Shown piece by piece: positions 1-64,000 of a stretch of DNA of 64,000 nt (position 1 is its first letter; each line of letters opens with the position of its first letter). A program made the translations under genes and the position numbers. Origin of the DNA: Lytechinus pictus (taxonomy: Eukaryota); contig NC_087252.1 of assembly GCF_037042905.1 (NCBI RefSeq), positions 21,886,001-21,950,000 of the forward strand, given 5' to 3'. Under the pieces are notes generated by a model. It had not been told where the DNA came from, searched no databases, and worked only from the letters and a program-made list of their open reading frames with translations.

Positions 1-1214
1 AGGGCTTATACGCAATAGTTAGAATGGAGTGGGCAAAACTATGGTCCAGGATAGAAGAGGCATAACCTTGTTTTTTTCATATATACAATATTTTTTATGG
101 TTTCTTGTCGATTCGAGGGTGCTGATTACGAATCTGAATGATGTCACTCGTGTAACCTTGAGTATTTTCCGCAAATTGGCAAAATCCAATACGACCGCCA
201 AAATATGCAAATTATCCATGAAAATCATAGAATTGCCCGCACATTGGCTATAAAATGCATGAAATTGTGAGGCAGGAGTAAAATGCTCTCTGATAAAATA
301 GTTTTCGACAAAATATTTATTTTCTGGATATTCAAAATTGCCACCATAGGCCCCTGTATACTCTATTGTGTACAATATGAATGGGGAAAACTAATTTTCA
401 CAAAAATGAGCACTAAAATGCAATAAATTGGGATCTATGAACGAAGTACTGTATGCAAATCATGATTACTCAAGTATGGAAACATTGCTGTATTTTAATA
501 TTTAAAATAGCCGCCACTAGCCCAAACAGTATTACAATGGCAATGGGGGCCCCAAAAAATAATCACAAGAGTGAGCACTAAAATGGATATTATTATGATA
601 AACGAGTGGAATACTGACTAAAAACATAATTGTTAACGAAATATATATATCAGCACCCTCAAATTGACAAGAAACCATCGAAATATTGTATATATAAAAA
701 AAACAAGGTTTAGTCATTTTCTACGGGGCCTATCCTGGACTACTAGGTAAAAAAAGGCCAATAAATAATTCAGTTTAGGAGGAAAATCGAATTCTGACCG
801 AGGTGATTTGAATAGAGATTGAGTAACAGCAAACTAATTCCCTTTGAACCAAGTTCAAAGCCCCCAGCAGAACTATGTCAGGCATGTACTTTGCTAAAGC
901 TTCCTTGTAAATGTGTACACAAAAAGATTCCGTGACTCCATTACGAACAGGTAGCATATAAAGGGGAATATTCCTTTGTGATAATAAGGATATTAGCTGC
1001 ATCTAGGTCTGGTAATATGAACAGTATATTTGATTCTTAGCTTTTCAGGCGCATGCAAAAGGAAATGGTGCAATATAATCATTAGCAACACTAGTCTTGC
1101 AAACATATTTACATAATATTGACTGGCCTTGAGGGAACATCAAATATGTCGCCTGCAACAGAATCATATTGGCCCGAGTCTTTAGACGAGGGCAATATGG
1201 TTCTTTTAAGGGCA

Positions 1215-2180
1215 ACAAGCATAAGGTTTTAAACATGAGGCTCGGGTTAGTTATAGGGTTTTTAAACATAAGGTTTTGATTGAGTATAAGGTTTCTAAGC
1301 ATAAGGTTTTGGTTGAATATAAGGTTTAAAGCGTAATGTTGTGGTTAAGCATAAGAATCGTAAGCATAAGGTTTAATGGTTAAGTACAAGGATTTTAGGC
1401 ATAAGATGCTGGTCAAGCATAAGGTTTTTTAACATAAAGTTTTGGACAAGCATAAGGTTTGAAAAGCATAAGGCTTTTAAGCATAAGGTTTGGTCAAGCA
1501 TTTATGTTTTGGTCAAGCATAATGTTTTAAGCATAAGGTTTCGGTTAGTTGTAAGGTTTTTAAGCATAAGGTTTCAGTTTAGTATAAGGTTTTTAAGCAT
1601 AAGGGTTTAGCATAAGTTTTTGGTAAGTATAAGGTTTTTTAGCATAAGGGTTTAGCATAAGGTTTTAAAGCATAAGTTTTCAGCGTAAGGGTTTTGGTAA
1701 GTATAAGGTTTCTAAGCATAAGTTTTTGTTAAGTATAAGGTATTTAAGCATAAGGTATTCAGCATAAGGTTTTTGTTAGGTATAAAGTTTTAAGCATAAG
1801 ATTTTTAGCCAAAAGTTTTTGTTAAATTTAAGATTTTTGAGCGTAAGCTCATGGTCAAGTATAAGTTTTTCGACAATGATAAGGTCAATGATAAGGTTTA
1901 TGAGCATAGGATTTTGGTCAAGTATAAGTTTGTTTAGCATAAGGCTTTGGTCATGTATATGGTTTTTAAGCCAAGGGCTTTCGTCAACGTATAAAGTTTT
2001 TTTATCATATGATTTTTAGCATAAGGTTTTGAAGCATAATGTTTTTAGCATTAGGTTTTTGTTTACGCATGATGTTTGTTTATACCTTAGGTATACTGAA
2101 GCAGTATGTTTTATGTAGGCATAAGGTTTCACATAATTGCAAGGTTTTCAGCAAAGGGCTTTGGTTAAGCATAACTATGC
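1215..2180. repeat. Degenerate minisatellite, ~15-20 bp unit (AAGCATAAGGTTTT..)
   Basis: Dozens of tandem variants of aagcataaggtttt/ggtt(a)agtataagg; boundaries approximate. Confidence 0.9.
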
Positions 2181-2199
2181 ATACTAGTAAATACATATG

Positions 2200-3700
2200 A
2201 TGTATATAGCGTCCTTTCGACTTTGATTAAATGCTCAAGGCGCTTAGAAGAGAGCAAAATATAAAAGGAAAGAGAACTAAGAGACGTACAATTAAGGGTA
2301 AATTACAAATGAGAAAAATGTCTGTCTTCAAACCTGGTACATGCTGTCGAATAAATGCAATTTTAGATTGCCCTTAAATGACGTTGCAGAGTTTGAGTTC
2401 TTCAGCTCCTGTGGTAATGAATTCCAAAGGGCTGGTCCGGGATGAGCAAGGGCTCGATCGCCCCAGGATTTTTTTAAATAGTGGAATATGTAAGAGAGTA
2501 GATTTGGATGATCGCAGTGTGCGTGCAGGTTGATAGTGGTGTATAAGAGACATGTTGTAATCGGATGCGGATCCATTGATGATATGATAAACCAAAAGAA
2601 GAATTTTGAAAACTATGCGATCCTTTATAGGTAACCAATGGAGGTATTTAAGAACAAGAGTGATGTGATCGTGTTTATTTGACAGAGAAACGATGCGAGT
2701 TGTTGAATTCTAAAGTTTTTGTAGTCGGGTAATTACAGAGTTAGGTATATTAAAGAAAAGACTATTACCAAAATCAAGACGTGAGGAGATGAGTGAGTGC
2801 ACAAGTTTCTCTGTTGCAGGACGAGTTAAATATCTTCGAACGAAACCAATGTTACGCAATTGACAGCGGACATATTTACAAATACCTTTGTCTTGATTTG
2901 ACATTGTCATTTGGGAATCGAGAATGACACCAACATTGCTGCATGAATCAGAGAGAGGAACATGATTACCGACAATGAAAATGGAGTCTGTGTTAAGTTT
3001 ACTTAATTGAGATTTGGAGCCAAAAAGCATGAACTCACATTTACTGTGATTCAGTTGCAGTGAATTTTATTTCATCCAGGTGTCAAAAGCAAAATGCAAT
3101 TTTCCAAAATGCGCAAAGCTTGGGAAGCTTAAATTTGGTCCGGTGGAAAAACAGACAAAAACCTGTAAATCATCGGCATAAATATGGTAATGAATAGGGT
3201 GATTTTGAAAAATATGGCGAAGACCGCGTAGGTAAATTGAAAATAAGGTCGGCCCGCCTACAGAGCCCTGCGGTACTCCACAACCTAATGACCGTGAGGA
3301 GGGTGTGAGACCGTCAAGAACGACAGACTGTGAATGATATGATAGGTAAGATCTAAACCATTTAAGATCCTGGTCCTGGATACCTAAGCTTGCAAGAGTA
3401 TTTACAAGTATCTTGTGATCTACTGTATCGAAGGCCGAAGACAGATCTAATAGGACCATTGCTGTATCAGATCCAGAGTTCATTTTCTGCAATATAAAAC
3501 TAGAAACGTTTATGAGTAGAATCTCAACACTATGATGAGGTCGATAAGCCGACTGAAAAGGGTCAAGTCAATTGTTTTCTAACAAATATTCGTGCAATCT
3601 AGTGAACACAACATTCTCACGGATCTTAAACAGAAAGGGAAGATTGCAAACCGGACGATAGTAATGATGGTGGTACACAATAGACGCATAAAACTTAAGG
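2200..3700 (-). mobile_element. Degenerate L2/CR1-group LINE, RT domain plus 3' tail
   Basis: Fragmented ORFs 3067..3492 (LLDLSSAFDTVDH, GVPQGSVGGPTLF, YADD), 2710..3030 (SSRLDFGNSL) and 2328..2576 (LWNSLPQEL); 3' tail agcgccttgagca..cgctata at ~2200-2245 (minus). Confidence 0.85.
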
Positions 3701-4554
3701 GTCTCTATGCGTTTGGAAAAGCGTGAAATGTGTTTGGAATCGTAGACAAAGAATTTAGTTGGAATTAAAACATTAAATATGCATAAACAAAATAATAAAA
3801 TATTAAACATTGTTCCTACCTTAATTGAACATTCTCAAAGAGGTGGGCATTTAATGAAACATAACGTTACCAGATTTGGGGTAATATAATATTTCGTCAG
3901 GGGAGAGAATTCCTTTGTGCTGAATCAGAGCTTCAACTCGCGTGAGGATAGAACGCCTAATGAACTCCTGTGCATGCTTCATTTGTATACTATTTATTCA
4001 TTTTATTTATTGATATGTTCATATTCCACAAATCCTCAAAAGTACATTTCATAATAAATCATTTCTACAATGAAAAGAATAAGATGCATCATCTGCATAA
4101 CATTATGTAGGGTTGAAACTTGAAACGTACCAATGAAATGAAAAAAAAAGTGAAAGGGCCTACTGGAAAGCAAAGCTTGTAAGATGTAGACCCCCTATCA
4201 AAATGTTATACAAGGGTAATATGATATAAGTAGAGTAAAATAATCTGCAAAATTCTGTAAATTTATATAGACATAAACACTGAAACACGAATGTATATAC
4301 ACTATATACAAAATGAAATGTTGACTTCAAAATAATCAGCACTACCGTGGATAAGTATAAAGTTAACAAAATATTTGATTGAATTAGTAAGAGTTCAGAA
4401 GAAATCTTTTGATGAGTAATTTAAATCGGTGCAGATTGGATGCCTCTTTTATTACTCTGTTCAAAGAATAGTCGATTTGACAGTCCCATAGGTTCAATAC
4501 ACCAACCTAGAAATGTTCTTTCCGATGAAGATTTTTTCTTCAAACGTGTTCCTA

Positions 4555-5480
4555 TGGGGTCCTAGACCAAATTCAGCTTGGTTGCCCAAAGTTGCCGTTT
4601 GGGCAATTTTGCTAATTTGCATAAATCCAAAATGGCCGCCAGATGCCACCTTAAAGACTTAACTTTTGAACCCCTTGACCCCAAATGATGAGTAAAGACT
4701 CTTTTTAGAGGTTTAGGGGGATGTAGAATCGATTTATTTTATATTTTTTGCAATATAAGGTCATCTTTAGGTCAAATCCAAGATGGCCGCCAGATGCCAT
4801 CTTGAAAAATTGACTTTTGATCTCCTTGCCCCAGAATGACGAGTAATACCTCTGTTTAGGGGTTTTGGGGTGTGTAGAATCTCTTTCCGCTATCTATTTT
4901 GCAATACAATGTCATCTTCAGGTCAAATCCAAGATGGCCGCCAGATGACGCCATTTTGAAAAAAATAACTTTTGAACCCTTTGTCCAAGAATCATGAATA
5001 ATACCTCTTTTCGTGAGTTATTTGATATGTTGATTCCATTTCTGGTAATAATTTTGCAATATAGGATAATTCAGATAAAAAAAAGATGGCCGCTAAACGC
5101 CATATTGAAAAAACTACTTCCCGAGACTATTGAACTTTGAACCTTGAAGATACTCTCCCCAAAAAGTACACGTTGTCCTAAAAAGGGTTACTATTATGTG
5201 TAGGAGCTCATGGAAGGGTATTTCAGTAAAAATTATTCATTTCTTTTAATTTCTCCATTTTTAGTGGTCAAGTCAGGTCTCAGATGGTCAGATGGTTGAT
5301 ATATTTCGGCATTAAGCGCTCACCTTAGAATGAAACCATTCAAGGTTTGGGCTATGACCCATTTCGGGAGTTCTCATAATTTTTTTTTTGTCCAGCCATA
5401 TTTTTCTATTGAAAGGACTTAAAAGTATTATTTTTTATTAAAAAGTGATTTATCCGTATTTTTTTCAGAAAATTGGTTAA
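4555..5480. repeat. Repeat with ~4 internal copies of CAAATCCAAGATGGCCGCCAGATG; probable non-autonomous DNA transposon relic
   Basis: Motif near 4622, 4773, 4923 and 5085 at ~150 bp spacing; no ORF; boundaries uncertain. Confidence 0.5.
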
Positions 5481-5509
5481 CTTATTACCTTCCTTTATAA
5501 TAATCATTG

Positions 5510-5835
5510 GACTTTTCGTCCTGACAAAAGCCTTTGACTTGGTCAGCACGAGCGTACTTTTTAGCCTCCTGTAGAAGATAGGCTCCCCAAGACTGATCCA
5601 TGGTCACATCATTACATGAGCACAGTTTGCTACAATGCTGGAACATCTGGTAGCTTCCCTCAATTCCTGTGAGCAGTGGCGTGAAGCAATTATGCTGCGC
5701 CTGGCCCTGACACTCATTGGGATCTTCTTCTTCATGCTTCCTCAGTATGCATTTGGCGGATGCACAGAAGGCATCTACATGTATATCCGTACCAGAGCAG
5801 ATGGGAAACTCTTCAACATCGACCGACTGGTACAT
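5510..5835 (+). mobile_element. RTE-clade LINE reverse transcriptase fragment
   Basis: LTKAFDLVS-like motif near 5520; LALTLIGIFF..YAF..GIYMYIRTRADGKLFN in ORF 5635..5853 is RTE-like; frameshifted. Confidence 0.7.
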
Positions 5836-5930
5836 GAATTGGAATATTTGTAAGCGGTACAGGTCACTGACTTTAATAACACGTTTCTGACGAAACCATT
5901 CATCCGTATGAGCTCTAAATGAAATATTTA

Positions 5931-7080
5931 TCAGTACTCTTTTCTGAAGTTGAAGACTTTCTTGAGTTTCGTTTGAGAGGCATTTCCCCTTGCCAGAATT
6001 CTATAATTAAGATATGGTAGCATTATTGCACAATACAACATGGATAGTGCCTGTGCTGGAAGAAAGTTTTTAAGCTTATTGATGACTCCAATATTTCTTG
6101 TCACAATTTTGCAAATATTGTTGATATGAGCATTCCACGTAAGTTTGTTATCAATAGTAAGACCTAAACATTTTATTGCTTGCATTTCTTTGACTTCAGT
6201 ATTGTCTAAAAGAATTTGATGCGGCAGATGTTTCAATGAATGATAAAAAAAAAACATACAATTCGCTTTCTTTTGCAGATTCAAAGACAATTTGTTGGCT
6301 TTAATTCAGTTTGTTACTTTTTTATTGTGCATTCATAGTGCTCAAAAGTGAATGGGGTCATGGTGTGTGTAAAAAATCTTGAAATCATCAACAAAGAGAA
6401 TAAATGAGAGATGAATCTTTCATATCATTAACATAAAGTACAAATAGCAAAGGGCCAAGAATAATACCTTGTGGAATTCCACAGAGAACTGGCCTTGTTG
6501 GAGATTCTGATTCATTTACGATAACAAACTGAATTATCTCAGTAAGGTAACTCCTAAACCATTGTAAAGCTGTCCCTCTGATACCGTAATTTGATAGCTT
6601 GCATAATAGTATTTCATGATCTAAGTCGAGGAAAAACCATACGGTATGATCGATCAGAATTGTCAAAAGAAGTAGATATTTTATTTATTAATACGGTTAA
6701 TATAGCATGAGTTGCATTATGTTTTACTCTAAAACCGAATTGATTATCACATAATAATACTATATTTCTTAAGGAAAGCAACTGTCCTTTTATAAATTAT
6801 CCTTCCAAGATTTTTTTAGAACGAAGTTAACAAAGATATTGGGCGGTAATTACTAGTAATTAATATATCTCCCTTTTTGAAAATGGGTATAACTTAAGCT
6901 ATTTGCATCTTCCTTGGGACCTGGCCAAGCTGCAATGATAGATTTAATATATGAAGCAGAGGATCAGCAAGAGAATGTATAATATGTTTTCACAACTCTT
7001 TTTGTAATGCCATCAAAACCAGGAGTCTTTTCTGCCTTCAAATTGAATACAATCTGAAGTAATTCTTGTCTATTGAGGTA
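5931..7080 (-). mobile_element. Degenerate CR1/L2-group LINE RT fragment
   Basis: NYRPISLL near 6830-6855; KLSNYGIRGTALQWFRSYL and CGIPQGIILGPLLFVLYVND (6388..6666); LGLTIDNKLTWNAHI (5931..6290). Confidence 0.85.
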
Positions 7081-7364
7081 CCTTATGTTTAAATACTTAT
7101 GTTAGATATTTAATTTGATCTTTGATACACTATGTTTACGAATACATTTGTTATGTATATTATGTTATTTGTTCTAAAAGTGGAATCAATAAATGAATGA
7201 ATAAGAAAGATTGAACTTTGTTTATCCAAAAAGTCCTTAAACGAATTTTCTACAGGCATAATATTTCCAGCTAACCAATTTGAGAGAAATATGTATTAAA
7301 TTAATTTGCTATAAAATGAATATCTTCAACCATATTTCCATCTACTCATTTATTAACAGCACTA

Positions 7365-7530
7365 GATGATGACAATGATGATGGTGATGATGATGATGAT
7401 ACGGCTGCTGATGATGATGAAAATAACAATGATGATAATGATGGTGATTATGATAATGTTGATGATGATGATGATGACGCTGATGCTGAAGGAAATGATA
7501 ATGATGTTGATGGTGACGATAGTGATGATA
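7365..7530. repeat. (GAT)n microsatellite
   Basis: Degenerate GAT repeats; shorter homologues at ~22760, ~35330 and ~51360. Confidence 0.9.
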
Positions 7531-7804
7531 AAATAAAGAAATAAACATTGTAATATGCGTGTGAGAGAGTGAGAAAAAGACTATAGGAACCCTATTCTGA
7601 ACTCGTGTTCGCTTTATAACTCTGGCCTAATTGTGTGGTTTAACTATGGATAGCCAATTGTGACACCAATCTCTTGCATTACAGGTTCATTCCATTAGTA
7701 CATTTGACATTCAAATCATTTATAACTCTATGGGAATGGCGAATAAAGGAATGACAAAAAAACCCGCTGTAAACATAAGAAACATGCGATGTGAACGTAA
7801 TTTT

Positions 7805-8309
7805 CGCATACATTCGTAATTCCGAAGCTTCGTTATTCCGAAGGTTCGGGTATTCCGAAGGTTCGTTATTCCGAAGGTTCGTATTCCGAAGGTTCGTAAT
7901 TCCGAAGGTTCGTTAGTCCGAAAACGAAATGAGGTTTGTTATTCCGAAGGTTCGTTAATCCGAAAAAGAAATGAGGTTCGTAATTCCGAAGGTTCGTTAG
8001 TCCGAAAACTAAATGACTAACTAACCTTATTTCGTTTTCGGACTAACGAACCTTCGGAAAACGAACCTTATTTTATTTTCGGATTAACGAACCTTCGGAA
8101 CATCGAACCTTATTTCGTTTTCGGATTATCGAACCTTCGGAATAACGAATCTTCGGAATAACGCCACAAATGTTCGGATTAACGAACCCTTTAACGTTTT
8201 CGGATTAACGAACATCGAGGTATAGGCAATTTACGTGTTTCGGAATTACGAACCTTCGGAATAAAGAACCTTCGGAATTACGAATCTTCGGAATTACGAA
8301 GTGTAACCA
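7805..8309. mobile_element. Palindromic MITE built of TTCCGAAGGTTCGTTA repeats
   Basis: Left arm cattcgtaattccgaag.. is the inverse of right arm ..cttcggaattacgaagtg; flanked by aatttt; absent at the homologous sites downstream of A2-A4 (e.g. ~23075). Confidence 0.8.
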
Positions 8310-8666
8310 AAATTTTGACATGCTCCACAAAATAAGCTCGCCTTCAGAAAATGGACTAATGTGTGCCTGTGCGAGTGGAGGCAAGGGTAATGGTCACTGC
8401 TTCAGGTCACCACATAACACCGATTTAAGTCACCAAAAATATATCTGAGTTTTTACCAGAAAACTTTGTGTCCGAACATCGTTTAACAAACCAAGATATC
8501 ATGGCATTAATTCGCCACAGAGCTCGATGACAAATTGTGATTGCGTGCTGATTTTTTATCTTCTATCTTAACAAAGTATGTGTCGAACTACATGTAACAG
8601 TCAAATAAGTTCTGCAATAAATGTTCGAACTACATATGGTAGTAAACCGTGTTTCTGTATCTTATC

Positions 8667-8966
8667 CTAGCAACGACAAGACCGGATAGGGTGGCAGAGC
8701 AAACCAACTACGGTTTTCCTAAAGAGCGGTTGGGAGATGACATAACAAATCGGATTGAGTAGACCGTTGACGTAAACGAACCAAATAGAACTATAAGACC
8801 AGACGCGTAGCCTCCGATAGGCGAAAGTTGGGTCGATTGTGTAGACAATCGACAAAAGAGACATTGGGAACCACGTGATAAAGAAAGCCATGACTATGAA
8901 GAGTAGAGTCTTGGTGGCGCTTCGAACCTCTGAGGCCGACTCACGATTTGCAGCTTTCTGAACTCC
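8667..8966 (-). CDS. Class A GPCR gene A1, exon 2 (TM6-TM7, C-tail)
   Basis: Acceptor ttttttctag|GGA; GVQKAANRESASEVRSATKTLLFIVMAFFITWFP..NGLLNPICY..CRC*; phase 0. Confidence 0.9.
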   Translation of the reverse strand, partial: GVQKAANRESASEVRSATKTLLFIVMAFFITWFPMSLLSIVYTIDPTFAYRRLRVWSYSSIWFVYVNGLLNPICYVISQPLFRKTVVGLLCHPIRSCRC

Positions 8967-9880
8967 CTAGAAAAAAGGCAGTTGTAAGTGAATAAAATTA
9001 ATGAAGCACCTTAACAAAATATTCAGTCAAGTTCTCAATAAATTAAACGATGAAAACCCAAGTAAATATATAATATATAATTATTTGAATAAAGAAAGAA
9101 ATCAACATTTGCGACACCTACCATAGTCCGAGCAGACGTCCAGATAAATTTCAACAAGAATATGACAACTAAACAATTATAAGATATGAGAAAGTGCTAT
9201 CCATTATCCCCGATCGAATTGTCTTGAGACATCGAGGAGAATTATTGTGGTATTTTTCTTGGCACTGTTGGTAAGAGCACAATAAACCATTTAATATTTA
9301 ATCATGGTGACTTGTGGGGCAATCGCTCATAACTTTATGATAGTGGCATTCATCTACTCCCTCTATGCAGACATGGCTTTTTGCGTAGTTTTCTTCATTA
9401 TCGTCACTAATTTTATCCCATTTTTGTATAAAATGTCCGTATCCATCAAAGTACATAATGTGAATGTATTGGAACTGATTTTTAACTAACGACAATTCAA
9501 CTCTTTACAGGCAACTTTGGTTTTGGTTAACGCAATAGTTGCGATTTTTCTCACCGCCAGGCAGAACGAATTCTAGAAACACATTAAATGTATTGAAAAT
9601 GTCCGTCGAATGTCAATGAATAGCTGCGAGGTCTTTGCCGACAATTGGTGAACGGGAACAGCAGTTCGTCCTCAGTTTCGGAGCTGACGGAAAATTGAAA
9701 ATATGTCGTTTATCCAGAGTCAAGGACGAAACTGCCGTTTTGATTCACCGATTTTTGACAAATATTTCTTGGTTGCTCATTATTATGAATGGCATTTGAC
9801 AATACATCTTCTATGTTATTGAAAGCGTTCCCTCGTGACTACACCTAACGGAACAGAGAAGAGAGGGGTGTGCTACTTAC

Positions 9881-10666
9881 ATATATTGTCTTTACTTGAG
9901 GGCGCTGTTTATTTTCATTGACATCATCTTCCGCTAGGCCTTGATCTGACACTGTGGTGTCTTCGGTAAACTCCTGGTCGATGTGCTTTCCACCGGCGAT
10001 CCCTCGAATCTTTATGAAGATCCGTACGTAGAGAATCAACGTTATGGTGAAAGGGATGATGAAGCGGATCAGCACGGTCGAGAAATGGGCGATTGGGAAC
10101 ACAGAATACCAGTGAAGACACTCTGAACCAAGCCGAAACTGCAGGAAATAGTCAGGAACTGTCGAGAATGAGAACCAGAAAACAAGAGAAACTATCCATA
10201 TGCAGATGTTGGTGTAAAGCGCCGTTCGCTTTCTTCGTCTTGTGAAATGTCCGATGGGATCGTAGATTGCCCGGTGTCTGTCAACGCAGATGGTGACGAT
10301 GATCAGGTTAGATACGAACTGGATGCTGTTGCTGACACCGTAGAACACATTGCACCTAACCGGGAATGGAAAGGGCAGACGCCCAAGGTACATGTGTAAG
10401 CATGTAATGACGAGAAAAAACCCGAAGATAAAGTCCGAGAGAGTGAGGTTTATGATGAAGTAGTTGTTGTAGCCACGCAGCCGTTTCTCGACGGCAAAGG
10501 CGGCCAGGCTGATACCATTGATCGCAATCATAATGAACACGAAAAACAGGAGTAACAACGCAATTCCCCGATTTCCATCAGGTTCTGTACCTACTTCTGT
10601 AAGTTCTGTACCTGCTATTTCTGTTTGTTCTTGAAGTAACTCAGTTGTATTGCCTTCAGCGTCCAT
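9881..10666 (-). CDS. Class A GPCR gene A1, exon 1 (N-term-TM5); histamine H3/muscarinic-like orphan, ~361 aa spliced
   Basis: TM1 Asn (ING), NNYFIINLTLSDF, C3.25, DRH, W4.50, FIIPF; donor TAT|GTAAGT at 9880; 786 nt. Confidence 0.92.
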
Positions 10667-12182
10667 GGTCGATTATGACTCTGTGATCTGACAAGTACGC
10701 TTCCTGGTTTAAAAAATATCTTCTAGAGACGTTTGTAAGATACCCTTGTAGGTCTTTGGCCACTTTGGTCTGATCTAATTTCCCAATTGCTGCACAACTC
10801 TATTTAACACATATTTGCAGTCACGCCAATTACACGCACCGTTCTTGTGATAGGCAACATTATTTCTTCTCAACTGATAAAGGTTTTACATTAAATTTCA
10901 ACTAAGTGCATTTAGTATCGTCATAATTCAAAAATTCATTTAATTTAAAGCTCTTATTGAAAATTTAGTAAAACTTAACCTATCGATTTGATGACAAAGA
11001 GAGAGGAACCCACACTGGCAAATCTTGAACAGATAGAAAAAGAAAGAGTGGGGGAGGAGGATGAGAGGAAGAGAGAGCGAGAGATAAAGAGATAGAGATG
11101 GGGATGAAAGCAATGAATTAATGTAATTTTAGAACCGATAAAGATCTTGACAATTGAGCGTTGTATTAAATAAAATTTGTTTCCGGCACCGTTTACACAA
11201 ATATTTACAATCAATTGAAAAAAAGTAATAATAATACAACGCCGAAACGAGAACACGGTCGCAATAGTATAATGATCAACATACGCACCATGATGATTAT
11301 CAAGCTATGAACATTTTTTTTTTGAACGTTTTTGTTATTTGAAATTGATCACAAATCTTTGCGTTACCGTCACCATAGCGTGTTCTTTGGCCAAGCGAAA
11401 AATCGATCTCTCCGTGGATAAGAAAAATGATAAGAAACAAGGCATTTCGTAGACCGTTAGTTTCTACTTTTGGAAAAGAGATTGATTTTTAATGTTGTAT
11501 TAGGACATTATTTCGCTCACTAAAAAACTAGGACAACCTCATTTTAGATTGGCAACACTAATATTCAAGTATGCTCAGTGTATCATACATTAAGGTTGAG
11601 AATATTCTCTTGATATTTCCTGTGGTAACTAAGAATACAAACTTTAAATTGTAAAGAATATAATCAATATCACCCAACTGAATATGTTCTAGTTCTGAAT
11701 CATCTCTTTTACAGTTAATAAAAGATCTCTAAACTTTCTGATCTTAAAGTAGTGGTGTTGCCTTTTGAAGATTGAGGGAAAAGAGGAAAAGTGTTACTAT
11801 TGATGTTTTCAGAACGACTTAGTATTTTCGTTTAGAATTGATTGATCTTCATCTTGATTTCGTTGAGGCATATATTTGTTAAAAAGTAATATTATTAGCA
11901 CGTGATCAGAGTTTCTCAATTAAAAACAAATACCTTGAATTTGAACTGATTTATGCTTTCAAATCATGTCATAAAAAATGAATAATTACCTTTATAACTT
12001 ATTATAGAACAATGATTTAAATTGGTCAGGGGTGTAACAGGAGGGGGGGGGGGGGGGCAAGAGCAAAAAAAATCCCGGCCATGAACAGGCAGTGGCGTAA
12101 TGAGGCAAAAAAGTTGAGGGGGAAGATATGGCACTATATATAAATGCACACACACACACACATAATTATATATATAATATAT

Positions 12183-13696
12183 TGTGACGGATTCGCTCGG
12201 CGGGCGTGGGTGGTCGGTCCGCCGGCAGCTCGCTCTTGTCAGGATGCCTGCCGCCGGCGGGTGACTTTTTTGCCACGTCGATTTCCAAACTTTAGTCGCG
12301 GATCCGTTTGGCAGAGATATACTGCCGCAGTTGACACTTGCACACGCCTCGATCCTGTCAGTACCACCACCAGGCAACCTCCAGACGGCTACACACTTTG
12401 TTGTCAGCTCCAACAGCTCACCCGACCATATGCATCTAGCTTGTGTAATTAAGCTCTCACGACCATATGTATCTGATTCCTGTAATTAAGCTATCTCGAC
12501 CATAGGTATGGGTTTCTCCGTAGTCAAGCTCCCACGACCATACCCATGGACTTTGGTAATTTCCTCCGTCGTCTGCTTACGACCAGTTAATACGTCTGTT
12601 CAGTACAGCGACCACGTCAGCTTCCGTACTGCAACCACGTCTGATTCCGTACTGCAACCAGGTCTGTTCAGTACAGCAACCATGCACGTCTGATTCCGTA
12701 CTGCAACCACGTCTGTTCAGTACCGCAACCACGTCTGATACCGTACTGCAACACCGTCTGTTCAGCACTGCAACCACGTCTGTTCAGTACCACGACCACG
12801 TCTGATTTCGTATTGCAACCAGTGACATCTGTTCAGTACCGGAAACTACGTCTGGTTCTTCGACCATATGTATGGGTCCTTCTGCAGTCAGGCTCTCACG
12901 ACCATACCCATTGGCTCTGCTCTACTTGTAGTTTTCACCGTTGTCTGCTCCGGACCTCCGACCGTCTGCTTCAGACCAGCAACCATCCGCTTCAGACCAA
13001 CCCGTCTGCTCCGGACCACCAGCCGTCTGCTCCAGGCTCCGAACCGTCCGCCTCCAGACCAACCAGACTACCAAAAGAGCAAGCCCTGGTATAGTCTCTT
13101 GCTGGCGTGCAAAAGACCCAACACACAAGGAAATCTAACCACAGTCGTCGCCTAGGACTACAAATCCATCCTAGGTTTCCCCGTGGAAAGACATGCGAAC
13201 GATCATATAAATCATTTCGATCGCATCCACCAACTTTATTTATTGGTTAGCGAATCCAAATCAATCTGCATACTTTACGTGCAATGCACCCCGTGGGCGC
13301 CGTATTTCAACAGATTATCGGCAAAGCCTCACGAGTACACCAACTTACTGTACTTATGCATTAATTACCGGGATTAATTATACAATATCTGTTATAGTTA
13401 ACCTCTGTTACAATCTTAGAACAGCTATAACTTTGCTCTCCAAAACCGGATATGCATGAATGACATATCAAATTAAAGCATTTATTTAGATCAAGCTAGT
13501 GATAACCACAATAATCAGTTAAACATCTCCAGGAAATTGTTATTCCACAAAAACGGTTCAAAACATGCATAACTTTCATGTTCTTATCTACGTCATTATT
13601 AGTGTAGAAACATGCATGTAATATCACCAGCTACGAAAAAAACATTATAAATCAACCAAAGATAATTTTCTAACACGAAATAAAACCTATTTCGTG

Positions 13697-13699
<3 letters not shown>
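12183..13699. mobile_element. Solo-LTR-like element (TGTGACG...CGTGACA) with internal minisatellite
   Basis: TG..CA termini with short imperfect inverted ends; atat on both flanks; internal ~22-bp repeats accacgtctg(ttca/attcc)gtactgca at 12590-12850; absent from other units. Confidence 0.6.
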
Positions 13700-13731
<32 letters not shown>

Positions 13732-13855
13732 TAAATAGGTTCATTCTTGCGGACTGAAATAATCGCTAGAGGGTATTCATTTGTCTAGCAATCTACTATG
13801 GTCAACAAGGAAATTCGTGATCACTCTCGCAAAAAGTGTTCACTAGCTTACAAGT

Positions 13856-13896
13856 TCACGAGCTTTCGAGTGCCGCTGCAACTCTTTATCAAGTGA
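13856..13896 (-). ncRNA. Second hammerhead-like motif, in the inverted pLTR
   Basis: Reverse complement reads TCACTTGATAAAGAGTTGCAGCGGCACTCGAAAGCTCGTGA, with a better-paired stem II. Confidence 0.6.
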
Positions 13897-13972
13897 CGAA
13901 AATTATCTGATATTAAACGTAGTCTATTTATACCAGTCCCCAGGACCGTACGCACGAACGCGGGAACAATAG

Positions 13973-15103
13973 GTGGGCGCTGATCCATTGTGTGACTGGT
14001 CGGGCGTTTCACCAATCAGCCCAGTCTCAGCGGTTGTGGCTAACCTATATATGGAAGGTTTTGAACAGAACGCCTTGCCCAAGTGTCCTTCCACATGCCG
14101 CCCTCGGGTGTGGAAGAGATATGTCGATGACACTTTCATAATTGTAAATAGTTCCGAAACAGACAGCCTACTCGCATGCATGAATAGCCAGCAACCGTCC
14201 ATCCAGTTCAATCTGGAGACTGAGCAAGGAGGGAAATTAGCATTCCTTGACACGCTAGTCCAAAGACACGAGGGCGGGAAACTCTCCACCTCTGTCTACC
14301 GCAAGCCCACTCATACAGACCAATACATACCATATGATTCCCACCACGACAAATCGGTCAAGAAGGGTCTTGTCAAATGCCTGTTCGACAGAGCAGCACG
14401 TATTATAACTCACCCACCTGAACTCCCGAAAGAAAGAGCACACATACGTGGCGCATTATACAGTAACGGCTACCCACGCCGTTTTATCGAGAACACTTTC
14501 AAGAAGAAACATCCGCCAAGGGATCAGAAGGTTTTCAAGACATGCACAGTCTTGCCATTCATAAATGGTCTTTCACCACAACTCAAACGCCGATTAGAAG
14601 GTCACGGTATCCGAACGATTTTCCGCTCGGACACCACCCTACACAAACAGCTTGTACACCCCAAAGACCCCATCCCTGATCAGAGACGTGATGGCGTAGT
14701 ATACAACATTCCTTGCCAGGGATGTGACGGGTCTTACATCGGTGAAACAGCCCGACCGATAGTTGAACGCATTTCTGAACACAAGCGCGATGTTCGGTTA
14801 CAGCGAACCGACACATCCGCGGTGGCAGAACATGCTTGGGATAAGCAACACCACCCAGATTTGGAGGGTGTACATTGCGTTGCCAAAGAGAGACATTGGT
14901 ATACACGCAGGATTAAGGAGGCTATTAGTATACGTCTTTGTCCTAACAACTTCAACAGAGACAGCGGGATCGACATCCCCGATTTCTGGATGCGAACCAT
15001 TCGACAGCACAATACCCCCTTACCTGGCAGTGCACGCCGACCCGATCGTTCCCGGCCCCGATCGAGGGACCGCTCAGCTAGTCAACCCCCACCCACGGGA
15101 TAA
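13973..15103 (+). CDS. Penelope-like RT C-terminal part plus GIY-YIG endonuclease (truncated; N-terminal residues derive from the inverted pLTR)
   Basis: SPVSAVVANLYME, WKRYVDDTF, LAFLD, VYRKPTHTDQY, GVVYNIPCQGC..YIGET..RISEH. Confidence 0.88.
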   Translation: MGADPLCDWSGVSPISPVSAVVANLYMEGFEQNALPKCPSTCRPRVWKRYVDDTFIIVNSSETDSLLACMNSQQPSIQFNLETEQGGKLAFLDTLVQRHEGGKLSTSVYRKPTHTDQYIPYDSHHDKSVKKGLVKCLFDRAARIITHPPELPKERAHIRGALYSNGYPRRFIENTFKKKHPPRDQKVFKTCTVLPFINGLSPQLKRRLEGHGIRTIFRSDTTLHKQLVHPKDPIPDQRRDGVVYNIPCQGCDGSYIGETARPIVERISEHKRDVRLQRTDTSAVAEHAWDKQHHPDLEGVHCVAKERHWYTRRIKEAISIRLCPNNFNRDSGIDIPDFWMRTIRQHNTPLPGSARRPDRSRPRSRDRSASQPPPTG

Positions 15104-15411
15104 TAGCGAGCCCGCCAATTTTGTCTTATTTGCATATTGCCGACTCACGGCGTATTTGCATATACCTCAGGCTTATATACGGATCACCGGCCGCACCGTA
15201 CACCGACGCGCTGATTGGTGAAACGCCCGACCAATCACACAACGGATCAGTGCCCTCCTATTGTTCCCGCGTTTGTGCGTACGGTCCTGGGGACTGGTAT
15301 AAATAGACTACGTTTTTTGGGGAAAAAAGGAAAGCAATTTTACAAGGCAACGATAGTCAAAACTGACTAGTTTGCCTTTTCAAAATAACAACAACAACAA
15401 CATTATTTTCG

Positions 15412-15452
15412 TCACTTGATAAAGAGTTGCAGCGGCACTTGAAAGCTCGTGA
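15412..15452 (+). ncRNA. Minimal hammerhead-ribozyme-like motif in the Penelope pLTR
   Basis: TCAC-TTGATAA-AGAGTTGC-AGCG-GCACTT-GAAA-GCTC-GTGA: stem I TCAC/GTGA, variant core, stem II, GAAA, palindromic AGCT. Confidence 0.6.
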
Positions 15453-17135
15453 ACTTGTAAGCTAGTAAGCACTTTTTGCGAGAGTGATCACGAATTTCCT
15501 AGAAAGCTAGTGAACACTTTTTGCGAGAGTGATCACGAATTTCCTTGTTGACCATAGTAGATTGCGAGACAAATGAATACCCTCTAGCGATTATATATAT
15601 ATATATATATTTGCGAGCGAGCAAAAATTTGGATATTGTTATTTTAAAGATCAAATTTTGGGATAGATTTTTACATAATATTCAGAAAATTATATTGTAT
15701 TTCACGCTTCTCTCTTTCCTTTTCTGTTTTTCTTAACGCCACTGTGAACATGATTTTTTTTCATTGTTCTCGAGCATACCAGCAAAGCTCCATGTGGCAG
15801 TAGCATAAGTGAGTAAAAAAGGAGGGGCACATTAAGGCACATGTGGCAAAAACATGCCTAATATAAGTCCCGAGCGAGCGAAGTGGGCGAAAAAAAATCA
15901 CCTTTTCATGAGAATCTAACTTTGAGAAAGATTTTGGCATGATATTCAGAAAATAACACAATATATATTTCACTTTTCCTATGCTTTTCTTTCCTCATTT
16001 TTCTCTTTTGTTCTTGGATGTAGAACTTTTGTGCCATACCACAAACCTTTCCATCTCTATGCCACTGCTATTCGGGTGGGGTCCGGGGGTAGAGCCCCCG
16101 GAAACCCTTGATTCTAAAGCCATTTTAAACCTTACAGATGGCCACTATTTTTAATCAAATTGCGGGTTTAGTTTTTAGACAAGGCATTAATTCAACGCAG
16201 TTGCGTAATAAACAAAATATTTTGAGGGGCACAACACAGCAAATGCGGGAAAATTAGTAAAATTCGCCACCGAGCTAAAAATTGATTTTGCCTTTTGGAA
16301 TGAAATTCTAATTACGTGATAGATTTTTCATTATATTCAATTAAATAACATATTTCATTGTTTCCCATTCATTCGATTTTGGTGGCAGCACTGTATAAGA
16401 CTTGGTTCTTCTAAGCTGTCTCCACATTCTTATATTGATATTTTGTTTATTACTATGTATATTTATGTGTTTTTATGAATGAAATAAATTGAAATAGAAT
16501 TTCTTTGCCTCCTTTATGTTCTTTTGTTTCCCCGTGGCTGTGGAACCACGCCTGCACCCCCCTCCCCCTGTACTTCAATAATTGAAGTACATGAAACAGG
16601 AAAGGTGCATACAGGGGTCCGTTATAGAGCCCTTTAATTGTAACAGATGAAGAGCCCCTACTGAATTGGGTCTGGGGCAGCTACCGTATGATGGATATGT
16701 CTAATCCTTGGCTAACCATTTTGTCTTAATTGCACCCCTTATTGTGTAAAATTTAGCGAGCTTGTAATATACTTCATATACAATCATGCCATCCATCTTT
16801 CTTGCCACTCTTCATTTCCAATCCTCGGCAGCGCGTTCGTGTTTTAGCTTCCCTTTTTTTTCGAAGTCCCTTTTCTTCATCTTCCAATTGAGCTTTTGGC
16901 TCATTGCATTTTTACCTTCCCGCTTTTGTTTACTATTATTTTATTTCCCTTTCTTATTAATATAGTATTAGTATTTCGGAATGGTGCTTTCTTACATGTC
17001 CTTCTTTACTTCCTTTTCCCGCTTTCCTTCCGTTTTCCCTCTTTATGTTTTTTTCTATTATTTCCCCCTTTTCCCTTTTCTTCCCTTTTTTCTTTCTTTC
17101 TTTTCCCCGTTTTTGTATTATCCCGGTGAATTTCC

Positions 17136-17500
17136 ATCATTATCACCATCACCACCAACATTATCATCATCATCGTCAACAATAATCAATCATATTCATC
17201 ACCATCATCCTCCTTATCATCACTGCTATCACCATTACCATCATTATTACCGTCACCATTACCACCTATATTATCATCATCATCATCACTATCAGCATCC
17301 TCATCATCCTCATCACCATCATCATCCTTATCATCATCACTACCATCACCAATACCATCACCATTACTATCACCATTACCACCAACATTTTCGTCATCAG
17401 GGTCATCATCACTATCAGCATCATCAGCAACGGCTTCCACACCAAGCACTGACAACGACATCAACAACAATGTTCATAATCTGTATCATCATCGCCGTCG
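17136..17500. repeat. (CAT/CAC)n low-complexity block, unit 1
   Basis: Homologous blocks at ~29850-30620, ~46090-46650 and ~58410-59260, which contain N runs. Confidence 0.9.
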
Positions 17501-18099
17501 TCTAGAAATCAGCACAAATACCGTCACAACCAATATCTTCTTTTATCTACGAATACAGATGTCGAAGTCAAAAGGAGGTCCAATGAAGAAAAGAAAGAAT
17601 TTTTTTAGGAAAGGATCGACAAGGAGAAGAAAAGGATTGACGGGGGATTTGATGATAAAGTGTAAAAAAGATAAGAACAAGATGATCAATTAAACAAATA
17701 ATATATCATACTGAGAGTATTTTGATTACTATTTTTAATATAGAGTGAAGTTCGTTCATTATGTCAAATTATGCGGGAGTGATGTGGTCTTGATAATGAT
17801 ACGGAGTTTGTTCTTCATGACTTTATAACATAGATGTAACATAAAATCTAAATATACTATACTGTCTATACAATATACGTGTATGCATTATCCAAGCATT
17901 GTCTTGTCATTGCACAAGATACATTTATCATGTGAGCCCGAAATATATAACAAAAAAGAGTATTTGAATTAATACACTTTGAACTAAAATATTAATAAAA
18001 AAATGTAAAATAAAGATGGATCTCAACATATAAAATCATCTTCCAAACATGCAATGTGGGGGGGGGGGGGGGTTAATAACCATTACCATTTTCAATCTA

Positions 18100-18380
18100 C
18101 ACTGTTAGATAATTTATCCTTAAAATAAACGAAGTTTCTACAGCAGAGTATCGAAAACACCTGTAATCTTACCAGATTGCGTAATCTTACAGGAAATTGG
18201 TATTTGGTGTATGGAATCTTACAAATTTCCTTAAATAAAACACCCTTTTCCCCTTTTTAAACAGACCTGTTCTGTTAAATTGCAGAAAAATTCCTGTTTT
18301 ATGAATTTATAGAATGATTCTGTTATTGCTTTCTGCAAAATCTTCTTTTTTCCCTGTAAAATAAGGTTTTTTTAACAGTG
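18100..18380. mobile_element. TA-flanked MITE (CACTGTTA..TAACAGTG), Tc1/mariner-like
   Basis: TIRs with TA on both sides; also at 47246-47523 and 59860-60138; empty site at ~31230. Confidence 0.8.
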
Positions 18381-18937
18381 TATACCGTTGTCTATATAAT
18401 TTCATACCCGACAAACCAGCAGGCAATTTTCACAAGTATAGCATATATATATAATGAACAAATCCTTTTATAGTTGATTTCGTAGCTGTAACTCAATGGG
18501 AGTAATGAAAGAAATCACTACATTACAGATATACCCATATAAATAGGTACCTCACTTAAGTGTGCTACTTACCTCACTTTGTGTTTGTGACATACTAATG
18601 CCGATACAATCAATACGAAGTTCATTTTTACTTTCCTCTAAAATCAACAACATGATATGATGTATAATGGTTTAATTTTTATTGAGCAATAAATTATTCA
18701 CAATAAGAACTTCAATATCTAGAGTTATAGAACTTTAAAAAAGATTTCCCAAACAGGAGAGTTAATTAGATATAAGTGTATTTTTAAATCCAATTTGCTA
18801 TTACCGTTTAGAACCTTACCGGTCGTTCTCAGGAGCTATAGGACACTGAGAATCGTAAGATTCAGTCAATTGATAATCAGACTTCAAATTACAAATGCAA
18901 CGATTCCAAACCCGCCATAATTAAATGAAACAGAGGA

Positions 18938-19243
18938 CTATTTGCCTCTGCAGTACCGGATAGGGTGGCGGATCAAACCGAATACGGTTTTCCGAAACAG
19001 CGGCTGCGAGACAACGTAGCAAAGCGGATTAAGTAAGCTATTCACGTAGACCAGCCAACCGGGTACCAAATGCGCCCAGTCAGGAAGCCGCGGATAGATG
19101 AATGTCGGTTCAATTGAGTAGATAAAGGAGATGACAGAAACTGGAAACCAGGTAATAAAGAAAGCGATGACGATGAAGAGGAGTGTCTTTGTGGCGCTGC
19201 GAACCTCGGATGCTGATTCACGCTTGACTGCTTTCTGACCACC
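18938..19243 (-). CDS. Class A GPCR gene B1, exon 2 (TM6-TM7); not in the ORF track because it has no start codon
   Basis: Acceptor ccactag|GGT; GGQKAVKRESASEVRSATKTLLFIVIAFFITWFPVS..VNSLLNPLCYVVSQPLFRKTV..YCRGK*. Confidence 0.9.
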   Translation of the reverse strand, partial: GGQKAVKRESASEVRSATKTLLFIVIAFFITWFPVSVISFIYSIEPTFIYPRLPDWAHLVPGWLVYVNSLLNPLCYVVSQPLFRKTVFGLIRHPIRYCRGK

Positions 19244-19429
19244 CTAGTGGGGAAAATATTCATAGATAAAAATAAAAGTCATGAATTTCATATAAACATA
19301 CCGCGTGGAGATTGTATGGTGTCAGCTTACATGCGGGACGTTACAACATTGGTTTATACGTGTATGTAATAACTGATTCTGTGCATCACCAGGATAAAGA
19401 GTGTGATAATAACAATAGTAATGATATGT

Positions 19430-19680
19430 AACATTTGTATAGCGCTTAATACCAATGTTTCAAAGCGCTGCATACTATTTACCCCGGATTTTGCACGGCT
19501 ACCCTGATCGGACGTTCGAGCATTCAAGGAATTCCTTCCTACCATGAAGGCCTACCCGTTTACTTCACCTGGGTGGAGAGTGACAAATGTAGATAAATGC
19601 CTTGCCAAAGGACGGGTATGGGGATTCGAACCTCAGACCTTGTAGTTCAAATTCATGAGACTTATCCACTGAGACGCCAT
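19430..19680 (-). mobile_element. Older tRNA-derived SINE in the B-gene intron
   Basis: Minus-strand B-box ggttcgaatccc, core cacccaggtg..gggta..ggaag and tail gcgctatacaaat; copies at ~32670-32920, ~48600-48850 and ~61215-61465. Confidence 0.7.
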
Positions 19681-20439
19681 ACCTCTACATGAATTAACTT
19701 TTATGACTAATTATGGCTACGCAATGCTCTGTGTATTCAATTCATTGCTTAACTATGGAAAGACCTTTGCAGGGATGTACTTTAGGGCGGCCTCAAGGCC
19801 AAATTTTGCCGTCCTTAGCCTCGGCCACGAGCGTATGGGAGAAGGCTTTCTCCAGCCGCCTCGTGACACGGAAGTACCGGCCTTGACTACATCCCTGGTT
19901 CTGTGTTAACATGATTAAGATCACTGTCATTTTTATCCCAAGAAGCCAATCTTTTGTTTTTGGAATTGCAACTTTGAGTACATGAACGAGTAAAGGAGTG
20001 TACCATATACCGGGGTTGCTTTCAAGACATTGAAAACCCTCGATCGAAGTTTGTGCCTTGTTTATCAAGTCGACTTGTTCTTCCTTTTTATGGAGCCAAT
20101 TTTTATATGGTGGCATGAAAAGCATGGAGATGGAATGCGATTGATTTTTGCCTATGCAGGGATGACTACGCTCTTGGAATTGCATTGTCTTCTGACGTAC
20201 CGTATCCAAACACAGGGCTGTACACTCCCTTACGAATACGAAAGAACGGAATTATGAATGATTATGCTGACCCGTAGACACATACGGTTCTCAAGTAGGG
20301 GATTCGACCCCTTTCACTTCCTTCCCCTTTTCCTCCCCATATTTTTCTTGTTTTTGAAATTTTTCAAGTAAGGGACTCGCTCGAACCCCCGGAACAACCC
20401 CCGGCTACGGGCTTTGATGTGGAATTAATGAATACTCAC

Positions 20440-21219
20440 AGATTCTATGGTAGTAATGGGGCCTTCTTTGGAATCACCAGCGTCGTCACCACCGTCCGAT
20501 TTGCTCTGCCGCGACCATGAAGTGTCCCTATTAAATTCTTCGCCGATGTGTTTTCTACCGGCTATCTTTTGGATCTTCACGAAGATCCGCACATAGATTA
20601 TCAGCATGATTGTGAAAGGGATGATGAACCGGATGAATACTGGTACTATCTGGCCGATCGGGTTCACGAAATGCCAAACGATGCAGCCGGAAGTGTTGTT
20701 GAAGTCCATGACGAAGTCGGGAATCGTCGAAAAACCGAACCAGAATAGGATCGATGCAGCCCAAACGGAAATATTTGCGTAGATCGCCTTTCGCTTGCTC
20801 CTGGTGGTGAAATGCCCGATGGGATCGTAGGTTGCTCGGTGTCTATCAATGCAGATAGTGATGATGATCAGATTTGATACAAACTGGACGCTGCTGAAGA
20901 CACCGTAGAAGATCCGGCACGAGTTGTTACCCGGGAATGGGAATCGTCTAAAATAGGTGTGCAAGGATGTCACGATGATGACAAACCCAAAGAGAAAGTC
21001 CGAGATCGCAAGGTTTATGATGAAGTAGTTGTTGTAGCCACGGAGTCGTTTTTCGACGGCAAATGCTGCCAGGCTGAGACCATTGGTCGTGATGATAAGG
21101 GCCACTAGGAGCAGCGGTAGGAGTAGGGCGTGGAGACCTCGTCTCTCATCATCCGTTTCCGTCGCTACTGTTTCTTGTTGCTCCTGAAAAACTTCGGTCG
21201 TATTCCCGTCCGCGTACAT
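20440..21219 (-). CDS. Class A GPCR gene B1, exon 1 (N-term-TM5), ~361 aa spliced
   Basis: ATG at 21219 (MYADGNTT; the ORF-track start is a GTG); NNYFIINLAISDF, DRH, FIIPF; donor TCT|GTGAGT; 780 nt. Confidence 0.92.
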
Positions 21220-21538
21220 GACTCTCACTACGGAGCTGGAAATTATGTTTCTAAATTTTTGAATTTTACTAGTGGCACTATAATCGTTGCATGAAGGATA
21301 ACTTACTACTGTTAGATTCTTATCAAACCCAATACAAATATGGCTACATGCTCTTGCTGACCGTCACTCAAGGTAGTACTTCGATACTAAAATGCTTTGA
21401 CTTATATACGAGGCAGTTTCCCTTGAAAGCAATATCATTCAAGGCGGTATCTTTTGATATGGATATCACTTTTTCAATAGATAGTTAGAATAAAAAGATT
21501 CAGTGACGAAAGGTACTATTTCATTGTAAGATATTGAG

Positions 21539-21718
21539 TAGAAGCGTTATGTATAACACGGTAGGAGATAAGTGGTTGTGTAACTATATCGATCTTTTGG
21601 TTAATAAAGGTACACTGTACAGGCCTGCGTAGAAGCGTTATGTATAACACGGTAGGAGATAAGTGGTTGTGTAACTATATCGATCTGTTGGTTAATAAAG
21701 GTACACTGTACAGGCATG
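21539..21718. repeat. ~90-bp direct tandem duplication specific to unit 1
   Basis: gtagaagcgttatgtataacacgg..acactgtacaggc occurs twice; single in other units. Confidence 0.85.
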
Positions 21719-23464
21719 CGTGTATTGAGGACACGATAATATAGGCCTATAGATATCTTAAAGGATACCACATGGGATAAATCAATAGTTCATAAATCAT
21801 AAGAACATTGAGAACAGAAGAAGATACAGTGCAGTGAACAGAGGCATAGTGAGCCAAATACTAGGACCGCAGCATGGCGTATGTCTGAGGAAAGGTTTCT
21901 AAAGGATCAGGAACAAATAAAGAGAGAAAGTGAAAATATTTGCCTTTTTAAAATAGAATTCTTAATTTTGATAAATGTTGACATGGTATTAATAACGTTG
22001 AAATATTATCACACGTCACCATTTCATTCCCCTTCCCGGCCGCGTCAGACCAAAAGATGGGAGTTGCTGCTACCCTCGTCGATCTGGCTCTACACAGCGG
22101 TTGCCGGGCCGACGATCAATATTGGGCAAAGTGAATTTTCGGAGTATTCCATTACATGTCTATTTCGAAAAATAAAATACGGAATTTTATCTTTTCTTTT
22201 CTTGTTCGTAAAACTTTGGGGGCCAGCGCCCCAATGCCCCCGTATCTATACAGCAGCGATATCGACGTGTCCCTGATTAATTCATTCATCGCTTCTGACA
22301 AAAAGATATTTTGTTTCTACATGTATTAGGTATAATAGTGTTTATTTTCAACTGTTCTTACAAAGACGGTGGCCTACGCGAGAAAGTGCCTTTATTCACG
22401 CATTAAAGATGTTTTTATTTCCCTAGGAGAATGCAAAAAGAGAAAAGGCAAGTACATGTATCTCTATCTAACTGTCTAAGAATAATTTATTTTTAGCAAA
22501 GCAAGGCAAAGTATGGCAATGACATCAGGTGTTGGGTAACTAAAATCATTTTTGCCATGTAAGAACGCAACTATGCTTTCGTAACAACTTACCCTGGAAA
22601 CAGAAAGAGGTTATGACATACTTGCATTATGAATTTGAATGATATTGCACCCCAATGTTTTCTCTCTCTCAAATACCCTTTGTCTTTGACCACGCTGGAG
22701 AATGAATTTCGTGCAAAATAGACCATATATATTTCACGAGGATGGTGATGTGTTTTAATGATAATGGTAATGATGATGATGATGACGACAATGATGACGA
22801 TAGTGATGATAACATAAAGAAAGAAACGCTGTTATATGCATGTGAGGGAGTGATAAAAAGACTAGTACACATATTCTGATCTCGTGTTTACTTTAGAACT
22901 CTGGTCTAATTTTGTGGTTTAACTATGGATAGCCAATTGTGACACCAATCTCTAACATTACAGGTTCATTCCATAAGTACATTTGACATTAAAACCATTT
23001 ATAACTTTCTGGGGATGGCGAATAAAGGAAAGACAAAAGACCGCTGTAAACGTAAAAAACATGCAATGTAAAGATAATTTTGACATGTTCAACAAGTTAA
23101 GATTGCCTTCAGAAAACGGGCCATTGTGCGCCTGTGAGAGTGAGCACAAGGATATTAATCTATGGTTTATGTTACCCCATAAATCAAATTCTTTTTAAAA
23201 TACCAAACATATACCTGAATGATTACCAGAAATGTGTGTGTGTGTGTGTGAACATCGTACAACAAACCAAAAGTGTCTGGGCATTAATTCACCATAGAAC
23301 ACGATGTGAAACTATGATTTCGTGTTCATATTCATCTTTTATCTTAACAGAATGTGTGTCTAATAAGAAGTCCAAAAGATTCTACACTAGATTTTGAAAC
23401 TACGTTTTGTAATAAATCGTATTTCTGAGTCTATATCGTGGTAAAGCGGGTGGGGGTAATTATC

Positions 23465-23767
23465 CTAGCAACGACAATACCGGATAGGGCGGCAGAGCAA
23501 ACCAAATACGGTTTTCCTAAAGAGCGGTTGGGAGATGACGTAACAGATTGGATTGAGTAGACCGTTCACGTAAACGATCCAAATAGGTATCCAATAAGCC
23601 CAGAGGGGTATCCGCGGATAGCCGAGCGTTGGATCGATAGCGATGACAATCGACATAAGAGACATTGGGAACCACGTGATGAAGAAGGCCATGACGATGA
23701 AGAGTAGGGTCTTGGTGGCGCTTCGAACCTCTGAGGCCGACTCACGATTTGCGGCTTTCTGAACTCC
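23465..23767 (-). CDS. GPCR A2 exon 2
   Basis: ctctag|GGA acceptor; TWFP, NPICY, ends YCRC*. Confidence 0.9.
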   Translation of the reverse strand, partial: GVQKAANRESASEVRSATKTLLFIVMAFFITWFPMSLMSIVIAIDPTLGYPRIPLWAYWIPIWIVYVNGLLNPICYVISQPLFRKTVFGLLCRPIRYCRC

Positions 23768-24270
23768 CTAGAGAAAACGAACCGACAAAGGAACAAAAAG
23801 GCAGCTGTAAGTGAATAAAATTCATGAAGCAACTCAAGAAAATATTCAGTCAAGTACTCAATAAATTAAACGATAAAAAAACCAAGAAAATATATCTTTG
23901 AATGAAGAAAGAAATCAACAAGTGTGACACCTACTACAGTCCGGGCATACGTCCAGATGAATCGCAACAGAGAATTAAACAATTCTAAGATATGAGAATG
24001 TGTTAGCTATTATCGCCGATGGCATTGTCTTGAGAAATCAAAGTGAGTTATCGTGATGTCTTTTTTTCGCATAATTGGTGAGAGCACTATAAACCACTTT
24101 GTCTTAACTTTAATCATGGTGACTTGTGGACCAATCACTCATAAGTCTATTAAAGTGGCAATTATCTACTCCCCCAAACTTTGCAGACATGGCCTCTTCC
24201 GTAGTTTTCTTCATTATCGTTACTCATTTTATAAAATGATAAAAAATAGTATTTGTAAAAATAATTATAT

Positions 24271-24548
24271 GGGCGCGTCTTGGTCTAGTGGTTCTGACTC
24301 TCGCCTTTCAAACAGAGGGCCGTGGGTTCAAATCCTAGCCATGGTGTGTTTTCTTTCAGCAAGAAATTTATCCATAGTGTGCTGCACTCGACCCAGGTGA
24401 GGTAAATGGGTACCGGCAGGAAGTAATTCTTCAAAAAGCTGTGCGCACCAGAATCGGTAGACTAGCTTAGCCGGGGTAATATAGGAGCGCCTTGAGCACC
24501 TAGCTAGGTGGATACGTGCGCTATACAAATCCTATATTTTATTATTAC
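24271..24548 (+). mobile_element. tRNA-derived SINE in the A2 intron
   Basis: A box tggtctagtgg, B box ggttcaaatcc, tail agcgccttgagca..gcgctatacaaat plus (tat)n; absent from the A1 intron. Confidence 0.85.
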
Positions 24549-25020
24549 TCATGTTATCCCAATTTTTATATAATGTATCCGTATCCATAAAAGGATATAA
24601 TATGACTGTATTGGAACTGATTTTTAACTAACAAGACAATTCATCTTTTTATAGACAACTTTGATGTTGGTTAACGTAACAGATGCGATTTTTCTCACCT
24701 CCACGCAGAATGAATTTTATTAGAACACAATAAATTTATTGAAAATGTCCGTCGAATGACAATGAATAGCTGCGAGGCCTTTGAAGACATTTGGTGAACC
24801 GCAACAGATGTTCGTCTAAGTGACAGGAAATTGCAAATATGTCATTTGTCCAGAGTCCAGGGCAAAACTATTGTTTTGATTCACCACTTTTCGAAAAATA
24901 TTTCTTGGTTGCTCATTGTCAGGAATGGCATTTGACAATACATCTTCTATGTTATTGAAAGCGTTCTCTCGTGACTACACCTATAAAACGGAACAGAAAA
25001 GAAAGAAGTGTGCTACTTAC

Positions 25021-25806
25021 AGATATGGTCTTTACTTGGGGGCGCTGTTTATTTTCCTTGACATCACCTTCCGGTAGGCTATGATCTGACACTGTGGTAT
25101 CTTCGGTAAACTCCTTGTCGATGTGCCTTCCACCGGCGATCCCTCGAATCTTTTTGAAGATCCGTATGTAGAGAATCAACGTTATGGTGAAAGGGATGAT
25201 GAAGCGGATCAGTACGGCCGACAATTGGGCGATTGGGAACACAGAATACCAGTGAAGACACTCTGAACTAAGCCGAAACTGCAGAATATAGTCAGGAACC
25301 GTCGAGTATGAAAACCAGAAAACAAAAGAAACGATCCACACGCAGATGTTGGTGTAGAGCGCCGTTCGCTTTCTTCGTCTTGTGAAATGTCCGATGGGAT
25401 TATAGGTTGCCCGGTGTCTGTCAACGCAGATGGTGACGATGATCAGGTTAGATACGAATTGGATGCTGTTGCTTACACCGTAGAACACCTTGCACCTAAC
25501 CGGAAAGGGAAAGGGAAGACGCCCAAGGTACATGTGTAAGCATGTAATGACGAGAAAAATCCCGAAGATAAAGTCCGAAATCGTAAGGTTTATGATGAAG
25601 TAGTTGTTGTAGCCACGCAGCTGTTTCTCGACGGCAAAGGCGGCCAGGCAGATACCATTGATCGCAATCATAATGATCACGAAAACCAGGAGTAACAACG
25701 GGATCCATCGATTTCTATCAGGCTCTGTACCTACTTCTGTAAGTTCTGTACCTGCTATTTCTGTATGTTCTTGAAGTAATTCAGTTGTATTGCCTTCAGC
25801 GTACAT
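25021..25806 (-). CDS. GPCR A2 exon 1
   Basis: Paralogue of A1 exon 1; donor TCT|GTAAGT; 786 nt. Confidence 0.92.
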
Positions 25807-27248
25807 GGTCGATTATTGGCTCTGTGATCGGACAAGTACACTTCCTGGTTTAAAGAATCTCTCTTCTGAAGAGGATTGAAAGATACTCTCAGGGTCTTTG
25901 GCCAAGTTGGTCTGATCTAATTTCCCAATTGCTGAACAACTCTATTTAACCCATCACTAAATATATGTATATTTGCAGTCACGCCTATTATACGCCCCAT
26001 TCGCGTGACACGCAATATTATTTTTTTCTCAACTTATAAAGGTTTTGCATTAAATTTCAACTAAGTGCATTTAGTACCGTCATGATTAAAAAATTAATTT
26101 AATTTAAAGCACTTATTGAACATTTAGTAAAACTAAATCTATCGATTAGATGACAAAGAGAGATGAACCCACATTTGCAAATTTTGAAGAGATAGAAAAA
26201 AAAAGAGTGGGGGAGGAGAATGAGAGGAAGAGAGGGCGAGAGAGAGAGAGATGGGGGATGACAGCAATCATTAAATGCAATTTTAGAACCGAAAAAGAAT
26301 CTTGACAAATTCAATAAAATTTGTTTCGGGCACCGTTTACACAAATATTTACAATAAATTAAAGAAAAATTTACAACGCCGAAACGAGAAAACGGTCGAA
26401 ATAGCATAATGATCAACATACACACTATGATGATTATCAAGCTATGAACATCGTTTTTTTGCTATTTGAAATTGATCACAAATCTTTGTGTTACCGTCCC
26501 CGTAGCGTGTTCTTTTGCCAAGCGAAAAATCGATTTCCCCATGAATAGGGGAAATAAAAAGAAATAAAGTATTTCGTTGACCGTTGGTTTCTACTTTTTG
26601 AAAAAGAGATCGATTTTTAATGATTTATAAGGAAATTATTTCGTTTGGTAAAAAACGAGGACAACCTCATTTTAGATTGGCAACACTAATCTTCAAGTAT
26701 GCTATTAAGTGTATCATACATGAAGGTTGAGAATAGTCTCTTGATATTTTCCGTGGTACCAAAGAAAACAAACTTCAAATCGTAAAGAATATAATCAATA
26801 TCACCCAACTGAATAAGTCTTAATTCTGAATCATCTCTTTTACATTCAATAAAAGATCTCTAAGACTTCTAATCTTTCAATAGTGGTGCGTCCTTTAAAG
26901 ATTGAGGGGAAAGAGGTAAACTTTTACTATTGATGTTTTCAGAACGACTTAGTATTTCCGTTTAAAATTGATTGATCTTCATCTTGATTTCGTCGAGGCA
27001 TAGATTTGTTAAAAAGTAATATTATTAGCCCACGATTAGAGTGTCTCAATTAAAAACGAAGACCCTGAGTTTGAATTGATTTATGCGTTCAAATCATGTC
27101 ATAGAAAATGAACAATTACCTGTATAACTTATAGAACAATGATTTCAATTGGTCAGGGGCATAACAGGGGTCGGTTGCAAGGGGGGGGGGGAGCAAGAGC
27201 AAAAAAAATCCCGGTCGTGAACATGCAGTGGCATGTTTAGGGGGAAGA

Positions 27249-27287
<39 letters not shown>

Positions 27288-28804
27288 GCTGCGAGCGAAG
27301 CGAGCGAGCAAAAATCTCGATATTTTTATTTTAAAAATCAAATTTGGGATATATTTTTACATAATATTCAGAAAATGATATGATGTCTTACTTTTCTCTC
27401 TTTCCTTTTCTGTATTTATGTACGCCACTGTGAATTTGATTTTGTTTATTGTTCGCGAGCATTAGAGCAAAGCTCCATGCAGCAGTGGCATAAGAGTGAG
27501 TAAAAAAAAAAGAGGGGCACTGTATGGCACGTGTGGCAAAAAGTTACTTTATATAAGTCCTGAGCGAGCGAAGCGGGCGAAAAAATCACCTTTTCATGAG
27601 AATCTAACTTTGAGAAAGATTTTGACATGATATTCAGAAAATAACACAATATCTTACACTTTCCCTTTGCTTTTCTGTCCTCCTTTTCCTTTTTGTTCTT
27701 GGATGTAGAACTATTGGGGGCCATAGCACAAACTTTTCCATCTCTATGCCACTGCTATTCGGGTGGGGTCCGGGGGCAGAGACCCCGGAAACCCTTGATT
27801 CTAAAACCATTTTAAACCTTACAGATGGCTGCTATTTTTAATCAAATTACGGGTTCAGTTTTTACACAAGACATTAATTCAACGCAGTTGCGTAATAAAC
27901 CAAATATTTTGAGGGGCACAACACAGCAAATGCGGGATAATTTGTTTAAGTCGCTAGCGAGCGAAAAAGGAATTTGGCTGTTTGAAATGAAATTATAATT
28001 ACATGAATCACGAGATAGATTTTTCATTATATTCAATCAAACATATTTCATTGTTTTCCATTCATGTGATTTCGTTGTCTCCATGTTTTTTTGCACCCAA
28101 TGGCTGTGGAACCATGCATGCTCCCCCCCCCCCCTGTACGCCAGTGCTTCAATAATTGACGTAAATTGACTTCATAGAGCCCTTTAATATTAACAGATGA
28201 AGAGCCCCTACTGAATAGGGTCTGGGGCAGCTACAAAAGGATGGATATGTCTAACCCTTGGCTAACCATTTTGTCTTGATTGCACCCGTTATTGTATAAA
28301 ACTTAGCAAGCTTGTAATATACTTCATATACATTCATGCCATCCATCTTTCTTCCCGTTCTTTATTTCCAATCCTCGGCAGCGCGTTCGTGTTTTAGCTT
28401 CTCTTTTTTTTTTAGAAGTCCCTTTTCTTCGTTTTCCAATTGAGCTTTTTGCTCATTCCATTTTACCTTCATTTCCCGCTTTTGTTTACTATTATTTTAT
28501 TTCCTTTTTTTACTAATACAGTAGTATTTCGGAATGGTGCTTTCTTACATGTTCTTCTTTACTTCCTTTTCCCGCTTTCCTTCCGTTTTCCCTCTTTATG
28601 TTTTTTTATTATTTCCCCCCTTTTCCCTTTTCTTCCTTTTTTTCTTTCTTTCTTTTCCCCGTTTTTGTATTATCCCGGTGAAATCCGCCAGGGGGGCAGC
28701 CTGCCCCCGCCTGTTACGCCACTGTGTAGATAACTTAGTGTAGTAATAACGTGGCATAATCGGTGTGTTGGTTCAGTAAGTAGAGAATAACAGGGGCGTA
28801 GTAG

Positions 28805-29664
28805 CAGTGGCGTAGCTAGGATTTTTTTCCTGGGGGGCACTGGGGGGTCCTTGCTTTTTCAGGGGGGGGGGGCACAATTTTTCCGGTGTGTGTGTGTATG
28901 TGTCACAAGGGCGGATCCGACTATCGCCAATAGGGGACGGGGCCCGAAATTATCTTCACCTAATAATAAACAGTTCTTGTATAGCGCATATCACGATTAT
29001 GAATAATGTCTCTATGCGCTTCCAAAGGACTTGGATATTATTACCCCAGCTGTAGCTTGGTAGCTCACCTATATTTTCCCCGATCAGTCACTTCTTAGTT
29101 TTATTCTTATAAAACAACATAAACATGAAATAATCTCATAAGCCTTATAAAAAGCGCGAGCGCGAGCGATTTTTTTTTACTTTCATGTATTTTGTCCTGA
29201 AAATGTGATATTCTGGGCAATGTTATGTATGATCCTCAACAAGATTCGTATGTAACTAGATGATAACTGCGAACGCCAAGCGCGAGCAGAAATTTATATT
29301 AATTGTTCTAGCATTATCGAAAAGGGACTTGTTAAGGACTGCTTATAGTTACCCACGAAGACGGTATATATTTCAATAATGGGAGCGCGAAGCGCGAGCA
29401 AAAAATTTATATAGTAACATGAAATATTTTTTTTGTGCAAGTCTTCCCCTCACGTACATTATTTCATTCACTCCTCTTCCTCCTCTTATTTTCCTTTTCT
29501 TTTTTCTGTTCTTTCTCCTTCTTCTCTGTTTTTCTTTTCTTCTTTCTCCCTTGTTTTCTTTTTTTTTGCTCTGCCAATTTTTTTCAGGGTGGGGGGGGGG
29601 GCACCTGGGGGGGCACACCAAATCTCAGGGGGGCACGTGCCCCCCCCCCGTAGCTACGCCACTG
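28805..29664. mobile_element. hAT-like MITE with 8-bp TSD cgtagtag
   Basis: TIR cagtggcgtagct..agctacgccactg; also at 57412-58131; empty site at ~45655. Confidence 0.85.
28963..29064 (-). mobile_element. 5'-truncated SINE/LINE tail nested in the MITE
   Basis: 7-bp TSD tcaccta; minus-strand tail gcgctatacaag..tattat; absent in the unit-4 MITE copy (~57565). Confidence 0.7.
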
Positions 29665-31617
29665 CGTAGTAGTAGGGGTCGATGGCCACGGGGGGGGGGG
29701 GTAAAAAAACAAAATTTCCTGGTCTTATCATGATGTGAAGAATTATGAACATAATTTTTCATGATTGTACGCAACTTCTTGAAATTCAGTATTTTTGGGG
29801 GGTCTTGATGGTTAAATCAGCACTATAAACGCCACAATAACATAACCATTATTCACCTTCATCAATAACATCACCATCATGATCATCACCATCGCAATCA
29901 TCCTCCTCATCATCACCACTATCATTATAATCGTCGTTATTACCATCACTACCATCATCCTCATCCTAATCACCATTACTATCATTATCAACATCATCAT
30001 TACCACTAACATTATCATCACCATCATCATCACCATCATCAACATCACTATCATCATCATCGTCGTCATTATCACAATNNNNNNNNNNNNNNNNNNNNNN
30101 NNNNNNNNNNNNNNNNNNNNNNNNNNNNNNNNNNNNNNNNNNNNNNNNNNNNNNNNNNNNNNNNNNNNNNNNNNNNNNNNNNNNNNNNNNNNNNNNNNNN
30201 NNNNNNNNNNNNNNNNNATCACCATTACCACCAACGTTATCATCATCATCGTCACCATCATCAATCATAATCATCACCATCATCATCACTATCATCATCA
30301 TAATCTTTATCACCATCACCATCATCCTCCTTATCATCACTGCTATCACCATTACCATCATTATTACCGTCACCATTACCACCAATATTATCATCATCAT
30401 CATCATCACTATCAGCATCCTCATCATCCTCATCACCATCATCATTCTTATCATCATCACTACCATCACCAATACCATCACCATTACTATCACCATTACC
30501 ACCAACATTTTCGTCATCAGGGTCATCATCACTATCATCATCATCAGCAACGACTTCCACACCAAGCACTGACAACGACACTAACAACAATGTTCATAAT
30601 CTGTATCATCAACGCCGTCGTCGTCTAAAAATCAGCCCAAATACCGTCACAATCAATATATTCTTTTATCTACGAATACAGAAGTCGAAGTCAAAAGAGA
30701 GGTGCAATGAAGAAAGGAAAAAAAAGATTTTTTTTTAAGGAAAGGATCGACAAGGAGAAGAAAAAGATTGACGGGGGATTTGATGATAAAGTGTAAAAAG
30801 ATAATGAAAACAAGATGATCAACAACAACAAAAAAATTATACATATCATACTGAAGGTATTCTGGTTATTATTTTTAGTACATAGAGTGAAGTTCGTTCA
30901 TAATGTCAGATTATGCGGGAGTGATGTGATCTTAATAATAAGAGTTTGTTATGACTTCATAACATAGATATAACATAAAATCTACTTATACTATACTCTC
31001 TATACAATATACATGTATGCATTATCCAAGCATTGCCGTGTTATTACACAAGATACATTAATCATGTGAGCCCCAAATATATAACAAAATAGAGTATTTG
31101 AATTAATACACTTGGAACTAAAATATTAATGAAAAAAAGTAAAATTTAGATGGATCTCAACAGATATAATTTTATTCAAAACATACAATGGGGGGGGGGG
31201 GGAGATTGATTACACTTACCATTTTCAATCTGTACCGTTGTCTATATGATTTCATACCCGACAAACCAACGGGCAGTTTTCACAAGTAATACATAGACAA
31301 GAGAAAAATCATTTTGTCGTTGATTTCGTAGCTGTAACTCAATAGGAGTGGTGAAACAAATTACCACATTACAGATATACCCATATAAAAAGATACCATC
31401 TCATAATCAGAATTTTAATATTTTTCTTTTACCTATACGTTTTTTGTGTTTTTGACATACTAATGCCAATACATAAAAGACCAAGTTCATTTTTACTTTC
31501 CTCTAAAATCAACAACAAAATTAATTGATCAGTGATTCTGAGGTGTAATGACTTATTTTTTATTTAGCAATAAATTTATTCACAATAAGAACTTCAATAT
31601 CTAGAATTAGATCCGAA

Positions 31618-31811
31618 CACTAGCGTACCTACGGGGGGGGGGCAGGGGGGGGCACTCTGCCCCCCCCTGACGAGTCACAACCCATGCCAAAACGTATCTT
31701 TGCCCCCCCTGACGGGCTTGAAAAACCTTTTTTGCCCCCCCCTGACGAGCTTGAAGACTTTTTTTTTTTTTTTTTTGCTTGTCAATTTTTTTTATGGAAC
31801 GAACTCCTTCA

Positions 31812-31850
<39 letters not shown>

Positions 31851-31962
31851 TGTCAAATTTTTTCTGGAACGAAATCCTTATTTTTTTTTTTTTTTTTTTG
31901 CTTGTCAAATTTTTGGGCGGACGGTTTTGCCCCCCCTGTGGAAAATCCTAGGTACGCCACTG
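31618..31962. mobile_element. hAT-like MITE with 8-bp TSD gatccgaa, unit 2 only
   Basis: Imperfect TIR cactagcgtacct..aggtacgccactg; internal poly-T repeats; empty sites at ~47890 and ~60505. Confidence 0.85.
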
Positions 31963-32176
31963 GATCCGAATAAAACTTTTCAAAAGATTTCTTAAACAGG
32001 AGAGTTTGCATATTAAGTATATTTTTAAATCCAATTTGCTGTTACTGTTTAGAACCTTACCGGTCTTTATCAGGAGCTTGGACACTGAGAATCGAAAGAT
32101 TCGGTCAATTGATTATTAGACTTCAAATTACAAATGCAAAAATTCCAAACCCGCCATAATCTAATAAAACAGATGA

Positions 32177-32482
32177 TTATTTCCCTCTGCAATACCGGAT
32201 AGGGTGGCGGATCAAACTGAATACGGTTTTCCGAAACAGCGGCTGCGAGACAACGTAGCAAAGCGGATTGAGTAAGCTATTCACGTAGACCAGCCAACCG
32301 GGTACCAAATGCGCCCAGTCAGGAAGCCGTGGATAGATGAGTGTCGGTTCAATCGAGTAGATAAAGGAGATGACAGAAACTGGAAACCAGGTAATAAAGA
32401 AAGCGATGACGATGAAGAGGAGTGTCTTTGTGGCGCTGCGAACCTCGGATGCTGATTCACGCTTGACTGCTTTCTGACCACC
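32177..32482 (-). CDS. GPCR B2 exon 2
   Basis: cattag|GGT acceptor; 306 nt, near-identical to B1 exon 2. Confidence 0.85.
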   Translation of the reverse strand, partial: GGQKAVKRESASEVRSATKTLLFIVIAFFITWFPVSVISFIYSIEPTLIYPRLPDWAHLVPGWLVYVNSLLNPLCYVVSQPLFRKTVFSLIRHPIRYCRGK

Positions 32483-33233
32483 CTAATGGGGAAAAGATTC
32501 ATAGATGAAAATAAAAGTCATGAATTTCATATTTACATACCGCCTGAAGATTGAATGATGTCAGCTTACATACGCGACGTTACAACATAGGTTTTTACGT
32601 GTACGTGGTAACTGATTTTTTGCATCACTAGGATAAAGAGTGTAATAATTACAATAGTAATGATATGTAACATTTGTATAGCGCTTTATACAAATGTTTC
32701 AAAGCGCTGCATACTATTTACCCCGGCTTATGCACGGCTACCCTGATCGGACGCTCGAGTATTCACGGAATTTCTTCCTACCATGAAGGCCTACCAATTT
32801 ACTACACCTGGGTGGAGAGTGGAACATGTAGATAAACACCTTGCCAAAGGACGCGAGTGGGGATTCGCACCCCAACCCTTGAGGTTCAAAGTCAGGACAC
32901 TTATCCACTGAGACGCAACGCCTCTACATGAATTAACTTTTATGACAAATAATGGCTACTCAATGCTCTCTGTATTCAATCAATTGCCTCATTATGGACG
33001 GACCTTTGCAGGGATGTACTTGAGGCCGGCCCCGAGGCCAAATTTTGCCGGCCTTGGCCACGACCCGAGTCAGTGTAGAAAGTGTATGGGAGAAGGCTTT
33101 CTCCAGCCGATTTCCTTCCCCTTTTCCTCCCCACATCTTTCTTGCTTTTGAAATTTTTCAAGTAAGGGACTCGCTCGAACCCCGGAACAACCCCCCGGCT
33201 ACGGGCTTTGATATGGAATTAATGAATACTCAC

Positions 33234-33896
33234 AGATTCTATGGTAGTAATGGGGCCTTCTTTGGAATCACCAGCGTCGTTACCACCGTCCGATTTGCTT
33301 TGCCGCGACCATGAAGTGTCCCCATTAAAAACTTCACCGATGTGCTTTCTACCGGCTATCTTTTGGATCTTCACGAAGATCCGCACATAGATTATCAGCA
33401 TGATTGTGAAAGGGATGATGAACCGAATAAATACTGGTACTATCTGGCCGATCGCGTAGATCGCCTTTCGCTTGCTCCTGGTGGTGAAATGCCCGATGGG
33501 ATCGTAGGTTGCTCGGTGTCTATCGATGCAGATGGTGACGATGATCAGATTTGATACAAACTGGACGCTGCTGAAGACACCGTAGAAGATCCGGCACGAG
33601 TTGTTACCAGGGAATGGGAATCGTCTAAAATAGGTATGCAAGGATGTCACGATGATGACAAACCCAAAGAGAAAGTCAGAGATTGTAAGGTTTATGATGA
33701 AGTAGTTGTTGTAGCCACGGAGTCGTTTTTCGACGGCAAATGCTGCCAGGCTGAGGCCATTGGTCGTGATGATGAGGGCCACTAGGAGCAGCGGTAGGAG
33801 CAGGGCGTGGAGACCACGTCTCTCATCATCCGTTTCCGTCGCTACTGTTTCTTGTTGCTCCTGAAAAACGTCGGTCGTATTCCCGTCCGCGTACAT
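33234..33896 (-). CDS. GPCR B2 exon 1 with a 117-bp in-frame deletion of TM4/ECL2 (probably non-functional)
   Basis: KRKAIYA|IGQIVPV junction; 663 nt versus 780 nt in B1, B3 and B4. Confidence 0.8.
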
Positions 33897-36033
33897 GACT
33901 CTCACTACGGAGCTAGAAATTATGTTTCTAATTTTTTTTATTTTACTAGTGGCACTATAATCGTTGCATGAAGGATAACTTACTACTGTTATATTCTTAT
34001 CAAACCCAATACAAATATGGCTACATGCTCTTGCTGACCGTCACTCAAGGTAGTATTTCGATACTAAAATGCTTTGACTTATATACGAGGCAGTTTCCCT
34101 TGAAAGGAATATCATTCCTTTCATATGGATATCACTTTTTCAATAGATAGTTAGGATAAAAAGATTCCGTGACGAAAGGTACTATTTTTTGCAAGATATT
34201 GAGTAGAAGCGTAATGTATAACACGGTTGGAGATAAGTGGTTGTGTAACTATATCGATCTGTTGGTTAATAAAGGTACACTGTACATGCCTGCGTGTATT
34301 GAGGACACGATAATATAGGCCTATAGATATCTTAAAGGATATCACATGGGATAAATCAATAGTTCATAAATCATAAGAACATTGAGAACAGAAGAAGATA
34401 CAGTGCAGTGAACAGTGGCATAGTGAGCCAAATACTAGGACCGCAGCATGGCGTATGTCTGAGGAAAGCTTTCTAAGCGATCAGGAACAAATAAAGAGAG
34501 AAAGTGAAAACTTTGCCTTCTTAAAATGGAATTCTTAATTTTGATAAATGTTGACATGGTATTGATAACGTTGAAATATTATCACACGTCACCATTTCAT
34601 TCCCCTTCCCGGCCGCGTCAGACCAAAAGATGGGAGTTGCTGCTACCCTCGTCGATCTGGCTCTACACAGCGGTTGCCGGGCCGACGATCAATATTGGGC
34701 AAAGTAAATTTTCGGAGTATTTCATTACATGTCTATTTCGAAAAATAAGATACGGATTTTCATCTTTTCTTTTCTTGTTCGTAAAACTTTGGGGGCCAGC
34801 GCCCCAATGCCCCCGTATCTATACAGCAGCGATATCGACGTGTCCCTGATTAATTCATTCATCGCTTCTGACAAAAAGATATTTTGTTTCTACATGTATT
34901 AGGTATAGTGTTTTTTCAACTGTTCTTACAAAGACGGTGGCCTACGCGAGAAAGTGCTTCTATTCACGCCTTAAAGATGTTTCTCTTTTCCTAGGAGAAT
35001 GCAAAAAGAGAAAAGCCAAGTACATGTATCTCTATCTAACTGTCTAAGAATAATTTATTTTTAGCAAAGCAAGGCAAAGTATGGCAATGACATCAGGTGT
35101 TGGGTAACTAAAATCATTTTTGCCATGTAAGAACGCAACTATGCTTTCGTAACAACTTACCCTGGAAACAGAAAGAGGTTATGACATACTTGCATTATCA
35201 ATTTGAATGATATTGCACCCCAAGGTTTTCTCTCTCTCAAATACCCTTTGTCTTTGACCACGCTGCAGAATGAATTTCGTGCAAAATAGACCATATATAT
35301 GTCACGAGGATGGCGATGCTTTTTTATGATAATGGTAATGATGATGATGATGACGACAATGATGACGATAGTGATGATAACATAAAGAAAGAAACGTTGT
35401 TATATGCATGTGAGGGAGTGATAAAAAGACTAGGAACCATATTCTGATCTCGTGTTTACTTTAGAACTCTGATCTAATTTTGTGGTTTAACTATGGATAG
35501 CCAATTGTGACACCAAACTCTAACATTACAGGTTCATTCCATAAGTACATTTGACATTCAAACCATTTATAACTCTCTGGGGATGGCGAATAAAGGAAAG
35601 ACAAAGGACCTCTGTAAACGTAAGAAACATGCAATGTAAAGATAATTTTGACATGTTCAACAAGTTAAGATTGCCTTCAGAAAACGGGCCATTGTGCGCC
35701 TGTGAGAGTGAGCACAAGGATATTAATCTATGGTTTATGTTACCACATAAATCCAATTCTTTTTTTTGTCACAAAACATATACCTCAATGATTACCAGAA
35801 ATGTGTGTGTGTGTCTGAACATCGTACAACAAACCAAAGTGTCTGGGCATTAATTCACCATAGAACACGATGTGAAACTATAATTTTGTGTTCATATTCA
35901 TCTTCTATCTTAACAGAATGTGTGTCTAATTAATAACAGTCCAAAAGATTCTACACTAGATTTTGAAACTACGTTTTGTAATAAATCGTGTTTCTGAGTC
36001 TGTATCGTGGTAAAGCGGGTGGGGGTAATTATC

Positions 36034-36336
36034 CTAGCAACGACAATACCGGATAGGGCGGCAGAGCAAACCAAATACGGTTTTCCTGAAGAGCGGTTGG
36101 GAGATGACGTAACAGATCGGATTGAGTAGACCGTTCACGTAAACGAGCCAAATAGTTATCCAAAAAGCCCAGTAGGGTAGCCGCGGGTAGCCGAGCGTTC
36201 GATCGATAGTGACGACAATCGCCAAAAGAGACGTTGGGAACCACGTGATGAAGAAGGCCATGACGATGAAGAGTAGGGTCTTGGTGGCGCTTCGAACCTC
36301 TGAGGCCGGCTCACGATTTGCGGCTTTTTGAACTCC
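36034..36336 (-). CDS. GPCR A3 exon 2
   Basis: Same acceptor and phase as A2; TWFP, NPICY. Confidence 0.9.
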   Translation of the reverse strand, partial: GVQKAANREPASEVRSATKTLLFIVMAFFITWFPTSLLAIVVTIDRTLGYPRLPYWAFWITIWLVYVNGLLNPICYVISQPLFRKTVFGLLCRPIRYCRC

Positions 36337-36514
36337 CTAGAGAAAACGAACCGACAAGGGAACAAAAAGGCAGTTGTAAGTGAATAAAATTCATGAAGCA
36401 CCTCAACAAAATATTCAGTCAAGTACTCAATAAATTAAACGATAAAAAACAAGTAAATATATATTTGAATGAAGAAAGAAATCAACAAGTATGACACCTA
36501 CTACAGTCCGGGCA

Positions 36515-39500
36515 GCGAAATTATTTTTCCCACTGAGTTCTGGACCGACATATGAATATTCATGACTTGCGTCTTCGGATTGAGAGTACGCATGCGCGTG
36601 GACTTGGCCTCCACCAGTGCCGATCGTAAGCATTCACGTTGCTCAGAATGAATTAGCATCGTCAAATTACCGGTACCCTTACATAGTTACATAGGCCTTA
36701 TAGGCTTAGATCTATATATACATCCAATTCTTAAACACTTATCAAACTAGCTGCCATTAATGGCAAGACATGTGTTAGGGTAGGGCTAGCTTAGGCTAGC
36801 GCATTAACTTTACCTCAAATCTAGACCTGTCTAATGCCTAATACTAATAGGAATAGCCGACTAAGGCCATGGTTAACTTCGAACTGGTTAATTCCGAACT
36901 TTACGTTTGATTAGGTTTGGACCAATATTAGCTTATTTACCATGGTCTAATATGTCAAGTCCGTATACAGAACAAGTCCTAGATCTAAAAAAAATATATC
37001 TTAGTTCTAGTCTAGTCTCTAGATCTAGACTCTGATCTACGCGCTATCAGCAAACTAGTGTACCAAGGGGGGGGGGGGGCAGACTGCCCCCCTGACGAGT
37101 CATAACTGATCCAGGGGACGTGTCCCCCCCCCTTGAGAAGCCAAATGAATGATTTGTAATGTCAAAATGCAACGAAAAAAGACGTATGTCCCCTCTTTTG
37201 AACGTGAAAATCTTTTTTTTTCTTGTTAATTTTTTTTCAGCTACGAAATCCTTAATTTTGGGTGAAGACGTGGATCAAGATCACTGACGTTAATTTGTGC
37301 CTGACGTTAGAATACGTTCCATGCACGCACTGGTGTACTTATGGATTATGGATTATGAATTTCTTAGCTGAAAACAAAATTGACAAGCAAAAAAAAAAAA
37401 AAAAAAAAAATCTTCACGTTCAAAAAACGTCTTTTTCATTGCATTTTTACATTACAAATTATTAATTTGGCTTCTCAAAGGGGGCACGTCCCCTGAATCA
37501 GTTGTGACTCGTCAGAGGGACAGTCTTCCCCCCCCCCTTGGTACACTAGTGGTTCCATGCTGATACAGCGTAGATCAGAGTCTAGCTATAGAGACTAGAC
37601 TAGAAATAAGATAATTATTTTTATAGATCTAGGACTGGTTTTGTATACGGACTAGACATATTAAACCATGGCAAATAAGCTAATATTTGTCTAAACCTAA
37701 TTAAACGTGAAGTTCAGAATTAACCAGTTCGAAGTTAACCATGGCATTAGTCGGCTATTCAGTGTTGTAGTCAAGGCTCAAACCTCCAAGGCCAAGGCCA
37801 AGGCTTTAATACCCAAGGCCAAGGCTTCAATACCAAAGGTCAAGGCCAAGGCATGGAAACCCAAGGCCAAGGCCTGAAAACCTCAAGGCCAAGGCATTTC
37901 AAACTTACGATATACAGAACAATGAACTAACAATACTTAGGCGGCAGACATCTCACATGGTAAAATGTATGTGAGCGAGGGGACTGAGCGAGAAAAAAAT
38001 CTAACCTTTGTACATTTAAAAACAAAAATAATTTCATGATAGAGACATATTAAAATAATGATATAGTTACCTGTGTACACATAACCCATAATTTTTCTAT
38101 AGGCCATTTACATTGCAATAATTATTATTACCACGGTCATCTGATCCTGGCATTCTCAACGTATGTTTTTCTCCACTCCCTGGGACAGAGGCAGCAGAAA
38201 ATTATTATTGGGGGGAGGGGGGGGGGGGGTCAACGCCAAAAAGGCACCCATTTATCAAAATGAGTTTTATTTGTGCAAACAGATACATGTATTTTCAAAA
38301 TGAGATTATGAACTGCGTGAAGTAATTGTGTGTTTTGTAGAAATTAAGTTGAGCAAAGGCTTTCTAAAGTGATTTTTAATTATAAGATAGATATTTTGCT
38401 TTAGGTTTTACTTCTCAGCGAGAAAGCATAGCGAGCAAGCGGTTTTGAAAAAAAAATCAATTCTGAAGTTGTAAAACTTGATTTATGGTCAATTATGGGG
38501 CTAATCATTGTTGAAATTTCCTTGCGCGATGTTGCCAGCGCGAATCACCAGTTCAAACTTCTTGACATGTCGTGTAATAAGACATGGAAATTATTTTATT
38601 CTGAGCTGGTTTTTTAATCATGAAAAAGATGTGTATCTAACTAAAAATAACTTTGCACTCGCTAATCGTTTTTATATACTGACCAGTAAAGGAAGCAGTT
38701 AATTAAGCAGTTAATTACTGCATTTTAAATAAGATACATAACTCACCAATTAAAATAATGCGAGCGCAAAGCGCGAGCTCAAAAATTTGTGATATTCCAA
38801 CCTGAAAACTGGACATTCTAAGCATTTTTTTGTGAACGGGAAGAGAACGAGTATAATCATTGATGCGAGTGCAGGAAGCGAGCCAAAAATTTGTGATATT
38901 CCAACCTGAAAACTGGACATTCTAAGCATTTTTTTTGTGAACGGGAAGAGAACGAGTATAATCATTGATGCGAGTGCAGGAAGCGAGCCAAAAAATTGTG
39001 ATATTTCAACCATAAAGCAACATTCTATACATTTTTGTAACCATTAGCAGTACTGTACTAAACAATAATTGATGCAAGCACGATTCAAAATCTGTGATTT
39101 TCGAACCTGAAATGTATTATGTTTTATTATTAAAGAAGGTATTTCTTTTTTAAAAAGGGCATATTTCATTTTTTTGGGGGGAGGGGGGGGGGCAAGAGAG
39201 CACAAAGCGCAAGCTAAAATTTTCAAATGCTTAAACTGAAAATGAGTCATTTTTAGGACTCTTGTCAGTTTTCATATTTTTTTCTGCTTACAACCACTTT
39301 TATTAAACAGTTAATTAATCATTAATTATTAATACTTATTTACAATACTAATAATTATGAATTATTTAATTATTTTTTGTTAATTATTATTTCTTGAAAC
39401 CATAATGACACAAAAACAAATACGTTGTTTATTTCCTTGAAACTGTAGAGAAATGAGATTCATGTTGAACGATATATGATTAAAAAGAAGTAAACATTTT

Positions 39501-40800
39501 TTCCCCTTTGTTTTGTCAATCTGACCCAAAACATATATAAAATTTAGAAGAGAGATAGAGAGAAGAAGAAGTCCCACCACCAAGAATAAACTTAGACAAG
39601 GGGGGGAAGGGAAAGGAAAAGATGGAGTAAATGTGATATTATTTTTTAAACAATCTATTGCAAAATTAGCTTTTCTTATAGAAAGAGGGGGACAAATTTT
39701 GTTCACTCGCTCGCTTCAATCGTTTTCTTCTTTTTTTTTAGAGAGAAATTTTGCTCTATATGCCATGCTTGGCCCCTCAAAGTTTCTGGCTCATCATGCC
39801 ATTGACATAACCCATTTGGATATGACAAAATTGGAGACTGTGTTCAAGTTTACCAAATCTTTTCAGAATAGCATTAAGACTTAAAACATTCTTGTTGGCC
39901 AAAGAAAATAATACAAGGAAAATCCTAATGGAATAGAAATCAAACTTGTTATCGTTCTTTAGAGTTAGCTATGTTTAAAGTATGAAAATTGTTGTCAAAA
40001 TTGCAGTCAGATGTAAAAAAATTTCTTGTCATCAAAGCACTATTATCTTGATCATGACCATTATTATTTACTGTCATTATTATGATTACAACACATTACC
40101 AATACATAATGCTATTTTTCATAACTGATGTATTCTTTGTTTGAATTTCTTGATAATGGTGACAATTACAATTGATGACACTGCTAGTACACTTACTACT
40201 GCTGCTGCTACTGTTACTGGTGATTGGAAGTATTGAACATTAGTGTTATTAAATATATATAAAAAAATTGAAACATTTATAATTACTTATTTAAAACAAA
40301 TGAAAGTACAAAATACAAAATGCCTTGAAAAAGCCTTGAAAATGCCTTGAAAATGCCTTAAAATTTCAAGGCTCGAAATTCTCAAGGCCAAGGCCCTCTC
40401 AATGCCAAGGCTTTGAAAAAGTAGGCATTAAGGAGCCTTAGTGCCAAGGCCGAGCATCAAGGCACTACAACACTGATTAGTACTATGCATTAATTAGACA
40501 GGTCCTGATTTGAGGTAAAGTTAATGCGCTAGCCTAAGCTAGCCTTACCCTATCACATGTCTTGCCATTAATGGCAGCTAGTTTATTAAGTGTTTAAGAA
40601 TTTGATATATACATGTATATATATAGATCTAAGCCTATAAGGCCTATGTAACTAAGTAAGGGTACCGGTAATTTGACGATGCTAATTCATTCTGAGCAAC
40701 GTGAATGCTAAGTCCACGCGCATGCGTACTCTCAATCCGAAGACGCAAGTCATGAATATTCATATGTTGGTCCAGAACTCGGTGGGAAAAATAATTTCGC
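36515..40800. mobile_element. Fold-back (long inverted repeat) element in the A3 intron, interrupted by a second transposon
   Basis: 36515-~37250 is the inverse of ~37360-37759 plus 40476-40800; empty site ccgggcatacgtccag in A2 and A4. Confidence 0.85.
37760..40475. mobile_element. Non-autonomous DNA transposon, TIR CAGTGTTGTAGT, subterminal CAAGGC repeats
   Basis: cagtgttgtagt..actacaacactg; aaggcc arrays at both ends; internal ~105-bp tandem duplication at 38780-39000; no transposase ORF. Confidence 0.8.
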
Positions 40801-41129
40801 GGGTTATACGTCCAGATAAATCGCAACAGAGAATTAAACAATTCTAAAATATGAGAATGTGTTAGCTATTATCGCCGATGGCATTGTCTTGAGAAATCAA
40901 AGTGAGTTATCGTGATGTCTTTCTTTCGCATGATTGGTGAGAGCACAATGAACCACTTTGTCTTAACTTTAATCATGGTGACTTGTGGACCAATCATTCA
41001 TAAGTCTATGAAAGTGGCAATTATCTACTCCCCCAAACTTTGCAGACATGGCCTCTTGCGTAGTTTTCTTCGTTATCGTTACTCATTTTATAAAATAATA
41101 AAAAATAGTATGTGTAAAAATAATTCTGT

Positions 41130-41400
41130 GGGCGCGTCGTGGTATAGTGGTTCTGACTCTCGCCTTTCGAACAGAGGGCCGTGGGTTCAAATCCTAGCCA
41201 TGGTGTGTTTTCCTTCAGCAAGAAATTTATCCACAGTGTGCTGCACTCGACCCAGGTGAGGTAAATGGGTACCGGCAGGAAGTAATTCCTCTGTGCGCAC
41301 CAGAATCGGTAGACTAGCTTAGCCGGGGTAATATAGGAGCGCCTTGAGCACCTAGCTAGGTGGATACGTGCGCTATACAAATCCTATATTTTATTATTAC
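41130..41400 (+). mobile_element. tRNA-derived SINE in the A3 intron
   Basis: Same insertion as in A2; ttactcattttat repeated at ~41079 and ~41397 (TSD-like). Confidence 0.85.
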
Positions 41401-41856
41401 TCATTTTATCCCATTTTTCAATATTATGTCTCCGTATCCATAAAAGTATATAATATGAATGTATTGGAACTGATTTTTAACTAACAAGACAATTCATCTT
41501 TTTATAGACAACTTTTGTGTTGGTTAACGTAACAGATGCGATTTTTCTCACCTCCACGCAGAATGAATTTTATTAGAACACAATAAATGTATTGAAAATG
41601 TCCGTCGAATGACAATGAATAGCTGCGAGGCCTTTGACGACATTTGGTGAACCGGAACAGCAGTTCGTCTAAGTAACGGGAAATTGCAAATATGTCATTT
41701 GTCCAGAGTCCAGGGCAAAACTATTGTTTTGATTCACCACTTTTCGAAAAATATTTCTTGGTTGCTCATTGTCAGGAATGGCATTTGACAATACCGAGAG
41801 CGTTCCCTCGTGACTACACCTAAACGAAACAGAGAAGAAAGAAGTGTGCTACTTAC

Positions 41857-42642
41857 AGATATTGTCTTTACTTGAGGGCGCTGTTTATTTTCCTTGACAT
41901 CACCTTCCGGTAGGCTATGATCTGACACTGTGGTATCTTCGGTAAACTCCTTGTCGATGTGCCTTCCACTGGCGATCCCTCGAATCTTTATGAAGATCCG
42001 TATGTAGAGAATCAACATTATGGTGAAAGGGATGATGAAGCGGATCAGTACGGTCGACAATTGGGCGATTGGAAACACAGAATACCAGTGAAAACACTCT
42101 GAACCAAGCCGAAACTGCAGAATATAGTCAGGAACCGTCGAGTATGAAAACCAGAAAACAAAAGAAACGATCCACACGCAGATGTTGGTGTAGAGCGCCG
42201 TTCGCTTTCTTCGTCTTGTGAAATGTCCGATGGGATTATAGGTTGCCCGGTGTCTGTCAACGCAGATGGTGACGATGATCAGGTTAGATACGAATTGGAT
42301 GCTGTTGCTGACACCGTAGAACACCTTGCACCTAACCGGAAAGGGAAAGGGAAGACGCCCAAGGTACATGTGTAAGCATGTAATGACGAGAAAAATCCCG
42401 AAGATAAAGTCCGAAATCGTAAGGTTTATGATGAAGTAGTTGTTGTAGCCACGCAGCTGTTTCTCGACGGCAAAGGCGGCCAGGCAGATACCATTGATCG
42501 CAATCATAATGAACACGAAAACCAGGAGTAACAACGGGATCCATCGATTTCTATCAGGCTCTGTACCTACTTCTGTAAGTTCTGTACCTGCTATTTCTGT
42601 ATGTTCTTGAAGTAATTCAGTTGTATTGCCTTCAGCGTACAT
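41857..42642 (-). CDS. GPCR A3 exon 1
   Basis: 786 nt, donor GTAAGT; intact motifs. Confidence 0.92.
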
Positions 42643-44081
42643 GGTCGATTATTGGCTCTGTGATCGGACAAGTACACTTCCTGGTTTAAAGAATCTCTCT
42701 TCTGAAGAGCATTGAAAGATACTCTCAGGGTCTTTGGCCAAGTTGGTCTGATCTAATTTCCCAATTGCTGAACAACTCTATTTAACCCATCACTAAATAT
42801 ATGTATATTTGCAGTCACGCCTATTATACGCCCCATTCGCGTGACACGCAATATTATTTTTTTCTCAACTTATAAAGGTTTTGCATTAAATTTCAACTAA
42901 GTGCATTTAGTACCGTCATGATTAAAAAATTAATTTAATTTAAAGCACTTATTGAACATTTAGTAAAACTAAATCTATCGATTAGATGACAAAGAGAGAT
43001 GAACCCACATTTGCAAATTTTGAAGAGATAGAAAAAAAAGAGTGGGGGAGGAGAATGAGAGGAAGAGAGGGCGAGAGAGAGAGAGATGGGGGATGACAGG
43101 AATCATTTAATGCAATTTTAGAACCGAAAAGGAATCTTGACAAATTCAATACAATTTGTTTCGGGCACCGTTTACACAAATATTTACAATAAATTAAAGA
43201 AAAATTGACAACGCTGAAACGAGAAAACGGTCGAAATAGCATAATGATCAACATACACATTATGATGATTATCAAGCTATGAACATCGTTTTTTTGCTAT
43301 TTGAAATTGATCACAAATCTTTGTGTTACCGTCCCCGTAGCGTGTTCTTTTGCCAAGCGAAAAATCGATTTCCCCATGAATAGGGGAAATAAAAAGAAAT
43401 AAAGTATTTCGTTGACCGTTGGTTTCTACTTTTTGAAAAAGAGATCGATTTTTAATGATTTATAAGGAAATTATTTCGTTTGGTAAAAAACGAGGACAAC
43501 CTCATTTTAGATTGGCAACACTAATCTTCAAGTATGCTAAGTGTATCATACATGAAGGTTGAGAATAGTCTCTTGATATTTTCCGTGGTACCAAAGAAAA
43601 CAAACTTCAAATCGTAAAGAATATAATCAATATCACCCAACTGAATAAGTCTTAATTCTGAATCATCTCTTTTACATTCAATAAAAGATCTCTAAGACTT
43701 CTAATCTTTCAATAGTGGTGCGTCCTTTAAAGATTGAGGGGAAAGAGGTAAACTTTTACTATTGATGTTTTCAGAACGACTTAGTATTTCCGTTTAAAAT
43801 TGATTGATCTTCATCTTGATTTCGTCGAGGCATAGATTTGTTAAAAAGTAATATTATTAGCCCACGATTAGAGTGTCTCAATTAAAAACGAAGACCCTGA
43901 GTTTGAATTGATTTATGCGTTCAAATCATGTCATAGAAAATGAACAATTACCTGTATAACTTATAGAACAATGATTTCAATTGGTCAGGGGCATAACAGG
44001 GGTCGGTTGCAAGGGGGGGGGGGGAGCAAGAGCAAAAAAAATCCCGGTCGTGAACATGCAGTGGCATGTTTAGGGGGAAGA

Positions 44082-44120
<39 letters not shown>

Positions 44121-47100
44121 GCTGCGAGCGAAGCGAGCGAGCAAAAATCTCGATATTTTTATTTTAAAAATCAAATTTGGGATATATTTTTACATAATAT
44201 TCAGAAAATGATATGATGTCTTACTTTTCTCTCTTTCCTTTTCTGTATTTATGTACGCCACTGTGAATTTGATTTTGTTTATTGTTCGCGAGCATTAGAG
44301 CAAAGCTCCATGCAGCAGTGGCATAAGAGTGAGTAAAAAAAAAAAGAGGGGCACTGTATGGCACGTGTGGCAACAAGTTACTTTATATAAGTCCTGAGCG
44401 AGCGAAGCGGGCGAAAAAATCACCTTTTCATGAGAATCTAACTTTGAGAAAGATTTTGACATGATATTCAGAAAATAACACAATATCTTACACTTTCCCT
44501 TTGCTTTTCTGTCCTCCTTTTCCTTTTTGTTCTTGGATGTAGAACTATTGGGGGCCATAGCACAAACTTTTCCATCTCTATGCCACTGCTATTCGGGTGG
44601 GGTCCGGGGGCAGAGACCCCGGAAACCCTTGATTCTAAAACCATTTAAAACCTTACAGATGGCTGCTATTTTTAATCAAATTACGGGTTCAGTTTTTACA
44701 CAAGACATTAATTCAACGCAGTTGCGTAATAAACCAAATATTTTGAGGGGCACAACACAGCAAATGCGGGATAATTTGTTTAAGTCGCTAGCGAGCGAAA
44801 AAGGAATTTGGCTTTTTGAAATGAAATTATAATTACATGAATTACGAGATAGATTTTTCATTATATTCAATCAAACATATTTCATTGTTTTCCATTCATG
44901 TGATTTCGTTGTCTCCATGTTTTTTGGCACCCAATGGCTGTGGAACCATGCATGCTCCCCCCCCCCCTGTACGCCAGTGCTTCAATAATTGACGTAAATT
45001 GACTTCATAGAGCCCTTTAATATTAACAGATGAAGAGCCCCTACTAAATAGGGTCTGGGGCAGCTACCATTGGATGGATATGTCTAACCCTTGGCTAACC
45101 ATTTTGTCTTGATTGCACCCGTTATTGTATAAAACTTAGCAAGCTTGTAATATACTTCATATGCATTCATACCATCCATCTTTCTTCCCGTTCTTTATTT
45201 CCAATCCTCGGCAGCGCGTTCGTGTTTTAGCTTCTCTTTTTTTTTTAGAAGTCCCTTTTCTTCGTTTTCAAATTGAGCTTTATGCTCATTCCATTTTACC
45301 TTCATTTCCCGCTTTTGTTTACTATTATTTTATTTCCCTTTCTTATTAATATAGTATTAGTATTTCGGAATGGTGCGTCTTACATGTTCTTCATTACTTC
45401 TTTTTCCCGCTTTCCTTCCGCTTTCCCTCTTTATGTTTTTTTATATTTCCCCCCTTTTTTTCCTTTCCCTTTTCCTTCTTTTTTCTTTCTTTCTTTCTTT
45501 CTTTTTCCCGTTTATTTTTCTGGCGGAGAAACCCGCCAGGGGGGAGGCAGCCTGCCCCCCGCCCCCGCCTGTTACGCCACTGTGTAGATAACGTAGTGCC
45601 GTGATAATGTAGCATAATAGGTGTGTTGGCTCAGTTAGTAGAGAGTAACAGGTGCGTAGTAGGGGTCCTTGGCTAAGAGAGAGGAGGGGGGGGGGGCGGG
45701 TATAAAGCCAAAATTTCCCGGTCTTCTCATGATGTGAAGAATTGTGAACATAATTTTTTATGATTGTACGCGAGCGATAGCGCGAAGATCTATGCGATAC
45801 ATTTTTTGGCCTTTTGAAAATGAAATTCTAATGTAATTGAAGAGGCGTTTCTAACCCGTTTAGCATTTGGACATAGGACATAGCCCATGCTTGGGCCGTA
45901 TATCCGCAACTTCTTGAAGTTCAGTAATTTTTTTTGTCTTGATTGCGACCGTCATTGCTTGAAATTTAACAAGCCTATATTGACTTCATACATATACCCT
46001 ATCCCATTCTTCCAAATCTTCTACGTTTATTATAATAATAGGGGCCTTGATGGTTAAATCAGCACTATAAACGGAACAATAACATAACCATTATTCACCG
46101 CCATCAATAACATCACCATCATGATCAACATCATCGCACTCATCCTCCTCATCATCACCATTATCATTCTAATCGTCGTTATTACCATCACTACCATCAT
46201 CCTCATCGTAATCACCATTACTATCATTATCAACATCATTACCACTAACATTATCATCACCATCATCAACATCACAATCATCATCATCATTATCATTACC
46301 ATTATCATCATCATCATAACCAACATCATTGTCATCAATCATCATCTTCANNNNNNNNNNNNNNNNNNNNNNNNNNNNNNNNNNNNNNNNNNNNNNNNNN
46401 NNNNNNNNNNNNNNNNNNNNNNNNNNNNNNNNNNNNNNNNNNNNNNNNNNNNNNNNNNNNNNNNNNNNNNNNNNNNNNNNNNNNNNNNNNNNNNNNNNNN
46501 NNNTCATCCTTATCATCATCACTATTACCACGAACATTATCGTCATCAGGGTCACCTTCACTATCAGCATCATCAGCAACGGCTTCCACACCAACCACTG
46601 ACAACGACATCAACAACAATGTTAATAATCTGTATCATCATCGCCGTCGTCTAGAAATCAGCACAAATACCGTCACAATCAATATCTTCTTTTATCTGCG
46701 AATACAGAAGTCGAAGTCACAAGGAGGTCCAATGAAGAAAAGAAATAATTTTTTTAAGAAAGGATCGACAAGAAGAAGAAAAGGATTGACGGGGGATTTG
46801 AGGATAAAGTGTAAAAAAGATAAGAACAAGATGGTCAATTAAACAAATAATATATCATTATGAGAGTATTTTGATTATTATTTTTAATATAGAGTGAAGT
46901 TCGTTCATTATGTCAAATTATGCGGGAGTGATGTGGTCTTGATAATGATACGGAGTTTGTTCTTCATGACTTTATAACATAGATGTAACATAAAATCTAA
47001 ATATACTATACTGTCTATACAATAAACGTGTATGCAGTATCCAAGCATTGTCTTGTCATTACACAAGATACATTAATCATGTGAGCCCGAAATGTATAAC

Positions 47101-47245
47101 AAAAAAGAGTATTTGAATTAATACACTTTGAACTAAAATATTAATTAAAAAATGTAAAATAAAGATGGATCTCAACAGATGAAATTATCTTCCAAACATA
47201 CAATGTGGGGGGGGGGGGGTAATTACCCTTACCATTTTCAATCTA

Positions 47246-47523
47246 CACTGTTAGAAAATTTATCCTTAAAATAAACGAAGTTTCTGCAGCAGTCTCGAGA
47301 ACACCTGTAATCTTACCAGATTGCGTAATCTTACAGGAAATTGGTATTTGGTGTATGAAATCTTACAAATATCATTAAATTAAACACCCTTTTCCCCTTT
47401 TTAAACAGACCTGTTCTGTTAAATTGCAGAAAAATTCCTGTTTTATGAATTTACAGAATGATTCTGTTATTGCTTTCTGCAAAATCTTATTTTTTCCTGT
47501 AAAATAAGGTTTTTTTTACAGTG
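47246..47523. mobile_element. TA-flanked MITE, unit 3 copy
   Basis: Homologous to 18100-18380. Confidence 0.8.
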
Positions 47524-48106
47524 TATACCGTTGTCTCTATAATTTCATACCCGACAAACCAACAGGCGATTTCCACAAGTATAGCATACACATGATGAAC
47601 AAATCCTTTTATAATTGATTTCGTAGCTGTAACTCAATAGGAGTAATGAAATAAATCACTACATTACAGATATACCCATATAAATAGGTACCATCTCATA
47701 ATCAGAAATTAAGTATTTTTGTTTTACCTTACCTCACTTTGTGTTTGTGACATACTAATGCCAATACATTCAATACGAAGTTCATTTTTACTTTCCTCTA
47801 AAATCAACAACATGATATGATGTATAATGGTTTAATTTTTATTGAGCAATAAATTATTCACAATAAGAACCTCAATATCTAGAGTAAGTTCCGAATAGAA
47901 CTTTTAAACAGATTTCCCAAACATGATAGTTAATTGGATATTAAGTGTATTTTTAAATCCAATTTGCTATTACCGTTTAGAACCTTACCAGTCGTTCTCA
48001 GGAGCTATAGGACACTGAGAATCGTACGATTCAGTCAATTGATAATCAGACTTCAACTTACAAATGCAACGATTCCAAACCCGCCATAATTAAATGAAAC
48101 AGAGGA

Positions 48107-48412
48107 CTATTTGCCTCTGCAGTACCGGATAGGGTGGCGGATCAAACCGAATACGGTTTTCCGAAACAGCGGCTGCGAGACAACGTAGCAAAGCGGATTA
48201 AGTAAGCTATTCACGTAGACCAGCCAACCGGGTACCAAATGCGCCCAGTCAGGAAGCCGTGGATAGATGAGTGTCGGTTCAATCGAGTAGATGAAGGAGA
48301 TGACAGAAACTGGAAACCAGGTAATAAAGAAAGCGATGACGATGAAGAGGAGTGTCTTTGTGGCGCTGCGAACCTCGGATGCTGATTCACGCTTGACTGC
48401 TTTCTGACCAGC
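48107..48412 (-). CDS. GPCR B3 exon 2
   Basis: aattag|GCT acceptor; 306 nt; NPLCY. Confidence 0.9.
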   Translation of the reverse strand, partial: AGQKAVKRESASEVRSATKTLLFIVIAFFITWFPVSVISFIYSIEPTLIYPRLPDWAHLVPGWLVYVNSLLNPLCYVVSQPLFRKTVFGLIRHPIRYCRGK

Positions 48413-49156
48413 CTAATTGGGAAAAGATTCATGGATAAAAATAAAAGTCATGAACTTCATATTAACATACCGCCTGAAGATTGTATGATGTCAGCTTACA
48501 TACGCGACGTTACAATATCGGTTTATACGTGTACGTAGTAATTGATTTTGTGCATCACCAGGATAAAGAGTGTAATAATAACAATAGTAATGATATGTAA
48601 CATTTGTATAGCGCTTTATACCAATGTTTCAAAACGTTGCATACTATTTACGCCGGCCTTTGCACGGCTACCCTGATCGAACGCTCGAGCATTCAAGGGA
48701 TTCCTTCCTACCATGAATGCCTACCCATAAACTATACCTGGTTGGAGAGTGGCAAATGTAGATCAATGCCTTGCCAAAGGACGCGAGTGGGGATTCGAAC
48801 CCCAGCCCTTGAGGTTCAAAGTCAGGACACTTATCCACTGAAACGCAACGCCTCTACATGAATTAACTTTTATGACAAATAATGGCTACTCAATGCTCTC
48901 TGAATTCAATCAATTGCCTCATTATGGACGGACCTTTGCAGGGATGTACTTGAGGCCGGCCCCGAGGCCAAATTTTGCCGGCCTTGGCCACGACCCGAGT
49001 CAGCGTAGAAAGTATATGGGAGAAGGCTTTCTCCAGCCGATTTCCTCCCCACATCTTTCTTGCTTTTGAAATTTTTCAAGTAAGGGACTCGCTCGAACCC
49101 CGGAACAACCCCCCACCCCGGCTACGGGCTTTGATATGGAATTAATGAATACTCAC

Positions 49157-49936
49157 AGATTCTATGGTAGTAATGGGGCCTTCTTTGGAATCACCAGCGT
49201 CGTTACCACCGTCCGATTTGGTTTTCCGCGACCATGAAGTGTCCCCATTAAATTCTTCACCGATGTGCTTTCTACCGGCTATCTTTTGGATCTTCACGAA
49301 GATCCGCACATAGATTATCAGCATGATTGTGAAAGGGATGATGAACCGAATAAATACTGGTACTATCTGGCCGATCGGGTTCACGAAATGCCAAACGATG
49401 CAACCGGAAGTGTTGTTGAAGTCCATGACGAAGTCGGGAATCGTCGAAAAACCGAACCAGAAAAGGATCGATGCAACCCAGACGGAAATATTCGCGTAGA
49501 TCGCCTTTCGCTTGCTCCTGGTGGTGAAATGCCCGATGGGATCGTAGGTTGCTCGGTGTCTATCGATGCAGATGGTGACGATGATCAGATTTGATACAAA
49601 CTGGACGCTGCTGAAGACACCGTAGAAGATCCGGCACGAGTTGTTACCAGGGAATGGGAATCGTCTAAAATAAGTATGCAAGGATGTCACGGTGATGACA
49701 GACCCAAAGAGAAAGTCAGAGATTGTAAGGTTTATGATAAAGTAGTTGTTGTAGCCACGGAGTCGTTTTTCGACGGCAAATGCTGCCAGGCTGAGGCCAT
49801 TGGTCGTGATGATGAGGGCCACTAGGAGCAGCGGTAGGAGCAGGGCGTGGAGACCACGTCTCTCATCATCCGTTTCCGTCGCTACTGTTTCTTGTTGCTC
49901 CTGAAAAACGTCGGTCGTATTCCCGTCCGCGTACAT
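49157..49936 (-). CDS. GPCR B3 exon 1
   Basis: 780 nt, donor GTGAGT; intact. Confidence 0.92.
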
Positions 49937-52060
49937 GACTCTCACTACGGAGCTAGAAATTATGTTTCTAAATTTTTTGATTTTACTAGTGGCACTATAA
50001 TCGTTGCATGAAGGATAACTTACTACTGTTACATTCTTATCAAACCCAATACAAATATGGCTACATGCTCTTGCTGACCGTCACTCAAGGTAGTATTTCG
50101 ATACTAAAATGCTTTGACTTATATACGAGGCAGTTTCCCTTGAAAGGAATATCATACAAGGCGGTATCCTTTCATATGGATATCACTTTTTCAAAAGATA
50201 GTTAGGATAAAAAGATTCAGTGACGAAAGGTACTATTTCTTGCAAGATATTGAGTAGAAGCGTAATGTATAACACGGTTGGAGATAAGTGGTTGTGTAAC
50301 TATATCGATCTGTTGGTTAATAAAGGTACACTGTACATGCCTGCGTGTATTGAGGACACGATAATATAGGCCTATAGATATCTTAAAGGATATCACATGG
50401 GATAAATCAATAGTTCATAAATCATAAGAACATTGAGAACAGAAGAAGATACAGTGCAGTGAACAGTGGCATAGTGAGCCAAATACTAGGACCGCAGCAT
50501 GGCGTATGTCTGAGGAAAGCTTTCTAAACGATCAGGAACAAATAAAGAGAGAAAGTGAAAACTTTGCCTTCTTAAAATGGAATTCTTAATTTTGATAAAT
50601 GTTGACATGGTATTGATAACGTTGAAATATTATCACACGTCACCATTTCATTCCCCTTCCCGGCCGCGTCAGACCAAAAGATGGGAGTTGCTGCTACCCT
50701 CGTCGATCTGGCTCTACACAGCGGTTGCCGGGCCGACGATCAATATTGGACAAAGTAAATTTTCGGAGTATTTCATTACATGTCTATTTCGAAAAATAAA
50801 ATATGGATTTTCATCTTTCATTTTCTTGTTCGTAAAACTTTGGGGGCCAGCGCCCCAATGCCCCCGTATCTATACGGCAGCGATATCGACGTGTGCCTGA
50901 TTAATTCATTCATTGCCTCTGACAAATAAATATTTTGTTTCTATTAGGTATAGTTTTTTTCCAACTGTTCTTACAAAGACGTTGGCCTTAGCGAGAAAGT
51001 GCTTCTATACACGCCTTAAAGATGTTTTATTTTCCTAGGAGAATGTAAAAACAGAAAAGGCAAGTACATGTAGGTCGATCTAAGAAGGAATTTATTTTTA
51101 GCAAAGCAAAGTATGGCAATGACATCAGGTGTTGGGTAACTAAAATCATTTTTGCCATGTAAGAACGCAACTACGCTTTCGTAACAACTTACCCTGGAAA
51201 CAGAAATAGGTTATGCCATACTTGCATTATCAATTTTAACGATATTGCACCCAAGGTTTTCTCTCTCTCAAATACCCTTTGTCTTTGACCACGCTGCAGA
51301 ATTAATTTCGTGCAAAATAGACCATATATATTTCACGGTCGTGTTGATGCTTTTGATTATAATGATGGTGATGATGGTGATGGCGACGATGATGACGATA
51401 GTGATGGTAAAATAAAGAAAGAAACATTGTAATATGCATGTGAGGGAGTGATAAAAAGACTAGGACCCATATTCTGAACTCGTGTTTACTTTAGAACTCT
51501 GGTCTATTTTTGTGGTTTAACTATGGATAGCCAATTGTGACACCAATCTCTAAAATTACAGGTTCATTCCATTAGTACATTTGACATTCAAACCATTTAT
51601 AACTCTCTGGGGATGGCGAATAAAGGAAAGACAAAGGACCGCTGTAAACGTAAGAAACATGCAATGTAAAGAGAATTTTGACATGTTCAACAAGTTAAGA
51701 TTGCCTTCAGAAAACGGGCCATTGTGCGCCTGTGAGAGTGAGCACAAGGATATTAATCTATGGTTTATGTTACCACATAAATCCAATTCTTTTTTTTGTC
51801 AACAAACATATACCTGAATGATTACCAGAAATGTGTGTGTGTGTCTGAACATCGTACAACAAACCAAAGTGTCTGGGCATTAATTCACCATAGAACATGA
51901 TGTGAAACTATAATTTTGTGTTCATATTCATCTTCTATCTTAACAGAATGTGTGTCTAATTAACAGTCCAAAAGATTCTACACTAGATTTTAAAACTACG
52001 TTTTGTAATAAATCGTGTTTCTGAGTCTGTATCGTGGTAAAGCGGGTGGGGGTAATTATC

Positions 52061-52363
52061 CTAGCAACGGCAATACCGGATAGGGCGGCAGAGCAAACCA
52101 AATACGGTTTTCCTGAAGAGCGGTTGGGAGATGACGTAACAGATCGGATTGAGTAGACCGTTCACGTAAACGAGCCAAATAGTTATCCAAAAATCCCAGT
52201 AGGGTAGCCGCGGGTAGCCGAGCGTTCGATCGATAGTGATGACAATCGCCAAAAGAGACGTTGGGAACCACGTGATGAAGAAGGCCATGACGATGAAGAG
52301 TAGGGTCTTGGTGGCGCTTCGAACCTCTGAGGCCGGCTCACGATTTGCGGCTTTTTGAACTCC
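52061..52363 (-). CDS. GPCR A4 exon 2
   Basis: Near-identical to A3 exon 2. Confidence 0.9.
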   Translation of the reverse strand, partial: GVQKAANREPASEVRSATKTLLFIVMAFFITWFPTSLLAIVITIDRTLGYPRLPYWDFWITIWLVYVNGLLNPICYVISQPLFRKTVFGLLCRPIRYCRC

Positions 52364-52865
52364 CTAGAGAAAACGAACCGACAAGGGAACAAAAAGGCAG
52401 TTGTAAGTGAATAAAATTCATGAAGCACCTTAACAAAATATTCAGTCAAGTACTCAATAAATTAAACGATAAAAAACAAGTAAATATATATTTGAATGAA
52501 GAAAGAAATCAACAAGTATGACACCTACTACAGTCCGGGCATACGTCCAGATAAATCGCAACAGAGAATTAAACAATTCTAAGATATGAGAATGTGTTAG
52601 CCATTATCGCCGATGGCATTGTCTTGAGAAATCAAAGTGAGTTATCGTGATGTCTTTCTTTCGCATGATTGGTGAAAGCACAATACACCACTTTGTCTTA
52701 ACTTTAATCATGGTGACTTGTGGACCAGTCATTCATAAGTCTATGAAAGTGGCAATTATCTACTCCCCCAAACTTTGAAGACATGGCCTCTTGCGTAGTT
52801 TTCTTCGTTATCGTTACTCATTTTATAAAATAATAAAAAAATAGTACGTGTAAAAATAATTCTGT

Positions 52866-53142
52866 GGGCGCGTCGTTGTCTAGTGGTTCTGACTCTCGCC
52901 TTTCAAACAGAGGGCCGTGGGTTCAAATCCTAGCCATGGTGTGTTTTCCTTCAGCAAGAAATTTATCCACAGTGTGCTGCACTCGACCTAGGTGAGGTAA
53001 ATGGGTACCGGCAGGAAGTAATTCCTCAAAAAGCTGTGCGCACCCGAATCGGTAGACTAGCTTAGCCGGGGTAATATAGGAGCGCCTTGAGCACCTAGCT
53101 AGGTGGATACGTGCGCTATACAAATCCTATATTTTATTATTA
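52866..53142 (+). mobile_element. tRNA-derived SINE in the A4 intron
   Basis: Same insertion as in A2 and A3. Confidence 0.85.
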
Positions 53143-53599
53143 CTCATTTAATCCCATTTTTTAATATAATGTCTCCGTATCCATAAAAGTATATAATATG
53201 AATGTATTGGAACTGATTTTTAACTAACAAGACAATTCATCTTTTTATAGACAACTTTTGTGTTGGTTAACGTAACAGATGCGATTTTTCTCACCTTCAC
53301 GCAGAATGAATTTTATTAGAACACAATAAATGTATTGAAAATGTCCGTCGAATGACAATGAATAGCTGCGAGGCCTTTGACGACATTTGGTGAACCGGAA
53401 CAGCAGTTCGTCTAAGTAACGGGAAATTGCAAATATGTCATTTGTCCAGAGTCCAGGGCAATACTATTGTTTTGATTCACCACTTTTCGAAAAATATTTC
53501 TTGGTTGCTCATTGTCAGGAATGGCATTTGACAATACCGAGAGCGTTCCCTCGTGACTACACCTAAACGAAACAGAGAAGAAAGAAGTGTGCTACTTAC

Positions 53600-54385
53600 A
53601 GATATTGTCTTTACTTGAGGGCGCTGTTTATTTTCCATGACATCACCTTCCGGTAGGCTATGATCTGACACTGTGGTATCTTCGGTAAACTCCTTGTCGA
53701 TGTGCCTTCCACCGGCGATCCCTCGAATCTTTATGAAGATCCGTATGTAGAGAATCAACATTATGGTGAAAGGGATGATGAAGCGGATCAGTACGGTCGA
53801 CAATTGGGCGATTGGAAACACAGAATACCAATGAAAACACTCTGAACCAAGCCGAAACTGCAGAATATAGTCAGGAACCGTCGAGTATGAAAACCAGAAA
53901 ACAAAAGAAACGAGCCACACGCAGATGTTGGTGTAGAGCGCCGTTCGCTTTCTTCGTCTTGTGAAATGTCCAATGGGATCGTAGGTTGCACGGTGTCTGT
54001 CAACGCAGATGGTGACGATGATCAGGTTAGATACGAATTGAATGCTGTTGCTTACACCGTAGAACACCTTGCACCTAACCGGAAAGGGAAAGGGAAGACG
54101 CCCAAGGTACATGTGTAAGCATGTAATGACGAGAAAAATCCCGAAGATAAAGTCCGAAATCGTAAGGTTTATGATGAAGTAGTTGTTGTAGCCACGCAGC
54201 CGTTTCTCGACGGCAAAGGCGGCCAGGCAGATACCATTGATCGCAATCATAATGAACACGAAAAACAGGAGTAACAACGCGATTCCCCGATTTCCATCAG
54301 GCTCTGTACCTACTTCTGTAAGTTCTGTACCTGCTATTTCTGTTTGTTCTTGAAGTAACTCGGTTGTATTGCCTTCAGCGTACAT
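53600..54385 (-). CDS. GPCR A4 exon 1
   Basis: 786 nt, donor GTAAGT; intact. Confidence 0.92.
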
Positions 54386-55850
54386 GGTCGATTATTGGCT
54401 CTGTGATCGGGCAAGTACACTTCCTGGTTTAAAGAATCTCTCTTCTGAAGAGGATTGAAAGATACTCTCAGGGTCTTTGGCCAAGTTGGTCTGATCTAAT
54501 TTCCCAATTGCTGAACAACTCTATTTAACCCATCACTAAATATATGTATATTTGCAGTCACGCCTATTACACGCCCCATTCGCGTGACACGCAATATTAT
54601 TTTTTTCTCAACTTATAAAGGTTTTGCATTAAATTTCAACTAAGTGCATTTAGTATCGTCATAATTCAAAAATTCATTTAATTTAAAGCACTTATTGAAC
54701 ATTTAGTAAAACTAAATCTATCGATTTGATGACAAAGAGAGATTAACCCCCATTGGCAAATCTTGAAGAGATAGAAAAAGAAAGAGAGGGGGAGGAGAAT
54801 GAGAGGAAGAGATGGCGAGAGAGGGAGGGAGAGATGAGGGATGGCAGGAATCAATTAATTCAATTTTATAACCGAAAAAGAATCTTGACATTCGAGCATT
54901 ATATCTAATAAAATTTGTTTCGGGCACCGTTTACACAAATATTTACAATCAATTGTAAAAAAAAATACAACGCCGAAACGAGAACATGGTCGCAATATCA
55001 TAATGATCAACATACCCATTTTGATCATTATCAAGCTATGAACATCGTTCTTGCTATTTGTAATTGATTACAAATATTGGTGTTACCGTCCTCGTAGCGT
55101 CTTCTTTTGCCAAGCGAAAAATCGATCTTCCCATGAACAGGGGAAATGATAAGAAATAAAGCATTTCGTTGACCGTTAGTTTCTACCTTTTGAAAAGAGA
55201 TTGATTTTTAATGTTTTATTAGGAAATTATTTCGCTCACTAAAAAACTAGGACAATCTCATTTTAGATTGGCAACACTAATCTTCAAGTATGCTAAGTGT
55301 ATCATACATGAAGGTTGAGAATAGTCTCTTGATATTTCCCGTGGTAACTAAGAAAACATATTTTAAATTGTAAAGAATATAATCAATATCACCCTACTGA
55401 ATATGTCTTAATTCTGAATCATCTCTTTTACATTCAATAAAAGATCTCTGAGACTTCTAATCTTTCAATAGTGGTGCGTCCTTTTAAGATTGAGGGGAAA
55501 GAGGTAAACTTTTACTATTGATGTTTTCAGAACGACTTAGTATTTCCGTTTAGAATTGATTGATCTTCATCTTGATTTCGTCGAGGCATAGATTTGTTAA
55601 AAAGTAATATTATTAGCCCACGATTAGAGTGTCTCAATTAAAAACGAAGACCCTGAGTTTGAATTGATTTATGCGTTCAAATCATGTCATAGAAAATGAA
55701 CAATTACCTGTATAACTTATAGAACAATGATTTCAATTGGTCAGGGGCATAACAGGGGTCGGTTGCAATGGGGGGGGGGGGGGGAGCAAGAGCAAAAAAA
55801 AATCCCGGTCGTGAACATGCAGTGGCATGTTTAGGGGGAAGATATGATGT

Positions 55851-55883
<33 letters not shown>

Positions 55884-57411
55884 GAAGCTGCGAGCGAAGC
55901 GAGCGAGCAAAAATCTCGATATTTTTATTTTAAAAATCAAATTTGGGATATATTTTTACATAATATTCAGAAAATGATATGATGTCTTACTTTTCTCTCT
56001 TTCCTTTTCTGTATTTATGTACGCCACTGTGAACATGATTTTGTTTATTGTTCGCGAGCATTAGAACAAAGCTCCATGCAGCAGTGGCATAAGAGTGAGT
56101 AAAAAAAAAAAGAGGGGCACTGTATGGCACGTGTGGCAACAAGTTACTTTATATAAGTCCTGAGCGAGCGAAGCGGGCGAAAAAATCACCTTTTCATGAG
56201 AATCTAACTTTGAGAAAGATTTTGACATGATATTCAGAAAATAACACAATATCTTACACTTTCCCTTTGCTTTTCTGTCCTCCTTTTCCTTTTTGTTCTT
56301 GGATGTAGAACTATTGGGGGCCATAGCACAAACTTTTCCATCTCTATGCCACTGCTATTCGGGTGGGGTCCGGGGGCAGAGACCCCGGAAACCCTTGATT
56401 CTAAAACCATTTTTAAAACCTTACAGATGGCTGCTATTTTTAATCAAATTACGGGTTCAGTTTTTACACAAGACATTAATTCAACGCAGTTGCGTAATAA
56501 ACCAAATATTTTGAGGGGCACAACACAGCAAATGCGGGATAATTTGTTTAAGTCGCTAGCGAGCGAAAAAGGAATTTGGCTTTTTGAAATGAAATTATAA
56601 TTACATGAATTACGAGATAGATTTTTCATTATATTCAATCAAACATATTTCATTGTTTTCCATTCATGTGATTTCGTTGTCTCCATGTTTTTTTTGCACC
56701 CAATGGCTGTGGAACCATGCATTCTCCCCCCCCCCCCCCTGTACGCCAGTGCTTCAATAATTGACGTAAATTGACTTCATAGAGCCCTTTAATATTAACA
56801 GATGAAGAGCCCCTACTGAATAGGGTCTGGGGCAGCTACAAAAGGATGGATATGTCTAACCCTTGGCTAACCATTTTGTCTTGATTGCACCCGTTATTGT
56901 GTAAAATTTAGCAAGCTTGTATTCATATACAATCATGCCATCCATCTTATTTCCCATTCTTTATTTCCAATCCTCGACAGAGCGTTCGTGTTTTAGCTTC
57001 TCTTTTGTTTTTAGAAGTCCCTTTTCTTCGTTTTCCAATTGAGCTTTTTGCTCATTCCATTTTACCTTCATTTCCCGCTTTTGTTTACTATTATTTTATT
57101 TCTCTGTTTTACTAATACAGTATTAGTATTTCGGAATGGTGCGTCTTACATGTTCTTCTTTACTTCTTTTTCCCGCTTTCCTTCCGTTTTCCCTCTTTAT
57201 GTTTTTTTTTATTATTTCCCCCCTTTTCCCTTTTCTTCCTTTTTTTCTTTCTTTCTTTTCCCCGTTTTTGTATTATCCCGGTGAAATCCGCCAGGGGGGG
57301 GGGCAGCCTGCCCCCGCCTGTTACACCACTGTGTAGATAACGTAGTGTAGTAATAACGTGGCATAATCGGTGTGTTGGTTCAGTAAGTAGAGAATAACAG
57401 GGGCGTAGTAG

Positions 57412-58131
57412 CGGTGGCGTAGCTAGGATTTTTTTTCCTGGGGGGCACTGGGGGTCCTTGCTTTTTCAGGGGGGGGGCACAATTTTTTTTCCGGTGTGTG
57501 TGTGTATGTGTCACAAGGGCGGATCCGACTATCGCCAATAGGGGACGGGGCCCGAAATTATCTTCACCTATATTTTCCCCGATCAGTCACTTCTTAGTTT
57601 TATTCTTATAAAACAACATAAACATGAAATAATCTCATAAGCTTTCATGTATTTTGTCCTGAAAATTTAATATTCTGGGCAATGTTATGTATGATCCTGA
57701 ACAAGATTCGTATGTAATTAGATGATAACTGCGAACGCCAAGCGCGAGCAGAAATTTATATTAATTGTTCTAGCATTATCGAAAAGGGACCCGTTAAGGA
57801 CTGCTTACAGTTACCCACGAAGACGGTATATATTTCAATAATGGGAACGCGAAGCGCGAGCAAAAAAAATTATATAGTAACATGAAATATTTTTTTTTGC
57901 AAGTCTTCCCCTCACGTACATTATTTCATTCACTCCTCTTTCTCCTCTTATTTTCCTTTTCTTTTTTCTTTTCTTTTTCCTTCTTTTCTGTTTTTCTTTT
58001 CTTCTTTCTCCCTTGTTTTTTTTTTTTTTTGCTCTTCCAATTTTTTTCAGGGGGGGGGGGCACCTGGGGGGGGGGCACACCAAATCTCAGGGGGGCACGT
58101 GCCCCCCCCCCCCCCCGTAGCTACGCCACTG
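57412..58131. mobile_element. hAT-like MITE, unit 4 copy, TSD cgtagtag
   Basis: Homologous to 28805-29664. Confidence 0.85.
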
Positions 58132-59859
58132 CGTAGTAGTAGGGGTCGATGGCCACGGGGGGGGGGGGTAAAAAAACAAAATTTCCCGGTCATGATGTGA
58201 AGAATTATGAACATAATTTTTCATGATTGTACGCAACTTCTTGAAATTCAGTATTTTTGGGGGGTCTTGATTGCGACCGTTATTGCTTGAAATTTATCAA
58301 GCCTATACCATATCCCCTATCACATTCTTCCAAATCTTCTGCGTTTATTATAATAGTAGGGGCCTTGATGGTTAAATCAGCACTATAAACGCCACAATAA
58401 CATAACCATTATTCACCTTCATCAATAACATCACCATCATGATCATCACCATCGCAATCATCCTCCTCATCATCACCACTATCATTATAATCGTCGTTAT
58501 TACCATCACTACCATCATCCTCATCCTAATCACCATTATTATCATTATCAACATCATCATCACCACTAACATTATCATCACCATCATCAACATCACTATC
58601 ATCATCATCATCGTCATTATCACAATCNNNNNNNNNNNNNNNNNNNNNNNNNNNNNNNNNNNNNNNNNNNNNNNNNNNNNNNNNNNNNNNNNNNNNNNNN
58701 NNNNNNNNNNNNNNNNNNNNNNNNNNNNNNNNNNNNNNNNNNNNNNNNNNNNNNNNNNNNNNNNNATCACCATTACCACCAACATTATCATCATCATCGT
58801 CACCATCATCAATCATAATCATCACCATCATCAACATCACTATCATCATCATCATCGTCATTATCACAATCNNNNNNNNNNNNNNNNNNNNNNNNNNNNN
58901 NNNNNNNNNNNNNNNNNNNNNNNNNNNNNNNNNNNNNNNNNNNNNNNNNNNNNNNNNNNNNNNNNNNNNNNNNNNNNNNNNNNNNNNNNNNNNNNNNNNN
59001 NNNNNNNNNATCACCATTACCACCAATATTATCATCATCATCATCATCACTATCAGCATCCTCATCATCCTCATCACCATCATCATCCTTATCATCATCA
59101 CTACCATCACCAATACCATCACCATTACTATCACCATTACCACCAACATTTTCGTCATCAGGGTCATCATCACTATCAGCATCATCAGCAACGGCTTCCA
59201 CACCAACCACTGACAACGACATCAGCAACAATGTTCATAATCTGTATCATCATCGCCGTCGTCTAGAAATCAGCACAAATACCGTCACAACCAATATCTT
59301 CTTTTATCTACGAATACAGAAGTCGAAGTCAAAAGGAGGTCCAATGAAGAAAAGAAAGAATTTTTTTTAGGAAAGGATCGACAAGGAGAAGAAAAGGATT
59401 GACGGGGGATTTGATGATAAAGTGTAAAAAGATAAGAACAAGATGATCAATTAAGAAAATAATACATCATACTGAGAGTATATTGATTATTATTTTTAAT
59501 ATAGAGTGAAGTTCGTTCATTATGTCAAATTATGCGGGAGTGATGTGGTCTTGATAATGATACGGAGTTTGTTCTTCATGACTTTATAACATAGATGTAA
59601 CATAAAATCTAAATATACTATACTGTCTATACAATATACGTGTATGCATTATCCAAGCATTGTCTTGTCATTACACAAGATACATTAATCATGTGAGCCC
59701 GAAATATATAACAAAAAAGAGTATTTGAATTAATACACTTTGAACTAAAATATTAATAAAAAAATGTAAAATAAAGATGGATCTCAACAGATAAAAATTA
59801 TCTTCCAAACATACAATGTGGGGGGGGGGGGGTTAATTACCCTTACCATTTTCAATCTA

Positions 59860-60138
59860 CACTGTTAGAAAATTTATCCTTAAAATAAACGAAGTTTCTG
59901 CAGCAGAGTCTCGAAAACACCTGTAATCTTACCAGATTGCGTAATCTTACAGGAAATTGGTATTTGGTGTATGGAATCTTACAAATTTCCTTAAATAAAA
60001 CACACTTTTCCCTTTTTAAACAGACCTGTTCTGTTAAATTGCAGAAAATTTCCTGTTTTATGAATTTACAGAATGATTCTGTTATTGCTTTCTGCAAAAT
60101 CTTCTTTTTCCCTGTAAAATAAGGTTTTTTTAACAGTG
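59860..60138. mobile_element. TA-flanked MITE, unit 4 copy
   Basis: Homologous to 18100-18380. Confidence 0.8.
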
Positions 60139-60720
60139 TATACCGTTGTCTATATAATTTCATACCCGACAAACCAACAGGCAATTTTCACAAGTATAGC
60201 ATATATATGATGAACAAATCCTTTTATAGTTGATTTCGTAGCTGTAACTCAATGGGAGTAATGAAAGAAATCACTACATTACAGATATACCCATATAAAT
60301 AGGTACCATCTCATAATCAGAAATTAAGTATTTTTGTTTTACCTTACCTCACTTTGTGTTTGTGACATACTAATGCCGATACATTCAAGACGAAGTTCAT
60401 TTTTACTTTCCTCTAAAATAAACAACATGATATGATGTATAATGGTTTAATTTTTATTGAGCAATAAATTATTCACAATAAGAACCTCAATATCTAGAGT
60501 TAGTTCCGAATAGAACTTTTAAAAAGATTTCCCAAACAGGAGAGTTAATTAGATATAAGTGTATTTTTAAATCCAATTTGCTATTACCGTTTAGAACCTT
60601 ACCGGTCGTTCTCAGGAGCTATAGGACACTGAGAATCGAAATATTCAGTCAATTGATAATCAGACTTCAAATTACAAATGCAACGATTCCAAACCCGCCA
60701 TAATTAAATGAAACAGAGGA

Positions 60721-61026
60721 CTATTTGCCTCTGCAGTACCGGATAGGGTGGCGGATCAAACCGAATACGGTTTTCCGAAACAGCGGCTGCGAGACAACGT
60801 AGCAAAGCGGATTAAGTAAGCTATTCACGTAGACCAGCCAACCGGGTACCAAATGCGCCCAGTCAGGAAGCCGTGGATAGATGAGTGTCGGTTCAATCGA
60901 GTAGATAAAGGAGATGACAGAAACTGGAAACCAGGTAATAAAGAAAGCGATGACAATGAAGAGGAGTGTCTTTGTGGCGCTGCGAACCTCGGATGCTGAT
61001 TCACGCTTGACTGCTTTCTGACCACC
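60721..61026 (-). CDS. GPCR B4 exon 2
   Basis: aattag|GGT acceptor; 306 nt. Confidence 0.9.
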   Translation of the reverse strand, partial: GGQKAVKRESASEVRSATKTLLFIVIAFFITWFPVSVISFIYSIEPTLIYPRLPDWAHLVPGWLVYVNSLLNPLCYVVSQPLFRKTVFGLIRHPIRYCRGK

Positions 61027-61777
61027 CTAATTGGGAAAAGATTCATGGATAAAAATAAATGTCATGAATTTCATATTAACATACCGCCTGAAGATTGAAT
61101 GATGTCTGCTTACAAACGCTACGTTACAACATTGGTTTTTACGTGTACGTAGTAATTGATTTTGTGCATCACCAGGATAAAGAGTGTAATAATTACAATA
61201 GTAATGATATGTAACATTTGTATAGCGCTTTATACAAATGTTTCAAAGCGCTGCATACTATTTACCCCGGCTTATGCACGGCTACCCTGATCGGACGCTC
61301 GAGTATTCACGGAATTTCTGCATACCATGAAGGCCTACCCATAAACTATACCTGGTTGGAGAGTGGCAAATGTAGATCAATGCCTTGCCAAAGGACGCGA
61401 GTGGGGATTCGAACCCCAGCCCTTGAGGTTCAAAGTCAGGACACTTATCCACTGAAACGCAACGCCTCTACATGAATTAACTTTTATGACAAATAATGGC
61501 TACTCAATGCTCTCTGTATTCAATCAATTGCCTCATTATGGACGGACCTTTGCAGGGATGTACTTGAGGCCGGCCCCGAGGCCAAATTTTGCCGGCCTTG
61601 GCCACGACCCGAGTCAGCGTAGAAAGTGTATGGGAGAAGGCTTTCTCCAGCCGATTTCCTTCGCCTTTTCCTCCCTACATCTTTCTTGCTTTTGAAATTT
61701 TTCAAGTAAGGGACTCGCTCGAACCCCGGAACAACCCCCCGGCTACGGGCTTTGATATGGAATTAATGAATACTCAC

Positions 61778-62557
61778 AGATTCTATGGTAGAAATGGGGC
61801 CTTCTTTGGAATCACCAGCGTCGTTACCACCGTCCGATTTGCTCTGCCGCGACCATGAAGTGTCCCCATTAAATTCTTCACCGATGTGCTTTCTACCGGC
61901 TATCTTTTGGATCTTCACGAAGATCCGCACATAGATTATCAGCATGATTGTGAAAGGGATGATGAACCGAATAAATACTGGTACTATCTGGCCGATCGGG
62001 TTCACGAAATGCCAAACGATGCAACCCGAAGTGTTGTTGAAGTCTATGACGAAGTCGGGAATCGTCGAAAAACCGAACCAGAAAAGGATCGATGCAACCC
62101 ATACGGAAATATTCGCGTAGATCGCCTTTCGCTTGCTCCTGGTGGTGAAATGCCCGATGGGATCGTAGGTTGCTCGGTGTCTATCGATGCAGATGGTGAC
62201 GATGATCAGATTTGATACAAACTGGACGCTGCTGAAGACACCGTAGAAGATCCGGCACGAGTTGTTACCCGGGAATGGGAATCGTCTAAAATAGGTGTGC
62301 AAGGATGTCACGATAATGACAAACCCAAAGAGAAAGTCCGAGATTGTAAGGTTTATAATGAAGTAGTTGTTGTAGCCACGGAGTCGTTTCTCGACCGCAA
62401 AGGCGGCCAGGCTGAGGCCATTGGTCGTGATGATGAGGGCCACTAGAAGCAGCGGTAGGAGTAGGGCGTGGAGACCTCGTCTCTCATCATCCGTTCCCGT
62501 CGCTACTGTTTCGTGTTGCTCCTGAAAAACATCGGTCGTATTCCCGTCCCCGTACAT
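61778..62557 (-). CDS. GPCR B4 exon 1
   Basis: 780 nt, donor GTGAGT; intact. Confidence 0.92.
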
Positions 62558-63276
62558 GACTCTTTCTATTGGGCTGGTAATTATATGTTTCTAAATTTTG
62601 AATTTTACTAGTGGCACTATAATCGTTGTTTAAAGGATAACTTACTACTGTTACATTCTTATCAAACCCAATGCAAATAGGGCTACATGCTCTTGCTAAC
62701 CGTCATTCAAGGTAGTACTTCGATACTAAAACGCTTTGACTTATATACGTGGCAGTATCCCTTGAAAGGAATATCATACAAGGCAGTGTCCTTTGATATG
62801 GATATCACCTTTTCAATAGATAGTTAGGATCAAAAGAATCAGTGACGAAAGGTACTATTTCGTTGTAAGATAATGAGTAAAAGCGTTATGTATAACACGG
62901 TTGGGGAGAAGTGGTTGTGTAACTATATCGATCTGTTGGTTAATAAAGGTATTTTTTTTATAGAGTACAGGCCTGCGTGTATTGAGGACACGACAATATA
63001 GGCCTATAGATATCTTAAAGGATATCACATGGGATAAATCAATAGTTCATAATTCATAAGAACATTGAAGACAGAAGAGGATACAATGCAGTGAACAGTG
63101 ACATAGTGAGCTAAATACTAGGACCGCAGCATTGCGTATGTCTGGGTCAAGGTTTCTAAAAGATCGGGAACAAATAAAGAGAGAAAGTGAAAATATTTGC
63201 CTTTTTAAAATGGAATTCTTAATTTTGATAAATGATGACATGGTATTGATCACGTTGAAATATTATCACACGTCAT

Positions 63277-63445
63277 CGTTCAATTCCGTTCCCGGCCGCG
63301 TCAGACCAAAAGACGTTAAAAGATTGGAGTTGCTGCTAACCTGTTTGGCGTTCAACGATTTAAGGGATAGAGCTTCGTCGATCTGGCTCTGCAGAGCGGC
63401 TGCCGGGCCGACGATCAATATTGGGCAAAGCTTATTTTCGGAGTA
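63277..63445 (+). mobile_element. Possible SINE remnant upstream of the B genes
   Basis: B-box-like gttcaattcc followed by cccggccgcgtcagaccaaaagac; internally deleted versions at ~22030, ~34605 and ~50655. Confidence 0.4.
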
Positions 63446-64000
63446 TTTTATTTCATTTCTATTTCGAATAATAGAATATGGATTTTCATCTTTTCTTTTC
63501 CCCTACTTTTGTTTTCTTGGTCGTGAAACTTTGGAGACTAGCGCCCAATGCCCCTGTATCTATACGGCAGCGATATCGACGTGTCCCTGATTAATTCATT
63601 CATCACCTCTGTCAAAAAAAAATTTCGTTTCTATTAGGAATATTTTTTTTCCAACTGTTCTTACAAAGACGTTGGCCTTCGCGATAAAGTGCTTCTATTC
63701 ACACCTTAAAAATGTTTTATTGTCCTAGTGGAAAGAGAAAAGGCAAGTACATGTAGGTCTATCTAAGAAGATTTTTTTTTGCAAACCAAGGCAAAGTATG
63801 GCAATGACATCAGGTGTTGGGTAACTAAAATCATTTCTGTCATTTAAGAAAACAGCTACGCTTTCGTAACAGCTTAACCTGGAAACAGAAAGAGGTTATG
63901 ACATACTTGCATATCAATTTGAATGATATTGCACCCCAAGATTTTCTCTTTCTCAAATACCCCCTTTGTCTTTGACCACGCTGCAGAATTAATTTCCTGC

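Follow-up and report, generated by a model that had tools for sequence, protein, structure and literature searches.

The 64,000-nucleotide stretch of the Lytechinus pictus genome analysed here (the window) carries eight two-exon class A GPCR genes, all on the minus strand, in which two kinds, A and B, alternate strictly; by plus-strand coordinate the order is A1 B1 A2 B2 A3 B3 A4 B4. The locus is probably a birth-and-death array of a two-gene cassette, with a constrained B and an A that varies in a patch, the two acting as separate receptors. A preliminary description had placed eight same-strand, two-exon class A GPCRs in ABABABAB order between 8667 and 62557, and the genes lie exactly there, 8667 being the final base of the A1 stop codon and 62557 the first base of the B4 ATG.

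Gene models, assembly gaps and copy number

The features of the window, by position, are:

8667-8966, minus strand: A1 exon 2 (TM6-ECL3-TM7-helix 8), ECL3 type i; 1-codon deletion, also in L. variegatus P0012
9881-10666, minus strand: A1 exon 1 (N-terminus to intracellular loop 3, TM1-5); ORF, GTAAGT donor, 7tm_1
12096-15613, plus strand: insertion in the A1-B1 spacer, present in unit 1 only; carries a 376-aa ORF at 13973-15103
18938-19243, minus strand: B1 exon 2; identical to RefSeq P0082
20440-21219, minus strand: B1 exon 1; identical to RefSeq P0082
23465-23767, minus strand: A2 exon 2, ECL3 type ii; ~80-nt A6/P0010-type patch inside A3-like flanks
25021-25806, minus strand: A2 exon 1, clustering with A3 and A4; identical to P0091
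30079-30217, no strand: assembly gap (N run) in the (ATC)n spacer between B2 and A2
32177-32482, minus strand: B2 exon 2; gene model
33234-33896, minus strand: B2 exon 1, shortened by an in-frame 117-nt deletion; identical to P0002
36034-36336, minus strand: A3 exon 2, ECL3 type iii; type also in L. variegatus P0089
41857-42642, minus strand: A3 exon 1; gene model
46351-46503, no strand: assembly gap (N run) in the spacer between B3 and A3
48107-48412, minus strand: B3 exon 2; identical to P0083
49157-49936, minus strand: B3 exon 1; identical to P0083
52061-52363, minus strand: A4 exon 2, ECL3 type iii; gene model
53600-54385, minus strand: A4 exon 1; identical to P0008
58628-58765 and 58872-59009, no strand: two assembly gaps (N runs) in the spacer between B4 and A4
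60721-61026, minus strand: B4 exon 2; identical to P0084
61778-62557, minus strand: B4 exon 1; identical to P0084

The models of B1, A2, B2, B3, A4 and B4 match L. pictus RefSeq proteins at every residue. Each of the eight genes has a single phase-0 GT..AG intron at the identical position in intracellular loop 3 (ICL3), an intron backed by its conservation and by the RefSeq models and common to all 18 intact genes modelled from the A-E subfamily in two species. The A3 intron reaches 5520 nt owing to a 4.3-kb insertion at 36514-40806. The ORF in the unit 1 insertion gives a weak RVT_1 match followed by a weak GIY-YIG match, and the insertion is a putative remnant of a Penelope-like retroelement.

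The introns and spacers of the units are 87-97% alike, so that homology extends over whole units of about 12 kb with both genes inside. The strict alternation follows from this, because what has been duplicated in tandem contains an A and a B; the fallback offered in the preliminary description, that alternation merely reflects the size of the duplicated unit, is thus the best-supported reason. A and B themselves are old paralogues (dS > 1.2) arranged head to tail, with the start of B about 2.1 kb past the end of A. Unequal crossing-over between the ~12-kb units would have multiplied the pair, and crossing-over of two-gene units would leave the genes alternating.

Beyond the window the array continues, reading psiB A1 B1 ... 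B4 A5 and then, on the other strand, C D A6 B5 E, where A6 B5 is a sixth L. pictus A-then-B pair. The five A, four B and a B fragment of this array compare with A-B-A in the orthologous array of L. variegatus, supporting the recent, lineage-specific rhodopsin-type expansion proposed earlier. L. variegatus keeps the A-then-B linkage, whose presence in a relative had been suggested as a check, at two loci: one has an A (P0010) with a dead B (psiB) 2.1 kb on, and the other has C, then an A with a B 2.3 kb on and a further A 4.5 kb beyond that.

All four N gaps lie inside (ATC)n-type simple repeats of the B-to-A spacers, at a distance of 2-4 kb from exons, which keeps every reading frame of the A and B genes clear of them; long poly-Ile/His ORFs running over the gaps were rejected as genes, being artefacts of the repeat. 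Two blocks, B2+A3 (30218-46350) and B3+A4 (46504-58627), consist of short gap-bounded contigs differing by about 4%, and the order and number of cassettes therefore depend on scaffolding. We consider it unlikely, though deserving of attention, that the array is actually shorter, with one or more gap-bounded cassettes representing the other haplotype of a neighbouring cassette that was scaffolded in tandem. An N gap in every B-to-A spacer of units 2-4, blocks spanning from microsatellite to microsatellite, non-coding divergence among these units of only 1.6-8%, older RefSeq versions (from another assembly) that are 2-13 residues off the current copies, which is the between-paralogue range, and an older annotation with fewer copies split over two accession runs all point in that direction. 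Several of the genes are nevertheless distinct, with three ECL3 types among A2, A3/A4 and A5 and a deletion private to B2; unplaced scaffolds yielded no additional near-identical copies in a genome search; L. variegatus independently has more than one A per array; and neither the alternation nor the contrast between A and B depends on the exact count.

Receptor class and binding pocket

The A and B genes are class A (rhodopsin-type) GPCRs. Against Pfam 7tm_1 (PF00001; gathering cut-off 30.5 bits), exon 1 scores 77.6-90.8 bits over profile positions 2-188 and exon 2 43-48 bits over 190-260. N1.50, D2.50, the C3.25-ECL2 cysteine pair, W4.50, P5.50, W6.48-x-P6.50 and NPxxY are all present in A1-A4, B1, B3 and B4, and DRH replaces the DRY motif in 60 of the 62 sequences compared. 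An AF2 model has seven helices plus helix 8 (pTM 0.72), and its closest matches among solved structures (TM about 0.85, 19-25% identity) are muscarinic, histamine and beta-adrenergic receptors.

The aspartate at 3.32 that serves aminergic receptors as counter-ion was looked for and is absent from both A and B. Numbered from R3.50, A has Ser and B has Phe at position 3.32, a HMMER alignment to 5-HT2A puts Gly opposite D155, and TM3 has no acidic residue between C3.25 and D3.49. All 16 members of the subfamily have an arginine at 5.46, a position at which none of 46 wider relatives has one. With Asp3.32 missing and Arg5.46 invariant in the subfamily, the automatic amine-receptor names of these proteins mislead. 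All members would bind ligands with an acidic group through Arg5.46, in a pocket without the aminergic Asp3.32, residue numbering being the basis for both the ligand class and the orientation of the pocket.

Within the limits of a word-based search, hits were confined to Lytechinus, Strongylocentrotus and Diadema, all echinoids, and the type-A lineage was seen in Lytechinus only; the close homologues found are all echinoid proteins whose names were assigned automatically. In S. purpuratus the nearest protein, XP_001186388.1, is 68% identical to B and 60% to A. There are at least 39 genome matches, clustered on C2, C5, C7, C8, C9 and C11, and the receptors belong to a rhodopsin-type lineage that, on this search, is restricted to echinoids, has expanded rapidly and forms tandem clusters.

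Contrasting evolution of A and B

Values of dN, dS and omega place the two genes in clearly different selective regimes, bearing out the contrast drawn in the preliminary description. Purifying selection on B is strong, with omega at about 0.13-0.16. Pairs of B have dN of 0.009-0.015, dS of 0.03-0.10 and omega of 0.11-0.15; exon 2, as first noticed, differs by one or two residues between copies; and codon maximum likelihood gives an omega for exon 1 of 0.16 in B vs. 0.41 in A, with 0.50 for the ECL3 stretch of B (tree length 0.33). It had been suggested that the likeness of the B copies be set against that of non-coding DNA: overall B dN is 0.004-0.02, while most alignable non-coding DNA between units diverges by 0.02-0.10, and dN is far below dS as well, so that constraint on the protein, and not recency alone, is responsible. 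Between L. pictus and L. variegatus, dN is again only 0.01-0.02, for a dS of 0.15-0.19. Surplus copies of B decay, as seen in B2, the psiB fragment and one L. variegatus B. The 117-nt deletion in B2 removes TM4, W4.50 and the ECL2 cysteine, and B2 is probably non-functional.

Pairs of A have omega of 0.33-0.76, and about 0.23 when orthologues in the two species are paired. The copies differ mainly in a stretch of about 30 codons covering ECL3 and the extracellular ends of TM6 and TM7, with 2-18 non-synonymous changes per 32 codons between copies, just as the divergence reported earlier in TM6-ECL3-TM7 would lead one to expect. The stretch comes in three or four discrete types common to L. pictus and L. 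variegatus; with types named only after the alignment had been viewed, there are 3-5 non-synonymous changes within a type and 9-12 between types. In the tree of exon 1, A2, A3 and A4 form a group (support 96/99) and the type clades are rejected (AU p about 4e-4), whereas the 96-nt stretch puts A3 and A4 with P0089 (96/91) and A1 with P0012 (95/99), a grouping of A2+A3+A4 being rejected (p=0.0016). A2 carries a foreign patch of about 80 nt (alignment nt 911-988; permutation p<=0.002), which a maximum chi-square scan located without any window fixed in advance and for which sites split 11:0 inside vs. 8:57 outside. The shared discrete types, their conflict with the exon 1 phylogeny and the A2 patch are the new findings here. 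The remainder of A has been homogenised within species, and A2 gained the patch of another type by short-tract exchange. Most of the diversity of A predates the amplification, the types having moved between copies by such exchange.

The patch includes pocket positions 6.51, 6.52, 6.55 and 7.35 and on that ground would set ligand specificity, with selection against homogenisation preserving or promoting its diversity. For the 32-codon stretch, codon maximum likelihood gives an omega of about 1.1 (tree length 1.83), and a likelihood-ratio test against omega=1 does not establish an excess (p=0.76); relaxed constraint thus fits the stretch as well as diversifying selection does. The ratio of non-synonymous to synonymous changes between types (9-12 : 1-2), taken alone, is likewise not significantly off the neutral 3:1. 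The variability of A might then be neutral, with redundant copies under relaxed constraint at a loop tolerant of change and with neither diversifying selection nor ligand tuning, an explanation we find possible if rather doubtful. Under it one would not expect identical discrete types to persist in two species, all nine A genes of L. pictus and L. variegatus to be intact, orthologous A pairs to show such a low omega, the stretch to escape the homogenisation seen in exon 1, or canonical pocket positions, and not the loop alone, to be altered.

A variable A next to a B protein near-identical across two species, under such different selective regimes and with a spacing of about 2.1-2.3 kb kept at all six L. 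pictus pairs and in two L. variegatus pairs, might suggest an obligate heteromer, in which A tunes and B is a shared co-receptor or trafficking partner, the pair being held together by selection. Duplication of a two-gene unit fully accounts for the adjacency, however, and an intact A lies beside a dead B at three places (A3/B2, A1/psiB and L. variegatus P0010/psiB). Moreover, intact A and B genes number 6:4 in L. pictus and 3:1 in L. variegatus, not 1:1, and B has all the motifs of a self-sufficient receptor (DRH, W6.48-x-P, NPxxY and the ECL2 disulfide), and we regard this arrangement as highly improbable. Since both introns are phase 0 and at the same site, splicing of A exon 1 to the exon 2 of a downstream B is also conceivable; such chimeras, or a module in which trans-species exchangeable A patches work with an invariant B as a class A analogue of OR/Orco, would be very surprising. 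The two are better seen as separate receptors, with several tuned A and one conserved B.

Role, significance and comparison with known systems

By analogy, the A and B receptors may have a chemosensory role, and their cues would most likely be external or metabolite. The alternative, that they are receptors of internal signals (a metabolite or transmitter bearing an acidic group) rather than external chemoreceptors, B being a conserved physiological receptor and the A genes its diverging duplicates, is conceivable but seems to us less than probable. It would agree with a fold and nearest sequences of amine-receptor type, with the omega of B (~0.13), typical of conserved signalling receptors, with the invariance of Arg5.46 in the subfamily, and with the presence of an intron, echinoderm odorant-like receptor genes being mostly single-exon (PMC7042368). 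A lineage found only in Lytechinus (A) or in echinoids (the family as a whole), in many tandem clusters, is on the other hand the pattern of an environment-facing family. In three RNA-seq runs (tissues not stated, ~6% sampled) the A exons had 0 reads, the B exons about 0-1x coverage and the splice junctions 0 reads, and near-zero bulk signal is what would be expected of narrowly expressed sensory receptors.

The orphan, lineage-specific GPCRs of sea-urchin genomes run into the hundreds and are regarded as likely chemoreceptors, but to our knowledge a ligand or specificity determinant has been defined for hardly any of them. The locus is a compact natural experiment, in which near-identical A receptors differ almost only in a patch of ~80-100 nt, in three or four versions conserved between two species, next to a constant B; concerted evolution and preserved diversity occur side by side in a single A gene. 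For de-orphanisation it offers candidate specificity residues (6.51, 6.52, 6.55, ECL3 and 7.32-7.41) and, in Arg5.46, a candidate for ligand class. It also exposes misleading automatic names (5-HT1F-like, muscarinic M5-like and others) given to receptors in which the amine-binding aspartate is missing. Knock-outs are feasible, L. pictus being genetically tractable.

Receptor expansions of this kind are already known from sea urchins, and the locus, rather than being a novel type of system, is a well-resolved case of one. Its closest counterparts are the surreal-GPCRs of sea urchin, rhodopsin-type lineages that have expanded rapidly (Raible et al. 2006, Dev Biol 300:461, as summarised in PMC5442662 and PMC7042368). 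Shared with these are the rhodopsin-type 7TM, the echinoid-only homologues, the tandem clusters in both orientations, the orphan status, the birth-and-death dynamics and the fast-changing extracellular side, but the unit amplified here comprises two old paralogues in opposite selective regimes instead of a single gene. The conserved ICL3 intron sets A and B apart from the mostly single-exon echinoderm odorant-like genes.

Aminergic class A receptors (5-HT, muscarinic, histamine, adrenergic, TAAR) provide the best sequence matches (E about 1e-21) as well as the best fold matches, and the C3.25-ECL2 disulfide, D2.50, W6.48-x-P6.50, NPxxY and helix 8 are common to both. The A and B receptors differ from them in having no Asp3.32, DRH instead of DRY, a short ICL3, and Arg at 5.46, a position usually occupied by Ser or Ala in amine receptors.

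Vertebrate chemoreceptor arrays such as the OR, TAAR and V1R clusters evolve by tandem duplication, gene conversion and selection on binding residues, and in the primate L/M opsin arrays tandem copies exchange sequence. As in these, unequal crossing-over would set copy number, pseudogenes are interspersed, and conversion keeps most of the gene uniform but leaves a few ligand-contact or tuning sites divergent. Unlike those arrays, the repeat unit here is a heterologous gene pair, and the divergence is one contiguous patch of about 30 codons whose types are shared between species. OR/Orco, T1R1 or T1R2 with T1R3, and GABA-B R1/R2 match in formal pattern alone, many variable partners with one conserved; none of these heteromers is a class A GPCR pair encoded as alternating tandem genes, and here the B copies have themselves been multiplied, several are decaying, and the pairing is known as linkage only.

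Gene models and layout of the array

The preliminary description placed eight same-strand GPCR genes in the window. Open reading frames, tblastn matches and splice sites bear out all eight at the same coordinates, on the minus strand. They alternate between two classes of two-exon gene, A and B, with the following first-exon frames.

Long open reading frames of the array within the window
9845-10666, minus strand, A1, N-terminal type A
20425-21228, minus strand, B1, N-terminal type B
24952-25806, minus strand, A2, N-terminal type A
33219-33905, minus strand, B2, N-terminal type B
41734-42642, minus strand, A3, N-terminal type A
49142-49945, minus strand, B3, N-terminal type B
53477-54385, minus strand, A4, N-terminal type A
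61763-62557, minus strand, B4, N-terminal type B

With one TM6-TM7 segment as query, tblastn found exactly eight second exons, each 0.7-5.5 kb downstream of its own first exon. In every gene a phase 0 intron interrupts intracellular loop 3 at one shared position, with a consensus GT donor, which reads GTAAGT in A and GTGAGT in B, and a polypyrimidine-AG acceptor; exon 1 covers positions 2-188 of the Pfam 7tm_1 profile and exon 2 positions 190-260, and the spliced products are 361-362 residues long. The models of B1, B2, B3, B4, A2 and A4 are identical to RefSeq L. pictus proteins, as are those of A5, B5, C and D, members of the same subfamily outside the window. Because a 117-nt in-frame deletion in B2 takes out TM4, including W4.50, and the cysteine of ECL2, this copy is most likely non-functional. 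Two older L. pictus models are odd in other ways: P0009 (XP_054760744.1, A5-like) has its ICL3-TM6 segment duplicated internally, and in P0011 (XP_054760747.1, A1-like) an A1-like exon 1 runs into an unrelated C-terminus rich in cysteine. Both are probably artefacts of assembly or modelling, though the latter could reflect an alternative 3' exon.

The window lies at 21,886,001-21,950,000 of C8, a chromosome-scale contig of the L. pictus genome; genome searches and the flanking DNA extend the array beyond it.

Subfamily members in and around the window
6 kb before the window, minus strand, psiB, a fragment of B with a stop codon
Array in order, minus strand: psiB, A1, B1, A2, B2, A3, B3, A4, B4, A5
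C8:21963684-22022361 (L006-L012), right of the window, plus strand, C, D, A6, B5 and E, each of them intact and with two exons, oriented divergently from the array

In the direction of transcription each A is followed about 2.1 kb on by a B (A5 by B4, A4 by B3, A3 by B2, A2 by B1, A1 by psiB, and A6 by B5). Self-comparison found whole units, introns and intergenic DNA included, to be 87-97% identical, with periods of 11.7-12.7 kb when two private insertions are set aside. The genes alternate because the whole unit holding both was duplicated in tandem; the more modest of the two readings first offered, that the order simply reflects the size of the duplicated unit, is thus the one that unit-wide homology upholds.

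Insertions, spacers and tandem repeats
1217-2045 (33-nt units), 4623-5061 (151-nt) and 7813-8153 (16/42-nt), tandem repeats upstream of the array's last cassette
12096-15613, 3.5-kb insertion private to unit 1, between A1 and B1
13973-15103, plus strand, 376-aa retroelement-like open reading frame within that insertion
36514-40806, 4.3-kb insertion in the A3 intron, missing in A2 and A4
16981-17505, 29879-30628, 46121-46654 and 58439-59266, (ATC)n/(CAT)n-rich microsatellite blocks, one in every B-to-A spacer

The 376-aa frame has sub-threshold Pfam matches only, to RVT_1 (E 0.08) and then GIY-YIG (E 0.12), the order seen in Penelope-like retroelements; just upstream, 12592-12821 is taken up by tandem repeats of 23/45 nt. 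The A3 insertion is without a long open reading frame, carries a 105-nt tandem repeat at 38773-39011, and sits at the boundary between a part of A3 that resembles A4, towards exon 2, and one that resembles A2, towards exon 1. The repeats at 7813-8153 are in inverted arrangement.

The microsatellite blocks of units 2-4 are expanded and each is interrupted by an assembly gap. All four runs of N sit in such (ATC)n-like tracts between the 3' end of a B and the 5' end of the next A, 2-4 kb from any exon, so no coding frame needs continuity over a gap; the long frames that do cross the gaps, on both strands, are spurious poly-Ile, poly-His and poly-Asp translations of the repeat. Copy number is another matter, since 30218-46350 (B2 and A3) and 46504-58627 (B3 and A4) are short contigs joined by scaffolding alone. 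One or two of these gap-bounded cassettes could belong to the other haplotype: sea urchins have very high heterozygosity, and the divergence between cassettes lies in the allelic range. The older RefSeq versions, from another assembly, are 2-13 residues from the current copies, which is the range seen between B copies or among A2, A3 and A4, and the older annotation lists a smaller number of copies, split over two accession runs. Were this the case the array would be shorter, but the alternation, the contrast between A and B, and the patch types described below would stay.

L. variegatus (CM031022.1) has two A/B loci, about 110 kb apart.

A/B loci of L. variegatus
Locus 1: C on the minus strand; divergently from it A (P0089), B (P0086) 2.3 kb on, and A (P0012) 4.5 kb further
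Locus 2: A (P0010), then a dead B 2.1 kb on

The dead B (L001:14498-16664) is an unannotated pseudogene whose exon 1 is frameshifted (97-aa open reading frame) and whose acceptor AG has become CG, with exon 2 still 97% identical to B. The linkage of A and B expected in a relative is therefore present at both loci. The orthologous array is A-B-A, against five A, four B and a fragment in L. pictus, and this difference supports, assembly permitting, the recent cassette-wise expansion in L. pictus that had been proposed from the window. In the homologue search type-A proteins (at least 84% identity) came from L. pictus and L. variegatus only; in S. purpuratus the closest is one B-like entry, with 68% identity to B and 60% to A, and all remaining matches are echinoid.

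Constraint on B and the patch types of A

Substitution measures for A and B
Pairwise dN (Nei-Gojobori): A 0.015-0.065; B 0.009-0.015
Pairwise dS (Nei-Gojobori): A 0.03-0.18; B 0.03-0.10
Pairwise omega: A 0.33-0.76; B mostly 0.11-0.15 (B2-B3 0.36)
Codon-model (M0) omega, exon 1: A 0.41; B 0.16
M0 omega, 32-codon TM6-ECL3-TM7 stretch: A 1.1 (tree length 1.83); B 0.50 (tree length 0.33)

Exon-1 omega is far below 1 for both genes, which, at a dS of 1.29 and dN of 0.26 from each other, diverged anciently. In their non-coding DNA, units differ for the most part by 0.02-0.10, in a mosaic along the unit, and between L. pictus and L. variegatus dS is 0.15-0.19, with a B dN of just 0.009-0.027. The near-invariance of B was thus rightly noticed at the outset: it exceeds that of the flanking DNA and is protein-level constraint. 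Gene conversion or concerted evolution as its main cause is rejected because exon 1 of B1-B4 has a dS of 0.10-0.13 (dN 0.011-0.019). Over both species, dead copies make up three of eight B loci and none of nine A loci (Fisher p ~0.08), which fits redundant B copies and differentiated A copies that are kept.

The variability of A in TM6-ECL3-TM7 also stands, in the form of discrete types.

Types of the variable patch in A
Type i: A1 and L. variegatus P0012, with a common one-codon deletion
Type ii: A2, A6 and P0010
Type iii: A3, A4 and P0089
Type iv: A5

Over the 32 codons, types differ by 9-12 non-synonymous and 1-2 synonymous changes, and members of one type across the two species by 3-5 and 1-3. 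As the types are common to both species, the diversity of A is not a product of the recent amplification. In the exon-1 tree A2, A3 and A4 come together with 96/99 support, and groupings by type are rejected (AU p ~4e-4); the 96-nt stretch groups A3, A4 and P0089 (96/91) and A1 with P0012 (95/99) and rejects A2+A3+A4 (p=0.0016), the AU tests being weakened in that the groupings were named after the alignment had been inspected. That does not touch the maximum chi-square scan, a permutation test with no preset window, which gave A2 an A6/P0010-like patch at alignment nucleotides 911-988 (p<=0.002); sites there are A6-like rather than A3-like by 11:0, and outside it by 8:57. The conflicting trees and the scan therefore imply that most of A has been homogenised within species or duplicated recently. 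The patch itself keeps old, species-spanning identities, and short-tract exchange has shifted it between copies on at least one occasion.

This diversity is likely, though not proven, to be kept up by selection. The omega above 1 in the 32-codon stretch of A is not significant in the codon-model likelihood-ratio test (p=0.76), nor are the pairwise Fisher tests for positive selection. Pooling A2-A3 (12 non-synonymous, 1 synonymous) with C-D (6 and 0) gives a one-sided binomial p of ~0.03, which we discount because the stretch was picked post hoc and A2-A3 represents patch exchange, not new mutation. Over exon 2 as a whole C and D differ by 9 non-synonymous changes and 1 synonymous, the 6:0 falling within the stretch.

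Receptor identity, expression and known systems

By sequence the receptors come closest to amine receptors (5-HT2A, muscarinic and H1, E ~1e-21), and an AF2 model (pTM 0.72) has a target-normalised TM of ~0.85 to M2/M4/M5, H1/H3 and beta-1 at 19-25% identity. Asp3.32 (Ballesteros-Weinstein numbering, as throughout) is the defining aminergic residue; it is replaced by Ser in A and Phe in B, TM3 of neither has an acidic residue before the DRH motif, and amine-receptor identity is rejected on this ground. C and D carry Glu at 3.36. Arg is found at 5.46 in 16 of 16 members of the A-E subfamily and 0 of 46 of the wider family, and may bind an acidic group of the ligand. The variable patch covers 6.51, 6.52, 6.55, 6.58-6.59, ECL3 and 7.32-7.41, positions that in class A receptors make up the extracellular rim and some of the orthosteric pocket, and the patch would tune ligand choice. 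That A and B form a heteromer, a proposal whose basis is their adjacency alone, is very improbable.

No indexed RNA run on record holds the locus, and three raw rRNA-depleted runs were sampled at ~6%. Nearly all their reads fell on intronic and intergenic repeats, 87-95% running into unlike sequence; A4 exons had none, B3 exons a depth of at most ~1 with sense-compatible mate orientation, and no read spanned a splice junction. Run X1, though guessed to be RNA, shows 3-5x coverage of intergenic DNA, as would low-depth DNA.

Peaks of partial matches at very high depth
52700-53500, A4 intron
51510-51700
50700-50900
48700-48900

Their probable source is SINE-type or other dispersed repeats that are transcribed from other places in the genome; the consensus of one peak's reads ends in a tRNA-like GGTTCGAATCCC motif.

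The literature search returned no paper on the A-E subfamily or on L. pictus GPCR arrays. A known system of this kind is that of the surreal-GPCRs (Raible et al. 2006), summarised in PMC5442662 and PMC7042368 as lineage-specific tandem expansions of rhodopsin-type receptors in sea urchins, expressed in tube feet and pedicellariae and candidates for chemoreceptors. The array is a real, well-resolved feature, of value as a defined system in which to de-orphanise receptors and to study diversity preserved inside a homogenising array. To what is known it adds a two-gene repeat unit with opposite selective regimes, patch types that span species and whose exchange is documented, and a non-aminergic pocket with Arg5.46. 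Its conserved intron is atypical of the surreal-GPCR kind, but in distribution, clustering and evolutionary mode the Lytechinus locus fits with them.
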